64,000 nucleotides of DNA from Dicyema japonicum. Taxonomy: Eukaryota > Animalia > Dicyemida. Positions 1 through 64,000 of this stretch are shown in pieces. The DNA lies in NCBI GenBank assembly GCA_011109175.1, contig RDEW01000008.1:1555447-1619446 (forward strand), in the 5' to 3' direction. A program made the position numbers and the translations under genes. The notes beneath the pieces are model-generated. The model was not told the DNA's origin, did not search any database, and worked only from the letters and a program-made list of their open reading frames with translations. Position 1 is the stretch's first letter. Each line of letters starts with the position of its first letter.

Positions 1-1532
1 CTAAAGCCTCTCTAGTCTTCTCATATAGCATATAGCTCAGACTAACTGAGGGAATCACCTTCAAAAAGTTAGGAGTAATCCCCCTATATAATCCCATAAA
101 TCCCTCCCGTTTTATAGTTTCAGCAAAAATATCAGTCATTCCACTTTTCTTTGATGAGCCTTTAATAACTCATCATAAGAACCTGTTGCCTGCAGTTTTG
201 TCTTCACTAAGGCTAAGGGATATGTAAGAAGCTGTCCACATGCTGAACTAGCACCTCCACAAGCTAGGAGAACCCAATCAGGTGGCATCCCCGACTCACC
301 ACGTGCAAAATTGTTTCTTACTATTCCTTTGAAGGTCTACCAATCAAAAACATCCAAAACCTCATACAAAGCCAACTCAGTCCCGGCATATGGGAGAATA
401 CCCAATAAGTTTGGGACATATCCCCGATAAAACGATCTTATTCCCTCTCGTTGTAATATCTGACTGGCACATTGAAAGATTGTGGAGATTTCCCCCGTCT
501 TTGCCAAACACAACCTTGTCTTTATCACCTCCATGGGATATATAGCTGTCTGGGCAACAGCACCAGCACACGAACCCGCCACAAACTTTTCGTAGACTTT
601 GAGTTCTTCTCTATCTTTGTACTCACGGATCGCTTTCTTTATCTACCAAGTCACAAGGGTCGTCAACCTGCTCATAAACCATAAACTTTATTGCTGATTC
701 GGGGACAATTTTGGAGATATTCACTCCATTCCCTCTCCACAAAGCAAGAAATCCACCCTCCTTCTTCAAATAAGCGAGTCCGGATAAAAATTTGATGTCT
801 TTCGGTCCCCCATAGACCTGATTATAAGATGGAAACAAACCTGGAGAATAACTTTGATTCTGTCTAAAGGGGCAGTGCACGTGCGTGAAACTGCTCCAGC
901 GATTCCCCCAGCAATCAAATTTCTCCACCAAACACCGGTTTCCAAGTCATTCTTGTCAAAATCCTTAGCAATACAGTCGTGATCACCAGTATCGATGATC
1001 ACTGGGTGATTCCAGTAGTTCATAAGATCAACAAGGTTGGAGTTAACGGGACTAAATATGAAATAATCCCTGAATTCGTCAAAGGACAGTCTCATGTTGC
1101 CATTTCTGTCAGCTCTAAAGGTTACGAGCTAATAGTTGCTTTTTAATGAGATTTTCGACTTCTTTTGGCGTCATTTCTATATTATTGTCAATGAGGGATT
1201 TGATTAGCTCATTAAAGCTAATTTCGCCTATTGAATGATCATTATCAATCATACCGTCGTTGTTTTTGTCGATATTTCTAAAAATCGAGTCTAATTTGTC
1301 CTCCTGATTCTGCAATATCTCTGAGAACTGATCAAATGTAATCCTCAACTCGTCTCGGTCACCTTTTCCTACTAACTGTAGAAATTCTTAAATATAAACA
1401 GAATACCTGATCTATCACCTCGTCGGGACAGGATTTAAAGGCAGTTCTTATCTCTTCTTTTGACAACTTACCGTTTTTATTTTTGTCAATTTTGTCAAAC
1501 AATTCTCGATGTCTTACAACAAAACTAGACAT
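1..1532 (-). CDS. Ca2+-binding mitochondrial ATP-Mg/Pi carrier (SCaMC, SLC25A23/24/25 family); multi-exon, last codons run off the window start
   Basis: ATG at 1532 ([27 protein letters not shown]). EF-hand loops such as DKNNDG|EISFNEL. Carrier repeats [74 protein letters not shown]. Exons are joined by 21-27 nt GT-AG introns. Confidence 0.93.
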
Positions 1533-1671
1533 AAATTAATAAAATTTTAAACAATTTTAGTGACAATATTTATAGTATTTATTTACCACAACTTTGACCA
1601 CTAGATATTTACGTTTTTTTACCGCTAAATTATTTATTAATTTATTATTATCTAACGCCGGAAAATAATAA

Positions 1672-1860
1672 TATTAATAATAATAACCCCTAAAATGGAC
1701 ACCAAGAAAGAAGGAGTTAAACCATCTAATTAAGTGATCCCGGTAGATTTCAACAGGGTCTAGAGCTTTTTGCTGTGCTCCTCCATAGTACCACAGCTTT
1801 TCCGAATCCACGACGTTCCTTTTTCATGAGAATTTGGAGAGACGTGGCATGAGAATGAAT
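1672..1860 (-). mobile_element. 3' end of Ingi-like LINE (GIT-stop hairpin family)
   Basis: Minus strand encodes a decayed RRGFGKAV..MEEHSKK..LLKSTGIT*, then TAATTAG…GGTGTCC…GGGGTT and a (TTA)n tail. Confidence 0.8.
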
Positions 1861-3488
1861 AAATTAAAAGATCAGTAAGAATGAGGTGTTTGTATCTTTA
1901 TTTAATTTTTAAACAATAAACAAAAAGTCACTTACTTCGATATCCAATCGCTCCTTTGCTGCAATAATCATTGGGCAGAGTTAAAACATACAGGTAACCA
2001 AGGCACAATACGCTTCGCACACAAACGGCGCAAGCGTGACATCGTCGTCATAACAAGGAGAACATAACTGACTACGCTTTATCACGAAGAGCGGTAAGGG
2101 AATTCACAGCGAACAGGCACCTGCCATCTATTAAATCCCGTGCAGGCGAAGTCTTCAGCGCTGTTAATAGAACACAGTGATCTCTAGCAGACGATCTTGC
2201 CTATGATGAAAAAAAATTGAGAAAAGGTGAGTATAGCTTAATAACGTGAACTCTATGGCTTGAATCTGCTGTCCCTATTGCCCTCATCTAGAAACGCCCT
2301 TGCCTATCGGTCTCCTGAAAGTTAGTGAGGCCGGAGTTACTTAACTAACTAACATCCCTACTATGTTGGAACGTCATGTTGTTCACCTCCAAACGATGAC
2401 GTTTGGACATTTCGCTGATGAAATGAAAAAAGAATCACGTCTTTTCTCCTCATCAAAGTTATGCCTGCTGAATATATCCACAGAAAAAAACAAACTTCTT
2501 CTTATAACCTCAGTTTTTTTGATAACAATCTCGCAGAACGTGAACGGTATTTATTCCCTTTATACTTTTCTCATTTTCTGCCGCGGATAATGCGTTTACC
2601 ACACATAATGTTGGTTTAAGAAAAGGAGTCAATACACGTGGCGTCCCATATCAACGGCTTCTCCTTTACGAACTAAAAAGCGTAATTTCATCAAGCCGTT
2701 TTTAGTCTACTATGTCAAAGCCAACAAATTCCAGTACGGACTGAAATTCTGAATTTAATTCATCTCAGCAATTTTTAAATGAATATTATTTACTATTCTT
2801 CATATAATTGAACAGAGTAGCCAGCACATGACTGATTAATGTGGCATCGATGGGAATCACAGTACGATGACATGCAATCGCCTGGCTTTTAACTAAAAAC
2901 CCCAAGGACATGATAATTTCTAATTTATTTCTCAAAAAGCCTCATGTCTAGACCAGCTTAAAAGACCTTCACAGCCGTCTCTTGTCCTTTTGCGAATGCG
3001 TATAGTACGGTTCCAGTCTGGAAATATAAACCCTCGATCGGAAGCGCTTAGTAGACGTAGACATTTTCTGTGGACAGTGGTGTTTACACGTAAAAAAACC
3101 ATGAAACGTTTAGTCACTAAATACGGCAGTATACTCCACCATGATTACGTGTGATGGCATAATATGGTTGCAAGGTCTATTCATCTACTCTTGTACAAGA
3201 ATAAGATATCACATTTCAGAAAGTTGCGGACTCATAAAGTGTAGTCTGATGTTGTTGATGTATACCATAATATTCAAGAATTTGTGCTCTATGCTGAGTT
3301 ATCAGAAAATATAACTATCATAGAAATGGCCATTACTCACCAGGAGCATTTAAAAACAGTAAAAGTTAAGAAGCGAAAGTACGCCCTTGTCGAAAGCAAA
3401 TTTTGGAAAATGCATAAATGAAAACTCTAGGTTAATCTTTAAGTGATAAAGTTTATTTTCCTTAAAAATGAAAAATAGAGTTAGCGAA

Positions 3489-4560
3489 TTATTTTTTGAA
3501 GAAATTTTTTTCAAATTCCTTCTTTTCAGATTCCTTTTTTAAAATTTTATTAAAATTTGTAACGAAAATTGGTATCGGAATTGCTATCGTAAAAATTCCA
3601 CATATCGCGCAAATTGAGCAGACAATTTTCCCCAAAATACTCGTAGGGTAAATGTCTCCGTAACCGATTGTCGTAATTGTCACTACTGCCCACCAAAAAG
3701 AATTTGGTATGCTAATAAATTTCGTGTTCGGTACATTCATTTCTGCATAATAAATTATACTTGAAAAAATGACGACCAGAATCGCCAAAAAGAAAAATAT
3801 CATCGACAACTCCCGTAAAGATGAATATAAAGTTTGGCCGAGGATTTGGAGGTTATTTGAATATCTCGAGAGTTTGAAAATTCTCAAAATTCTCACCAAT
3901 CTCACAACTCGTATCGATTCAAGACTATTTGAATCCCATTTAACATAATTCTCCGTTATTAAAATATTTATAAAATACGGAAGAATCGACAACAAATCAA
4001 TCCAATTTAAAAAGTTTTTGAAAAATTTACATTTTTGTGGGGACAAAACAAATCGGAATGAAAGCTCGAATATAAACCAACCAATACAAACAGATTCAAT
4101 ATAGAAAAATATATTCTGGGTATTGTACTTATCTCTGAATTCAGGAATCGTTTCTGTCGAAAATACCGTAATTGACAGGATAATAATAATATTGGAAAAT
4201 AAAGCGTAAATTTTTGCATAAACTGAACTATTTGGATATTCGGCGAACATCCAAAGTTTTTTAATGACAGGATTCTTCGGCATTGCAGATTCCGACGTAT
4301 TAGTGATATTCGAGTTTGCCACGAATTCAAAAATAAATTCAGCGTCAAAGAAAAAAGAGACTTCGTTTCATAAAAATATCAATATGTACCTCTGGAGGGA
4401 TCTTGATGATCCCCCCACTTTGATAGAAATACAAAATGTTCTCGAAGCAAATTCGGCTTCTATCAAAAAAGTACTCCTTCCGTAAAATAATTCAATTATT
4501 TGGGACTTTGTCAAAATATAAAATCTCGTCTTCGAAAAATTTGTTAATTCAACATTCATT
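3489..4560 (-). CDS. Shaker (Kv1)-type voltage-gated K+ channel, intronless; T1 domain is out of frame (assembly indel or decay)
   Basis: The 277-aa ORF has S4 IRVVRLVRILRIFKLSRYS, pore WWAVVTITTIGYGD and S6 IAIPIP. The T1 motif RKEYFFDRSRICFENILYFYQSGG lies upstream in a different frame (break near 4345-4370). Confidence 0.88.
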
Positions 4561-4617
4561 TTTAAGAACAACGTCGAGGGTCATCCATTACGAAGTATCT
4601 GCTTGCGAGTGAATTTA

Positions 4618-4790
4618 TTTATTAACCCCGGGATCACCGAGAAAAAAAGACAAAAGTAAAGTCAACTAGTTAGGTGATCCCAGTTCTCGCAACCAAACGT
4701 GCCATCCGAAGCCTGTGCGTCTCCGTTGTTCCCACTGTCGAACGGAAATGCCTTCTTTGATCCTTGCAGAGGAAGCCGATTGGGGAAGAA
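4618..4790 (-). mobile_element. 3' end of Ingi-like LINE (GIT-stop hairpin family)
   Basis: RHFRSTVGTTETHRLRMARLVARTGIT*. An 11-bp stem CTGGGATCACC/GGTGATCCCGG (one G-U) is followed by GGTTAAT and an AT tail. Confidence 0.85.
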
Positions 4791-4984
4791 AATTTCTTAG
4801 CCAACCGATTTTCTTTTGCGTGGAACAGTGAGAGGCTTAGTGGGCAAGTGAATTAGCAAAATATGTTCGAGTTCTAAGAATAATAGTGACAAATTAAAAC
4901 AGCTATCTTTAAAAAAATATCGATTCTTTTTTATTAATAATTAATTGTTTGTTCCAGTGCTATAATTGTGTGATATAATGAGTT

Positions 4985-6130
4985 GTCCGCTCTTCCAGTC
5001 GCCTGACTCAATTTTTGTGCTCGACAATCATACTTTCTGATGTTTTCGTAAACCACTGATTAAATATAAGCTCTTATTGACACATCAATCGACAAAGTTT
5101 TTAAATGATTTCTGTACCACGTGGAGATAATCCCGTTCCATGTTAAAACCACAGGGATAATTCTCACAGGAGCATCCTATGGCAAGCTCAATTCTCTAGC
5201 AAGCAAGTCATAATTGTGTAGCTTTTCCACTTTTGTAATATTGAGTGCTTTTTTGAGGTGATTCCATCTTCTATAATCACAATCTCATTCTTCATTTTGG
5301 CATACACGAAAATGTCTGGTTTATTGCGCTGACTTCAGTGTCAGTCATGATGGAAGTTTCCACTCAGATTTCCACTCTGCGTCGTAACAATTGATCAGAC
5401 TGAATGCGTTTTAGACGTTTAGATTTCTTGCTGTCATAAATTCTACATAAATCCAGATGAATGCATCTAACAACTTCGTTGTGCCTCCTCATATAGTCAC
5501 TATTGAGCAATCTGCTACAACATGTAGCCAAATGATCCACTGGTTTCTTAGCCTTCTTGCAATGACTACAAACTGAATCATTGGTATTAAAAACAAGTTC
5601 CTGTCTTGAAGCGAACAATACATGCCCTCCGACCTCGATCTATTATTTCCACTGGTAAACCACTCCAAAGAAACCATAGCTGCATTCAGTTAAGTAAGCA
5701 TATCCGCTTTGACCAGCCTGAAAGGGATTTTCAGGGTCGAATCCCTAGCATCCCGTGGACTCAACAAATTTTCCATATATAAATATTTCTTTCGTGTGAC
5801 TATCAGCCATAATCTCCTTTGTATGAAAAATTCCAAATTCAACACTATTCTTCATAGGAATCCCTCCCTTAAGCAATTTCTTAACATTTGAAATGATTTT
5901 GCTGATTGAAAACCTCTCGTTAAAAGTGTCGGCAATCAATTGCCAGCCACTACGAGAAATCTTCTCGAATCTTGCTTTGGAACGACAGACAACTTCACTC
6001 TTCCACTGGCACTTGTTACTATGACAAACATTGGCGATCACTGTCCTCAGAGGTAGTAGATGGTCAGGTAAAGGCCGTTGTGGTCCAGCACTAATTCCAT
6101 GTGGTTCATGCAACCCTAGAGCCAAATGTC
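4985..6130 (-). mobile_element. RLE-type (R2/R4-group) non-LTR retrotransposon remnant, internally deleted
   Basis: Zn knuckle CSHC…DHLATCC, RRHNEVVRCIH, PD-(D/E)xK nuclease region (KPDIFVY…EIVIIE…YDLLA). An N-terminal segment at 5745-6125 is joined directly to the C-terminal part. Confidence 0.85.
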
Positions 6131-7080
6131 ATACTCCGGATAGTATATTTTCTTTCATCAAATCAGTAAGAAGGTAAAGGATTTGTTTTTGTACTTGAGA
6201 AAACAGACATACAATCAACCACAAAAAATATTAGTAAAGAAATCCAAAAGTTAAATAATTAAAAATAAAATTTGATGTGGATTTCTAAAGATGTACCTGT
6301 CTATAAGGACCTCGATGGAGAAACCATTAATAACGTAGATCGAGAGGTTTATGGGCTGTGTGGAAGGCAAAAATCTGCTATATTACGTCCTGATCTGCTG
6401 TTGCTACAATCTCATATCTCTACAGGAAATCATTGACCAAATGAAACGGAAAAAACAAGGTCTAATGGACGTCTGAAATCGATTAAACTGTTTGACCAAG
6501 ACTCAAAAGAATGGAGGATGGAATACATCCAAATCTGTGGTAAATTTGGAGAGTCTGACGAACGTCAAAAAAACAAAATCTACCTCTTCAATGGATCCAA
6601 AATATGAAAAGAAGATTCACTACGATTTTAAAGATTGTTGAATTAATTTTGTTATCAAATACAGCAAGTAAAGACAATCTCCCATAAATCATGGAAGTGT
6701 ACCAAAAAGTACCTTATCGGCTGGTGAGGTTGTGGAGATACTAATAGATAAGACAATAAGCGCAGTCACTTAATAATAAACCGGCTGTTCTCGAGTTTGA
6801 GAAAACGATCAGGCCTTAAAGCAAGTAAAGAGCGTCAGGTTTCCTTGCTCCTTCGACGCTGGAATATTTTAGGTCATCTAGGGAATTTCTACACGAGCAG
6901 GAGATCTCGTGATTGCTGGTGCCTATTTGAGCGAATCTCTCTCACCATCTTAAGGAAAATAGTCACACTGTATAACTCTCGGTTGATTGTTTCTTTATTT
7001 GAATAAAACTTTAGTAGATTACGATCCACTGGGGAGTGAATTAGCGATATAGATTTTTTTAGCAATAATACTGATGATAG

Positions 7081-7402
7081 TGGTGGCGCAGTGTGACGGT
7101 TGCCGGGCTAGAGGCCTGAAGGTTGATAGTTCGAATCTCGATATTGTACATTCGGTTGAAGGTTCCACGCATCAATATGCTTTGGCTTGACGAATGACAA
7201 AGTCATAAGTGAACACTTACTTCACTGCGGAACTGGATTTTCTGTAAAGGAAATACACGCAAGAAAAAGAAAACAAAAAAGTGAAGAGCATTCCTTGCTT
7301 CTCCCTCTACGATTAGTAATAATAACTGTTCTTTACTTAAATAAAGTGTGTGTTCTGCCTAAGCAGAGCCATAGCTGATATGGCTCCGCGAAAGTGCGGT
7401 GG
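7081..7402 (+). mobile_element. tRNA-derived SINE (family T)
   Basis: A-box TGGCGCAGTG and B-box-like AGTTCGAATC. Shared body GAAGGTTCCACGCATC…CACTGCGGAACTGGAT and tail TACTTAAATAAAGTGTGTG…AAAGTGCGGT. Confidence 0.85.
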
Positions 7403-8329
7403 AAATTCGTAGCTGTAGATGCTTTAAAAAATCACAGGAATTTTAGAAATACTAAAATATTCAAATAAAATTCTCACATCCTCAGTATATGTAAATTTTT
7501 GAATTTGTATTTCCAGTTCTGTCTCGATTGAAAGAGCTATTTCACTAATATCCAAAATTTTCACAAAAGATCGAAATTTTATAACCGTAAATATTAATGA
7601 CTATTTGATTTCATTCTATAATATATAATTTTTATGGACACTTACTATTTTTAATTGTGTCGATCGAAATTAGATGCTATCCATTATAAAATTCTATTAC
7701 TTGACGGCACTCATGTTTGAACAAAAGTTTCCTCTATTTTCATAATCCTAAAATTTCATTTTGTTGAAGACAATGCTGCAAGGTGCTATATTTTCTGCAC
7801 TAGGATTGTAAACTTCACTACTCTGCTAAGCTCATCTCAAATATTAGCGTTCCGTTTATGACAAATGTTATATTCACTTTGACTCACGCTTTTTAAGCTT
7901 TGTCCAGGTAATTCACTAATTTTCGTAAATTTTTGAATATCGCAAATAGAAATGGGTGTTTATTATGAAATTAAGTCATCTCATTATAAATTAGTAAGTT
8001 TGTATGTCTATAAGTATCCACTTTGACAGTTATTGGGAATAATGTACTCAAGTGATGCTCAGTGCTTTCAATTTTTTTTCTGAACGAGATTAGAACCCAA
8101 ATTATCCGATACTTATTTTGTTTATAACTTTAGGTTTCCCGAGTCTCATGTGTCAGTCACCCCTTCACAAGAAAAAGGCAAGGGTTTTCGCCTATCATGA
8201 AGCTAAGTAGACAATTTAGGTGAGGTAGGTCGCGGCTCAACCTGTAATCATCAAAGAAATGATTCTTCCCCATGTCACTTTACTAGGCCATAGACTTAAC
8301 TTCTTCATATTTGCTGTTGAAAAATGGTA

Positions 8330-9555
8330 ATTTTATAAGGATTTTTGCGTCCTTTTATCTGTTAGGAATTTATGTCTGTTAGGAATCAGTCGCAGGTCTT
8401 GGTTTTCAACTTCAGTTTACCAATGACCATTTTATGATCGCTGCGTTAGTTAAAATAGTATTGTCTCTATACCGGAACATTATGAAGTCAATCTGGTTGC
8501 ATATTTTGATAACTTGGCATAAGAACTTGTCCTGTGAGCTGAACACGTAGTTTTGTGTCTGGCGGAATGCATAAAAGCCGTAAAAAGTTCTCAACTACTC
8601 AGACCGATAAGAAGGATGACGAGTCCGGTGGGGTCGAGAATCCTGAACAGCTCTTTTCATTGGACATGCTATCGGCTCAAAATTTCTGTATGACTGTAGA
8701 TATTTCGATAGTGTATGGAATAGAGGGCAGCTCGGTAAACTAGCCACCTTTATGAGTTTTCGTTGTAATTCGATTAAGAAATTTTCAATGGGCTGGATTT
8801 TGTGCTCTGGTCCAATTATCCTTATTGCGGTCTCCTCAATTGCGGATAGTTTCAATGAGGAGATCGTGAAATCTGCATTGCCCACGAAAGACTTGCATAT
8901 GTCATCGTGGGATAAATTGTTTATAAATCGTGGCAAAGCCACCCGTTTGGTCTCTAAGTGTTTTTGAGAGCACTTTTAAATTTCCATTTTCTTTAAAGCA
9001 GAAGTTAGTATGTTCTCAACATGCCGGATAAAGGAGACTCCCAGAATCTTCGGTGTTTTTTTAATAGGAATAGCCTCGGTCTTCATAAGGATTTTTGGTT
9101 CGGCACAGAGCTGTCTTTTTTAAGTGGTAAACAGCGTGACAGAGGACTTTGTTGCTGATGCGTCGAGTTTCCGTTCGAGAGCCATAGTTCCAGTTTGTTA
9201 AGCATTTGTTGAGCGGACTGAGTCGCTGATTGAATGCTTCTGTCCTCGGAAGCAAGAATGATATCGTCGGCATAGGAGAGGATTAGGCAGTTTTCATTAC
9301 AGGTTTGTGGCATGTAGTTTATGTACAGGTTGAAAAGGGCTGGCGATAGTGGGGATCCTTGAGGAACTCCATTTGATATGAGACGGGATTTTGACTTTAT
9401 GTTATTGCAATTCACTTGTCCACGTCTCCCACTTAATAAGTTGGCAATCCATAGTTTTATGTTTGGGTGGATGCATGTATCCCAAATTTTCTCAGTAAGG
9501 AGTTTACTAGAGACTGTGTCGAAAGCCTTTGTTATGTCAACAGATATAACTCACA
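8330..9555 (-). mobile_element. Decayed APE-type LINE reverse transcriptase and C-terminus
   Basis: VDITKAFDTV, GVPQGSPLSPALFNLY, YADDI and KILGV motifs, with frameshifts. Confidence 0.9.
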
Positions 9556-9559
9556 GCCC

Positions 9560-9700
9560 ATTATTATTATTAAACCAAAAATCACCGACAAATTAAATAA
9601 TTACATATCTGTCAGGTGATTCCAGCCGACTAGCCGTCTCATTCTTGCTCGGTGTTCCTCCTGGGTTCCAACGCATTTCCGGATTGGGCGGGGGTTTCTA
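9560..9700 (-). mobile_element. 3' end of Ingi-like LINE (GIT-stop hairpin family)
   Basis: PIRKCVGTQEEHRARMRRL…GIT*. Stem GGAATCACC/GGTGATTTT is extended by GACAGAT/ATTTGTC. (TAA)n tail. Confidence 0.8.
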
Positions 9701-10216
9701 ACTTTTTTGGGGGTATTAAGGCTTTGGTTTTCTTCACTAATTCCTCAAATGTGTAGGGTTTATAGGTGTTTGAGAAAACCTTTGCTGAGCCTCAATAGCC
9801 ATTTTTTGAATGTATTGATTTTTTCCATATTCGCGTTTAATAGTTTGGTACCCCATGCAGCACACCCGTAAGTGAAAGACGATTAGATATACTGTCGTAG
9901 AGCGAGTCCGAATTTGTGTTGAAACACCCCTTATATTGTCCAAGGAGTGTTTTAACAAAATTTAGATTTTGTTGTGCCGAGGAGATGACGTTGTCGATGT
10001 GTTTAATAAGTTTTTTAATATCACCACCCTATTAATAAGTTTTTTAATCAAATTAAAAAAAACAATTTAATTTTTAATTAAAATTACAAACTAAATTTTA
10101 AATTATTAAATAAAGATTTATTTGAATTTTCTCTTTGTGGTTAGTTGTATGGTTTCAAATTACTATTATGGTTTTATGTTTTGTATGGTTTTATGTTTAT
10201 ACTAATAGATTATCAA

Positions 10217-10986
10217 ATGGAAATAAAAACAGAATCTCAGGAGACCTTAGTTGACATAAGACAGAAGCATCTCAACAAAATGCGAGATCTTCAACTAAAA
10301 AGAGTAGTTATTATTCTCATAAACAGAACGAAGCCCGTAAAATAAACCTGGCAGAAGTAGCCGAGGAGAACAAACAAGCCAAGCTCCCCCCAAACTGGGA
10401 GGCCAAACAAAACGTCACGAATGGCTTGTCAAGGATGAAAAACTTAGAAAGGTAAACCTCTAAGTTATGTAGGAATGTGAGGAAATTGGGGTAGAAATGG
10501 AGAGGGTAAAGTTCATGGAGACCTCAGTTGAGGACGTTGAACGGTTTGACCGCAAAAAGAAGAGAAAGTGCCCGAATATAGATTACGTGGACTTTGATAA
10601 GGCCTCTGGACATAAGTACAACAAGTTGGTGTCTCAGATGTGGAAGGACGAGTCAGCATACAACAAGCAGAAGGAGGCACTGTGAGTATGTGAATGTTAT
10701 TATAGTGGAGACTCCTTTTATGCGGATGGGGGAACTTTGGGACTGACAGAGGTGGTGGACTCTGAAGAGGCGAAGGACGGACTGGTGTCTGACCTGCAGA
10801 ATCAGTAAGAGTGTTATTGATATTAGAATTCGTGTTCGTGAGAGACACAGCAGAAGGAGGGAGAATAATACAAATATAGATTATATTAATAAGAAGAATA
10901 TGAGGTTTAATAAAAAGTTGGAATACTTTTATGGTAAATATACGGCTGAAATTAAACAAAATTTGGAAAGGGGTACTGCTCTTTGA
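10217..10986 (+). CDS. SYF2: Pre-mRNA splicing factor SYF2
   Basis: [23 protein letters not shown] and C-terminal [36 protein letters not shown]. Four mini-introns. One apparent -1 homopolymer frameshift at about 10410. Confidence 0.92.
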
Positions 10987-11169
10987 TTACTTACTTTTAC
11001 TAATTAATTTGTTTTTTATTGCTTGTTTGATAATATGGAGGTTTTGTGTAGGTGTTCTATGATAATGTATTGTCTTAATTGTGAACTTTGTTAAACGTTA
11101 TTATTGATGCAACACATCGTAAGTACATGATAGCGATAGTCTTACCCATGTGGCTTAAAAATAACCAAG

Positions 11170-11850
11170 TTAATTAAGCGGTTCCACTTTCCTTGGTCGT
11201 GTGCAACCTCTCTTGGGTTGTCGAGGTATTCTTCACATTTTACTTTTCTTTTGATGCACGTAACTTTGATGTCTTCAGGGAGGATTAGGAGGAGCTAATC
11301 CGATCTTTGGGAGCGAAAGATTTGCTTCCGTCGAATAGCTGCCATCATCCAGTTCGATTTCCCTGAGGTAGGTTGATAGGGATATAATTGCAGTTCTGTT
11401 AATTGCCTAAGTGAAACTAGCATCCAATTTTTTCTTCGTGAAGGTGAAACCACATCTAATATTATTTTCTGGATAATTCCACCTTAAAATTATTTTAGAA
11501 TCTTAACATGTCTCTAATCTAATTTTATCTTTATTCCAACACCATCAAAAAACAAGCTAACTCTTGGTTTGGTTCCTACCTCGATCCTACACAAGCTCTT
11601 TGGGGTCGGGTTTTCTCCATCACGCTGGATCAGACCTTTTTCGTTATTCCTTCGGATTATGATCTACAAAGATGTCAGCATTATGTTCTTTTTGTCCGTA
11701 GATTACTTCTCTGTCACTCTAAAACCCGATTTTCTGAGCATTAGTCCAAGAAATGTAAGTCCTCATAAGGGCAGATGCATAGGAAATGCATGGCTCAATG
11801 TATTGAGAGTTTTTAGTACGGGATAGTTCCCGAGTTTCCATATCCCCGTT
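11170..11850 (-). mobile_element. Decayed RTE-like LINE 3' fragment
   Basis: Degenerate C-terminal peptide (…EDIKVTCIKRKVKCEEYLDNPREVAHDQGKWNRLI) resembling the peptide at 29095-29250. Confidence 0.45.
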
Positions 11851-12033
11851 AGGCTTTTCTGCATGTTAATTTTTATTTCATATTTGTTTTACAAATTTCC
11901 AACATGCCACGAGAAACACATATGCGTATCATAGATCACTCCCAGAAATTAAAAACACACATCCCTTCCGCAAGAAGTAGATATGTTTTTATTACCTAAA
12001 CACACCTTAGGCAGAACTCACACTTAATTTCCA

Positions 12034-12180
12034 CAATAATAATACCAGAGACCACGGTTACAAAAAACTAATTGATCACGTGATCCCAGGTACTTCATCT
12101 TGGCCCGATGCTCCTTTCTCGACCCCACACAAGCACGTATCGGTCGAGTGACTTGACCTTTGCAGTCACGACGGCGCGTT
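12034..12180 (-). mobile_element. ~150-nt LINE-derived short element (GIT-stop hairpin family)
   Basis: RPIRACVGSRKEHRAKMKYLGIT*, stem GGGATCACG/CGTGGTCTC. Closely similar to 55368-55528 and ends at the same 5' point. Confidence 0.85.
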
Positions 12181-12789
12181 CAATAATTCATTCGTATCAA
12201 GGCTTCAAAAGGCATTGGTGGCTGGAATTCTCCAGAAATCCAGCGTTCCGTGATGTGGAGGCTCTTTTCAGGCTAGCCTCGATTTTCAAGATATTCGTCC
12301 AAGTGAGAAGACCGGCTTGGAAACAAAAATGTTATTTTCAATAAGAAAAAGGCTGTATGCGCTTCGACGGATTTAAGTTTTTCCGTAAGGTGCCGGAACG
12401 AATCAATCTTTCCCATCTGAAATTTTCCAATTTGGACAGGAATAATGAGCATTCAAGGAAAACCATATCAAGAATATTGACTATCCTTCCACAAAGAAAC
12501 AAGGACTGCAGGTGGTTTTGAAGGATGAAGAACTCGTCCGGCGGAAATCTAACATTTATCATCTCCGTCTTCTGCATTTTTACATACAGGCGAGGTCTGA
12601 CAAAAAGGGATTAGTGGTCTCCAGAGCTTCGATAATTGAGGCGTCTCTCCCCCTATTGTTCCATCGTCAGGTACAGTATATTTAGCGGGACCAAGATCTT
12701 CTGAATAACGTAGAAATGATCAAATCTAAAACTTCCTCTGATCTCCGTTTCTAAAAAGTGTAGAGAAGTTTTTACTAATACTAATCTTC

Positions 12790-13300
12790 CTTCTCTATAA
12801 TATCGTCCTTCCAATCAATAATTGGTAGATCTAATAAAACATATATCTCAGTTTTGTTTAAAAATAGTGGCCTTCCAAAACCAATTGTGTTGATTAACAA
12901 ACACGGTTCTTTTCATTGTCCTTGTCAAATATTCCAGCAAAACATCGAGTATGTTTTTGTTGCGTGGAGATTAGCGCTAGTGGACACTACGCTCCACAGA
13001 TTCAATTCATTTTACCGAATAACTATTCGTATATTGGGCCCTCATACTGGATCATCAGTCACTTCCCTACTAACGAAAGCTACGCCTGTAGTCGCGGATC
13101 CAGATTCTTTCGCGTCTTTGAGATTGATGGAAACCCACTTCTCCTGTTTATAGCCAAGAAAAAAGAAAGACGGTTGGTACAAAATCAGATTCCTCTACAG
13201 GAATGAGAGGGGGCTCTTTCGTATGCTGTGGGAACAATGGAAGACCACAGACGTTGGATGGCGCAGTTGATTGTGGGAACTGGGATCACCTAACTATTTG
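12790..13300 (+). mobile_element. Ingi-like LINE C-terminal fragment
   Basis: IEY…AW motif. Ends AVGTMEDHRRWMAQLIVGTGIT* (GGGATCACCTAA at about 13282). The 3' arm of the hairpin is lost. Confidence 0.75.
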
Positions 13301-13699
13301 AGGATAACATCTCTATCAATATCTCTGTCCGAATCTGTTTACTCTTAATGGAAGAAACTATTAAAAATTAGTAAGGAGTACTGCGCAAGTGAAACCCTAA
13401 ATGTTCACATTCTATGGGGAAGTGGAAAAAGCTGTTAATTAATTAACTGAAATTAAATTTTCGAGTGATATTAACCGATTGGAGCATCTTAATTTTTGTA
13501 TCTCTGTTGAACCTGAATATGCTTGAAAGTGCAATGATACGTTTTAATAGTTTCATATAGCGCTATCTTGTTCTTGATGGACTCATTGCTATCATTAAAA
13601 ACCTTCGAAAATTAATAATCTAATTAATAATTCCCTTATTTCTCCTCAAAGTAGACTAACCCAATGAGAGATTTGAACCAACACCATAGTAACTCGACA

Positions 13700-13837
13700 G
13701 TTCATTGACTCACGCGCAACAAAAAGAAAATAAGAATCTAAGAGCATTCATTTGTTCTCTTTCAATGATTAGTTAGTATGACCGTTCTTTACTTTAAAAT
13801 AAAGTGTGTATCCTGTCTATGTGGAGCTATAAATATT
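13700..13837 (+). mobile_element. tRNA-derived SINE family T, 3' half
   Basis: Shares GTTCTTTACTTTAAAATAAAGTGTGTATCCTGTCTATGTGGAGCTATAAAT with 56962-57284. Interrupted by the MITE. Confidence 0.75.
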
Positions 13838-13990
13838 ACTAGACACCTAAGAAGGGCCTGCCGGGAGCTTCGATTGTTTGATAAACGACGTTAGTCTCTT
13901 CTGGGACTTCCACAGCCCGGACTTGTATACTTATTAAAGCTCAATGTTGTGTGTATGTATATATGTGACACGATAATTCAGGTGTCTAGT
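13838..13990. mobile_element. MITE with terminal inverted repeats
   Basis: ACTAGACACCT (13838-13848) and AGGTGTCTAGT (13980-13990) form a perfect 11-bp inverted repeat. Related sequence (CCCGGACTTGTA…AGGTGTCTAG) occurs at about 41400-41510. Confidence 0.65.
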
Positions 13991-14649
13991 TTTGATTTAA
14001 AATGCTTAGGAGACTTGAAATAAGTATTTTATTAGTTTAAATTAGCGGTCATTCACGTGGGCTGTCCCCCATCTCCTGGATCTCTGGGACTTTTATTAGT
14101 GCCTAGAAATGATTAAAGTTGAAAGTTTTTAAAATTATTAGGTCACGACACTTGACAGGATGATATTGATCGAAATTATAAGAAACTCAAATTCTTCATA
14201 TCTGGTTAACTCACTTTTCGGCGATGTTTTTATTTGTTCAAAACATTTTTTAATTAAAATCCGTCCATTTATCCGCGATTTATGGTGCCATATACATACA
14301 GCATTGAGCTCTAATTAGTATATAAATGGCTCTCGTAAAAGGGCTGTATAAAAGTACATCCAATCTTAATCATCTCACCAACTGACCCTTTATCTAGCTT
14401 GGTAGACCTGTATCTTGAATCTGGAGAGTTAGACTGTCTAAAGTGTGGAGGATTATTATTTAATCGATCTCTGTAAAATTGAGTTAATACAATTAAATTT
14501 ACGCTCTGAAGAAGCTAGTAGATAATCTGAGCTACTATTAAGAATTATCGATTCTATTCTTAGACATAAATGTAAATAAATTTGACAAGCAACTTTATAT
14601 CATATAAAATTAAAATAAAATCAAAAACGAACTAATCTACTAATACCAA

Positions 14650-16600
14650 CTACAGTCTATTGAATTTGAGACGTTTTGTCACTTTCTTGACTTCTTTCCC
14701 CGTTTTCTATATTTGAATTAATCTAACATAAATAAAAAAAAAAACTTGTCTATTTTCTGTAATAAACTCGATGATTGTTGTTTTCCTGAATTCTGCAGTT
14801 TTACTCTCCACCAAATATTGCATGTAGTCATCGAAAAATAATCTCATCAAATGAAAGGATCCAAAAGTTAGGCAAGATCGCAAGGTCAGATCCCTAATAA
14901 CAATGGACCTTAAAATTATGTTAGCCTTTACATGTGTGTCGACCATTTTAGCATTAATTGCTGCCCTGCTTTTTGAAAATCCTTTTCTGATGTGAATGGT
15001 GCAAGAACAATGTTGACAATTTCTTCCAACCACGTGGTCCATTGCTCGATTTTTGAGAATTGGGAAAGTCCAGTAATAAAATCAGTTTGGATTTTTTGTA
15101 CAAAGTCAGTCTTGCAGTTGGAAATCCAGTACATTTGATCCTAGAATGAAAAACAAAATAACCTGAATTTCCCCGAGGTCGATTTTTGAGATGTCTGAGC
15201 ACATCCCTTTAAGTAGTGCTTGATCACCGAGAATTCCTCGTGTTGCTTGGGAAAGATGTTGAAGTTTAGTGTATCTTCTTAGCGTTTGGACAAACCCAGA
15301 AACCGCATTGATCTAAAAATCTTTTGAAAATACAACTTTTTTAGAAACAAGTCTTTCACTAAACTCACGAGACGTCAAGGCGGAGAATAGTTTGGTCTCC
15401 AAGGATTTAGAAAACGTTCTGATATTTTGTGTGTGAGAAGCTAAAATTTAGTTTCCAAAAAAACGTGTGGTATCTTGCAAAATGTCTGGAATCAATAAGG
15501 AAACGAGATGCTGATATAGAATGCAATCGGAAGTGAAGATATAATCCACAACCTCATCAGAATTTACAAGTTCTATCATATTTTCAAAGGAATTTCTAAC
15601 ATTAACATCAAAAATACCTTTTCTTAACAAAATTTCCCCAAAAATCAGTCCATATTGTTGGCACGAGTTTGAAATTAAATTGATTCACAGCTTCTTTGAT
15701 TTCCTAAAGATATCTATATATTTATACATTGCAGTGTTTTCTGTAGAGATTCTGAAAAATATTCACAAGATCATGGAGTTTATTAATATTTATGGTTATC
15801 TTTTTAACATCAATTTGCCCGAAAGATGGCATTTCAGCAGAAACTCGTGGAACTCTTCTTGTTATGACAGTATTTTCGTTAGAAAAATAAGAGTCAGATT
15901 TTCCGAATAAGATGACTTCTTTTGAAAATGGGTTTTTATGATTTGGTCTATGAATATATTATGTGAACAACTGAGTGAGAATTTTAAACGTCTGAAGTTT
16001 CTGGGAGTTTGAATTTCGTCTTTTATTATCCTATTTAATTTGGACCCCATCTTTATTTTTATTCCATAATAATGGTATTTTGAATTCCCCCTTACAATGC
16101 TAAACACACTAAACCTTGTTCCTAGTCTCCTCGTTTTTAATAAAGGAAATACTGAACGGATCAGCTTTCCAAACGACGCTTGATTCATTGGAGGATGACC
16201 ACTTTCATTGCAATATCCCCTGTAGTGTGAGTAAAGAGTGCAACGAGGTAAGCTTACTCCTTCAGCTGTTTCATAGTTAGCAAGAAGCCAATTGGCCTGC
16301 AATAACTCAATTTTTACTCACCGTGGCTGATGAGGCGCGTGAAGATAAAGAGGAGTAACGTGGGTAGTTATCGTCATATTGCAGGCTAGGATTCCTCGAG
16401 TAACGTATTTCCTGTTGTACATTGTACATAGGTGCGGCACTCTTAAATTACATTACTACTAAATACCTGTGGATAAAAAGAATTCGAGTAAATTATGGGC
16501 TGATCAAAGTCATATGAATTTCTAAATTGAAATAAAATTTAAACCTTTTATTATTGTCAGGGAAAATTTCGGATGCGGAATAATTTTGTTTGCTATCCAT
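14650..16600 (-). CDS. RFX-family winged-helix transcription factor (RFX1/2/3, DAF-19-like)
   Basis: DNA-binding domain SRASSAT|[25 protein letters not shown]…[24 protein letters not shown]|GNSKYHYYG. Dimerisation domain [31 protein letters not shown]. Many mini-introns. Likely ATG at 16600 and TAG at 14650. Confidence 0.93.
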
Positions 16601-18282
16601 TGGGGACGTTGTTACTAATAACTAAACGTCTAAGTTGTACATTGTTTGACGTAATGAATCTCAGAATGTTGGAATGGCTGCCGATCACGGGGGGAGTTGG
16701 ATCTTACAATGTTGGGGGTTGATCTTCCCTACACATTTATCATTCAAGCTACTATTGATAAATTCGACATATTTGATTGCATAATGAAGGGCCTTTTCTA
16801 ACCTGTAAATAATCATTGTTTGCAAAAAAACAAATTTCACGCATTTATATTGCGGGCAAATTAAGTATGTTGTTGAGGCATTAATATAATTTAAGTAACA
16901 TAGAAATAGTTGCATAGATATTGTTGGTAGATACTGTTACCGTTTTGATATGGATCTAAGCAACCATATTTTATTTGTTTTTAGGTATCTCCATTTTAAA
17001 ATAATTATTAAAAATTAATTTTATTTTAAATTATTTTTTAATTTATTATCATTAAATAACTTCACATTAAATATTTTTTTAATTTGTTACAAACCAATTT
17101 TTATTGCATTTTCTTAACTTTTTTCTGTGATTATCTTTATCTTTAAACATTTTCTGACTCGACTAATACAATTTCAAATAATTTCCTTAGATAAGTAATC
17201 AATCATAAAAATAATCCACACTTAATTATGTGGTTAAGAGAATAATGGAACCCTATTCATTTCAAACTAGCACAAAAGTGTGGTTCTATGAATAATAAGT
17301 TTTCATTTCTTTGTTGGTGAATTTGCAGACTAATAAAACTATTAATTATTCTATTTTGAATTGGTTCATTGTGTAGCTATTGTTTCACAATTATAGTTCA
17401 CTCAATTTGGCCAATTAGTGTATTTTAAAATTGCTTGCATTTCTCACCAATTAATGGTTCTCTGAGGCATTCAAGTTTTTTGCAGACGTGCGGTTTGAAT
17501 GGGCCTAGACTTGTTTATTGTCTTTCAATTTTATGGATAATTAACGATTCGTGAATTTAAGATTTTTTATTGTTCTTCCAGATCAAACTCTGATTTGAAT
17601 AACTTTATTCTTAAAATAGTCGTTTCTCTAAAAAAATTTAAGGCATATTTTTGAAAATTTTAAACACATCATTTCCTAAGCGTAGAGCAATTTCAAAAGT
17701 CAATCGATTAAAATTTTCGAAAATCATTTTTAACTCAGTATTTTTCAAGCGTTAATTTTTCACAATTCAGATCAGACGAGATTTCGAATCCAGACATTGG
17801 TCCAGCCTAACTTCCTTAATTATTATTTTGGGTTTCTCTCCAAATTCTACTGAAAGGGAGAATCGTGGATACAGAAAAACAGCGGTTAGTATGGAAAGCC
17901 TCACCCGCATAATGAGGTCTACCGAGATCACATGATTAGTTTGGTTTAAGATTTTATTGCCAATCAATGAATCAGATTCTAATTAAGGTAGAAGCAGCAA
18001 AAGGAGAGTCCGTTAAAGATCATCACCAGAACCGCCCTCGAGTGTCCAGTACTTTAAGACTGTTACCATGTTCAACCATGGCCGATGTCCCCACTCAAGC
18101 CCTTCGATTTCTGTCTAGATAGATTAGAAGTCTAAAAAGTCAGTTTTTGTCTACATTGGACACTTATTAGGTGGGAAAAATTAATTTTTACCTCCCGAAT
18201 AAAATTACACATTGAAGACAAAGAATTTAGTGTTACTGAGTATGAAAATAAAAAAAAGGATTTATATAAGAGAGGCTGTTAG

Positions 18283-18552
18283 TAAATATTGGCCGCTTGG
18301 TGTCATGTGATTGAAGATTGCTCCTCCTCCCCTCTGGAGGCGTCATTGGATCCACTTTACTCAGAAGACGCCTAATGCATGGCCGGCATTCAAATAGATC
18401 CATCTATTCGGTTCCTTGTGACGAGTTCTGTAATCGACCTCAGCTCCTCGGATAACGCTCTCTGGATCACTGTGCTTGGGCGAGAGGTCATGCTGGACGC
18501 CTCAGGATCGAGGAATTAGTTTGGTTTTAGCCTTGGTCTTTGGAATAATTTA
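18283..18552 (+). mobile_element. Non-autonomous LINE-derived element, family B
   Basis: 5' AAATATTGGCCGCTTGGTGTCATGTG head, pseudoknot module at 18339-18402, and 3' hairpin AGGATCGAGG-AATTAG…-CCTTGGTCTT with an AT tail. Homologous to 49731-49950. Confidence 0.75.
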
Positions 18553-19464
18553 ATAGATATACTCGTCTATACTATATTTACTTAAGTAGAACCTAAACTA
18601 AAAGCATTTTTAATCGGCTAATCTGGTCGAAGATGATGCTGTGGCTCTCTTACAAAATATCTAAGCTTTATTGGAGACCTATCTTGTTTTAGTTTCTTCT
18701 GACGTGGAAGAACTAAACGGAACACTAAGAAAACTTCGAAAAGTACCAGGTTCTGACCCTTGCTGTTCAAACTAAAAGAACATGAACAAAAGTCTCACAT
18801 CCGTCACCTCCTATATGCTAAGAGAAGAAAGAATGAAAGTTTTCATCCATTGAAGTTAAGTAGACGTCACATCTAAACATCTCAGGCTTCCAACCAATTA
18901 ACCACGTGGTTAACTGGTCCATGTAGTTCACTTTAATCAAACAAATTAAAAATTCTACTGAAATCGCTTTAACTAAATCAGTTGAATAAAATTAAGTTAT
19001 TTAACTGGAAATTAATCAATTATTTGAAAATAAATCAATATTGATATTTTTTTCTTTGTCACTAATATACTTGAAATTAAACTTAGGCCTCTCAGCTTGA
19101 GATCAATTTATGTTTGATAGTCAATTGTCATTCACTCAAAAAAATCTCTGATGTGGAACGTCACTTGTGTCGGTTCCTTCTCTGTCTCTCGTATTGCTTT
19201 ATCAGACTCCCCAAATAATGACTTAGCCATGAATATGAAGCTAAAAATATGCTGAGTCTGAAATCTCCTTCGAAGCCTCACTAAAGAACCATTACCGAGA
19301 ATCGAAATGGAATCATGAAAAGTTTCAGAGGTAGTAACTTATAATGACTATTATCCGCTGAAATGCTCTCTTTTGGTCTTTTAACTGCATTAAACTAACT
19401 GATTTTATTTGGTTTTGTTTTTAATTACTTACTGAACTGTACAGGATTTACCTCAAACTTTTTA

Positions 19465-19770
19465 TACCCCACATGTTCAGGGCAGACACTTTATTTTAAG
19501 AAATTAATTAATTGTTGAGAGGGAATTCTTAACTTCTTTCAATTTGGAATTGTAAAAGAGGGCCAAGGAATGTTATTAACATCTTTCTTTTTAGTTGCAT
19601 CTGAGACCCACCAGACGATTCGGTTCTCCAGTGAGATATCTTAGTTGTGACCTTATTCGTCAAGCCAGGAAACAGTAGATGTATTGAACTTTCAGATAGA
19701 CTGTACGGTATTGAGATTTAAATTGGGATGCATCTGAATTTTGTCAACCACTTATGACCCTGAGCCATCC
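19465..19770 (-). mobile_element. tRNA-derived SINE family T, diverged
   Basis: The reverse complement retains GGCTCAG, CTTGACGAATAAG…CACTGGAGAACCGAATCGTCT and AAATAAAGTGTCTGCCC blocks. Confidence 0.6.
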
Positions 19771-20499
19771 CGCGAAAATATTCTTATGAAAAATTTTCCT
19801 TAGACAAATCGGACAACTCTAAAAGTAATTTGATATAATTTTGGAGGTTTTTACTGTCTCTTTGTTTTTCCCCGTTTATTCATCGGCTTCAACAGTGGCC
19901 TTCTAGCAAATTCCAATGAAAAATTCCAATGAATTTGCTAGAAGTTTTATCTAAGGTTTGTTTAGTCGAAAAGAATTACGACTGGAGTTATTAATGATAA
20001 AGAAAATTTCCAAATTTCTCGAAATAGACACTATTTTAAGTGAAGAGTCTAGAATACGGAGCACCGTCTATATGAGAGAACGAGATGCACCTTATGTAAC
20101 TCATGGGGATCGACGGAGCTTTATCGACATATACCATAAATGCACTTGGAGGCCACAGTGAGGTCATATCTTCCGTGAACGGAAAAGTTTTACTATCTCT
20201 TTAGTTGTGGAAGAAGACTTCCGAAAAATTGGAAACTATCTTAAGGATGAATGTGACCTCGAAAAGCTACTCGTTCTAGTGTGAAAATAGATAAATAAAA
20301 ATCCTGACCACGTGGATAGTTATGACCATGGCATCTAAACATCGTGTTAAAACTAATTCCCTGAAACTAAATCTGTTATGACTTGATATCGATTTCATTT
20401 AAAACTCATTTAATCAATAATGCCTTTCATTTTCCTGTCTACTTTTAAATTTGACCGACATAACGTATTATTTTCTTTTATTAGGTACCTCTCTGCCTT

Positions 20500-20816
20500 A
20501 GCCGAAATGGCTCAGTGTCATAAGTGTAAAGACCTGATTACCCCTGGTTCGAATCTCGCTGCTGTTCCTAACGGCTGAAGGTTTCACGCATCTTAGATGC
20601 TTTGATTGACGAGTGACGTCGTCATGAGTGAATACTTCACTGCGACCCGGATCGTCTATTAAGGCATACACGCAACAAAAAGAAAAAAAAGAAGTGAATA
20701 GCATTCTTCGGTTCTACCTATCTACGAATGGTTATCATAACTTACTTTACTTTAAAAATGTGTTTCCTCTCTGGGCAGAGTTATAGGTAATATGGCTTTC
20801 TCAAAAGTGCGGTTTT
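20500..20816 (+). mobile_element. tRNA-derived SINE family T
   Basis: A-box TGGCTCAGTG and B-box GGTTCGAATC. Body TTGACGAGTGACGTCGTCATGAGTGAATACTTCACTGCG. Tail AAAAGTGCGGTTTT. Confidence 0.88.
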
Positions 20817-21232
20817 ATTATTTTTATTTTTTCTGATTTTTTGCTCACCATAAAATTGGATTTTACTTTAAAAAACCATTGATTCCATAAAATCAATCCA
20901 TCACTTTCAATTTCTGACAACTTTATTGAGGAATTCTGCACATGTTAGCGCACGTTAGATCAGGTTAGTTGCTTTCATCCTTTCATTAATGGAATTACGA
21001 GAAATTGATTTTTTAATCTCTCAGAAAAGATTTCTGACACGTGGGAAATGGATGCTTAGTCATTCTGTTGAATAAATTTTATAATTTGAATTTTATAATT
21101 TTTAGCCACGCAGTCAGGGCAGCCGCTTTATGACATTTACTCTCTTTTCCTTTTCAAATAATAATTTTCTATTTGAACTTAAACACGTTTAATTTTTATT
21201 TAACTAACGCGTGAAAAGAAATTCTCATGCAA

Positions 21233-21445
21233 ACCGCGTGGCGCCTTGTGGTGCTTTGTCTCTGGAGCCCTCATTAAACAAAACTCCGGCATGCGGGAAG
21301 GTGGCCCTGCAAATACAGTCAGCCGCCCTATACGAGCTTGTGTGGGTACGAGAGAGGAGCACCGGGAAAAAATGAGGATTTTGGCGGAGCGCATCGGATC
21401 ACGTGATAGTTATTTGGTTTTACGTGGTTTTGGGTGTTAAATAAA
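21233..21445 (+). mobile_element. Non-autonomous LINE-derived element, family C (5' head fused to LINE 3' end)
   Basis: Head CCGCGTGGCGCCTTGTGGTGCT is joined to RPIRACVGTREEHREKMRIL…GGATCACGTGA. Stem GGATCACGTGA/TTACGTGGTTT. Confidence 0.75.
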
Positions 21446-22499
21446 TTATAAATGTGGCTAAAAAAAGTATTTTAATCGATTTGATGGCGGATTGAGGGGA
21501 TTAAAAAATGAACTCGAAAATACATACAACCTAGATGTCCTTCGAAAAAGCCTTCTCAAGGAGAGAGTAGAGGAATCTATCATGGAAGATTATCAATGGT
21601 ATGCATAAGAGACGAGAAGATAACTTGGACTCATTCTCCTCATTAATTAGCAATCAAATTGATAAGCATAATGGAAAGGCAAAAAACCTCATAAGTAATT
21701 TTCTAATTTGTGACATAAGCTCTATAATGTTACCAGCATTAAATCCTTATTTATTTTTTACAGTTTTAAAATATCTTTTATAGAGAAAAATCCCCTTTCT
21801 TTAAAAAAATTAATAGAATCCTCAATATTTTTAGGTAGATTAAAGAGATTAAGTTGTTTCCACATGAACAGTAATGACAACGTGGAGTATTTGTAGATAA
21901 AAAATTAAAAAAATAATAAATAAAAAATAAAATTATTCGTAAGAAATCATTATTTAAATATTTACTTTTTAACTAAAAAAGTACCATATATTGATTTTGT
22001 TGCAGGAAAGTGGCGGTCATTATCTAAATAAGCACCAGATTAACTAAAATGAATAATAGTCTCTGCAATCTCGCGGATGATGCGCTTGACAAGCATGATG
22101 GAAAGTCTCTGGACATGTATTGAAAATGGACCTGGAAGCCACAGCGAGCGTGATCATGGATGATTTCTTAAGTTCTCTTTTGAAAAAAACTGTCCAAGTG
22201 ATGTTTTTGGTCTTCAGATTTTTATTAAAATCAGATTTGATGCAAACAGCATAGCCTATTTTTATATTATTTTTTTGAAACTTTTTATTTGCATTTTCTT
22301 GCACCTTTCTTTTTAAAACTTTCGAAATGTTCCGATGTTTGATGATCTAATTCAATTTCTGAAAGAGAACAAGTTTTTGAATTTCATTTTCTGAAAAATG
22401 TTCAGTTCTTTGGGTTGGTGTTCAATGTTAAGTACTTTGGTTCTTTATTATCAGACAGCCAATCAAATTATTAGATCTAGATTGAAATAAAGTTTTCGC

Positions 22500-22985
22500 T
22501 AACCAACGCTTCAGCGATTGAGTATAGCGTTCTAGTTGCCGTGTGATTGAGGGTCTCTTGGTCTTCTATGAATCGCCTTTATCCCTAAATCACATAATAA
22601 TCTTGAAACTTCAAAGTTACAAAACTCTTTTCCATAATCCGTATGTAAGATTGCAGGTGGCCCATGCGGCATATTCAATCAGATACAATATCAATCAGAT
22701 ACTTCAGTCTCCTTTCAGAGGCCGCTATGTTGAGAAATATGCAGGACTTCCTACGTATTTGCAAGGAGCTAGAAACCCATTCAGAGAAAGGGCGGTCCAT
22801 GTGGATGGAATTCAGTCCAATAGAATAAAAAAGTGAACTCCGGTAGAATTTTTCTGCAGACATAAAAGAAGACACACTTCTGTGTGCAGTTGGATCGCTC
22901 GAGGATAATTCGAGAAATGTCGAGGCTGTGATCACCTAATTAGCGAGTTAATACTTTCTTGGTGGTTTTGGGGTTTTAAAAATAA
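22500..22985 (+). mobile_element. Ingi-like LINE 3' fragment (subfamily shared with 30250 and 55925)
   Basis: TYLQGARNPFRERAVH matches 30310-30495. Ends GTGATCACCTAATTAG…GGTGGTTTTGGGGTTTTAAA. Confidence 0.8.
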
Positions 22986-23744
22986 ATGACAGCTGTCAGA
23001 TTACAAATGACAGGTGATGGTAACCAGTCCAGCATGCTACATATTATTATGTACTTTTGTTTCTGTACTTATTATCGTATCTACACTAACTTCCACATCA
23101 CATTAGTGACTGAATTGTACTGAATGGGTTTCCAACTTCTAAGACTGTTTTAACCCGTATTATGGGGGAAATGCAGACGTATACCTTGCAACTTAGTTAT
23201 AGAAGAGTCATTAGTTGTTTCATCTAGTTTCTGGATGATTACTAGTTTTTTGGTGAAATTAGTAGTTACAATTTGCCACATCATTTTCAAAAAAGTAAAT
23301 TACTATCATGTATCAGGTATAATACTCCATTAATCTGAATTAGTTGTTCCCACGCATTAAAAAAGAAGACTCAGTTAAGTCGACATTGATTTTATCAAAA
23401 AATTCAGCAGGAGCACGTGAATGTTATTCTTTTGTAATTCATCTAACATTTTGACAGAGAATGCCAGAATTTTATTTTTTTATTTTTGACTGATGAATTC
23501 TACGATTGTAGCCATATTTATTTTTCTTCGATTAAATGGCCCGTAAAATTCCAATTTCTCCATGTTCCATTGGAGAAGTATTTGCTTACTTTTATTTGTA
23601 ACGGACGCCAACCATCTTCTAAGAATTGGAGAAACATTTACTTACCTTTATTTGTAAATGATGCCAGCCCTCTTCCAAGAATTGGAAAAGCATCTATCTT
23701 CCATTGATTTCTCTATTGGGCTCATTCATAAGTAGGTCGGATGG

Positions 23745-23940
23745 AAAAACCAACAAAAACCGACAAATTAGGAGCGAATACGTGGCCATCAGGTGATCCC
23801 GGCCTCCTTAAAAGCTATCTCACATTCGGTCGGTGTTCGTCCCGAGATCTGTACATGTTATTTTTGGAAACTTTGGAGGTGTCAATAGGCTTCTATTCTC
23901 CTCACAAGTACCTTGAAAGAAGTTAATGTATCTGTCAGTC
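23745..23940 (-). mobile_element. 3' end of Ingi-like LINE (GIT-stop family), degraded
   Basis: SRDEHR… peptide followed by GGGATCACCTGA (GIT*), then AATTTGTCGGT as in the 9560 copy. Confidence 0.65.
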
Positions 23941-24199
23941 TGTCCGGGTAGCATTAGATTTTACGCGTAATCCCAAAATGATCTTGTAAATGATATTTTT
24001 TGCCTTAGATTGAGGTACAGGAGCAGTAAGAGGATCTCTAACTTATAAGAGGTCGAAAATTCACTTTCACAAAATGAACTATAATTAACTTTGTTTCGCA
24101 TAGACATACAGTGTGGTTATTTTGCGCAAGCATTTCGAAAAAAATATATTTCTATTTTGAAAAAAGCAGAGAATAGTCTGAAATTGGAGGAAAATATTT

Positions 24200-24810
24200 C
24201 TATTCACAAACCAAATTGACGACCCCTCCATATTACCAAGTAATTTTACGTCGAGTTAAATAGTGCCGATTGAATTTCTCTTTAATCTTGGAATGAGATA
24301 ATTAACCTGGTGCTTCTTCAGATACTTATTAAAATCATCTTTTTGAGGTGTTCCATACTTTTTACGAAAAAACTCCATGATGGAGACTATATAGGTTTTT
24401 ATTAGAGATTCACATCTTTTATTATAGAAAAATGACTATCCGACTAATTAAAATTATCTCACGTGTCTTCGCTTATACCTCTAGCGAAGATTCTTTCCAA
24501 CTGTTTACTATTATCCTCGTGTACTGTAGGTTACACAAAAGGATTCCCAAGGCGTGCGTCAAGTTCACTCTCTCAAGGGTTCTTTGAGAACAGTTGCTTA
24601 TATATTCATGGATATTTCTAACTACTTCTAACTGTCTCAAATACCCCCTATGGAATGATTCCACAACTTTCTGGAATGTCATATCCCATACTTGTTGGAC
24701 AAAATTAGGTGATAGACCTCACCTCATTATGCCTCCACACGTAGTCGGGGTTTAGTATACTGCCTCACTTAGTGGCTAAATGTTCCATATTTTTCATTCA
24801 GGTTCACATA
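24200..24810 (-). mobile_element. RLE-type non-LTR retrotransposon remnant
   Basis: MEHLATK*GSILNPDYVWRHNEVR is homologous to 30913-31317. Confidence 0.7.
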
Positions 24811-25053
24811 ATAATATTATTAACAGATTTTGAGAATCAATTCGAGGGGATGTCCCCAAGTCAAGAAAAGTCGAAATTTTGATTTTTAATATTAATGATG
24901 AGGATCAATTCATGGTTAGAGACCACGGTGGAGGTCTTAAGATGCTAAATATTTGATTTCTTATATTTTTCGCGAGCCCCAGACGTAATTCGTCAATGTC
25001 AATCAATGTCAAAAAATAATTTAATTAGTTCAAAAAACTAAGATTAATTAACA

Positions 25054-25168
25054 TAAAGTAAAGTTGTTATGACAGGTCTCAATTGTGGTCTGCAGGCATT
25101 AAGTACGCAATGGGAGCTACCTTTCATAATCGCGAGCCCAATGTTCTGGAAAGGCCATCGCGTCATAA
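25054..25168 (+). repeat. Dispersed ~115-nt repeat family D
   Basis: TAAAGTAAAGTTGTTATGACAGGTCTC…GCAATGGGAGCTAC…CGAGCCCAATGTTCTGGAA…GTCAT. Copies at 27257-27353 and 31382-31460. Confidence 0.8.
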
Positions 25169-26220
25169 GATTAATTATCAACTATTTTTTATATATTTTC
25201 AAATGAATTTTCTGAATAGATTAATTGAAAGTAGAATACAATTACTCCAACAGTTTTAAATATGATTTACTGGGGATGGTTTTTAATTAACGTTTTAATA
25301 ATTAAGAAAAATTACTCCAACATTTAAGGATGTTAATGTTAAAATGAGTATGATTTGACCTTGATTTTTATTTGATTTTTTTACAGGTTGGCTACATCAA
25401 TAAATTAATTTTTTGATAACCTTGAATTTTATCTAATTGTCATTAGTTTGAAAAAGTTCAATTATTATCAAAATTCATAAAAGTATTGACTATCATATTA
25501 CAAACAAATGAGGCATAAAGTTATTCCATCAGAGTATCTCAAAATTTTGGACCAGAATGGGTAATCTAGCATTACCCAATGAATGCATGGGTTGATCACT
25601 TCGATTATGCACAGGACTAGAAAGGGACGAAGATTCCAATCGTCATAAAAAGATGAAAACTTTTAATTCAGTGGAATACGTCACTCACAGTTTTTTTGCT
25701 TTTTGGATTTCAAATACTATTAATATCAGTTTAGGACTAATCTATTGTCTGAATCAGATTTTCCTAAAATAGCAGTACTGTACAAAGAGACACTATATTA
25801 TTGACATTTTACAGTTGTTGCTAATAATAGTTGCATTCGCTCAATTAATTCCCAATTTTATGCATTATTTGATTAATTTTCACTTATTTATCTCCTTAGT
25901 AACGGACTCAGTATGTTGGCTTTTACACCCACAGCTGACGATTTAAGTCGATATTAAAAGTGTTCATACAGAACGGTAGAATAAGTGATATTTAATGAAC
26001 TTGTGAAATTAATCTAAAATTTAATCTAATTTGTAAAAAATAGCAAATTAAATTTAGAGTCAATTAGCAACGTTCAACACAAATCAAATATAATTAAATC
26101 AAAATTTCTATTAATAAATTATTATTATTAAATTGTTTTTACGAATTATTGTTTAAATTAATATTCCGTAATAATTTTTATATTTAATCAGCGGTCATTT
26201 ATTTTGCGCGTAATTCGGTG

Positions 26221-26814
26221 ATGCCTGTACGTATCAAACTTGTTGCAATCGGAGACGGAGGTTCAGGGAAGACAAGTATTTTTTCTACATTTGTGAATAA
26301 TTTATTCCCAGAAGACTACTTGCCAACAGTATTTGAAACATACTCGAAGCCAATATATTATGAAAATGAGATAGTAAGATTAGATCCTCATTCTTAGTAC
26401 AACATGGTTTTGTTCGATACTGCGGGACAGGAAGACTACGACCGTCTCCGTCCTCTTTCCTATATCGACGCCCAAGTCGTCATCATCTGCTTTCCTATAA
26501 ATGAACCTTGTTCTCTGGTGAATGTCTCAGAAAAGTGGATGTCAGAGGTCAACAATTATGCCCCTAACGCAAAAAAAATCATCGTGGCCACGAAGTTTGA
26601 CTTGGTCGATAAAGAGGAGTGTAAAGTTAATTACGACTTATACAAAGATGTTATGAGCAAATGCAAAGCAGACGGGTAATTTACTAGCTAATTGGATAGC
26701 TTTGTTATCTGCTCAGCTAAGACAAAGTATAATTTGGATGAGATCTTCTTTATGGCGATCAAACTCCACATCTCATCGAAGAAGAAGAAAATCAAGCTGT
26801 GCAATATTTTTTAA
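26221..26814 (+). CDS. Rho-family small GTPase (RhoA-like)
   Basis: G1 GDGGSGKT, effector loop YLPTVFE, DTAGQEDYDRLRPLSY, TKFD, CSAK and polybasic CAAX KKKKIKLCNIF*. Two 24-nt introns at 26374-26397 and 26676-26699. Confidence 0.95.
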
Positions 26815-27256
26815 ATTACAACTTCAATTAATATATTTTATCTACTTTGTCTTGATTAATAGAATTCGATTATTTGTCTGATTATTGTAGCTATTAGGCG
26901 AATAAAGAATAATTTAATGTAATATATTCTCACTCCACGTGTGATCCAATGATCACAAATGTCAATATTGATTGTCTAGTGAGCAATAAAATTATTATTT
27001 TGATGAGAAAGCACGAATTATGATAGATAAAGTTGTTCACGCTAACAGGCATTATTGGAGATATCCAGATGATGAATGTCATTTTTCTGTTTGAGGGTGG
27101 GAAGTTTTTGATCCTAGTTAACATTGATCTTTTTACAGATAGGCAATTTCACAAATTGATAACCTTGAATAATTTTTTTAATTAACTTTATTTTTAACAA
27201 AAATTTGAATAATTATTTTAACATTTTTGTAAATATTAATTATCATTGATAGATAA

Positions 27257-27353
27257 TAAAGTAAATTTTTGGACAAAGGCTCCATTATGGCTATTGAGCA
27301 CGAAATGGGAGTTACTCCTCGAGCCCAATGTTCTGGAAGAGCCATCTTGTCAT
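27257..27353 (+). repeat. Dispersed repeat family D copy
   Basis: Aligns with 25054-25168 (ATGGGAGTTAC, CGAGCCCAATGTTCTGGAA, GCCATC..GTCAT). Confidence 0.75.
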
Positions 27354-27479
27354 TCTAGGCTTTTCATTCTGAAGTCCTGCAAGCTACAAAATATAACAAT
27401 TGTATCAAACATTCAAAATTATATCAAATCATTTTCACTCTTTAGAATTTGTTCTGTGTTAAGGTGACTCTTTCGTTAT

Positions 27480-28154
27480 AATTTTTCGCATATTTGGCTG
27501 TATTAGCAGTTTCGACCTTGATGTGGCTGAGTTCGCAGTAACAGAAGGACATTGGTTTGCTCTATTTTTGTAAAACGCCCCTATTACTGTGTCAACTTAG
27601 CCTTCAATTCGTTGAGTCTTGAAACACACACTAGGCAATCGTATTTATCGCAAGATCGATAGTTAATTTCATATTGTCTTTGTGAGTTGAACTCTTTTGA
27701 TGTGGCAATGCTGTTATTGCAATCTAAACAATGTATCTTTGCATTAACCACTGTACAAAAGTACTGTAGTTTCCATTTTTTGAAATACCTGTCTTTCTTC
27801 TTCAAATTTCCTCTTATTGTTGAAAATTTTGTTATTGTTTTAAAATTTGTTAATTTATTGCCAATAAATGAAAGAATTTCAGCATCATATTATGGACTTA
27901 AGCGCCTAGTGCTCCGCCAAACACGTGGAAGCATTCACATTGTAAGACAGTATCTTTTTTCTGGGAATCTTCTTATATAAAGGCGAGGGTAAATTTTAAG
28001 CTTATGAACGTATTCTGACCACTGACCACACATAACAGCGGGCTGTCTATTTGAAGCCATTGACAGAAATCCACTGCTTTTCTTTGGTGGTCTCATTTTA
28101 ATGACGCATTCCGCCCATATGTCGTCCATTGTATAACCACGTTTGACATGCCTG
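27480..28154 (-). mobile_element. hAT (Charlie/SPIN/GTF2IRD2-like) transposon 5' remnant
   Basis: BED-type finger FKKWKLQYF…CLDC…KEFNSQRQYE. Terminal CAGGCATGTCAAAC (28154-28141) is typical of hAT TIRs. Confidence 0.7.
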
Positions 28155-28979
28155 TACTGGTTCTGGTTCTACTAGAAATCTCTCCTGTCAAAAAAATGTA
28201 ACAAAATAAGAGTTAATCACTAAATATGTAAAAACCATGATTGCATGGCTAATTCCTCTCAAAATTGCAAGCGAAATTCGTTAGAATAGCTGTGGCGCTT
28301 GCTGAGATTTGATTCTCAAGTCGACCCAGAAATTCTAGCGTCGAGGGTCCAATGGCACCAAAAATCGCCACAGCAAAAAAGAGTAAACATCACTTAGTCT
28401 GTTAAGTCAGCATACTATTTTATTTTTAACATTTCGGCTTTTAAAGTGGTCGAACAATTTTTGGGTACATTCTTATGGATGTTGCTTGGCCAAAAGTATC
28501 AGTGATGGTAATGTCTGACCATAGGTTTCCCGACTTTAAACGGAAAGATGGACATCCATGTGCAAAATCGTACAAACAACGTTGAGAATCTTGGGATGGA
28601 GGAAGGAACGAATGAAGATGGTTCCGAGTCTCGACTAAGTGGCCGACGTGATTATTTCATTAATAATACTATCAACGTGAGAGATCTCCAAGTTACGATG
28701 TGAGCGAAGATAACTGCGCTTATATTTTTAAAGCAAATAATAACACAAAAAAATTAACCATTTTGGGTTCACAAATCTAAGAATACTTCTCAAGAGCAGC
28801 ATCTATGCATGGTAACTGTGAATTTTTTGGAATATCGAAGATTCCAAGTTTATTTTTTGGATCATAAGGATTTTTAGAATAGGCTATATTTTTTACTAAA
28901 TCGAAAATATTCTTAAATAAACAAAAAATGAATTTGCACTTTAGTCGACAAATAGTAGTAAAATTCTTTTCCAAATTGA

Positions 28980-29300
28980 TTTTTAACCTCGACACCGCAA
29001 GAAAAAGGATCAGAGTAATCGTTTAAATTAAGTGATCCTGGTGTCCACATCAAGCTATCTCTCGTGGTTGGTTTTGGATTCCTGAAATAACGGTTGAGTT
29101 AATCTCATCCAGCGTTTTCTATCCCTCGCCTTTGTCCCAAGTGTATCTAGATCTTCACTTGTCCTCAGACTCGGACCCAATTTTGAGAGGTCTTTATTCA
29201 GAACTATGGGTAAGGTTGTCGTCTCTTCCACCGAAGCCACCGATTCCACAGCAATTGGAGTAAAAATCCGTTTTTTTTGGCCAACGAATTCTAATAACTA
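28980..29300 (-). mobile_element. RTE-like LINE C-terminus fused to an Ingi-like 3' hairpin end
   Basis: TTLPIVLNKDL…LRTSEDLDTL…RDRKRW followed by QESKTNH…DTRIT*, homologous to the end of 47400-49725. Confidence 0.6.
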
Positions 29301-29599
29301 GTCGGAGTTGTTTTCTATAGAATGAGTCCGGTTTTTCTAGCTCACTCTTAGAGGTATCCTAAATCCCAGAATTTTAAGTTGGACTGGGAGAACAAGAGTT
29401 ATAAATAAGTTTATCCCGCAACCATGGACGCGCGGATGGTGTCGAAATAAATAAGTAAGTTTATCTCTGTTCACGGTATCAGAAACCAGCGACATGTCTA
29501 AACTGAGGATATATGTCGTTTTTTTGTATTTCTAGCAAAGTGCAGAAATCCAGCGATGGCTCCATATGGCATCCGCTGTAGATCTTCCAGTCCGGTAAA

Positions 29600-29700
29600 A
29601 AAAAGAAACTCTTCAACTTTATCTCTTATTCTAGAAAAGAGAAACTCTTCAACTAGAAAAGACAAACTCTTCAACTTTATTTCGTATTCTGATAAGACAG
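29600..29700. repeat. Short tandem repeat (3 x AAACTCTTCAACT) inside a decayed LINE fragment
   Basis: AAACTCTTCAACT at about 29606, 29642 and 29665. The adjacent minus strand reads LRPIILL (RT N-terminal motif). Confidence 0.6.
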
Positions 29701-30249
29701 ATTAGAGATAAGAGGATTATTGGCCTTAGGCTATTTAGAGGGCTTTTTTGTCTCCCCGATTTATGCAAAAGGAAGTAGATACTCTTTCTATCTGTGACTT
29801 TTTGAAACATCTTTATTTTTTAGATAAAATTTCTTTCTATTTTCAGTGCTCTTACATTGTCCAAAGATTTAGAGTTCTCAGTCCTTAAACGTAGGCCTTT
29901 TTGTTTGGAGGATAGTTTACAATTACTGGGTCTTTTACCTGTTTTTTGCAGGTTCATAGAACTTCTTTGCGGTCATTTTTATACTTCAGATGTTTCGTCA
30001 TAAAAAGCTTCTATTGGTAGCTCGCCAGGTATATTATTGAGATTTTTGAGAGAGTTGAATTCTGAACGCGTCTTTGTCACCTAATTTCTCGACATTATAT
30101 CTCTCAGACTGTTTGTAGTTCTTCTGGTGGATCTAAGAATGCCAAAGTTCTCTTCAGTAAAAAACAGGCAGCCACCAATTTGTGGTCAGTGTTTGTTGGA
30201 AATGTTTCGAATTGTTTTCTTATCTGTTAAAATCATTTTTTAGTTTAGA

Positions 30250-30510
30250 TATTATTTATTTATTTTAAAACCTCAAGACAACCAATAAAAAATGAATTAA
30301 CTCGCTAAATTAAGTGATCCCAGCCTTCAACATCTCTCGAATTCTCTTCGAATGTTCCGCCAGTGAACCAACAGCGTTTCTGAAGTGTCTTCTTTTATTT
30401 CTGCAGAGTAATTCTATCAGAGTGTACTTTTTTAATGCCAATCTGAATTTCTCCGCATGAACCACTCTCTGAATGGGTTTCCTAGCTCCTTGCACATACG
30501 TAAGAAGTTT
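30250..30510 (-). mobile_element. 3' end of Ingi-like LINE
   Basis: RRHFRNAVGSLAEHSKRIREMLKAGIT*. Highly similar to 55925-56180. Confidence 0.88.
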
Positions 30511-30559
30511 AGATATATATAGAAATTAGCCCACTTTATTTAACCAACAATAAAAAGTC

Positions 30560-31310
30560 AATATTTTATAATCAACAACCTTCCTCGCCTGCCTGTTCGC
30601 CAGCCTCCTCAGGCAGGTTCGATTCTGGTTGCTGAAACAACTCCGAGAGCGCCTTGTCCGATTGAATCCTTTTCCCTTATGGCATCTCCGGGCTCTGCCT
30701 CCTATACTCCAGTGCCAGGCTCTTTAGGGTCTGCTTTAATACAGTGGACTGTAGATAGGCCTGGAGCTTCCTATCTACCCCAACTGTCTTAGATAACTTT
30801 TTTAGTATTGTGTTTCAATTCCTTCCCACGTCATTACTATTAGAATAATGAGGACCTTGCAATCAAGCATCTTCCCCATCTCGTTTGTAAGCAAGTCATA
30901 CTTCCTTTTTTTCTAAACTTCAACAGTCTGAAAACGATCTCGAGACGTAATTCCAACTTCTATGATAAGGACATGGCCAGATTCCTTATCGAGTACCACA
31001 ATGTCGTTCGGCTTATTGTGCTTGACTAGCACCGAGGTACGGATAACACTGTCTACCTTAATTTGGACCCTGCTGTTCTCTACTACAGATTGCACCTTAT
31101 GAGTCCGCAACTTTCTGATGTGGCTAATACCATACTTATTGCATAGTAAAAGATGAAGTCTCATTACTACCTCGTTGTGCCTCCACACATAGTCGTGACA
31201 GAGCATAGATCCGCACCGAGTGGCTAAATGATCAACCGACATGCTCCTTGACTTACAATGGGGACATGTATATGTTGATCGACCCCAAAAAATTAGCCAC
31301 TCAGTCAGGA
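30560..31310 (-). mobile_element. RLE-type non-LTR retrotransposon C-terminus
   Basis: CPHC…DHLATRC…RHNEVV…KP(N)DIVVLDK…IIEVGITS…KYDLL…IVMTWEG…AYLQSTVLK. Confidence 0.9.
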
Positions 31311-31381
31311 CGGCCACTATATGACCATTTGCTCACTTTTTTACTTAAATTGAATTATCAAATAATTTATCACGCATAATT

Positions 31382-31460
31382 TAAAGTAAAGTTGTTATGA
31401 CAGGTCTCCATTATGGCCTGCAAGCATTGAGGACGCAATGGGAGTTACTTTTCATAATCG
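31382..31460 (+). repeat. Dispersed repeat family D copy (5' part)
   Basis: Closely matches 25054-25131. Confidence 0.8.
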
Positions 31461-32220
31461 GAAAAACCTAGGTTCAGTCTTTTGCTTCCCTGAGCCGTAA
31501 GAGCTATGGTCTTCTCGTCGTCTGTGCAGCACTATGGACAATTTTTATCGAAACGCTTTCATACTCCCTTCGAGGATGCGATTTTGCAAAAAATCTGTCC
31601 TCTGCTTCATCTAGCTTCATTTTAGTTTTTTGATTGTAACGGGTAGTTTGCATCTAGTTTGTCCTCTATATCCTCGTATGTACTCGAAGTATTTTTCATT
31701 ACATCTTTGGCAAGTACCGTTGGATTTATTCTGAGGATCTTTCCAGACGGCCCCCCTCTTATTGTATCTTCTAGCGGCTGAGACTTGCATACCATTGTTG
31801 CTGATCTCTCATGAAGGGATCTCTAACAGCAAACGTAATTGTTTTCTATTTCATGATCCCAACTTCTCATATTGTATCCGATTCATTCCCACCGTCCCAC
31901 AATTGTAAAACAATATAAGGAGAACAAATGCACTATAGAGACGTAGTTTCGTTGATAACGATACATGCAAACTTGTAAATCATTTCGATTGTAATTTTTT
32001 CAATGCTATCGTCCCCGGATTTTCTTTGTAGAATTTTACAGTCTCAGAGTAGTGAACCAATCAATTAAATAAACTTACTAAAATTATTAAAGGTAAAAAT
32101 TCTTACAGAAAAATTTTATAATTGAAAAAAATACTAATAAAATTTAATATTTGTTAATTTTATTAAAATTTAAACCAGAATTTTTAATTGAATATTAATG
32201 AACTGTGAAATAAGCAAACT

Positions 32221-33117
32221 ATGATTGAAAAAATTGGTCCGAGGTTTGTTTCTCTGATTTTTTAAAGCGCTGAAGTCACATACAGGGACTCAATGCTGAC
32301 TCTTGCAGAACTTTGTGGTGAACGAAATCTTTTTACTTACCAAATAAGTGAACAGAAACTAAAAATCGAAGAACTTAAGGAAGGTTTGAAGATCCTCGAG
32401 GAGACTTTGAAGAAGACGTCGAAGGAATTGAATAAACTCAGTTTAACCAAAAAAGTGCTGGAGGTTCAATCCGATAAACTTTCCAAGATGATAAGCCTAC
32501 AAGAAAAGATGGTCAATGTCGAGTTTTTTTTAATTACTAAAGGAAACTGGCCTTCTAAAAATAATCGGAAAAGGGAAATTCAATCGGATTAATTTCAAAT
32601 GTTTTGGCGCGCAATTTCGATTGTTTGACGTTGGAAGGAAGTTTTGGTTTTTATAAATTTATAAAAAATAGAGCAAATTTTGACCAATTTAATTGATGAA
32701 ATAGGACACTTAAAAACTCGAGTGAGTTATCAGTTATTACTTAGGCAATCATGCTTGACCTTCCTCAAGAAAGTAGCCACGTGGGCTTCGAAGGTATTTG
32801 GGATCTTTTATTTATTAGTGGAAGGTGAAATAGAAGATGCATACAAAGAAGTGATAAAAATCAGCAAGGATGTGAACCAGTTGAATTGCAAGGTTTTATT
32901 TCGTATTTGAAGATAAGATATACCGACTCGAAAATAAGATTAGCCGGAAAATAGATAAGGAGGACAAGGATGAGTGTCAGAGGCTTAAATATCGGGTTAT
33001 TATCTCTTATGAGAAGACAAGCTGGCTGAACTGAACCAATTATTGGCTGTGACTGAGGCAACCAGCTTATCCGTCGAAGAGCGACTCGAAGATGTCAAAA
33101 AATCGTCAAATATGTGA
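32221..33117 (+). CDS. Uncharacterised coiled-coil protein with mini-introns
   Basis: ATG at 32221 and a 24-nt GT-AG intron give MIEKIGPSAEVTYRDSMLTLAEL. Heptad-like K/E/L-rich exons are separated by further ~20-30 nt GT-AG segments. Probable stop at 33115-33117. Confidence 0.6.
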
Positions 33118-33914
33118 ATTAAGCGGTAATTTGTTGCTAATTAACTAAATTTCATTTTTTCTTAACCCAAATATTTTTATTCTTAAGTTGATTTTTTGTT
33201 ATGAACGACAAAAACTAAATGAAGGTTGAGTCATTTTTTCTGTTAGCGGCAATCATAATTACTATCCTTCCTATGTTTTTTTCAATTTTTGTGTCAGGTT
33301 GGATTTGAGCCGTGATTCTCGTGAAAGTTTGTCTTCATGCCCGATTTTGAAGGCTTTACAACCTTCCCATTTGCCAAAGGGCGTTCTATCGTGTGATATG
33401 TTACTTATGTTGGTACCTTTTCCATGGCGAATATGATAGTACAAACTCAGACCGTCCTGCCGCTAACTAGGAGAATGGAAGAAGCTGGCTACATATTCTG
33501 AACTAGTGAACCGTTTTGTCCTAACTGCATTTTTAGACTTCGGGTGTAACCGATCCTGTCACCAGAGGTGTTCTCAGAAATATTGGAGCCGAAATCTCGT
33601 CCAGGCATTGGATTCGCGAATGTCCTGGAATTCCATCGTTTGCGGTAATACTCACTGTCGCTTAGCAGCTGGTTTGTTTCTTTTGACTAATAAATATGAT
33701 TTATTGATTTACAAAAAATAATCCTCCTGTTATTAATTTTATCTTCTACTAATAATTTAACGAGGAACCATGGCCACGGATTCCTGTGTTTTTTCAAAGA
33801 ACATGGAAACCTATTGGGCGATACGATTGCTCGAGTAGAAACATCGAAGGACACCCGGTGAGTTCCTTTGCAGGCATTCTCGTAGGCGATACGTTCTAGA
33901 GAAACGAGTACCGG

Positions 33915-34208
33915 GAATGAGGCCTGATGGTCCCTAGTTCGAATCCCACTGCTTTACATTTCTGTTGAAGGTTCCACGCATCTACGATGCTTTGGATTGA
34001 CAAGTGACGCCATCATCAGTGAACATTTCACTGAGGAACCGAATCCTCTTTAAAGGACTCACGCAACAACAACAACAAAAAAGTGAAAAACATTCCTTGG
34101 TTCTCGATGCTATGATTAGTTGTCATTACTGTTCTTTACTTAAATAAAATGTGCGTCCTCTCTTGGCGGAACTATTTGTAATCTGACTCTCGCGTAAAGT
34201 GCGGTTTT
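33915..34208 (+). mobile_element. tRNA-derived SINE family T
   Basis: B-box GTTCGAATCC, body GAAGGTTCCACGCATCTACGATGC, tail AAAGTGCGGTTTTTT. Confidence 0.85.
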
Positions 34209-34214
34209 TTGTTA

Positions 34215-34455
34215 ACTGAATATTTGAAAATTAGTAACTAATTAATAATTTGCCCGTTTCTTCTCAAAAAGACTTTGGGCCGGAAATAAAACTATATCTG
34301 TACGCCTACCGATATACAAAAAGAAACCTTCCCCTTACGGGAGATTAATCCAAACTCCATGACTAACTGCAGGAGAAAGTCTGATATGGAAACCGAGATC
34401 ACTTAACTTAGAAAATAACTCTTATCCTCTTTCTTGTGATTCTGTGGTTAATGAA
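34215..34455 (+). mobile_element. 3' end of Ingi-like LINE (subfamily of 47400-49725)
   Basis: KKPSPL…DMETEIT*, then GATCAC…GTGATT stem and GGTTAAT. Confidence 0.75.
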
Positions 34456-34859
34456 ATTAGATTAAATTAAAACAGACATGCTCAAGTTTCCCTAAATTTA
34501 GGCCAGGGGGATGCGAACTCAAGTAAAGGTGCATCAGATGCCTTTTTATTTGATTCCTTCGTCTCCGGTTTTAGTTGTTTTTTCACATTTTGAAGATCTT
34601 TTTAAGAGGAATTGGCAAAGTTACACATTATCAGCTATGGAATCCCGATTTGCCGTCCATGGCTCAGTTTCCAGGAGCTTAATAGCACATGAGATATTAA
34701 GCCCTTCTTAAATAGTTGATCTGAAGGTCGTGGATTGCGTGGATCTGATCTTCACAGTCAACTCGTGGTCGCAGTCAATTCAAAAGCAATCAAATATTAT
34801 TGAAAGGGCCATATGGTTGTAATATTAATTAATTAATCCAAGGAATATGCAAGACATTG

Positions 34860-35070
34860 AAAGTGTTATTGGCTTCCCTTTTTTTCTTTTTTTTGTGTGT
34901 GAGTCGCAGAAGACAATCCAGTTCCGCAGTGATGAAACACTGATGACGCATCACTTGTCAACCCCAAAGCATCGTAAATGCTTGGAACATTCAACCGAAT
35001 GGACAGCAGCGAGATTCAAACTTTGGACTCATGATTTTGGTTTGGAATTTATTGCACTGAACCATCCGGT
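34860..35070 (-). mobile_element. tRNA-derived SINE family T (partial)
   Basis: Reverse complement of the SINE body (GACAATCCAGTTCCGCAGTGA…CTGATGACG…GCATCGTA…CAGCAGCGAGATTC). Confidence 0.8.
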
Positions 35071-35159
35071 GTCGATGACGAGATAACTTGTTTTTTGCCT
35101 GTGCCTACTCAGAAAGCTTTTCATTTCTGATATTCGAAAGTTGAGAAGAGTTTAACAAA

Positions 35160-35900
35160 TTTGAAATGTTTCATTATTTCCCTCGAGATTTTCTTACGCT
35201 CTATTTTTTAATTTTTTTTATTTCTTGGTCGTTGATATTTTCGATTTTTTGTAGAATGGCCTTTCCTTTTGCCGTTTCAACAACGTTAAAATTTAACAGG
35301 TTAGGCGGTTTTGGGCTTTGTTGTTTCATCAAGGTAATCCATTTTTCGTTTGAATTTTGGCATGTTTTTATTTCAGAGAAGTTTTAGGTGATAATGTGGA
35401 AATAATAATCTCTGCATTAATCAACTTTTCGACTGAATATCTCTTTTCATGGTAAAGTCGATCTCTGCGGAAATAAGTTTTTCCAAGAATATTTTTAGTT
35501 TTAATGAGTAACAATTTTTTCAGAGGATGTAATCAATATTGTTGTAAATGTTGATTTATTTCTCATTTTCGTTTTTTTTAATCCCATCCACAAGGTTTTA
35601 TAACTTGCTGGATGAATGAAAATTGTACTGGATAGTAAGAGTTCGCATAAACTGCAAATTTTTACTAACATGCTACGGAGAGCGTTTCTTTTGCTTTCTA
35701 TATGATTTCTCATGCATAGCTCATCGCGGTTTTCTTTACCAGCTTCAGATCATAGTTAAGAATTTCGGAAGCGTTTTACATGAACGTCAACGGTTGTATT
35801 AGAAACTGCGAAGTAGTCTTCCATGATGACATTTGCTGGCGTACTTGGGTCTATTCTTAGAATGTGGTAAAACAGATTCCAGCGTACCTTTGTGAATTAA
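35160..35900 (-). mobile_element. Decayed RTE-like LINE fragments
   Basis: RWNLFYHILRIDPSTPANVIMEDYF resembles the RTE C-terminal LFGHILR…PA motif. Confidence 0.5.
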
Positions 35901-36431
35901 TAGTATTAAATCGAACTACTATCCAATGGTTTGGTTTAATTAGGCTAAAAGTATACCGATTTATTTAGGCTTAATTATTAAATAAACATTATATTTACGT
36001 GTTGAAGATATCAATAGGTTTTTCAGATTGCCTTTTCCCTCTTTCGCATGGATTTATGGATTTACTCTTAAGTCTATTCCTGAATACCTTACACGAATAG
36101 GAGATCCCCATGAGCGCTTTTGGGTATTTGATCGAATCTCGGTCTCCATCCTGAGAAGGAATAGCCACTCAGTCAAGGCGCCTGCTATTCCTTTATTTTA
36201 ATAAAGAATTCCTTACATATGACTGTCCATTCTAAGTTAAAACCTTTGACGACTCCTATTAGACTTAGAAGTCTTTCTGGGAACTGTAGTCTCTTAGGAC
36301 ATTTCGGTTAAAGTTAATTCTATCTTTTACATGAGTATAAATATCACAAATCGTTACAACGTCTATAAGCACAGGTTGTCATAGCAATGATACATATATG
36401 ATTGAACAAAGGCATACGTGCGTGTGACTCT

Positions 36432-39400
36432 ATGGAAGAAGCGAGAGCCAGCTTTGTCACTAATTTGATTGGTAGTGCGGGTTCTTTGGCTTCATTTACT
36501 GCATCCAAGAACATCATAGTGGATTTGGAAGAATGCGTATAGTCTTATAAATTACTATTAGCACTCGCAAGTATCACGATGGATAAGCAGTAATTTCAAA
36601 CGGAGTCGCTGCTGTAGATTTGTAAAGAAGGGGGATAATGATCTGTAAGTAGTGACATTTTACTTACAGGCTTTGTCAATGCAATAATCCTTTATCCAAA
36701 CACACCAAGGAAGCCCTAAGTAAAAAGAAGAAGCCGTTGGGAGACTGGGATCCAATCCGTGATACTGAGGCCATTCCGACAGACGCTTTTGGAGAAATTG
36801 AGTTTTCGGGTTATGGCAGCAGATTAGCGAATGTATCACCTTCTTTAAACGTTTAGTATATTTCTGTGAGAGAAGAGACCAACATGGATTTGATACTCAA
36901 GCTTTTTAGGGAAGTGTGGAATATTCCCAAGCCAAATCTGGTCATATCGGTCACAGGAGGAGCTAAGAGCTTTACGATGGCGCCAAAATTGAAGGATATA
37001 TTTCGAGTGGGACTCACCAAGGCTGCCTCAAGCACAGGTATTTATCAACAGAATCAAAGGCGCTTGGATAATCACAGGAGGCATGAATGCTGGAGTCATG
37101 ATGCACGTGGGTGAGGCTATCAAGCAGCACAATATTCTTTCTAACAACAAGAAGGTTCCCTGTATTGGAATAGCGCCATGGGGGTGTGTAGGACTCAGAG
37201 AAAATTTAATATCTCCGCTGGTGCTAATAAATGATTGATTTCAAGGGAAAATGGCCAGCTGCCTACAGAATGACCGAAATGTCCACATTACACAAAAATG
37301 AATCATTTTTGGACGACAATCACACACACTTTATTCTAGTGGACAATGGGACTTCCCATAAATACCGTGTTGAGATCGAGTTTAGGGCAAAATTTGAGGA
37401 ACATCTCACAAATATGAAGACATCAAAAGAAGGTACCCCATTTGGTCATTTCAGGCGGCCTGAGGATACCAATAATTCTTCTTGTATTGGAAGGAGGAAT
37501 TGGAACCCTTGAAACTGTAGCCTCTTCCATCAAAAGAAAGACTCCAACTGTTATTGTGGAGGTACCACATTAAAATCACGATTAGGGATCTGGAAGAGCT
37601 GCTGACATCCTGGCGAAGATATATCATGCCATAAAAAGTCAGTTTTAGAGTAATTTGAAGACAACGTTGGCTTAGATCTCCCAGATTTCATCAAATCTGT
37701 GATAGAAGACGAGTTTGGTTCCCAAAATATCGACGACATGGTCAAATTAGCCGAGAAGTGTTTCCAGAACATGAATCTGATCACCGTGATTAGCCTCGAA
37801 GGAAACGAAGAGATCGACACGGCCCTACTAAAGGCACTGTTTACAGGTACTTGACCAATGCACGTGGTAGCTAACAAGGACCATTCCATAATTCAGTTGA
37901 AGCTGGCCTTGGTGTGGGATCGCATTGATATGGTCATAAATGATCTGTCCTTTTCAAAGATGAGCTTATTTGAAGTTCTTCATTACTGTTAATTTTCTAG
38001 TTGGAGGAAGTGCTCCATTCTGCAATTCTTCTTGGGAGATCAAGTTTTGTTCAGTTCATTTGCGAAAACGGCGTCGATCTGAAGCATTTTTTGACTTCTA
38101 ACAGACTCGTTAGGCTTTATAATCAGGTCTCTGAATGATCATATCTAGATCCCCCCGCGATGCCAGCTTGCTACTCTTCTTTGCAAGCAACAGAAGAATA
38201 TGGGAGACTACGTGTCTTTAAAAGACGTGGGTTTGTTCATCCAACGCGTCATGGGGGAGTTTTTCGAACCCTTGTACCTCACAGATCACCGGTTTTTTGT
38301 CATTTTTATCTTCCAGATATTCCCAGTTGGACTCAAATTATATAATGAAGCTCCGCCTAGGAAAGCATGGTTTTTACGATTTCTTAACTTTAAGACCTCA
38401 ATTCCATCGAAATTGATGATCCTCACCAGGAGCTCTTTATTTGGTCCATTCTAATGGGGAGAGTCAACCTAGCTCACTACTTTTGGTTAGAAGGAAGGGT
38501 TCTGTTTCTATTTACATGTACAGACTGGAGTAATCGCTGCTCTCGTGGCCTCATCTTTGCTCTACAGGCTTGGCAAGCTCACAAATGACCACGATTTGGC
38601 TTCCTCTCACATTGCCAACTCCCAGTGAGATATTTTGGATAAATGCAGTTTCTACAACGAATTAGCGATGGGAGTGATCAATGAGTGTTGGAAATCTGAC
38701 GAAAAAAGGGCCCACCAGGTCCTATTGAAAGATAACCCAAGTCTGGGGCAGTGTGACTCCCTCACAATCGCCGTCCGCACGGACAATAAGGATTTTGTTT
38801 CTCACTCTTGTTGCCAGTCTCTTCTTACCAAAATATGGATGGGATCCATTTCAGAAGAGACCTCAATGCTCCAGGTTGTCTTTGATGTCATAAAAAAGCT
38901 TATTTTCTGCAATTTTTTCCCAATTTTTATCCCATTTTTGATAAAATTTAACAAATCAGATGCCTCCGATCAAATTTCGGTAAAATATGATTTAACTAAG
39001 AAATAGGAATTTGAAAAATCTTCACATTCGATGAAAGGGAGACAAAAATCATTGTAAGCTGTTTTTTTAGCTTAGTCGAGTGAGAATTCGACAACTTGTG
39101 CACAAAATGGAGACGTTCTACTCCGCCCCTGTCATCATTTTCACATCAAACTGCGTATTCAACGACTTTGATGTTTAGTTCAACTATCTATGGTTTCTGC
39201 TGCTGTATAGCTATGTTTTGCTTGTGGAGTACTCAAACCAACTCACAAACGTGGATATTGTGCTTTCTGTGTTTGTGGCAAGCCTCTTTTTCGAGGAATT
39301 TAGGCAAGTGGGGAATTTTGGTTACAACTTAGTTTTTAAGCGGGAAAAATATTTCATTTAAAACAAAATTGAAGGACTATTTCACTGATTTTTGGAATTT

Positions 39401-40514
39401 GCTAGACTTTTCTAGCATTTTTATCTTTGTAGTTGGGCAATCAATCCGTTTCTCGAATTACTGCACAGCAACTAACCCCACGTGCTTCGACATCGCCAAA
39501 ACAATACATTCAATATCTTTAATTATCTGCTTTGTGAGGCTTTTGCACATTTTCTCTGTCAGCAAACATCTTGGCCCGAAAGTCCTTATGATTGGGAAAA
39601 TGGTGGTCCCTAAGTGATCATTTAGGTGGTTGACTTGGTGATCTTTGTCTCCATTCTGCTTGTCTTTATGGTGTCCTTTGGGATCATCCAACACGCCATT
39701 CTTTATCCCAACGCTGAACTGACCTTTGAACTTCCGTTTTCCGTGTTTTCCAAAGCATACTGGCAGATGTTTGGAGAACTCTTTCTCACGGATATCCAAG
39801 GTGCTGATCTTCTTCATTTTAGCTACCGAGGCTTCGGGGACCTGTACTTTCAACAAAACCATATACGATACTGGACAACTTGTCCAATGTCCATCCAAAA
39901 GCGGAATCTATGTGATCCCCATCATGTTGGCCCTTTACTTGATATTTACAAACGCTCTGATGCTGAATCTGCTGATTGCCATGTTCAGGTGGGCCCCGAT
40001 TAACCAATTTTAGCTACACGTTCGCCAAAATACAGGAATCGACGGACAAACATTGGCACTTTCAGCGATATCAGCTCATTTATGAGTATTACAACCGTCC
40101 TAAGCTGGCTCCCCCGTTTATTCTGCTTTCCCACATAATTGGACTTGTTTCTTATATGGTCGAGTACTGCAGGGGAAAATTTGAGTCAAAAAACGGTTCA
40201 CGTGATTTATGACGTTCTCAGAGACAAACGTGGAAGAAGGTGAATTGACTAAACAACTGATTCAATGGGAGAACATGCGAGCTGACGACTTTCTGAGGAC
40301 AAGGCAGTTGGAGGAGAAACATGACGAAAAAATATATAAGATGAAAGAAAAGTAATTATTATGTAACAAATTTTAGCCTCAGGGAGATCATTGGGGATGT
40401 TGATACGTTAAAATTGGACGAAAAGGTGAAATTAAAGATAAAATCATATTTTAGGTGGATATATTGCTAAATAAAGTATATAATTTGTCCAAGAAAGCTG
40501 AGCAGACTGATTAA
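36432..40514 (+). CDS. TRPM cation channel (TRPM2-like, no C-terminal enzyme domain), about 25 mini-introns
   Basis: MHR motifs [51 protein letters not shown]; DFWNLLD; [11 protein letters not shown]; pore YWQMFGELF; [10 protein letters not shown]; TRP box WHFQRY. The frame is reconstructed continuously with 21-28 nt introns to TAA at 40512-40514. Confidence 0.95.
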
Positions 40515-40944
40515 ACATGTAATTTATATCATACAATAAAATATTTGATTTTTTATAGACAAGAATTAATTTATTATTATTAAGAATATTCGAGAATGAA
40601 GAACTAATAACTGCCTTGTTCCTCTTCAAGATTCTCTCCCAAGTTCATCCAAATTGGCCAGCCGGGATCCGAATTCGAAATTGGTGCATCAACTGCTTTC
40701 TTATTTCCGAAAATTCGCGTATCCGATTTTTAATAGTCCAAGTATGTCTTAAGCTTCGCAGAAGCAAAAGAGGTATTTGGAATTATCTGATTGCATATTA
40801 CGCATTATCATTTCCGGTTTATCTGTTCCGTTTTTAAAAAATCCATATGAGATAACTTTCATGATATTTTCTCTTCTATTAAATTATAATTTATAAATTA
40901 ACGTAACAGAACCTAATATTAGGGTTTTTATTATTTTTTTTAAT

Positions 40945-40991
40945 TTAACACACCGAAATCAGGTCTAAGGAACCCAGGTTAGGAACCACTG
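40945..40991 (-). mobile_element. hAT-like terminal inverted repeat remnant
   Basis: CAGTGGTTCCTAACCTGGG on the minus strand resembles hAT/MITE termini. No partner end found. Confidence 0.4.
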
Positions 40992-41082
40992 AAGTAGAGG
41001 AACAATATGGAGAGATCAAGTATAGTAGAGTCATGCTATAGTTGACCAAAGCAACGTTTCGACGAATAACCTCCAAACTAAT

Positions 41083-41230
41083 ACGCTGGGTGGCATAGTG
41101 GTTAGGTGTCGGGCTAAAGTGGCTTAGGCTACGGGTTCGATTCTCGCTGCTGTTCACCTGGTGGAAGGTTCCACGCATCTACGATGCCAAAAGGGTTTGA
41201 CGAGTGACGCCGTCATCAGTGGATACTCAC
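41083..41230 (+). mobile_element. tRNA-derived SINE family T, 5' half
   Basis: TGGCATAGTGGTTAGG…GGTTCGATTCTCG. Nearly identical to the head of 56962-57284. Confidence 0.88.
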
Positions 41231-42214
41231 TTACTAACGAAATATCGTTAGCTCGCAGGTACCCTAAATATATTAAGTCTTAAATTAATATCAAGAGACC
41301 GACGTTCTAGAAAACTTGTTATTTCGTTCTGTGGTCTCCACTATGTGAAAGACGTTTTTTTAGATAGGAATTAAGTTGCTACAAAATGTTGTTAGATAAC
41401 CCGGACTTGTAGAGACTAAGGATTGACTTTGTTTTCTCAAGACAAATATTCATGAAGATTTATTATTTTGTGTGTCCTGGGCACCCAAAGTTTCCAAAAA
41501 GGTGTCTAGGACTTGTAGAGTCTCAAGTGAAATCAGCTTTAAAAACATTTGCCCTTAAGCCCCGGTATTTTATCACCTTAAATTTTTAAAGATCTTGCTC
41601 AGGAGACTAACCGGCATTCAAAATGATTCATCTATTCATTCAACCGAAAACACATTTATTTCGAAACATATCTGACGATTGGTTCAGAATCCTAAATGAT
41701 CTCCAAGTGTCCTGTCACAGTATGAAACTCCCTAACCTGCAAAACGTCATAAAAGGGGACTATTGGAAACTTTCTCAGTATGAACGAAAAAAAGTCATAT
41801 TTACCAAAGAAAACCTTATCCGCCAAAAAATATTAAAAAATGAAAGTTTATCGGAGTAAACGTGGCCTCTTCCCAAACGATTGGATCACTTTGACTGTGC
41901 ATCCGCTTTCGGTAGTTCTTATAACCAGTTATTTCTTCATTTTATTTAAAGAGACGGGGTAAATAAATATAGAGACTGTTGCATAGATTCATAACATTTT
42001 GAACCCAACCCTTGCAGACCGACAAGTAATGTCTTCTTCAACACAGCAGGTTAAATATATTAGCGCCTCAATCAATAAATCTATATATATTACAGGAGAT
42101 CATTTACCCCCACGTTAATACCATGTGAATTTCAAAAATCCTGATTAAAGCTGACGATTCAGATTAAAGAAATTTTAAAAAAATAAAGCCAAAAAGATAT
42201 TTATTCATATTTAA

Positions 42215-43716
42215 TTAAGAACCATCAATTGACAAAGTTTTTACATATTTGTAGGAACATAACCAACTTCACTCCCAGCGAGACATTTAATCCAATTCGA
42301 GCTATTTTCACGTGTCAATTGAAGCATGCGATCTCCTATTAATGATATAAACGACATGACCCTTTTTAAAAGTAATCTCATCTCCTTCAGTTCCATCAAA
42401 ACTTTCCATGGCTTCAATTAAGATGGGATTCGAAAGAGTGACCGTGTCATCAAAGGAATTCAAAGATGTATTCTTTTCTAAGCAGGGAGTCGAATCTTCG
42501 TTTTCCGTTAAATTGCCATTTTCCTTGATAGTTCCATTTTTCGGATGCGAGGTGATCTTGAATTTTTCGAAATCTTTAAAAAGGTCGGAGTATTTATCGA
42601 TAGGGGTCAAAACAGACTCTCTCGGCCTTTAAATGACAAAAATCTATCAACTTTGCATCATTTTTTGCATTTTCCTCTGATCTGTTCTCAATCAAATCCT
42701 TTGATGAGTCAAAAATAACTTACGGCAATATCAAACTCAGGAAAGTCCATTTCAGGGCCACGTGTTAAAGACCATTTTTGCAGATCATTCAAAGGCTCTA
42801 GGATAGATACTTTTTTGAAGTTTTTAGTGGATCTCTTGTTGATTTTAGCATAATTTTCGTTTAATCTGCATGTGATTGACTCAGCCATTTTTTTGAAGTA
42901 CAAAAGCTGAGCACAGTCAACAGTCTGACACTCATCAAAGATCTTTAGGCTCACAATAGTCAAATACAGAGCGCATTCCCTCAATATAATCAGTCTTGAT
43001 TTCGTCCAAGGCTGAGATTCTCTTTTTGCAGAGTTGTCGTTTTTGCATGACCTTGGCATCAGCTGAGGCTACTTTGGAAGAAGATGGTTCAGTAATCTAT
43101 TTGCCGAGATTTAAATAGAATAGCTACAGAATAACCACGTGTCCTTTCTAAGTAAATCAATTGCTGTCTGCGCCGAATATGGCTGGCGTGCCTGGCTGCG
43201 TTAGAAAACGAATTCTCAGACTTTTTGTAAGCATTATATAGTCCAATCCATTTTTCTTGAGCCTTTGAGTTATTTACAAGTCAAACGGATTTGAATTTTT
43301 TTGAGAAATGTTTTTGAATCTTCAGCTTTCTGCTTGATAATGCTGTCTTTTCCCATTCTTTCGGTATTTCAGGGTAATTTTTCACATTTTCTGCAAGAGT
43401 GGCTTCATCCTTGACGATAACTTCAAGATTATCCAAAAGTGACTCCCAGCACTCCCCGATGGTTCCCCCTTCGTCGACCGCTTTGATGTTTTTAATCAAA
43501 AATTACATTTTTGTGTCCTACTCTTCCATTTGACATAAAATGCCGACAACTGCTTGACATAACGGCTTAACAAAGCACTAAATTCCTCTGAAAATATCCG
43601 CAACTCGTTAATAGAGGCAAGTCTAGAATCGAATCGATTGATTGTTGGTTGAAAACCCCTTGAGTCCAAAAATTACACTCATCAGCAAGAGCTCCAACGG
43701 TTGTAGACATCACCAT
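42215..43716 (-). CDS. PACSIN/syndapin-like F-BAR + SH3 protein
   Basis: N-terminal NFW…INRFD; GTIGECW; helical F-BAR; LQKWSLTRGPEMDFPEF (cf. PACSIN W…GPGM..WP.F). C-terminal SH3 AMESFDGTEGDEITFKKG…WIK…VGYVP. Mini-introns and probable homopolymer frameshifts. Confidence 0.8.
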
Positions 43717-44324
43717 AACGCCGAACAACGACAATTAAATTGATTGTCACAATCGGCAAATTTAAATAAAAATCGATCATTTAAACTGCTGTGCCACCCT
43801 CAAAGACCCTTAAATGATTGGAATTCATTCTTCATGGATTTTGTAATGCGTCCTCAATTCTACGATTATGTCTAATTCCACGATAATCCTAAGCAAGTGA
43901 GCTATCTAATCCAACAAAGTTGCAATAAATTGAGTGTAAACTTGCCCGTTATAAAAATATAGAGTCTCTGGCTGCTTTAATGACTTCAAAGTGCCATTTT
44001 TACTTGTTAAATGAAATTTTAATTCTTAAGAGCGTGAATACTGAGACTCTATATATTGCATAAATTAAATCGATAATAATTTGATTATCAATTATTCCTA
44101 ACTTATGTAATGCGGATTCTATTTTTAGATATTTGGCATTTTAATCGATTACTAATAAGTAATTGAAAAACTAATCTTTGTCGTAGTTATTGTCAAAAGG
44201 ACTATGGAAGACTAGTTCCTATGTAATGGGAGGCAATACCACGATAACGTAAAAGATTTAATTAATGTTTTTTTTAATTATGAAAAATTATTTAACAATT
44301 AAATAATGTTAACTATGATTAGAC

Positions 44325-45250
44325 TAAACTAAAATATCCTTCTTCTACGAAGATTTTCAAAAGTCATCCACATGACTTCCACTCCTCCTCGGACTGTGGG
44401 TCCGCCGCTCCAATGTTCCCGCTCTTCCATTCGCCTCGACGCGTAAAGGATTTCGTCAATTGGTATCTTGACTCCATGTTTGTGCTCGACAATGATACTC
44501 TCTAATGTTTTCTTTAAAACCACCGATTGAAGATAAGCTCTTATTGGCACATTAATCGATAAAGCTTTCAAATGATTTCTGTAGCACGTGGATATAATCC
44601 CGTCCATGTAAAAACCATAGGAATAATTCTCACTTGAGCATCGTATAGCATGCTCAATTCTTTAGCGAGAAAGTCATAGTTTGTAGCTTTTCCACCTCTG
44701 TATTCTTAAGTGCTTTTTTGAGGTGATTCCATCTTCTATAATCACAATCTCATTTTTCCTTTTGTCATACACGAAAATGTCTGGCTTATTGTGTTGCACT
44801 TCAGTGTCAGTCATGATAATAATAACCTTGGATATACCGAGAAAGAAGTTAAAGTAAACAACTAATTAAGTGTATCCTTTTTCCACTTCTACAGAAACAG
44901 AGTCCATCCGGAATCAGCATAAAGGGTAAGACGTCCATATTTGCAGTTGTGGAAACCCCTCCAGTGGAGTGGGAAAGCGAATGATCTTTTTCGTGCCTGG
45001 CACTGGGCGCCACCTAGACAGATGGATCACATGACGCCACTCTAATAGGACGAGAGAGGAGGAACAGACGAACAAACAGAAACTACAACCAATTAGCCAC
45101 GAAGCACCACATGACGCCACGCGGCCAGAAGAATATTTAGTCATGATGCAAGTGTCCACTCAGATTTCCACTCTCTGTGTCGTAACAACTCATCGAACTG
45201 AGTGTGTTTTTGAACGTCTAGATTTCTTTATGTCATACATTCTACATAAA
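44325..45250 (-). mobile_element. RLE-type non-LTR retrotransposon C-terminus (same family as 4985-6130), interrupted by a family A element
   Basis: High nucleotide similarity to 5000-5450. Peptide DGIISTCYRNHLKAL…AYLQSVVLKKTLESI. Confidence 0.88.
44818..45138 (-). mobile_element. Non-autonomous LINE-derived element, family A, with target-site duplication
   Basis: Flanked by the 9-bp TSD AGTCATGAT (44809-44817 and 45139-45147). Has a (TTA)n tail and is highly similar to 55575-55895. The empty site is visible in the paralogous RLE copy at about 5343-5351. Confidence 0.92.
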
Positions 45251-46149
45251 TGTTTATACTTAAGTTTATTTTAAATAATTGGGATGGGGTCTGTACCGAC
45301 ATCTTTTCCAAGTCGGAACTTGAAAGGAGGAGGCTGCTCGGACTTTCGAGAATTTCAAGATAGAAAAATACGACCCTCTCCACCAGATTCCACGTACAGC
45401 CCGTTGTCGTCGAGACGAGCGGAGTCTTCGGGCCCAAGACGGTCTCTTTTCTAAGATCGCTTAGGTCAATGATATCGAAAGTAAGTAATGAGCGTCGAAA
45501 ATATAATAACCCCTTATGTTTGCGAAGTGGTGTGAATTTTTCTAACGAAGCGATCTCGCTTATTAGATCACACAAGCATCTTTAATCACAATGAAAATTT
45601 ATTGAATTTTTTTTAATTTTAAAGCAGAGATAATTAATCCTTGCAGAGAAGATTCCGTATGTTTTTCAACATAATACGGCAATCCCGATTTGTTGTATTA
45701 GCCAAAACGATCCGCAGGGTTCTTTTTTCGGCTTGCTATTTTCCCTTCTATTTCTTTCACAAAGACCGCAGTGAAAGATCCTACGGTTCCAGACGTTTCA
45801 ATAGCTACTGGTGTGAATCGGTATCGGTCTCCAATGACCGAGTACTTCAGGATTCGGCCAATTCTGCTGCGCTGGCCGCAGATCCAGGTTTATGAGCAGA
45901 TCTAGAAGGAGCAAAGTGAAGAAGGTATCAACACAGGTTACATCCCAGACCAATGATTTTCCGTGTGAATATGGGTCACTCCGTCTTAACTAGGAACTTA
46001 TGTCCGAAAGATAAATATCTAAGATGTATAAAGTTGTGAAGAAACAGTATTTAGAATAAAAAATGGAGATTAAACAAGGATTTGATTGTGCAAACCTTAT
46101 TACCGAGGAAGTCTTATATAAAAACTATGAATCAGATCTTTCATCAAAA

Positions 46150-47330
46150 CTCGATCGTCTAGTTTTTGAACTTTTCTGAATCGGGGGGCAAAAATAAAAT
46201 TGAATTTCCGGATATTAAATTAGAAACATTGCCAGAACAACCGCGGCTCGGATAAATTTAAAATATTTCAAAAGCTCAAATAGATGGCTAGATCGTTTTA
46301 AGAAGCTTCATGAACTATCTATTAAAGCAATTTCGGTGAAAAGAATTTCTGCGACAAAAATTCAATTAAAAAATTTTACAAATAATATGACCAGTTGTTT
46401 ACCAAGTTTAATATGAAAGATATTTTTAATTTTGATAAAACTTGCCTATTCACTAAAAACAATTCGAATAAATCATTTGTCACTAAAGATGAAAATTGTT
46501 TTGGTAAAAACAATTTGTACAAAAAAGATATGTTTTTCAATGATGTAGTATTAAAGGTGAAAAGTTATTGGAAAGTTTAAATCATCGAGATTCCATAAAA
46601 ATATAAGAACTGAATTTGGGGTACTAATTTTAAATTATACATAGGGGTTATATACAGTGCATCCGAGAATGGAGGAATAGTGATATCTTCAGCAACTTGT
46701 TACAAAGAATTAATAGTGAAATGTTCTTACAGAATCGACAAATTTTAATTCTTCTCGATAATGCTCGATGTCAAATTGTCAAAATTATTCTAATCTTACT
46801 TCCGTCAAAACTTCCAAAAGTATAACAGCTATTCTTAAGCCCATTGATATGGGGATTATGAATTCTTTTAAATCATATTCAAGTGTCCTCTATGAAGCAA
46901 TTTGTATCGACGATAATTAGGAAAATTATGAGATTTTTTTCCTAGTTAAAGATAAATATGCGAAAGTTATTGTATTCGTTGGAGAAGACTGGAATAGAGT
47001 AACTAGGGACACAATAAATAATTGTTGGAATAAAATAGACGAAATTAGAAATAGTGTGCCCAAAATTTGTCCAAGCATTCAATCTGAACTTTTGGAGTTC
47101 AAGTTTAATAGACATCCAATTTAGTGGAATTGGAAATAAAACACAATTGTATGATAGGTGTGATGAAATTGAAAATCATAGCTTTAAAGACAATAAATAT
47201 TATGAATAATCTTGAAAATTCATTAATTGATGCTTGTCCTAAGCACTTTGAGAGTATTATGATTTTAGACTGAACGTCTTTAAAAAATTACGGAAAAATA
47301 CAATATTGAGGGAAAAATTAGCGATCACTT
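46150..47330 (+). pseudogene. pogo/Tigger-like (Tc1-mariner superfamily) transposase remnant
   Basis: FKSSNRWLDRFKK (CENP-B HTH), DIFNFDKTCLF, ILILLDNARC, LKPIDMGIMNSFKS, with many stops and frameshifts. Confidence 0.85.
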
Positions 47331-47399
47331 TTTTAATTAATAAATAAAATGGCTTTTTATCGTTAAAATGCTATTTAATTAAAAAAATTAAAAATAATA

Positions 47400-49725
47400 C
47401 TGAAAAAAATGGATAAATTATCTTACTCTGTTTTTCTGTGGAGATGTCGAGGAAAATCCTGGACCAGACTTAATCATATTACAAATTAACATCAATGGTA
47501 TCCGAACAAAATTGCCGAACTACAACTATTTCTTATAAATCACTCAGTGGATTTAGCTCTTTTCCAAAAGATGTTTTCAGGCGAGACAGAGGTCATGGAA
47601 AGGGATGAGGCTTTATTACGCTAATCAGGAAGCATATAATGACCAGAAATATTTCGGATGACATCCTGGACCCCTTCCACCACGACGACACACTGGAACA
47701 ACTAACTCTGAGAATCTTCCTACCCTCTCTCCTATTGACAGTTTTCAATATGTACATACCTCTTCACCGTCATGCCTCAGTGACTACAGGCCGAACTCAA
47801 GGGATTCACCAGGTTGGGAAACACTAATTGGCGGTGCCCTAAATGCGAAGAGTTCTCAATAGTATGCTGACCAACAACTGGATCAACGGGGAGTCCTCAT
47901 ATCCGACAGTTTTGACGACCTGATCATTCTCAATAATCCAAGCAAACACACAAGGACCCCTTCCCGTCAAGGTGACTCCCCTATTTCACCCGACATTTCT
48001 CTTGCCGCTCCTTTTCTTGCGACTGTCATTTTATGGGATGTTATATACGACTTACATACTGAACATAATCCGATCTTAATGAGAATCACACAAAAACGTA
48101 AGTTAATGAACACTCCGAGAACCAATGTTTACTTCTCAAAGGCAATATGGCTCACTTTCACATATTTTATCGAACTAAACCTTCAGGTCTTTCGGATAGA
48201 GGATTTCGGATCTATCAATGCTGCTGTCAATACCTCAACGTGATTATACTCCGAGCTCGCAAAAGATACATTCCGATGGGCGTTCTCAACGTCCATCACA
48301 CCCAATTGATGCTGGAATGCGAGCTCTAGTCCAAACGAGAAATAATCTAAAGAAATTCGAAAGATAATCAGTGGACGTAATTGAAAGGATATCAAAACTG
48401 AATAAAGAAATCATGCAGAGCATCACAAAACACAACAAAGAACGTTGGGAAGCCATGCTCAGAAAAGCTACGAATAATACTTCCACCAATGTATTATGGA
48501 AATCGATAAGGAGGCTCAAGAAGTGCTCTTCACATTTAATTGGACATCGAGAGCCATGTCCAAATCCCAATAACATTATGAAGTACTATGTGAATATTAT
48601 TCATAAATCATATTCAAAAGACCTGGATGTTCGTTCAAGCCAAGGAAGGAATAAATGTCCCAACATGACTTTCTTCGACCCGTCAATGGTGCACTCAGTA
48701 ATCAGGAAAATAAATAACTCGTCATCCCGCGGTTCAAATGACATGACTCTCATGACTCTGATGACTCTCGAACTGAAACACCTGAGTCCTTCAGCGACGG
48801 CCGCAAAGCACAAATTTTCAGTAACTTCATAAACGGTCGAATGGACTAAGTGGTTGTAAACAACCAAAAATCAAAACCTCGATACTTTCCAAATGGAGTT
48901 ACACAAGAATCACCGTTGTCACTAATACTTTTCAACATGTTCCTTCTCCAGCCACCAAAAACTCAATTCTTTTATTGTATGCGAAGAATCGAGGAGGCGA
49001 CAAAGTCCGTGCAAGATCTACTAAACCTGATGGGTCTTAGGTTCCTGAAGAACAGTCTAAATATATCGCCAGGAAAGTCACATGTAATGACGTTTTCCTC
49101 AGCACGAAAATAAATACAACAATACCAGGAATAAAGTTGTATGATTCCCCGTTCCTCATTAAGAATACCATTTCAATCCTTGAGTCATCCTGGATCTTCT
49201 CCTCATATTCACTCATCAACTAGAACTGGTAACCTCAAGAATCCAAAAGAAAATTGGAATTTTCAAGGCTTTTACTCACTCCCCATTATCTTCCCGTCAA
49301 TCGTTGGAGCTACTATACAAACAATTTGTTCTACCCAGTATCGAGTACTTCTGTGCTGCATGAATAGTTCTGCTATCACTATGGCACAGAGAAAGCTGGA
49401 AGTGTTACAAAACTGATTTTTCAGAATCTTATTGAGCCACGTAGTTAATAAAATACTAAACGTCCCCCAATCATGGAATACATTACGGAACGTCATCGGG
49501 ACTTCCTCAAGATGGCAAAGTCCCCTTACCATCCCCTCGGGCCGTACATCAAACTATATATGGACGCCTGCCCGAGATGTGAGAAGAAACCTTCCCCGCT
49601 GTGGAGATTAATTCAGGACTCCAAAACTAACCACAGGAAAAGGACTGATATGGACATCGGGATCACTTAATTAGACGATAGCTTTATCCTCTTTCTCGTG
49701 ATTTCGGGGTTAATAACATAAAATA
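47400..49725 (+). mobile_element. Long decayed APE-RT LINE (Ingi/Vingi-like) with N-terminal 2A motif
   Basis: CGDVEENPGP, then LIILQININGIR (APE start), NMYIP, SPDISL, TEHNPIL and RT GVTQESPLSLILFN. Ends MDIGIT* with the 3' hairpin and AT tail. Part of the RT is deleted. Confidence 0.88.
47437..47466 (+). other. 2A/StopGo ribosomal skipping motif CGDVEENPGP
   Basis: TGT GGA GAT GTC GAG GAA AAT CCT GGA CCA, in frame with the APE domain start. Confidence 0.85.
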
Positions 49726-49730
49726 AATAA

Positions 49731-49950
49731 ATGTGGTGCTATGCGGCTAATTGGTTGAAAATTTATATTCCTTCCTCTGATGGCGTCGTTGGGACACTTT
49801 ACTCAGGAGACACCATTACCTGGCCGGCATTCAAAAGGATTCAACTATTTATTCTACTGGGAGACAATTTTGTTACCTGACGACGAGTTCTGGAATTGAT
49901 CTCAGCTCCCCGGACTACGTCCTCTGGATCACTGTTCTTGGATGAAGGTC
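49731..49950 (+). mobile_element. Non-autonomous element family B (3' truncated)
   Basis: ATGTGGTGCTATGCGGCTAATTGGTTGAA head. Body homologous to 18300-18490. Confidence 0.75.
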
Positions 49951-49959
49951 CTAAATTAT

Positions 49960-51150
49960 TGATAGGAAAGAAAATTTTTTTATAGTTTGCTAATAGACTT
50001 CTACCCAGACAGTCTCCCCAAGAAATCGATCTAACACAGGGAAATTTTTGATGATAAGTCTCAGGTACTTTAGTGCGGTTTTTGAAACCTCTAATAAGAT
50101 TTTCGATAGTTATTTTAACCTTGCACATTTTTCCTTCCAATCAAAGGAAACTGAATACAAGGATTTATCCCGTAAGCAAGATTTAGAACAAAATCAAGCG
50201 TTTTTTTCAAATTTCTCGAGAATTGAGTCTCTCCTTTTTGAGTCGTACCCTTATAACATTCCAGGAAGTATTGCGGAGTTGAAGAGATAAACAAATATCT
50301 CCGACTCGAGTTTTAGCTTTCTAACACAGAACAGAGTCTTCGTAGCTTTTTTTTGCATATTTTATCATGTTTCATAAAATTCCAAAAGTTTGGGTTTTTT
50401 CTATATAATCACTGCATTGAGCTATCCACAAATTATTCAATGCTTTTTCGGTAATGGTCCCAGTTTATAAGTGTCAGATCATAGTTTACTAGAGCAGGCT
50501 TGACCTCTAAAGGAGTTAGGTTGAGTTTATAAAGGATTGGTAGATGATCACTACCAACATCACCATGCGTAATCGGTCGTTCCAAAAATTGAAGAACAAA
50601 TTCCGATATCAGCGCCACGCCAAAATAATCCCAGTCACTAGGGGAATAGTGATTCAGATTGAGGACGTCATAATAGAAAATCAAGAAGACACGTACATAT
50701 CTTTTAGAACAAAGAAGTATCTGTTCGTCCCCACACAACCGAACGAGGTGAATCGAGAACGATGCATTTTCATCATGAAAATTTTTTTTTATAAGATACG
50801 GATATGAAGATAAAATTTTCGAATATATCCCTCTTTTTCTTTAAAGATCGGGCGTTCATCTCAATAATAGTAAGATCAGATTTCATGTTTGTAGAACCTC
50901 TGCATTTCCAAAACAAAGGGCTAACAGATTCCGGACGTCGAGTTCGACAAAAATATCAACCAGTTTTTTTAACAACACTTATCAATTCCGGGACCTCGAA
51001 GCACCAAGTTACTGGTTTCCTGTACCATTTAAACGAACTCTCTAAAAACCAAACACCATGTCCAGCCTCACATGTGACGTGGAATGTGCTTGAGCATAAG
51101 TTAATAGACTTGAGTAATTTTCCAGGGATTTATATTAAACATAATTATTT
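49960..51150 (-). mobile_element. Decayed APE-type LINE 5' region (endonuclease)
   Basis: LTIIEMNARSL (APE start) and DVGSDHLPI (APE end), preceded by a Cys/His-containing segment. Confidence 0.7.
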
Positions 51151-51492
51151 GTTGGGGGTTCTATGATTATTAGTAATGTTTGATTATTTGACGTTTGAAG
51201 ACACATGATTTTTAATATTTTTTTTACAAAAATAGAAATTTTGATTTTACAGATAAAATTGGTCTCAATAGTGCGTTGAGAAATCCCGAGTTACACTAAC
51301 TTTATATACTATCTACTTAGCTATAAATCTCTAGATACTAGCGAATTAAATTTGACTCCCATAAAATTAGGGACTCTTGGTTTGCTAACAAAAATCGAGT
51401 AACCTCATTAATATAGTGGCCACCTAGTACTGTTGATATAAATCAACTTTTATAGAAATTATATAAATTAAAATAGATTAATTGATTTTTAA

Positions 51493-53185
51493 TCATAAAA
51501 TTATACATTTAATTATCTGATATTCAAGGAGTAAGGAAAAGATTATAAAAATGACGTATGAAACAATCATAGAAACTCCCAGTAATTTTGTCATTTTATA
51601 CTGAGACAGTGCGATTATCACCACCACACTTAACAACATAGCAAACAGCATCAAAACTGAGCAGAACATTCCTTTACTGCTTATATCAACTGGGATTCGT
51701 GACACCATCCAGTATAACAGCCATGGAAACGGAAGACTATTCTAAAAAAACCATATTTTACCCGACACAGACGTCGAAAAGATTACTTCCAATTGAACTA
51801 GAGACTGCCATGTCCCCAAATCCCTTTTTAGTGACAATATAGCTGGTTATCAAATCGGGAATACTTGTCCCTGCTGCAAGCAATGTCAGTCCCATTACCC
51901 GAATTTTGAATCAACTCAAACCTCATTTGGGATCCCAAAAGTGGTCCCAAACTGGTTCGCCCACCAAACCATTAAGTACGAGAATATGGCGATCCACAAA
52001 ATACTATTAATAAACGTGATAATGTAGAATTTTCTCATTTTCTATAAAAACACTGAAATTGTATACTTGACTGTTGACATTGGGGATAGTAAAATAAAGC
52101 AAAAAATTGATGGGAAAAAGAAGGACACATTTTATTCGACCATAAATAGAATCGGGCCAGTCAACCAACCCGCCCTCCTCCTAAATCTAATTTAATTTTT
52201 AGAATATTTCTCACCCGATCATTCGAATCTGTCGTTTCCTTTAAATTTATATTACTAAAATACATTTTTTCCAACTTCAATCTGTTTTTCAGAGACTTTA
52301 GAAGTATTAATTGTATTTTACCTGGAACTACCGTCGACAACCGTTTCTGAGAGCCACTGATGCGAACGAAAACTATTGAGTTCTGGGATAAATAAAAAAA
52401 CATACTTTCCTTCCGACTTGCTGAGTATTCAAGTTTTTCAAAATTTTGTTTTTTACGTAATTTTCGATGTTTCTGTTGTATTTCATAAAAAGGACGTAAA
52501 CAAAGTACCAAAGAAATAAAATGAGGGCCTCCCACCAGAAAATTTTGTTATCGACGAAGAATATTATCAACATTATAAGGGAGATGACGTAAAATACCAT
52601 ATCCCGAAAAAGTGGCCACCAAGTCAGAGTTAAAACAGTCGCACTGGACAGAGCACAGAATCCGATGACGAACAAAATGTTGAAAACGGCGGATCCGATT
52701 ATAGTACCAATTCCAATGTTACTGTGGGCTAGAAAAATTCCAATTATCGAAGTAAAAAGTTCAGGAGCACTTCCTCCAGCAGCCATAAAGGTGGCCCCAG
52801 CAACATCTTCACTAATGTCCAACTTTTCAATGATTACTTCCAACGAGGGAACAAAATAAGAATCACATACAATCGCCAGAGCGATGAACATGTAAAAAAT
52901 CCCGATAATGTGTAAAATAACTGCTCCCTGTTTCCTCTGGCAGATGTCGAAAATATCATTTGGGTAATTTCCAACCAAGTGATCCTCACAAGAGCTTGAT
53001 TGGACTGAAAGAAGATTTTTCGACTTCACATGTAAAATGTACTCGCTAGAAACTCTTTTCGAGCAGATTATCATAACATAAAATAATACTAGAGTTACAC
53101 AAATCTGCTTGACTCTTTTAAAGCACCCCAACCCTCGTGGATTGCATAGTTTGCCCAATAATGCCCAGATTTTATCAATTGCCAT
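51493..53185 (-). CDS. K+-dependent Na+/Ca2+ exchanger (NCKX, SLC24 family)
   Basis: [29 protein letters not shown]; alpha-1 repeat [22 protein letters not shown]…GSAVFNIL; alpha-2 repeat [18 protein letters not shown]…[15 protein letters not shown]. Mini-introns in the 3' half. Confidence 0.95.
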
Positions 53186-54199
53186 TGTGGAGTAAACGAT
53201 GCTAATTGTATTTGAACTGTTTTGTAAACGTAATCAGTACAATCAATGATGGACATGAATACATCGGCAGATTAATTGAATTCTGACAAGGGTGACAATG
53301 AGTGATTAGATGGGCCTTCATTTATGTGAAGATGGGGATCTCTATTTGCCCGATATCTGTAAAATTAATTATTTTGAACTAAAGTTAAATAAGTTTTAAT
53401 TTTGGGAGTGATTGCAATTAAATGGTTAATTGTTGCCAATTACATTTATTGTTTTCTAATCAATACAACTAATGCAATTGCAAAAACTTCACAATTTTCA
53501 TGTAATTGGCAAATTACAATAAATCATGTGAGACTCGGTAATAGTCCTACACGTGCCAGAAATTTTAAAGTTGATAAAAATTACTTTTGTCATCACTTAA
53601 TTTAAAAAAATAGGATTTTAAAATAAGTAACGTCTGCCGAATTAACGTTCTTTAAAACTAGCCTGAGAAGAATATTCTTTTCCTTTACGTTTGTCCTCCA
53701 ATCTATCATTTTCATATTTTTTTCTGTCAAATATAATTGGATGATACTATAAGAGCATGAATTCAGACCATCGTGAACGAGAAGATATTTGAGAGCATGA
53801 GGATAGAACATAAATTTGGGTTGGTCATATTGGCCAACTCACGGAAAAATGATATCGATATTGGGACAATCCATGGAGAAAATGTTAATTGAGAATGATG
53901 TTTGTTCAAGAGTCTGGACTAAGGAATTGATAGAAAAAATCCTGGACAGTCCAAATTATCTACTAGGAAAAACATGCAATTGTGGGTTGACTGGCTCAAA
54001 GAGAAAAATTAAATGAGATGGAATTTGAAACAATTTTAATATATGACAAATTTTCAAAAATTCGTATTTAATTGCAATGTCAGAATATTTAGGATCTTTA
54101 AGGTCTCTAGCATAGATAGGCAGATTAGCTCCTGAGTCAATTTTTAATACACCATTATATAACTCTAGCCGAGATAGAATAGAAGAGTGTCATACCTTG

Positions 54200-54400
54200 A
54201 AAAATTCAGATGCTTCCCGGTTCGAACCTCATGCTGTCCATTCTGGCTGTAGGTTCAACTTATCTACGATGCTTCATTGCTTGACGAGTGATACCGTAAT
54301 CAGTGATACCTTACTGCGGAACCAGATTGTCTGCAGGAACTCACACGCAACCAAAAAAGACTTAAGAACATCTCTTGGCATAAGTAAAATGGTTATTGTA
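54200..54400 (+). mobile_element. tRNA-derived SINE family T, diverged
   Basis: GGTTCGAACC, ATCTACGATGCTT, TTGACGAGTGATACCGTAATCAGTGA, ACTGCGGAACCAGATTGTCT. Confidence 0.7.
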
Positions 54401-55367
54401 AAAATGCTGTTATTATATTACTATCCATAAAATACAATATATTCTCAATGTTAAAATTCTCGGGTAATTGGTTGGTGGTGTTTGATTATTTCTCAAATGG
54501 TTCTTGTTAATTTCTAGAATATATAATCCTCATCTAAGGTAGCCATTGCAAAGCGACCAAGAGACGGCCCAAATTTTCTCGTCACTCCATATTCTAAATT
54601 TCCCCCTCAGATATCTGGTAGCGTCCGTTTTTGGCTGTAACTTTCGTGTTAACCAGCGGTTTCTTTCATCTAGAGTGGTCAAGGCTAAGTAAAAAGACAT
54701 ATAGCAATAATAAGTGATTCGATTCCCTCGAAGGTTTTATCGTCTTGTGCTTGGTTTTTTTCTATTCTCCTGTCTCAGAAGACTCCAAGTTCTATTAAAA
54801 ATGAAAAAATGATCATTTGCTCTCCCAGAGTTCAGTGGATAATTTCTTTGTGGATTCACACAATAGTGGTTCCGGAAAAACTTATCCATGAGATTGTGTG
54901 CGTGGTTACTGGATGCACTCAATTGCTTGTTAACTGTCGACTTCTTTTTCGGTGTATCAGGGCTTAATAAAAAGAAAGTTTCCAAAATCTTCGAGTTTGA
55001 ACCCTAATTATATACAACATTTCATCAGTTCTTCATCTTGAAGTGACAAGAATTAAGGGATAAATCTATAATAAGGCGGAGATGTTATCTACAAAAAATA
55101 CGTCACTATCTTTAATAACTCAAGCAATTTAAGCTCTACCAATTCTGATACGAGGATTAATATTTCCGATTAATAATTAAACCGAATTGTCTTAGTCAAA
55201 TTTATGGAGTTTAACCTTTAAACCGAATATATGAAAATTGCCGCCATCCTCATTATCTGAGAAGTGAGTCCGTTTAGTGACACTGAGGTTTTTAAATCAG
55301 CCTTTTCTTAAAAAAGATTGTCTTTTTCTTTAACTGTGTTGAATCATCTTCATAACGCAACTATTAG

Positions 55368-55528
55368 ATAATAATAATAACATCAGAGACCACGGTTACA
55401 CAAACTAACTAATAGCGTGATCCCAGCACGCTCTAGCAGGGACCTCATCTTGGCCCGATCTCTTCCCTGACCCCACACAAGCACGCATCGGTTGAATGAC
55501 TGTATCTTCGCAGTCACGACGGCGTGTT
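55368..55528 (-). mobile_element. ~150-nt LINE-derived short element
   Basis: Matches 12034-12180 end to end. Stem GGGATCACG/CGTGGTCTC and (TTA)n tail. Confidence 0.85.
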
Positions 55529-55574
55529 ACATGGTTAAATCTTTTTATAATCTCAAATTTGTTAATAACTGTAA

Positions 55575-55895
55575 CGAGCCGCGTGGCGCCATGTGGTGCT
55601 GCGTGGCTAATTGGTTGAAGCTTTCTGTTTGCTTGTCTGTTCCTCCTCTCTCTTCCTATTAGAGTGGCGTCATGTGATCCACCTGTCTAGGTGGCGCCCA
55701 GTGCCTGGCTGGCACGAAAAAAGATCATTCACTTTCCCCCACTCCACTGGAGGGGTTTCCACAACTGCAAATATGGACGTCTTACCCTTTATGCTGATTC
55801 CGGATGGACTCTGTTACTGTAGAAGTGGAAAAATGATACACTTAATTAGTTGTTTACTTTAACTTCTTTCTCGTGTATCCGGGGTTAATAAATTA
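55575..55895 (+). mobile_element. Non-autonomous LINE-derived element, family A
   Basis: 5' hairpin AGCCGCGTGGCGCCA-TG-TGGTGCTGCGTGGCT, pseudoknot module at 55666-55728, and 3' hairpin GATACAC…GTGTATC plus GGGGTTAAT. Confidence 0.9.
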
Positions 55896-55924
55896 AAAAA
55901 ATTAAAAAATCTCAAATTATTTTA

Positions 55925-57310
55925 TTATTTATTTTATTTTAAAACCCCAAGACCATTAAGAAAGAAAGAATTAACTTGCTAAATTAAGTGATCCCAGCCT
56001 CCAACATCTCTTGAATTCTCTTCGAATGCTCCACCAGTGAACCAACAGCATTTCTGAAGTGTCTTCTTTTATTTCTGCAGAGGAATTCTATCGGAGTGCA
56101 CTTTTTTAATGCCGATCTGAATTCCTCCGCATAACCATCCTCTCTCGGAATGGGTTTCCTAGCTCATTGCTCATACGTATTTCTCACCGTCCTCCTCTGA
56201 AAAGACTGGGGATGGATGTGGAGTCTGATTGAATATGCCTCTTGATCTTCCGTCTGAGAGAGTTCATACGCTCCACCCTCGTAGAAGGAATTGCGAATCT
56301 CCAGGCAGAGCAAGCATATTCAATCGTCGGCGCAATAACTTGGAGATATATTTTTCTGACACAAGCAGTAGGAAAGGGGCTCTTTTTATTCCATTTTCGA
56401 AGACCCTTGGTTAACACCTCCTCCCTGTGACTGGGGAACGTCATAAAAGAGTCGAAAGTTACTCCAAGGATCTTCTGGATTCGAGTATAAGGGATGGGAA
56501 TGTTTCCGCGGAATATCTCAAGTTCACTTTTAAATCTTCTGTCCGTAGTAAATAGGGTGAACTGAGACTTGGATACAAACACAGAGCAACTTCATGGATA
56601 GCCAGTCACACACCTGGTTGAGGTGTGACTGAGCCACCGCCACAGCGCTGGAGGAAGATTTGTCTCTTGCAGCGATAATCAGATCGTCCGCATAAGATAA
56701 AAACATGGTGTCCTGATCATTAATAGTAAGTAAATCGTGTAGAAATAAGTTAAATAAGAGAGAAGACAGAGGGGAGCCTTGTGGGACCCCATTAGGGAGT
56801 AGTCTTGATTTTGAAGTAATTTTTCCAATCCGGAGTCTTCCACGTCGGCCATTTAAGAAATTTTCCAGCCATAGCATAATGCTCGGATGTAAATTTGAGT
56901 TAAAGATCTTTTTTGTTAGGAGAGTCCTCAAAACCAAGTCGAAGGCTTTCTGTATATCTATTTTTTTTAAAAGCCTTTTTACGAGAGCCATAGTATTTAT
57001 AGCTCCGCATAGGCAGGACACACACTTTATTTAAGTAAAGAACAGTTAATTTTAACTAATCGTAGAACCAAGGAATGATCTTCACTTCTTTTTGTTCTTT
57101 TTCTTGTGTGAGTGTCTTTCTAGACAATCCAGTTCCGCAGTGAGTATTCACTGATGACGGCGTCACTCGTCAAACCCTTTCTGCATCGTAGATGCGTGGA
57201 ACCTTCCACCAGGTGAACAGCAGCGAGATTCGAACCCGTAGCCTAAGCCACTTAAGCCCGACACCTAACCACTATGCAACCCGGCTGTATATCTATAGAC
57301 ACCAGAAATT
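55925..57310 (-). mobile_element. 5'-truncated Ingi-like LINE (RT to 3' end), interrupted by a SINE
   Basis: LVSIDIQ[SINE]KAFD, GVPQGSPLSSLLFN, YADDL, KILGVTFD, IEYACSAW. Ends MLEAGIT* with hairpin and AT tail. Confidence 0.92.
56962..57284 (-). mobile_element. Full-length tRNA-derived SINE family T with 12-bp TSD
   Basis: TSD CTGTATATCTAT at 56950-56961 and 57285-57296. A-box TGCATAGTGG, B-box GGTTCGAATC and a short A tail. Confidence 0.93.
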
Positions 57311-57319
57311 CGCCTCATT

Positions 57320-58640
57320 TTAATAGAATATAAAGTAAATTCAAAGCCTGCTATCAAAGAGGAGCGAAGACTAAGAGTGAGAGACTAACTGATCGTATGA
57401 AGCAGCGGAGACTAACAGTGACCTTAAAATAGTGTCTGATCATTTTCTTATTAAAAATCCGCAGCAAAAAGAACCTGCGACAGAAGCCAGGAAATACAAA
57501 GACAGAACAAATATGAGAATCCTCACAGTGGAAAGAAAACTCAAAGATTTAGATTGAAAAAAATTTCAAGAATATTGATATTTTACCCTGCTCGGAAAGG
57601 ATGTGGATGCTTTGGATCAAGAGAGTGCACGATTAAAAAATCAAGATGGGCGTCTATTCAAATAGAATAGACTAACAGAATGTATAGTGCAATACGGATG
57701 ATCAACCGAAAGAAACAAGAATCTAAAAATAAAACTGCAAGACGATAATGGAAAACACTGATAAACCCTGTCGACCAAGTTGAATGCATAGCAGCCCACT
57801 TTGAAAATTTACTTAAAACTCTAAGAAACATCCGATTTTACACGCAGATACTTTACAGAAATAGAAAAATCAAGTCAATAGACTAACTGAAAATGGTAGT
57901 TCCCATGGACCAGACATCAACTTCTAAATTTCGAACCCACCATACTAATTGATATTATGACAACACTTCTAAATGCTATTCTTGCGAGAAAAGAATGTAT
58001 ATCCCTTGAATTTGGACTACTAATACCGATCAGGAAACCTAAAAAAGGCAGTTCGTACAGTGGAAGACCTACTCCGCTAATCCTGCTTAATATTCTACTG
58101 TAATTAGTTACATTGAATCACATCACATCAAGAATAAAGTGGATAACTGCCTGGCACCAAGTCATAGTGGATTTGGGACTGATAGATAAACGACATATAT
58201 TTGGAGTCACAAATGTCGCTGTAAAACAAAGATACCAAAATACAACTACAGCGCTTGGAATAAATCTTTTGGGGCTTTCAGTACAGTTCGCCGAGATGTA
58301 TTACTGAAGGCAGTGCAGGAATTTCCTCCACCCAACATAAAGCTAAGATTTCGAATTGGCGAAACTACCAAGAGAATTTGCATATAATATGGTGACTCCT
58401 CAAAGAGATTCCTTTTCTCCTTTGTTGAGGAACTCGAGGTAGATTCGTCTCCAGCTCAGGACATTGCTTGGACTGAATTGGTCGAAGGAATCAACAAGAA
58501 AGCGCTATATGGTGTTTGCTTCACTGGTTCGTTGAACCTTGAGATCATTGATTTTAGATGAAGGCTCTTCGGACACATACTAAAATGGAACTAATATACC
58601 CCCAAACGAGAAATACTTTGTCGAGAGTTGATCATATTTC
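57320..58640 (+). mobile_element. Highly decayed RTE-like LINE
   Basis: IPIRKPKKG…PLILLNIL, TPQRDSFSPLL and RLFGHILK remnants. Confidence 0.55.
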
Positions 58641-58734
58641 TGTTGACGGTAATGAGTCACACTTTCTGGAGTTCCAATGTCACTCACAAGCCAGAGAGAC
58701 CTTCCAATGACACTCACAAGTCCACCCAGAACCA

Positions 58735-58925
58735 ACAGAAAGATAGTAAAACATCCAGTCTTTCCAGTTGTGGGAACCTTTCCAATGGAGTGGAGGATAG
58801 CAAATGATTTTTTGTGTCATCTTAACACTGAGGATCACTTGAGACAGACGGATGGCATGGCACCAGTCTAGTAGAAAGAGACGAGGAACAGAAAAAATAG
58901 AAAGAAACCTTCAGCCAATGTAGAT
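58735..58925 (-). mobile_element. Diverged family A element
   Basis: The reverse complement aligns with 55608-55790 (TTGGCTGAAG…CTGTTCCTC…CACTCCATTGGAAAGGTTCCCACAACTG). Confidence 0.7.
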
Positions 58926-58967
58926 AGAAGGCGGAATGAAAACCAGGACCATTTTTATCAAAACCAT

Positions 58968-59072
58968 GCCCATCATTGTAGAAACCTTCGACCATCTAGC
59001 TAGTTAGGGGAATCCAAACCAGGTCCATTGTTGTAGAAACCTTCGACCAGGTAGCTAGCATAAGGAATCAAA
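58968..59072. repeat. Two-copy ~55-bp tandem repeat
   Basis: TTGTAGAAACCTTCGACCA..TAGCTAG…GGAATC repeated. Confidence 0.75.
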
Positions 59073-59939
59073 ATTTAAAATATACTTATTTAGTCTACGA
59101 GTGGTGCCCATGACAATAAATGACATTAAAATCATCTTTTCAAAATTATTTGATCGATTAATCATCGATCATAAATAATGTAAATTTGGACAGCAAAAGT
59201 TACCAAAATACGCACAATACCACTAAACTGAAAAAATCAAGAAAAGTTAAATTCAAAATTGATTTATTCCCTTTTTATAAACGAATAACTACACAGACCT
59301 GTCATTTCACCCACTCCACTCTTTGTTCATTCAAATAATGGCCATACACCTCAGCATACTGTCGTCAGCTCCAACAAACGATAAAATACTGATGTTAATT
59401 CCTTTTGCAGAGTACTAGCTTCTTGCATGTAATCGTCTAGCACGTCCTATAGGATCTCCTTAGACACACATGAGTAATATTCAATTCAAAAATCATGGAT
59501 GATCAATTCAAGAGACATTACCCTAAGAAATCCTCCAAATCACAATATAGGTAATTTTAAGAAAATATGGTAGTAGAAGTGACAAACTCGTTTACTTAAA
59601 TATCTTTAGTCATTAATGCTAATTATAGAAGCACGACTCAAGATGATGCAAATTCAATCTTAATTGCTCTTGAAAGGAAATAAGCCATAAAGCATACATT
59701 AAGTCAATTAGCTAGACAATAACTCAAACATAGACGAGAAGAATGAGCAGAGATGGTACCCGAACCATAAATACCACAAATCCATACTACCCCACCCCCC
59801 GCAGATTAATCTTCAATTAATGGCTCTTTAAAGCTGCCATATAAAGAACAATCGATACAACAAGCCAGATAACAGGAGCGATAATTATAATATAAAAATT
59901 TTATTATAAGACATATAAATATACTCATCGTCGGCTTCT

Positions 59940-60605
59940 TCAGGCAAAAATCCCATGTGAGGGTTCGTTGTCCTCAAAGTCTTCGTAACATTCGAGGAAT
60001 CCATTAAAACGCCTTTTCTGAGGATTCGGGGACCTCGGAGAAATGTTAGGGAGGGAATTAAAGGAGTAGCTACTATCAGTGGTATTATTCGTAATGTCTA
60101 AGATCCCACTGACCCTTTGATTTGACATCCTGCCCTTCAAACCGAGCACTTTTGAATCAGAGAAAACATCTTGTTTATTTTCTTCATCAAGCGTAAAATT
60201 GAAAAAGCTTCCACCTTTACCAACAAACTCTCCCAAATGGATAAAAACGGATTCCTCCTTTTTGTCATCCCTTTGACAAGAAGTAGTTGTTTCTTTGATC
60301 GGATGCCCATTGATCTGGCATTTGAGGTCATTGGAAAATTTGTCATCAACTCGATGTTTGTCGAAACATCCGATTTTGTGCATTATCCGTAATCTTTCAA
60401 GTTCTATTCCTTCTGGGTTTTCATTAAAGGTTTTCTTCCTCCATTTCCAACCCAAAATTTTATCAATCCGATCACACCGTAAGTTGGGTCTGAGAGCAGG
60501 GATTGGTTTGATTGGATCCGGGTCAAGCTTAACAGGTTTAGTCCGAATGAACAGAAACTGCTGACAATCGCTCATCAAGTATGGGGTTACGCGTTGTTTC
60601 GGCAT
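59940..60605 (-). CDS. Uncharacterised protein, probably the terminal exon of a longer gene extending towards about 61500
   Basis: 221-aa uninterrupted ORF with no transposon motif recognised. Upstream short coding-like blocks could be mini-intron-separated exons. Confidence 0.5.
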   Translation of the reverse strand: MPKQRVTPYLMSDCQQFLFIRTKPVKLDPDPIKPIPALRPNLRCDRIDKILGWKWRKKTFNENPEGIELERLRIMHKIGCFDKHRVDDKFSNDLKCQINGHPIKETTTSCQRDDKKEESVFIHLGEFVGKGGSFFNFTLDEENKQDVFSDSKVLGLKGRMSNQRVSGILDITNNTTDSSYSFNSLPNISPRSPNPQKRRFNGFLECYEDFEDNEPSHGIFA

Positions 60606-61719
60606 TTAAACGATGTAATCAATACGTAGCGCGTCTCGTAATTGTCTTGCAGAATCATTAACGGTGTTTATCAGTGCTTTTACAAACGGACTATATTACT
60701 AACTCTCATTAACAAAATTATTGGATCAGAACGACGGACTGAGTGGCTAATTAAGATATCTACAAAACCTTTTGATAAACCCAAACCTTACTATTTGTCT
60801 CTGTTGTCAATTTAAGGGGCATTTTGGATCCGTAATTACTCAGGGATTAAATTTAAGCAACAAAATCTACAATATAAGCGAAAAATAGACATGACGTTCC
60901 AAATATAATCCTTCTTTATCAAAGCAGTTTTATCATTGAAATCGATTATTCAATTAAACTATGACTAAATTTGGCGAGATAAGTTTGATCGTAATCCTTA
61001 AGTGGTCCTCAATGTTGCGTAATCATCACTTTATGAAATTCTCTGAATCAGCCAATAAAACCCCATTTGTTAACATTTCTATTGTTATGTTGATTGAATT
61101 TGATAAGTAATTATGAATAAATGAAAAACGATACTTTTTTTAGTAATTTCACTTGTACTTAAGCAGCTTAAGCAAACAGGAGACTTAGCATGCGGAAGGG
61201 AGAGGTTGACCTCATAAAATAGGCTCAAATTACTTAGACACTGCTAAACTCATTAAAAATGATCGCATTAAATTTTCTAATAATAGACGAATAATAATCC
61301 CTAGTATATGCTTGTTCATATTCTCAATTAAATCAAAAGAAACGTAAAAATTGAGCTTCTCCCGAAATTCCAACAGTTCTTGAGAGCTAATTATATCGAT
61401 CTTTTTCAAGATTAAGTTTTTTAACAACAAAAATGATGATTGACTCTTCGAATTAGCTTATTTGACTCAATTTATCACTAAAAGTAGAAAAAAGACCTAT
61501 TGTACGAGATGGCTACTTCACTCGGCAATATATGAAAGCGCATGTCTTCCTTCGTCTCATGGGCATGGGCGAGGTGGATTCATAAGACATCAGAAACCCA
61601 AAGTTCTAAACAAAGGGACTGTTTGATGTAATAAGTATCTAGATTTGAGTTCATGTGTCCGAAGATGCACACATAAGACGGTAGTTAAAATAAATTATTA
61701 ACCCCAGTTTCGCTAACCG

Positions 61720-63750
61720 GCAAATAACTTGTCTTTAAGAAAGGCCCTCCCAGAGATCCATTACTTTCACGCCCTGGTAGTCCATGGCAAGCAAAGAGAT
61801 TCTGAACTACTCTCCCTACCAGAGACGCATGATGTAAACGAGAAAGTCCACTTTGACGGCTCTTAGAAGAAGCAGTCCTGAAGCGCTAATCTCAGGAGGT
61901 CTGCGTTCCAGTATCTTATTCTCTCTGATGGTTCGTATGGCACTCGTAGACAGAAAATCATGCATACTTTTATTCCAGGTTTGGTCTTTCGCCGGAGGTG
62001 AGATTTTCCTTAGTGTTTTTGGAAATAAGTGAATGTTCTAAATATTTTCCCGCGTTAGTGGATTCAAGTAATCGGAAGATTGAGTGGTTTGGGTCAAGTG
62101 ATTGTCTGAGATATTGTTAATTCTTCATTTCAAGGTGGTCACCCAAAGAGGGGAGAGTGATAGAAATGAAACTCAACTTGGGGAGGTATAATTCAGTGTC
62201 GTCCTGATGAATTGCCTGTACAGGAACTTTAGACACTCCTTTTGTTGGCCATTAGAGTTACCAGAAGATATTTGATTTTCACTTTGCTGCAGTGCAAAGT
62301 TGTTCAATGTGCTTATTAAAAGTGGAATGATGTGACATACATGACTTGGAGGATTTTAGAATATCTAACCACTGGAGAAGTTCGTTGTTGAGGTAGATAT
62401 TAGGACAGTGGTTGAATTGACTCCGATCTGTTGTAAATAGTGTTATTGATGGTTTCGAATTGGATAGATACATCCAGTTTGTGATCATCAAGTCGGAAAA
62501 TAAATTCAAATGTGTTTTGACATAATGAGGGCAATTAAATGTTTTTATCCTTTGATGCAATTATTAGGTCATCGGCGTGTCATAGAAGGACCGCTGAGGT
62601 AGATATAAATATTGAAAGTGAAAGAACAGATCTCTGAGGAACATCGCTGAGGAGGTGGCGAAAATGGACATATGAGAAGTTCGACCCAATCTTCCGGAAA
62701 GGAAATTTTTGAGCCAGGACAGCCAAATTTGAGGAATATTTGATTAACTGATCTTATTTGAGGCTTTTGCCGAATCGATTGAATCCAGAAAAGTTCTTTC
62801 GAGGTGTTTGGCATTTTTAAAACACCGACAATAAACTGCGTCAAAGTGGAGAGATGAGAGGTTGTCGAGTGAAGGGGACGAAAGCTATGTTGTGATTTGG
62901 ATACATGAGTGGCTCGAAATCTCGTTCAAGACTATTCTTTCTAAAATCTTCGTTACAACTGAGGAAAAGAAATAGGTCTGTAAGAGGAAAAAAAGGTGGT
63001 TGTTTTTGAGTACGGGAATAATAATAGATTTCTTCCATAACATAGAGATGAAACATGAGTTGACCATGGAGTTCGTTAGGTCTGAGATGTTTCAAGTGGA
63101 GGATAAATAGGCCATCGGAGCCTTTGGCAGGAGAGCTGCGCGCATTTTGGATCAAGTTATAAATTGTTGTCCCAAAATCATTGGGTTAAAGAGAGATTCT
63201 CTTAGTCAACAAAGTTATCAAAAGGGAAGTCTAAAGGGTTGTTCTATGTCAAACACGGAAACGCGAAGCGTCCTGAACAAAGTAGTTTTTCATGGCCATG
63301 TTCGCTGGGCTCCCCGGGTTCAGACGAAGACAAGTTCTTTTCTTTTCCAGGTACTAGAGAGCCCCTGATATTGAACGTCAAGAAGGAGTAGTCTAATAAT
63401 TGAATTCTACGTTTTCCAGACATAGTGTTCAAGAGCCACGTCACCAGCTCAACCAAAATCTTCTCGTATCTCGGGTGGATTTTGAGCTATTTGATAAAAG
63501 TGTCGTAGAAGAGGCTGGTTGATAGGTTGGCCATCGTCACGAATTTTCGTTTTTGTTCAAGTAGAAGTGCTTCAAGAGTCGTAGACTAGGAATTAAGGTT
63601 CATGACTCTGTTGATGGTTTTAAGGATTTTGGTCAACTTGTGCATGGAAGAACATGAAATGACCATTGTCAACGATGAACTTGCGTGCGTAAATCAATAT
63701 TGGTTGACAAATTGGAGGTATATGAATGTGAGGAAACAAAAGTTGTTAAA
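61720..63750 (-). mobile_element. Decayed APE-type LINE (EN-RT-C terminus)
   Basis: FLTFNIRG (APE start), AKGSDGLFILHLKHL, WKKSIIIPVLK, KILERIVL, SITLFTTDR. Confidence 0.8.
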
Positions 63751-63779
63751 ATTTTTATAAAAAGAATTGAATTTCCGGC

Positions 63780-64000
63780 TCTGAAGCACGAAGCCATCAA
63801 CGAGGTTGTGAAGCGCTCTCTTCAGGCGGCTGAATTCCCGTCGTCACTGGTACCGGTGGGCCTGGATCGTGGAGATGGAAAGCGCCCATACGGGATAACT
63901 GTCTTCCCTTCTCTAGGAGGGAAATGCTTGATTTGGAATGGGTCATGTACCACACCTTGTCCCAGTCGAGATTTGCTGGTTCTGAGTCGAAAGCTGGGAA
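63780..64000 (+). mobile_element. CRE-like RLE non-LTR retrotransposon fragment
   Basis: HEAINEVVKRSLQAAEFPSSLVPVGLDRGDGKRPYGITVFP…GKCLIW matches the RH..lN…EP.GL.R.DGKRPDG.T..PW..G..L.WD signature. Confidence 0.75.

Follow-up and report, generated by a model that had tools for sequence, protein, structure and literature searches.

Stringent-type 3' tails, in which a conserved hairpin marks the end of the element, have been described for LINEs of the L2, CR1 and RTE groups (PMC4176376, PMC8665684, PMC6007223). The ORF2 protein of ZfL2 binds the stem-loop at its own 3' end and mobility requires this structure (PMC4176376, PMC1636434). In CR1 elements, a hairpin and a microsatellite were retained throughout a LINE radiation and are thought to constitute the recognition site of the reverse transcriptase (RT) (PMC8665684), and plant RTE LINEs have a 3' hairpin with compensatory mutations in common with Au-like SINEs (PMC6007223). 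Non-autonomous elements consisting of an RTE 5' end and an RTE tail, as well as microsatellite 3' repeats, are tabulated in a review (PMC3747384). The genome of Dicyema japonicum, a parasite of octopuses, is 49% repetitive, and its LINEs were left without detailed description (PMC6736024). The tail identified in a stretch of 64,000 nucleotides of this genome, referred to as the window, is well supported as a new example of a familiar kind of signal, previously described in L2, CR1, RTE and plant L1 elements. By analogy with these systems, its hairpin probably acts as the 3'-terminal recognition module in a radiation of LINEs encoding an endonuclease and an RT, a stringent tail for target-primed reverse transcription that was borrowed by non-autonomous elements.

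The motif GGATCAC is found 21 times in the window compared to 5.5 expected occurrences, a count reached in none of 100 shuffles. An initial annotation had listed 17 hairpin-bearing ends while allowing for degraded copies, and upon inspection of each in the sequence both arms were located in 15 of the 17, with the other two being degraded. The arm pairs it had quoted are all present exactly as stated, and its description of a frame ending in Gly-Ile-Thr-stop (G-I-T-stop) is true of most copies. The check by a covariance model that it had proposed was carried out with a model of the tail hairpin built from 16 ends, which matched strongly at 16 places in the window (E 7e-14 to 2e-6). Fifteen of them are the listed ends in which both arms were located (1740, 4680, 9620, 12085, 18510, 21400, 22930, 29035, 30315, 34400, 44875, 49665, 55420, 55840 and 55990), and one is a previously unlisted decayed copy at 54903-54980(+). 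At the gathering score, Rfam does not match the tail hairpin in the window, its sole hit being the unrelated K_chan_RES at 3555-3668. The ends and the elements that carry them are given below, with the scores of the covariance model in bits.

1669..1749 (-): tail hairpin whose 3' arm contains a 3-nt bulge, GGGATCACT / GGTG-TCC-ATTTT; 59.3 bits.
4609..4689 (-): tail hairpin of lineage A (older form), GGGATCACC / GGTGATCCC, with a TAA stop and a perfect 11-bp stem; 68.3 bits; fold -22.3 kcal/mol, z -4.1; the ORF ends in ...ARTGIT-stop.
9559..9631 (-): tail hairpin of lineage E, GGAATCACC TGA / GGTGATTTT; 51 bits; A-U replaces G-C at position 3 and the Gly codon is GGA.
12026..12095 (-): tail hairpin of lineage D, GGGATCACG TGA / CGTGGTCTC, with a G-C closing pair; 52.5 bits.
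13283..13301 (+): degraded end with only the 5' arm GGGATCACC and TAA, the 3' arm missing; no model match; lineage-A-like C-terminal coding sequence at 12926-13287.
18496..18562 (+): tail hairpin of lineage H, AGGATCGAGG / CCTTGGTCTT, with a rebuilt stem top; 39.9 bits.
21387..21453 (+): tail hairpin, variant of lineage D, CGGATCACGTGA / ACGTGGTTTT; 47 bits; fold obtained.
22920..22990 (+): tail hairpin related to lineages B and C, GTGATCACC / GGTGGTTTT; 63.6 bits.
23740..23799 (-): degraded lineage-E-like end, GGGATCACC TGA, its 3' arm damaged by a deletion; no model match.
28967..29047 (-): decayed tail hairpin of lineage F, AGGATCACT ...; 52.4 bits.
30254..30329 (-): tail hairpin of lineage C, GGGATCACT / GGTTGTCTT; 65.9 bits; the ORF ends in ...MLKAGIT-stop.
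34387..34464 (+): decayed tail hairpin of lineage F, GAGATCACT / TGTGATTCT; 56.7 bits.
44809..45147 (-): type N non-coding element of ~320 nt with the terminal hairpin GGATACAC / GGTATATCC; 58.2 bits; shares 92% identity with the 55577-55896 copy over 314 nt; the 9-nt repeat ATCATGACT at both flanks.
47480..49726 (+): decayed near full-length LINE of lineage F with endonuclease, RT and a C-terminal tail ...SKTNH...GIT-stop, hairpin at 49651-49726; 26-45% identity to an intact 1037-aa ORF in tblastn; 71.9 bits; fold -15 kcal/mol.
54903..54980 (+): decayed tail hairpin of type N; 41.5 bits, E 7.5e-7.
55364..55432 (-): tail hairpin of lineage D, GGGATCACG / CGTGGTCTC, with a mutated stop codon; 51.3 bits.
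55577..55901 (+): type N non-coding element of ~320 nt with the terminal hairpin GATACAC / GTGTATC; 69.9 bits; its 3' end is common to full-length and 5'-truncated relatives.
55927..57021 (-): 5'-truncated LINE of lineage C with an RT fragment (56530-57021; Pfam RVT_1, E 9.5e-19; tblastn support), C-terminal region and hairpin (55927-56003); 69.2 bits.

The stem of the tail consists of 9 core pairs, or 11 including the outer C-G and U-G pairs, and it begins at the Gly codon, with the 5' arm constituting the last three sense codons, GG(G/A) ATC AC(N). The stop codon provides the first three bases of a loop of 25-45 nt. Its location in the loop and the use of TAA, TGA and TAG contradict the initial proposal that the stop codon is dual-coded by the stem. 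Behind the 3' arm come GG and a short A/T-rich repeat, the latter about 45-60 nt away from the stop codon. The TAA/TTA tails of the initial annotation describe these repeats only in part, since (TAA)n does occur but, depending on the lineage, so do (TAAA/AATA)n and (ATT)n.

On a MAFFT alignment, RNAalifold predicts the identical 9-pair stem. In this alignment, which was not fitted to structure, 88% of the cells are paired compared to 79% in shuffles (0/500 reach 88%) and 26-47% with a slid partner; over both analyses the values are 88-92%, 79% and 26-57%, with the copies found by the covariance model being biased towards structure. Predicted folds of ten lineage representatives contain this stem as well (-10 to -26 kcal/mol, z -1.2 to -5.8). 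In a small sample of 53 copies, whose families were defined by ourselves, the sense fold is more stable than the antisense fold in 49 cases (-12.3 vs -7.9 kcal/mol). This advantage is a consequence of G-U pairs, which make up 15 of 72 core pairs at the family level, and it thus argues for a role as RNA rather than duplex DNA. As inverted repeats are in principle foldable on either strand, the element could alternatively act as DNA, with the first-strand cDNA folding back to prime the second strand, a process that is poorly understood in LINEs, or with the palindrome serving as a site of protein binding or integration. We consider such a role very unlikely in light of the C.A mismatches that the G-U pairs would leave on the complementary strand, and of an antisense fold that is little better than that of shuffled sequences (-7.9 vs -6.3 kcal/mol). 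Instead, the comparative evidence supports a stem-loop in the sense-strand RNA at the 3' end of the elements. In two abundant lineages, young A and, in a sample without arm constraints, F2, stem position 5 is a U.U mismatch at the family level, which implies that a perfect stem is not required.

The tail is found in at least 10 lineages, whose RT and C-terminal proteins are only about 30-45% identical to each other. The claimed covariation of its arms is borne out by compensated stem states carried by multi-copy lineages, which were counted genome-wide as exact arms and compared to reversed-pattern controls that gave 0 copies in each case. These states comprise the G-C closing pair of lineage D (478 copies), a U-A closing pair (397), A-U at stem position 3 in lineage E (87), the rebuilt stem top of lineage H (40) and the three changed consecutive pairs of type N (426). 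A different pattern is observed for 48 private changes within families, of which 21 keep and 27 break a pair while none is two-sided, compared to 12 family-level derived states, with 10 being paired and 5 two-sided (Fisher p 0.02 for paired and 1e-4 for two-sided changes). Selection on the stem is thus suggested to act only in active lineages, with the private mutations of old copies breaking pairs about half of the time. Within families B and C, we found no signal of closing-pair epistasis (5/43 vs 3/57, p 0.28).

The question whether the conservation resides in the RNA or the encoded peptide is addressed by the sequence surrounding the 5' arm. Exactly at the edge of the stem, the nucleotide identity rises from 0.17-0.6 upstream to 1.0 within the arm, save two wobble sites. 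The Ile codon is ATC in 9/9 coding lineages compared, with ATC accounting for 30% of the Ile codons in these ORFs. In lineage H, the hairpin is kept while the homologue of the lineage D frame reads R-I-E-E without the usual stop; in the commonest form of 13 copies this upstream frame is open over 60 nt, several copies contain 1-nt indels, and the lineage may be mobilised in trans. An important C-terminal Gly-Ile-Thr peptide with an incidental complementary arm downstream would account for the 5' arms of nine coding lineage representatives, which differ solely at third codon positions. As sole cause it is nevertheless extremely improbable, since it leaves unexplained why the non-coding 3' arm changes along with the synonymous sites, why the synonymous C of ATC is invariant and why the hairpin is retained in the non-coding type N and in lineage H with its different peptide. 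The initial annotation had assigned the G-I-T terminus to the dictate of an RNA signal, which is partly supported by the invariant ATC, the jump in identity and lineage H. In contrast, the coding arms vary only at wobble sites whereas type N has changed three pairs, and selection on the G-I-T peptide itself is thus also possible as an added cause.

An intact ORF of 1037 residues (L013:2051-5164) contains only two Pfam domains, Exo_endo_phos and RVT_1, with RNase H not being found. Type N copies bear a signature of retrotransposition, with one common 3' end, many 5' truncation points and flanking repeats of 7-9 bp, and in a sample without constraint on either arm some copies retain only the 3' arm and tail. 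The occurrence of the tail in deeply diverged lineages and in this ~320-nt non-coding element agrees with the annotated sharing of the hairpin between a LINE radiation and non-autonomous elements. Of 36 loci anchored on the RT, 16 have the hairpin at the expected distance and 20 lack it at the expected place. Three of the latter were examined, of which one is visibly interrupted, one has its protein similarity ending before the ORF does and one adjoins an assembly gap; this genome may also contain LINE families whose 3' end is of a different type.

From characterized stringent LINEs we infer protein binding, priming and a dependence of mobility on the stem. The ORF protein of the element would bind its own stem-loop and start target-primed reverse transcription in the terminal repeat, leading to new copies that are truncated from the 5' side and have their 3' end in common, and short non-coding carriers such as type N would be copied in trans. 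In active lineages, the 5' arm would be free almost only at third codon positions because it is also coding sequence, with the non-coding 3' arm matching each change. Alternatively, the main job of the hairpin could concern translation or the fate of the RNA, either by stalling or releasing the ribosome at the stop codon, which would confer cis preference, or by stabilizing or defining the 3' end of a transcript without poly(A). In lineages with TAA, TGA or TAG, the stop always takes up the first loop bases, immediately behind the 5' arm, so that a ribosome terminating there must have melted the stem; moreover, the elements end in A/T-rich repeats instead of poly(A). Such a main role is still unlikely, since the untranslated type N keeps its hairpin in 426 exact-arm copies and the hairpin of lineage H persists without a stop at the usual place, the stop-codon arrangement thus being unnecessary for spread. 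It is compatible with recognition by the RT and may add to rather than replace it. A combination of both, where the terminating ribosome melts the stem, which then refolds beside the just-released RT as a built-in cis preference, appears rather doubtful, but if true it would also explain why G-I-T-stop and hairpin were kept together across proteins of 30-45% identity.

With recognition by the RT as preferred reading, the Dicyema tail offers a natural experiment on the evolution of a LINE tail in which one arm of the recognition hairpin also codes. The changes in the coding arm are limited to synonymous sites and mirrored in the non-coding arm, the non-coding hitch-hiker is freer to drift, and an internal neutral control comes from the dead copies. 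Elements bearing this tail explain much of the repeat load of the genome, in which thousands of element ends can be annotated with the covariance model or with simple patterns of the arms.

RTE elements are compact, with one long ORF encoding an apurinic-type endonuclease (APE) and RT and a very short 3' UTR, at whose end short A/T-rich repeats are found. Similar traits are found here, with a single APE and RT ORF of about 1000 residues without RNase H and a very short 3' UTR, a likeness at the level of traits. A hairpin overlapping the stop region is not mentioned for RTE LINEs in PMC6007223 and PMC3747384. The 8-nt microsatellite ATTCTRTG of CR1 is absent from the Dicyema tails with their (TAAA/AATA)n, (ATT)n and (TAA)n repeats. 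The Drosophila I factor ends in TAA-type repeats instead of poly(A), as do the Dicyema tails, but I elements encode RNase H, which was not found in the intact Dicyema ORF, and a separate ORF1. A separate ORF1 is also present in the L2 clade (UnaL2/ZfL2), where UnaL2, ZfL2-1/ZfL2-2 and their partner SINEs likewise have a conserved 3' stem-loop next to a short tandem repeat, including the non-autonomous partners. However, the stem-loop of ZfL2-1/ZfL2-2 is placed in the 3' UTR (PMC4176376), whereas the 5' arm in Dicyema is made up of the final three codons, with the loop starting at the stop. The repeats of the tail are different as well. L2 and SART1 serve as functional analogies and not as clade assignment. 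What the Dicyema tail has in common with stringent-type tails is a conserved terminal stem-loop next to short tandem repeats, compensatory change between lineages and, with type N, a non-autonomous partner.

The ends described in the initial annotation share a 3' stem-loop whose 5' arm, GG(G/A) ATC AC(N), encodes Gly-Ile-Thr and whose loop bases 1–3 are the stop codon. Upstream of the arm there is usually CT or CC, which pairs with GG following the 3' arm and thus extends the nine core pairs to an 11-bp stem. The loop comprises 25–45 nt; it usually opens with (T)TAG(T/A)T and, in most lineages, is pyrimidine-rich at its end. The stem is followed by GG(GG)TT or TGG and by a lineage-dependent repeat: (TAAA/AATA)n, (ATT)n or (TAA)n. 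The LINE groups carrying this tail are here termed lineages A to H. TAA serves as stop codon in four of them (A, B, C and F), TGA in two (D and E) and TAG in one (G); TAA is also found, untranslated, in type N, a non-coding element with the same tail. The (T)TAG(T/A)T motif is located 2–12 nt past the stop codon in most lineages (e.g. window 49669-49676 and 55843-55850), where it adds another stop codon, either in frame or shifted by +1, and it could serve as loop recognition motif or as back-up stop. The loop of lineage G (L031:6836-6899(-) and 397 copies) contains a second inner helix (GUUAGAUGAGAA… / …UUCUCUUUGAC), resulting in a long two-part hairpin of about -26 kcal/mol.

The layout proposed for 17 ends in the window was recognized on reading all of them, and GGATCAC occurs 21 times compared to 5.5 expected. 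RNAalifold defined the nine-pair stem in 16 ends aligned with MAFFT (A1), and a covariance model built from this alignment (R1) returned 16 strong matches in the window. Fifteen of these coincide with listed ends, the two others, at 13285 and 23795, being degraded, and the sixteenth match (54903-54980(+)) was previously unlisted. Genome-wide counts refer to the assembly of 67,542,437 bases in 377 contigs. All of the 150 matches of the model that were scored in the genome have E < 1e-7, and its 17 matches in 200 kb chosen without regard to content extrapolate to a genome total of several thousand copies. The statistics on lineages are based on 53 copies from 295 kb of sampled genome DNA and on whole-genome pattern counts, with listings of pattern matches tallied by eye.

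In the window, Rfam contains no family matching the tail hairpin. Its potassium-channel RNA editing signal (K_chan_RES) matches at 3555-3668(-) with 63 bits, at a gathering score of 51, within a 277-aa ORF (3489-4322(-)) that is probably an exon of a Shaker/Kv1-type channel, and conservation of the coding sequence, not an editing hairpin, may account for the match. A 270-aa ORF at 52373-53185(-) with a sodium/calcium exchanger domain (Pfam Na_Ca_ex, E 5e-33) is a host gene among the retroelement ends.

The elements carrying the tail are illustrated by the following features of the window:

Elements with the tail hairpin in the window
47480-49726 (+): decayed, near full-length LINE
55927-57021 (-): 5'-truncated LINE with an RT fragment
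44809-45147 and 55577-55901: type N, ~320 nt, non-coding, with the same kind of tail

An intact ORF of 1037 residues (L013:2051-5164, in another stretch of the genome) contains AP-endonuclease and RT domains and nothing else in Pfam, and it ends in ...ARTGII*, with the hairpin following. The family to which it belongs is young, with many copies that are 100% identical across the last 200 residues. None of the RNA runs searched contains this family; it was found only as contigs in four sequencing runs of unrecorded kind, all from one 2019 study. Clustering of the 400 nt that precede each hairpin separated at least seven groups without DNA-level alignment to one another. Lineages A–E have a C-terminal tail of the form R..FR..VG..EH..R...GIT* in common, and F and G contain another (..SKTNH.. 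or ..QESRPRRTRP..) with the GIT* end kept. With RT and C-terminal identities between lineages of about 30–45% (52–72% for B and C) and the same tail in type N, the proposal that this feature is common to a LINE radiation and its non-autonomous elements is well supported. Copies of type N are either full-length or variously 5'-truncated, with a common 3' end and flanking repeats of 7–9 bp. When anchored on the RT, 16 of 36 loci contain a hairpin at the expected distance and 20 contain none at the expected place. Three of the latter were opened: L007 is interrupted right after the stop, protein similarity in L010 ends before the end of the ORF and L018 adjoins an assembly gap. Since the remaining loci are too decayed to judge, we do not claim use of the tail by every LINE family in the genome. 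Two lineage-C-like copies located 50 kb apart (G000:C101:356400-356488 and C101:406426-406514) both lack the entire 5' arm through the same clean deletion (junction …GGAGGCC|TAATTAG…) and retain loop, 3' arm and tail; they probably originate from local duplication of one damaged copy.

Upon folding, the same stem of 10–11 bp is obtained for all ten lineage representatives, with energies between -10.4 and -26.1 kcal/mol. In the MAFFT alignment, 88% of cells are paired compared to 79% after shuffling (a value reached in 0 of 500 cases) and 26–47% if the 3' partner is slid by 1–3 columns, with equivalent values of 91.5%, 79% and 28–57% in an alignment of 54 copies fitted to the model. The fold is a property of the sense strand, which is more stable than the antisense strand in 49 of 53 copies (-12.3 vs -7.9 kcal/mol, shuffled -6.3), because G-U accounts for 15 of 72 core pairs at the family level. 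A precursor of miRNA-like or other small RNAs was ruled out, as a 9–11-bp stem with a 25–45-nt loop is unsuitable for this role.

Since dead copies decay neutrally, selection is visible only between lineages, and we have compared, in the sampled DNA, private deviations from the commonest state of a family with differences between families. Pairing survives in 21 of 48 private changes and is lost in 27, with no two-sided case among them. Of the 12 derived states at the family level, 10 are paired and both sides have changed in 5; by Fisher's test, the two classes differ in pairing (p = 0.02) and in two-sided change (p = 1e-4). The covariation of the arms noted in the initial annotation is thus borne out at the level of lineages. 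This is also reflected in the compensated states, counted in the whole genome by exact-arm patterns, which are present in 40–478 copies, with a reversed-pattern control of 0 in every case. These counts show that compensated states are carried by lineages that have multiplied.

Compensated arm states (5' arm / 3' arm) and copies in the genome
Closing pair G-C: ACG / CGTG, 478 copies
Closing pair U-A: ACT / AGTG, 397 copies (lineage G)
Position 3 A-U: GGA / ...TTT, 87 copies
Rebuilt stem top (lineage H): GGATCGAGG / CCTTGGTC, 40 copies
Three consecutive pairs changed (type N): GGATACAC / GTGTATCC, 426 copies

A sample unconstrained in the arms (pattern A-N64-TTYYY-N9-GGGGTTWWWW) provided 361 matches compared to 39 in the control. 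Among 100 matches listed, about 80 contain both arms by eye and about 10 are noise, as predicted by the control, with about 8 truncated inside the loop, leaving only the 3' arm and the tail. In a separate listing of 100 copies from families B and C, the closing pair is C-G in 54, U-G in 38, U-A in 5 and C.A in 3 cases (p = 0.28 in an epistasis test), and these variants look like private mutations. In the young lineage A, with its many 100% identical copies, and in the F-like lineage F2 found in the arm-unconstrained listing, stem position 5 is a family-level U.U mismatch (GGGATCAC / GTGTTCCC; L013:5145-5221, L014:3138-3215, L012:1190-1267), which is tolerated or possibly preferred; older copies of A contain U-A at this position. 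A few ends with the arms GG(A/G)TATAC / (N)TATATCC (G000:C1:802200, C68:1089023 and similar rows of the same sample) may represent a further non-coding lineage, with the C-G of type N changed to U-A. A lineage-E-like copy (window 23740-23799(-)), where GGG instead of GGA faces a U-rich 3' arm, would represent the G-U stage through which a change from G-C to A-U is expected to pass.

It had been proposed that the RNA signal dictates the Gly-Ile-Thr terminus. Over the 54 nt that precede the arm, nine lineage representatives have pairwise nucleotide identities of 0.17–0.6, with third positions near random; within the arm, identity is 1.0 at seven of nine positions, with 0.78 at the Gly and 0.33 at the Thr wobble position. 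The Ile codon is always ATC; overall, these ORFs use ATC for only 30% of Ile and GGG for 21% of Gly residues. In lineage H, the hairpin is fully paired and the homologous frame reads ..GMLERVRIEELVS.. compared to ..LLERAGIT-stop in lineage D, with both Gly-Ile-Thr and the stop gone. The jump in identity at the arm, the invariant ATC and lineage H thus all argue for the signal as cause. Conversely, the 5' arm of the nine coding representatives varies in third codon positions only, whereas non-coding type N has changed three consecutive pairs. Such restriction would be expected if change is also limited by the peptide or by how hard a double constraint is to satisfy, and H may be a dead lineage mobilised in trans. 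As both points oppose a purely RNA-based cause, the sequence comparison leaves the RNA signal as a plausible but unproven origin of the terminus. In lineage H (window 18496-18562(+), 40 exact-arm copies), the frame homologous to D runs through the whole hairpin toward the A/T repeat (..RIEELVSLVT..), and either the hairpin is fully coding or the lineage has spread in trans.

The structure, its maintenance at the level of lineages, its sense polarity and the signature of 5'-truncation are best explained by a LINE tail of the known stringent type, where the ORF protein would recognise the 3' stem-loop and reverse transcription would then be primed in the terminal repeat. Binding and mobility assays have shown this mechanism for ZfL2 and UnaL2 (PMC4176376, PMC1636434). 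The published D. japonicum assembly has 36.7% GC and a reported 49% repeats, and the accompanying paper names 'LINE-1 ORF2' copies only, with no description of these elements (PMC6736024). A word-based protein search retrieved 22 homologues at ≤33% identity, and Atlas matches are generic APE-RT clusters. Among the titles of an incompletely covered literature on LINE and SINE tails, none refers to an overlap of hairpin and stop region, whose newness we do not claim. In the CR1 radiation, hairpin and microsatellite are kept throughout (PMC8665684), whereas the CR1 octamer microsatellite is absent from the tails described here. Other non-autonomous elements combine the 5' end and the tail of a LINE (PMC3747384), and in the RTE clade a LINE and a SINE have a 3' hairpin with compensatory mutations in common (PMC6007223). 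With a single APE and RT-containing ORF of about 1000 residues that lacks RNase H, a stop codon about 50 nt from the A/T-rich repeat and partner elements assembled from LINE ends, the architecture looks RTE-like, a likeness drawn from the layout of the elements. The tail is of a kind already known, and its neat feature is that its last three codons serve two purposes.
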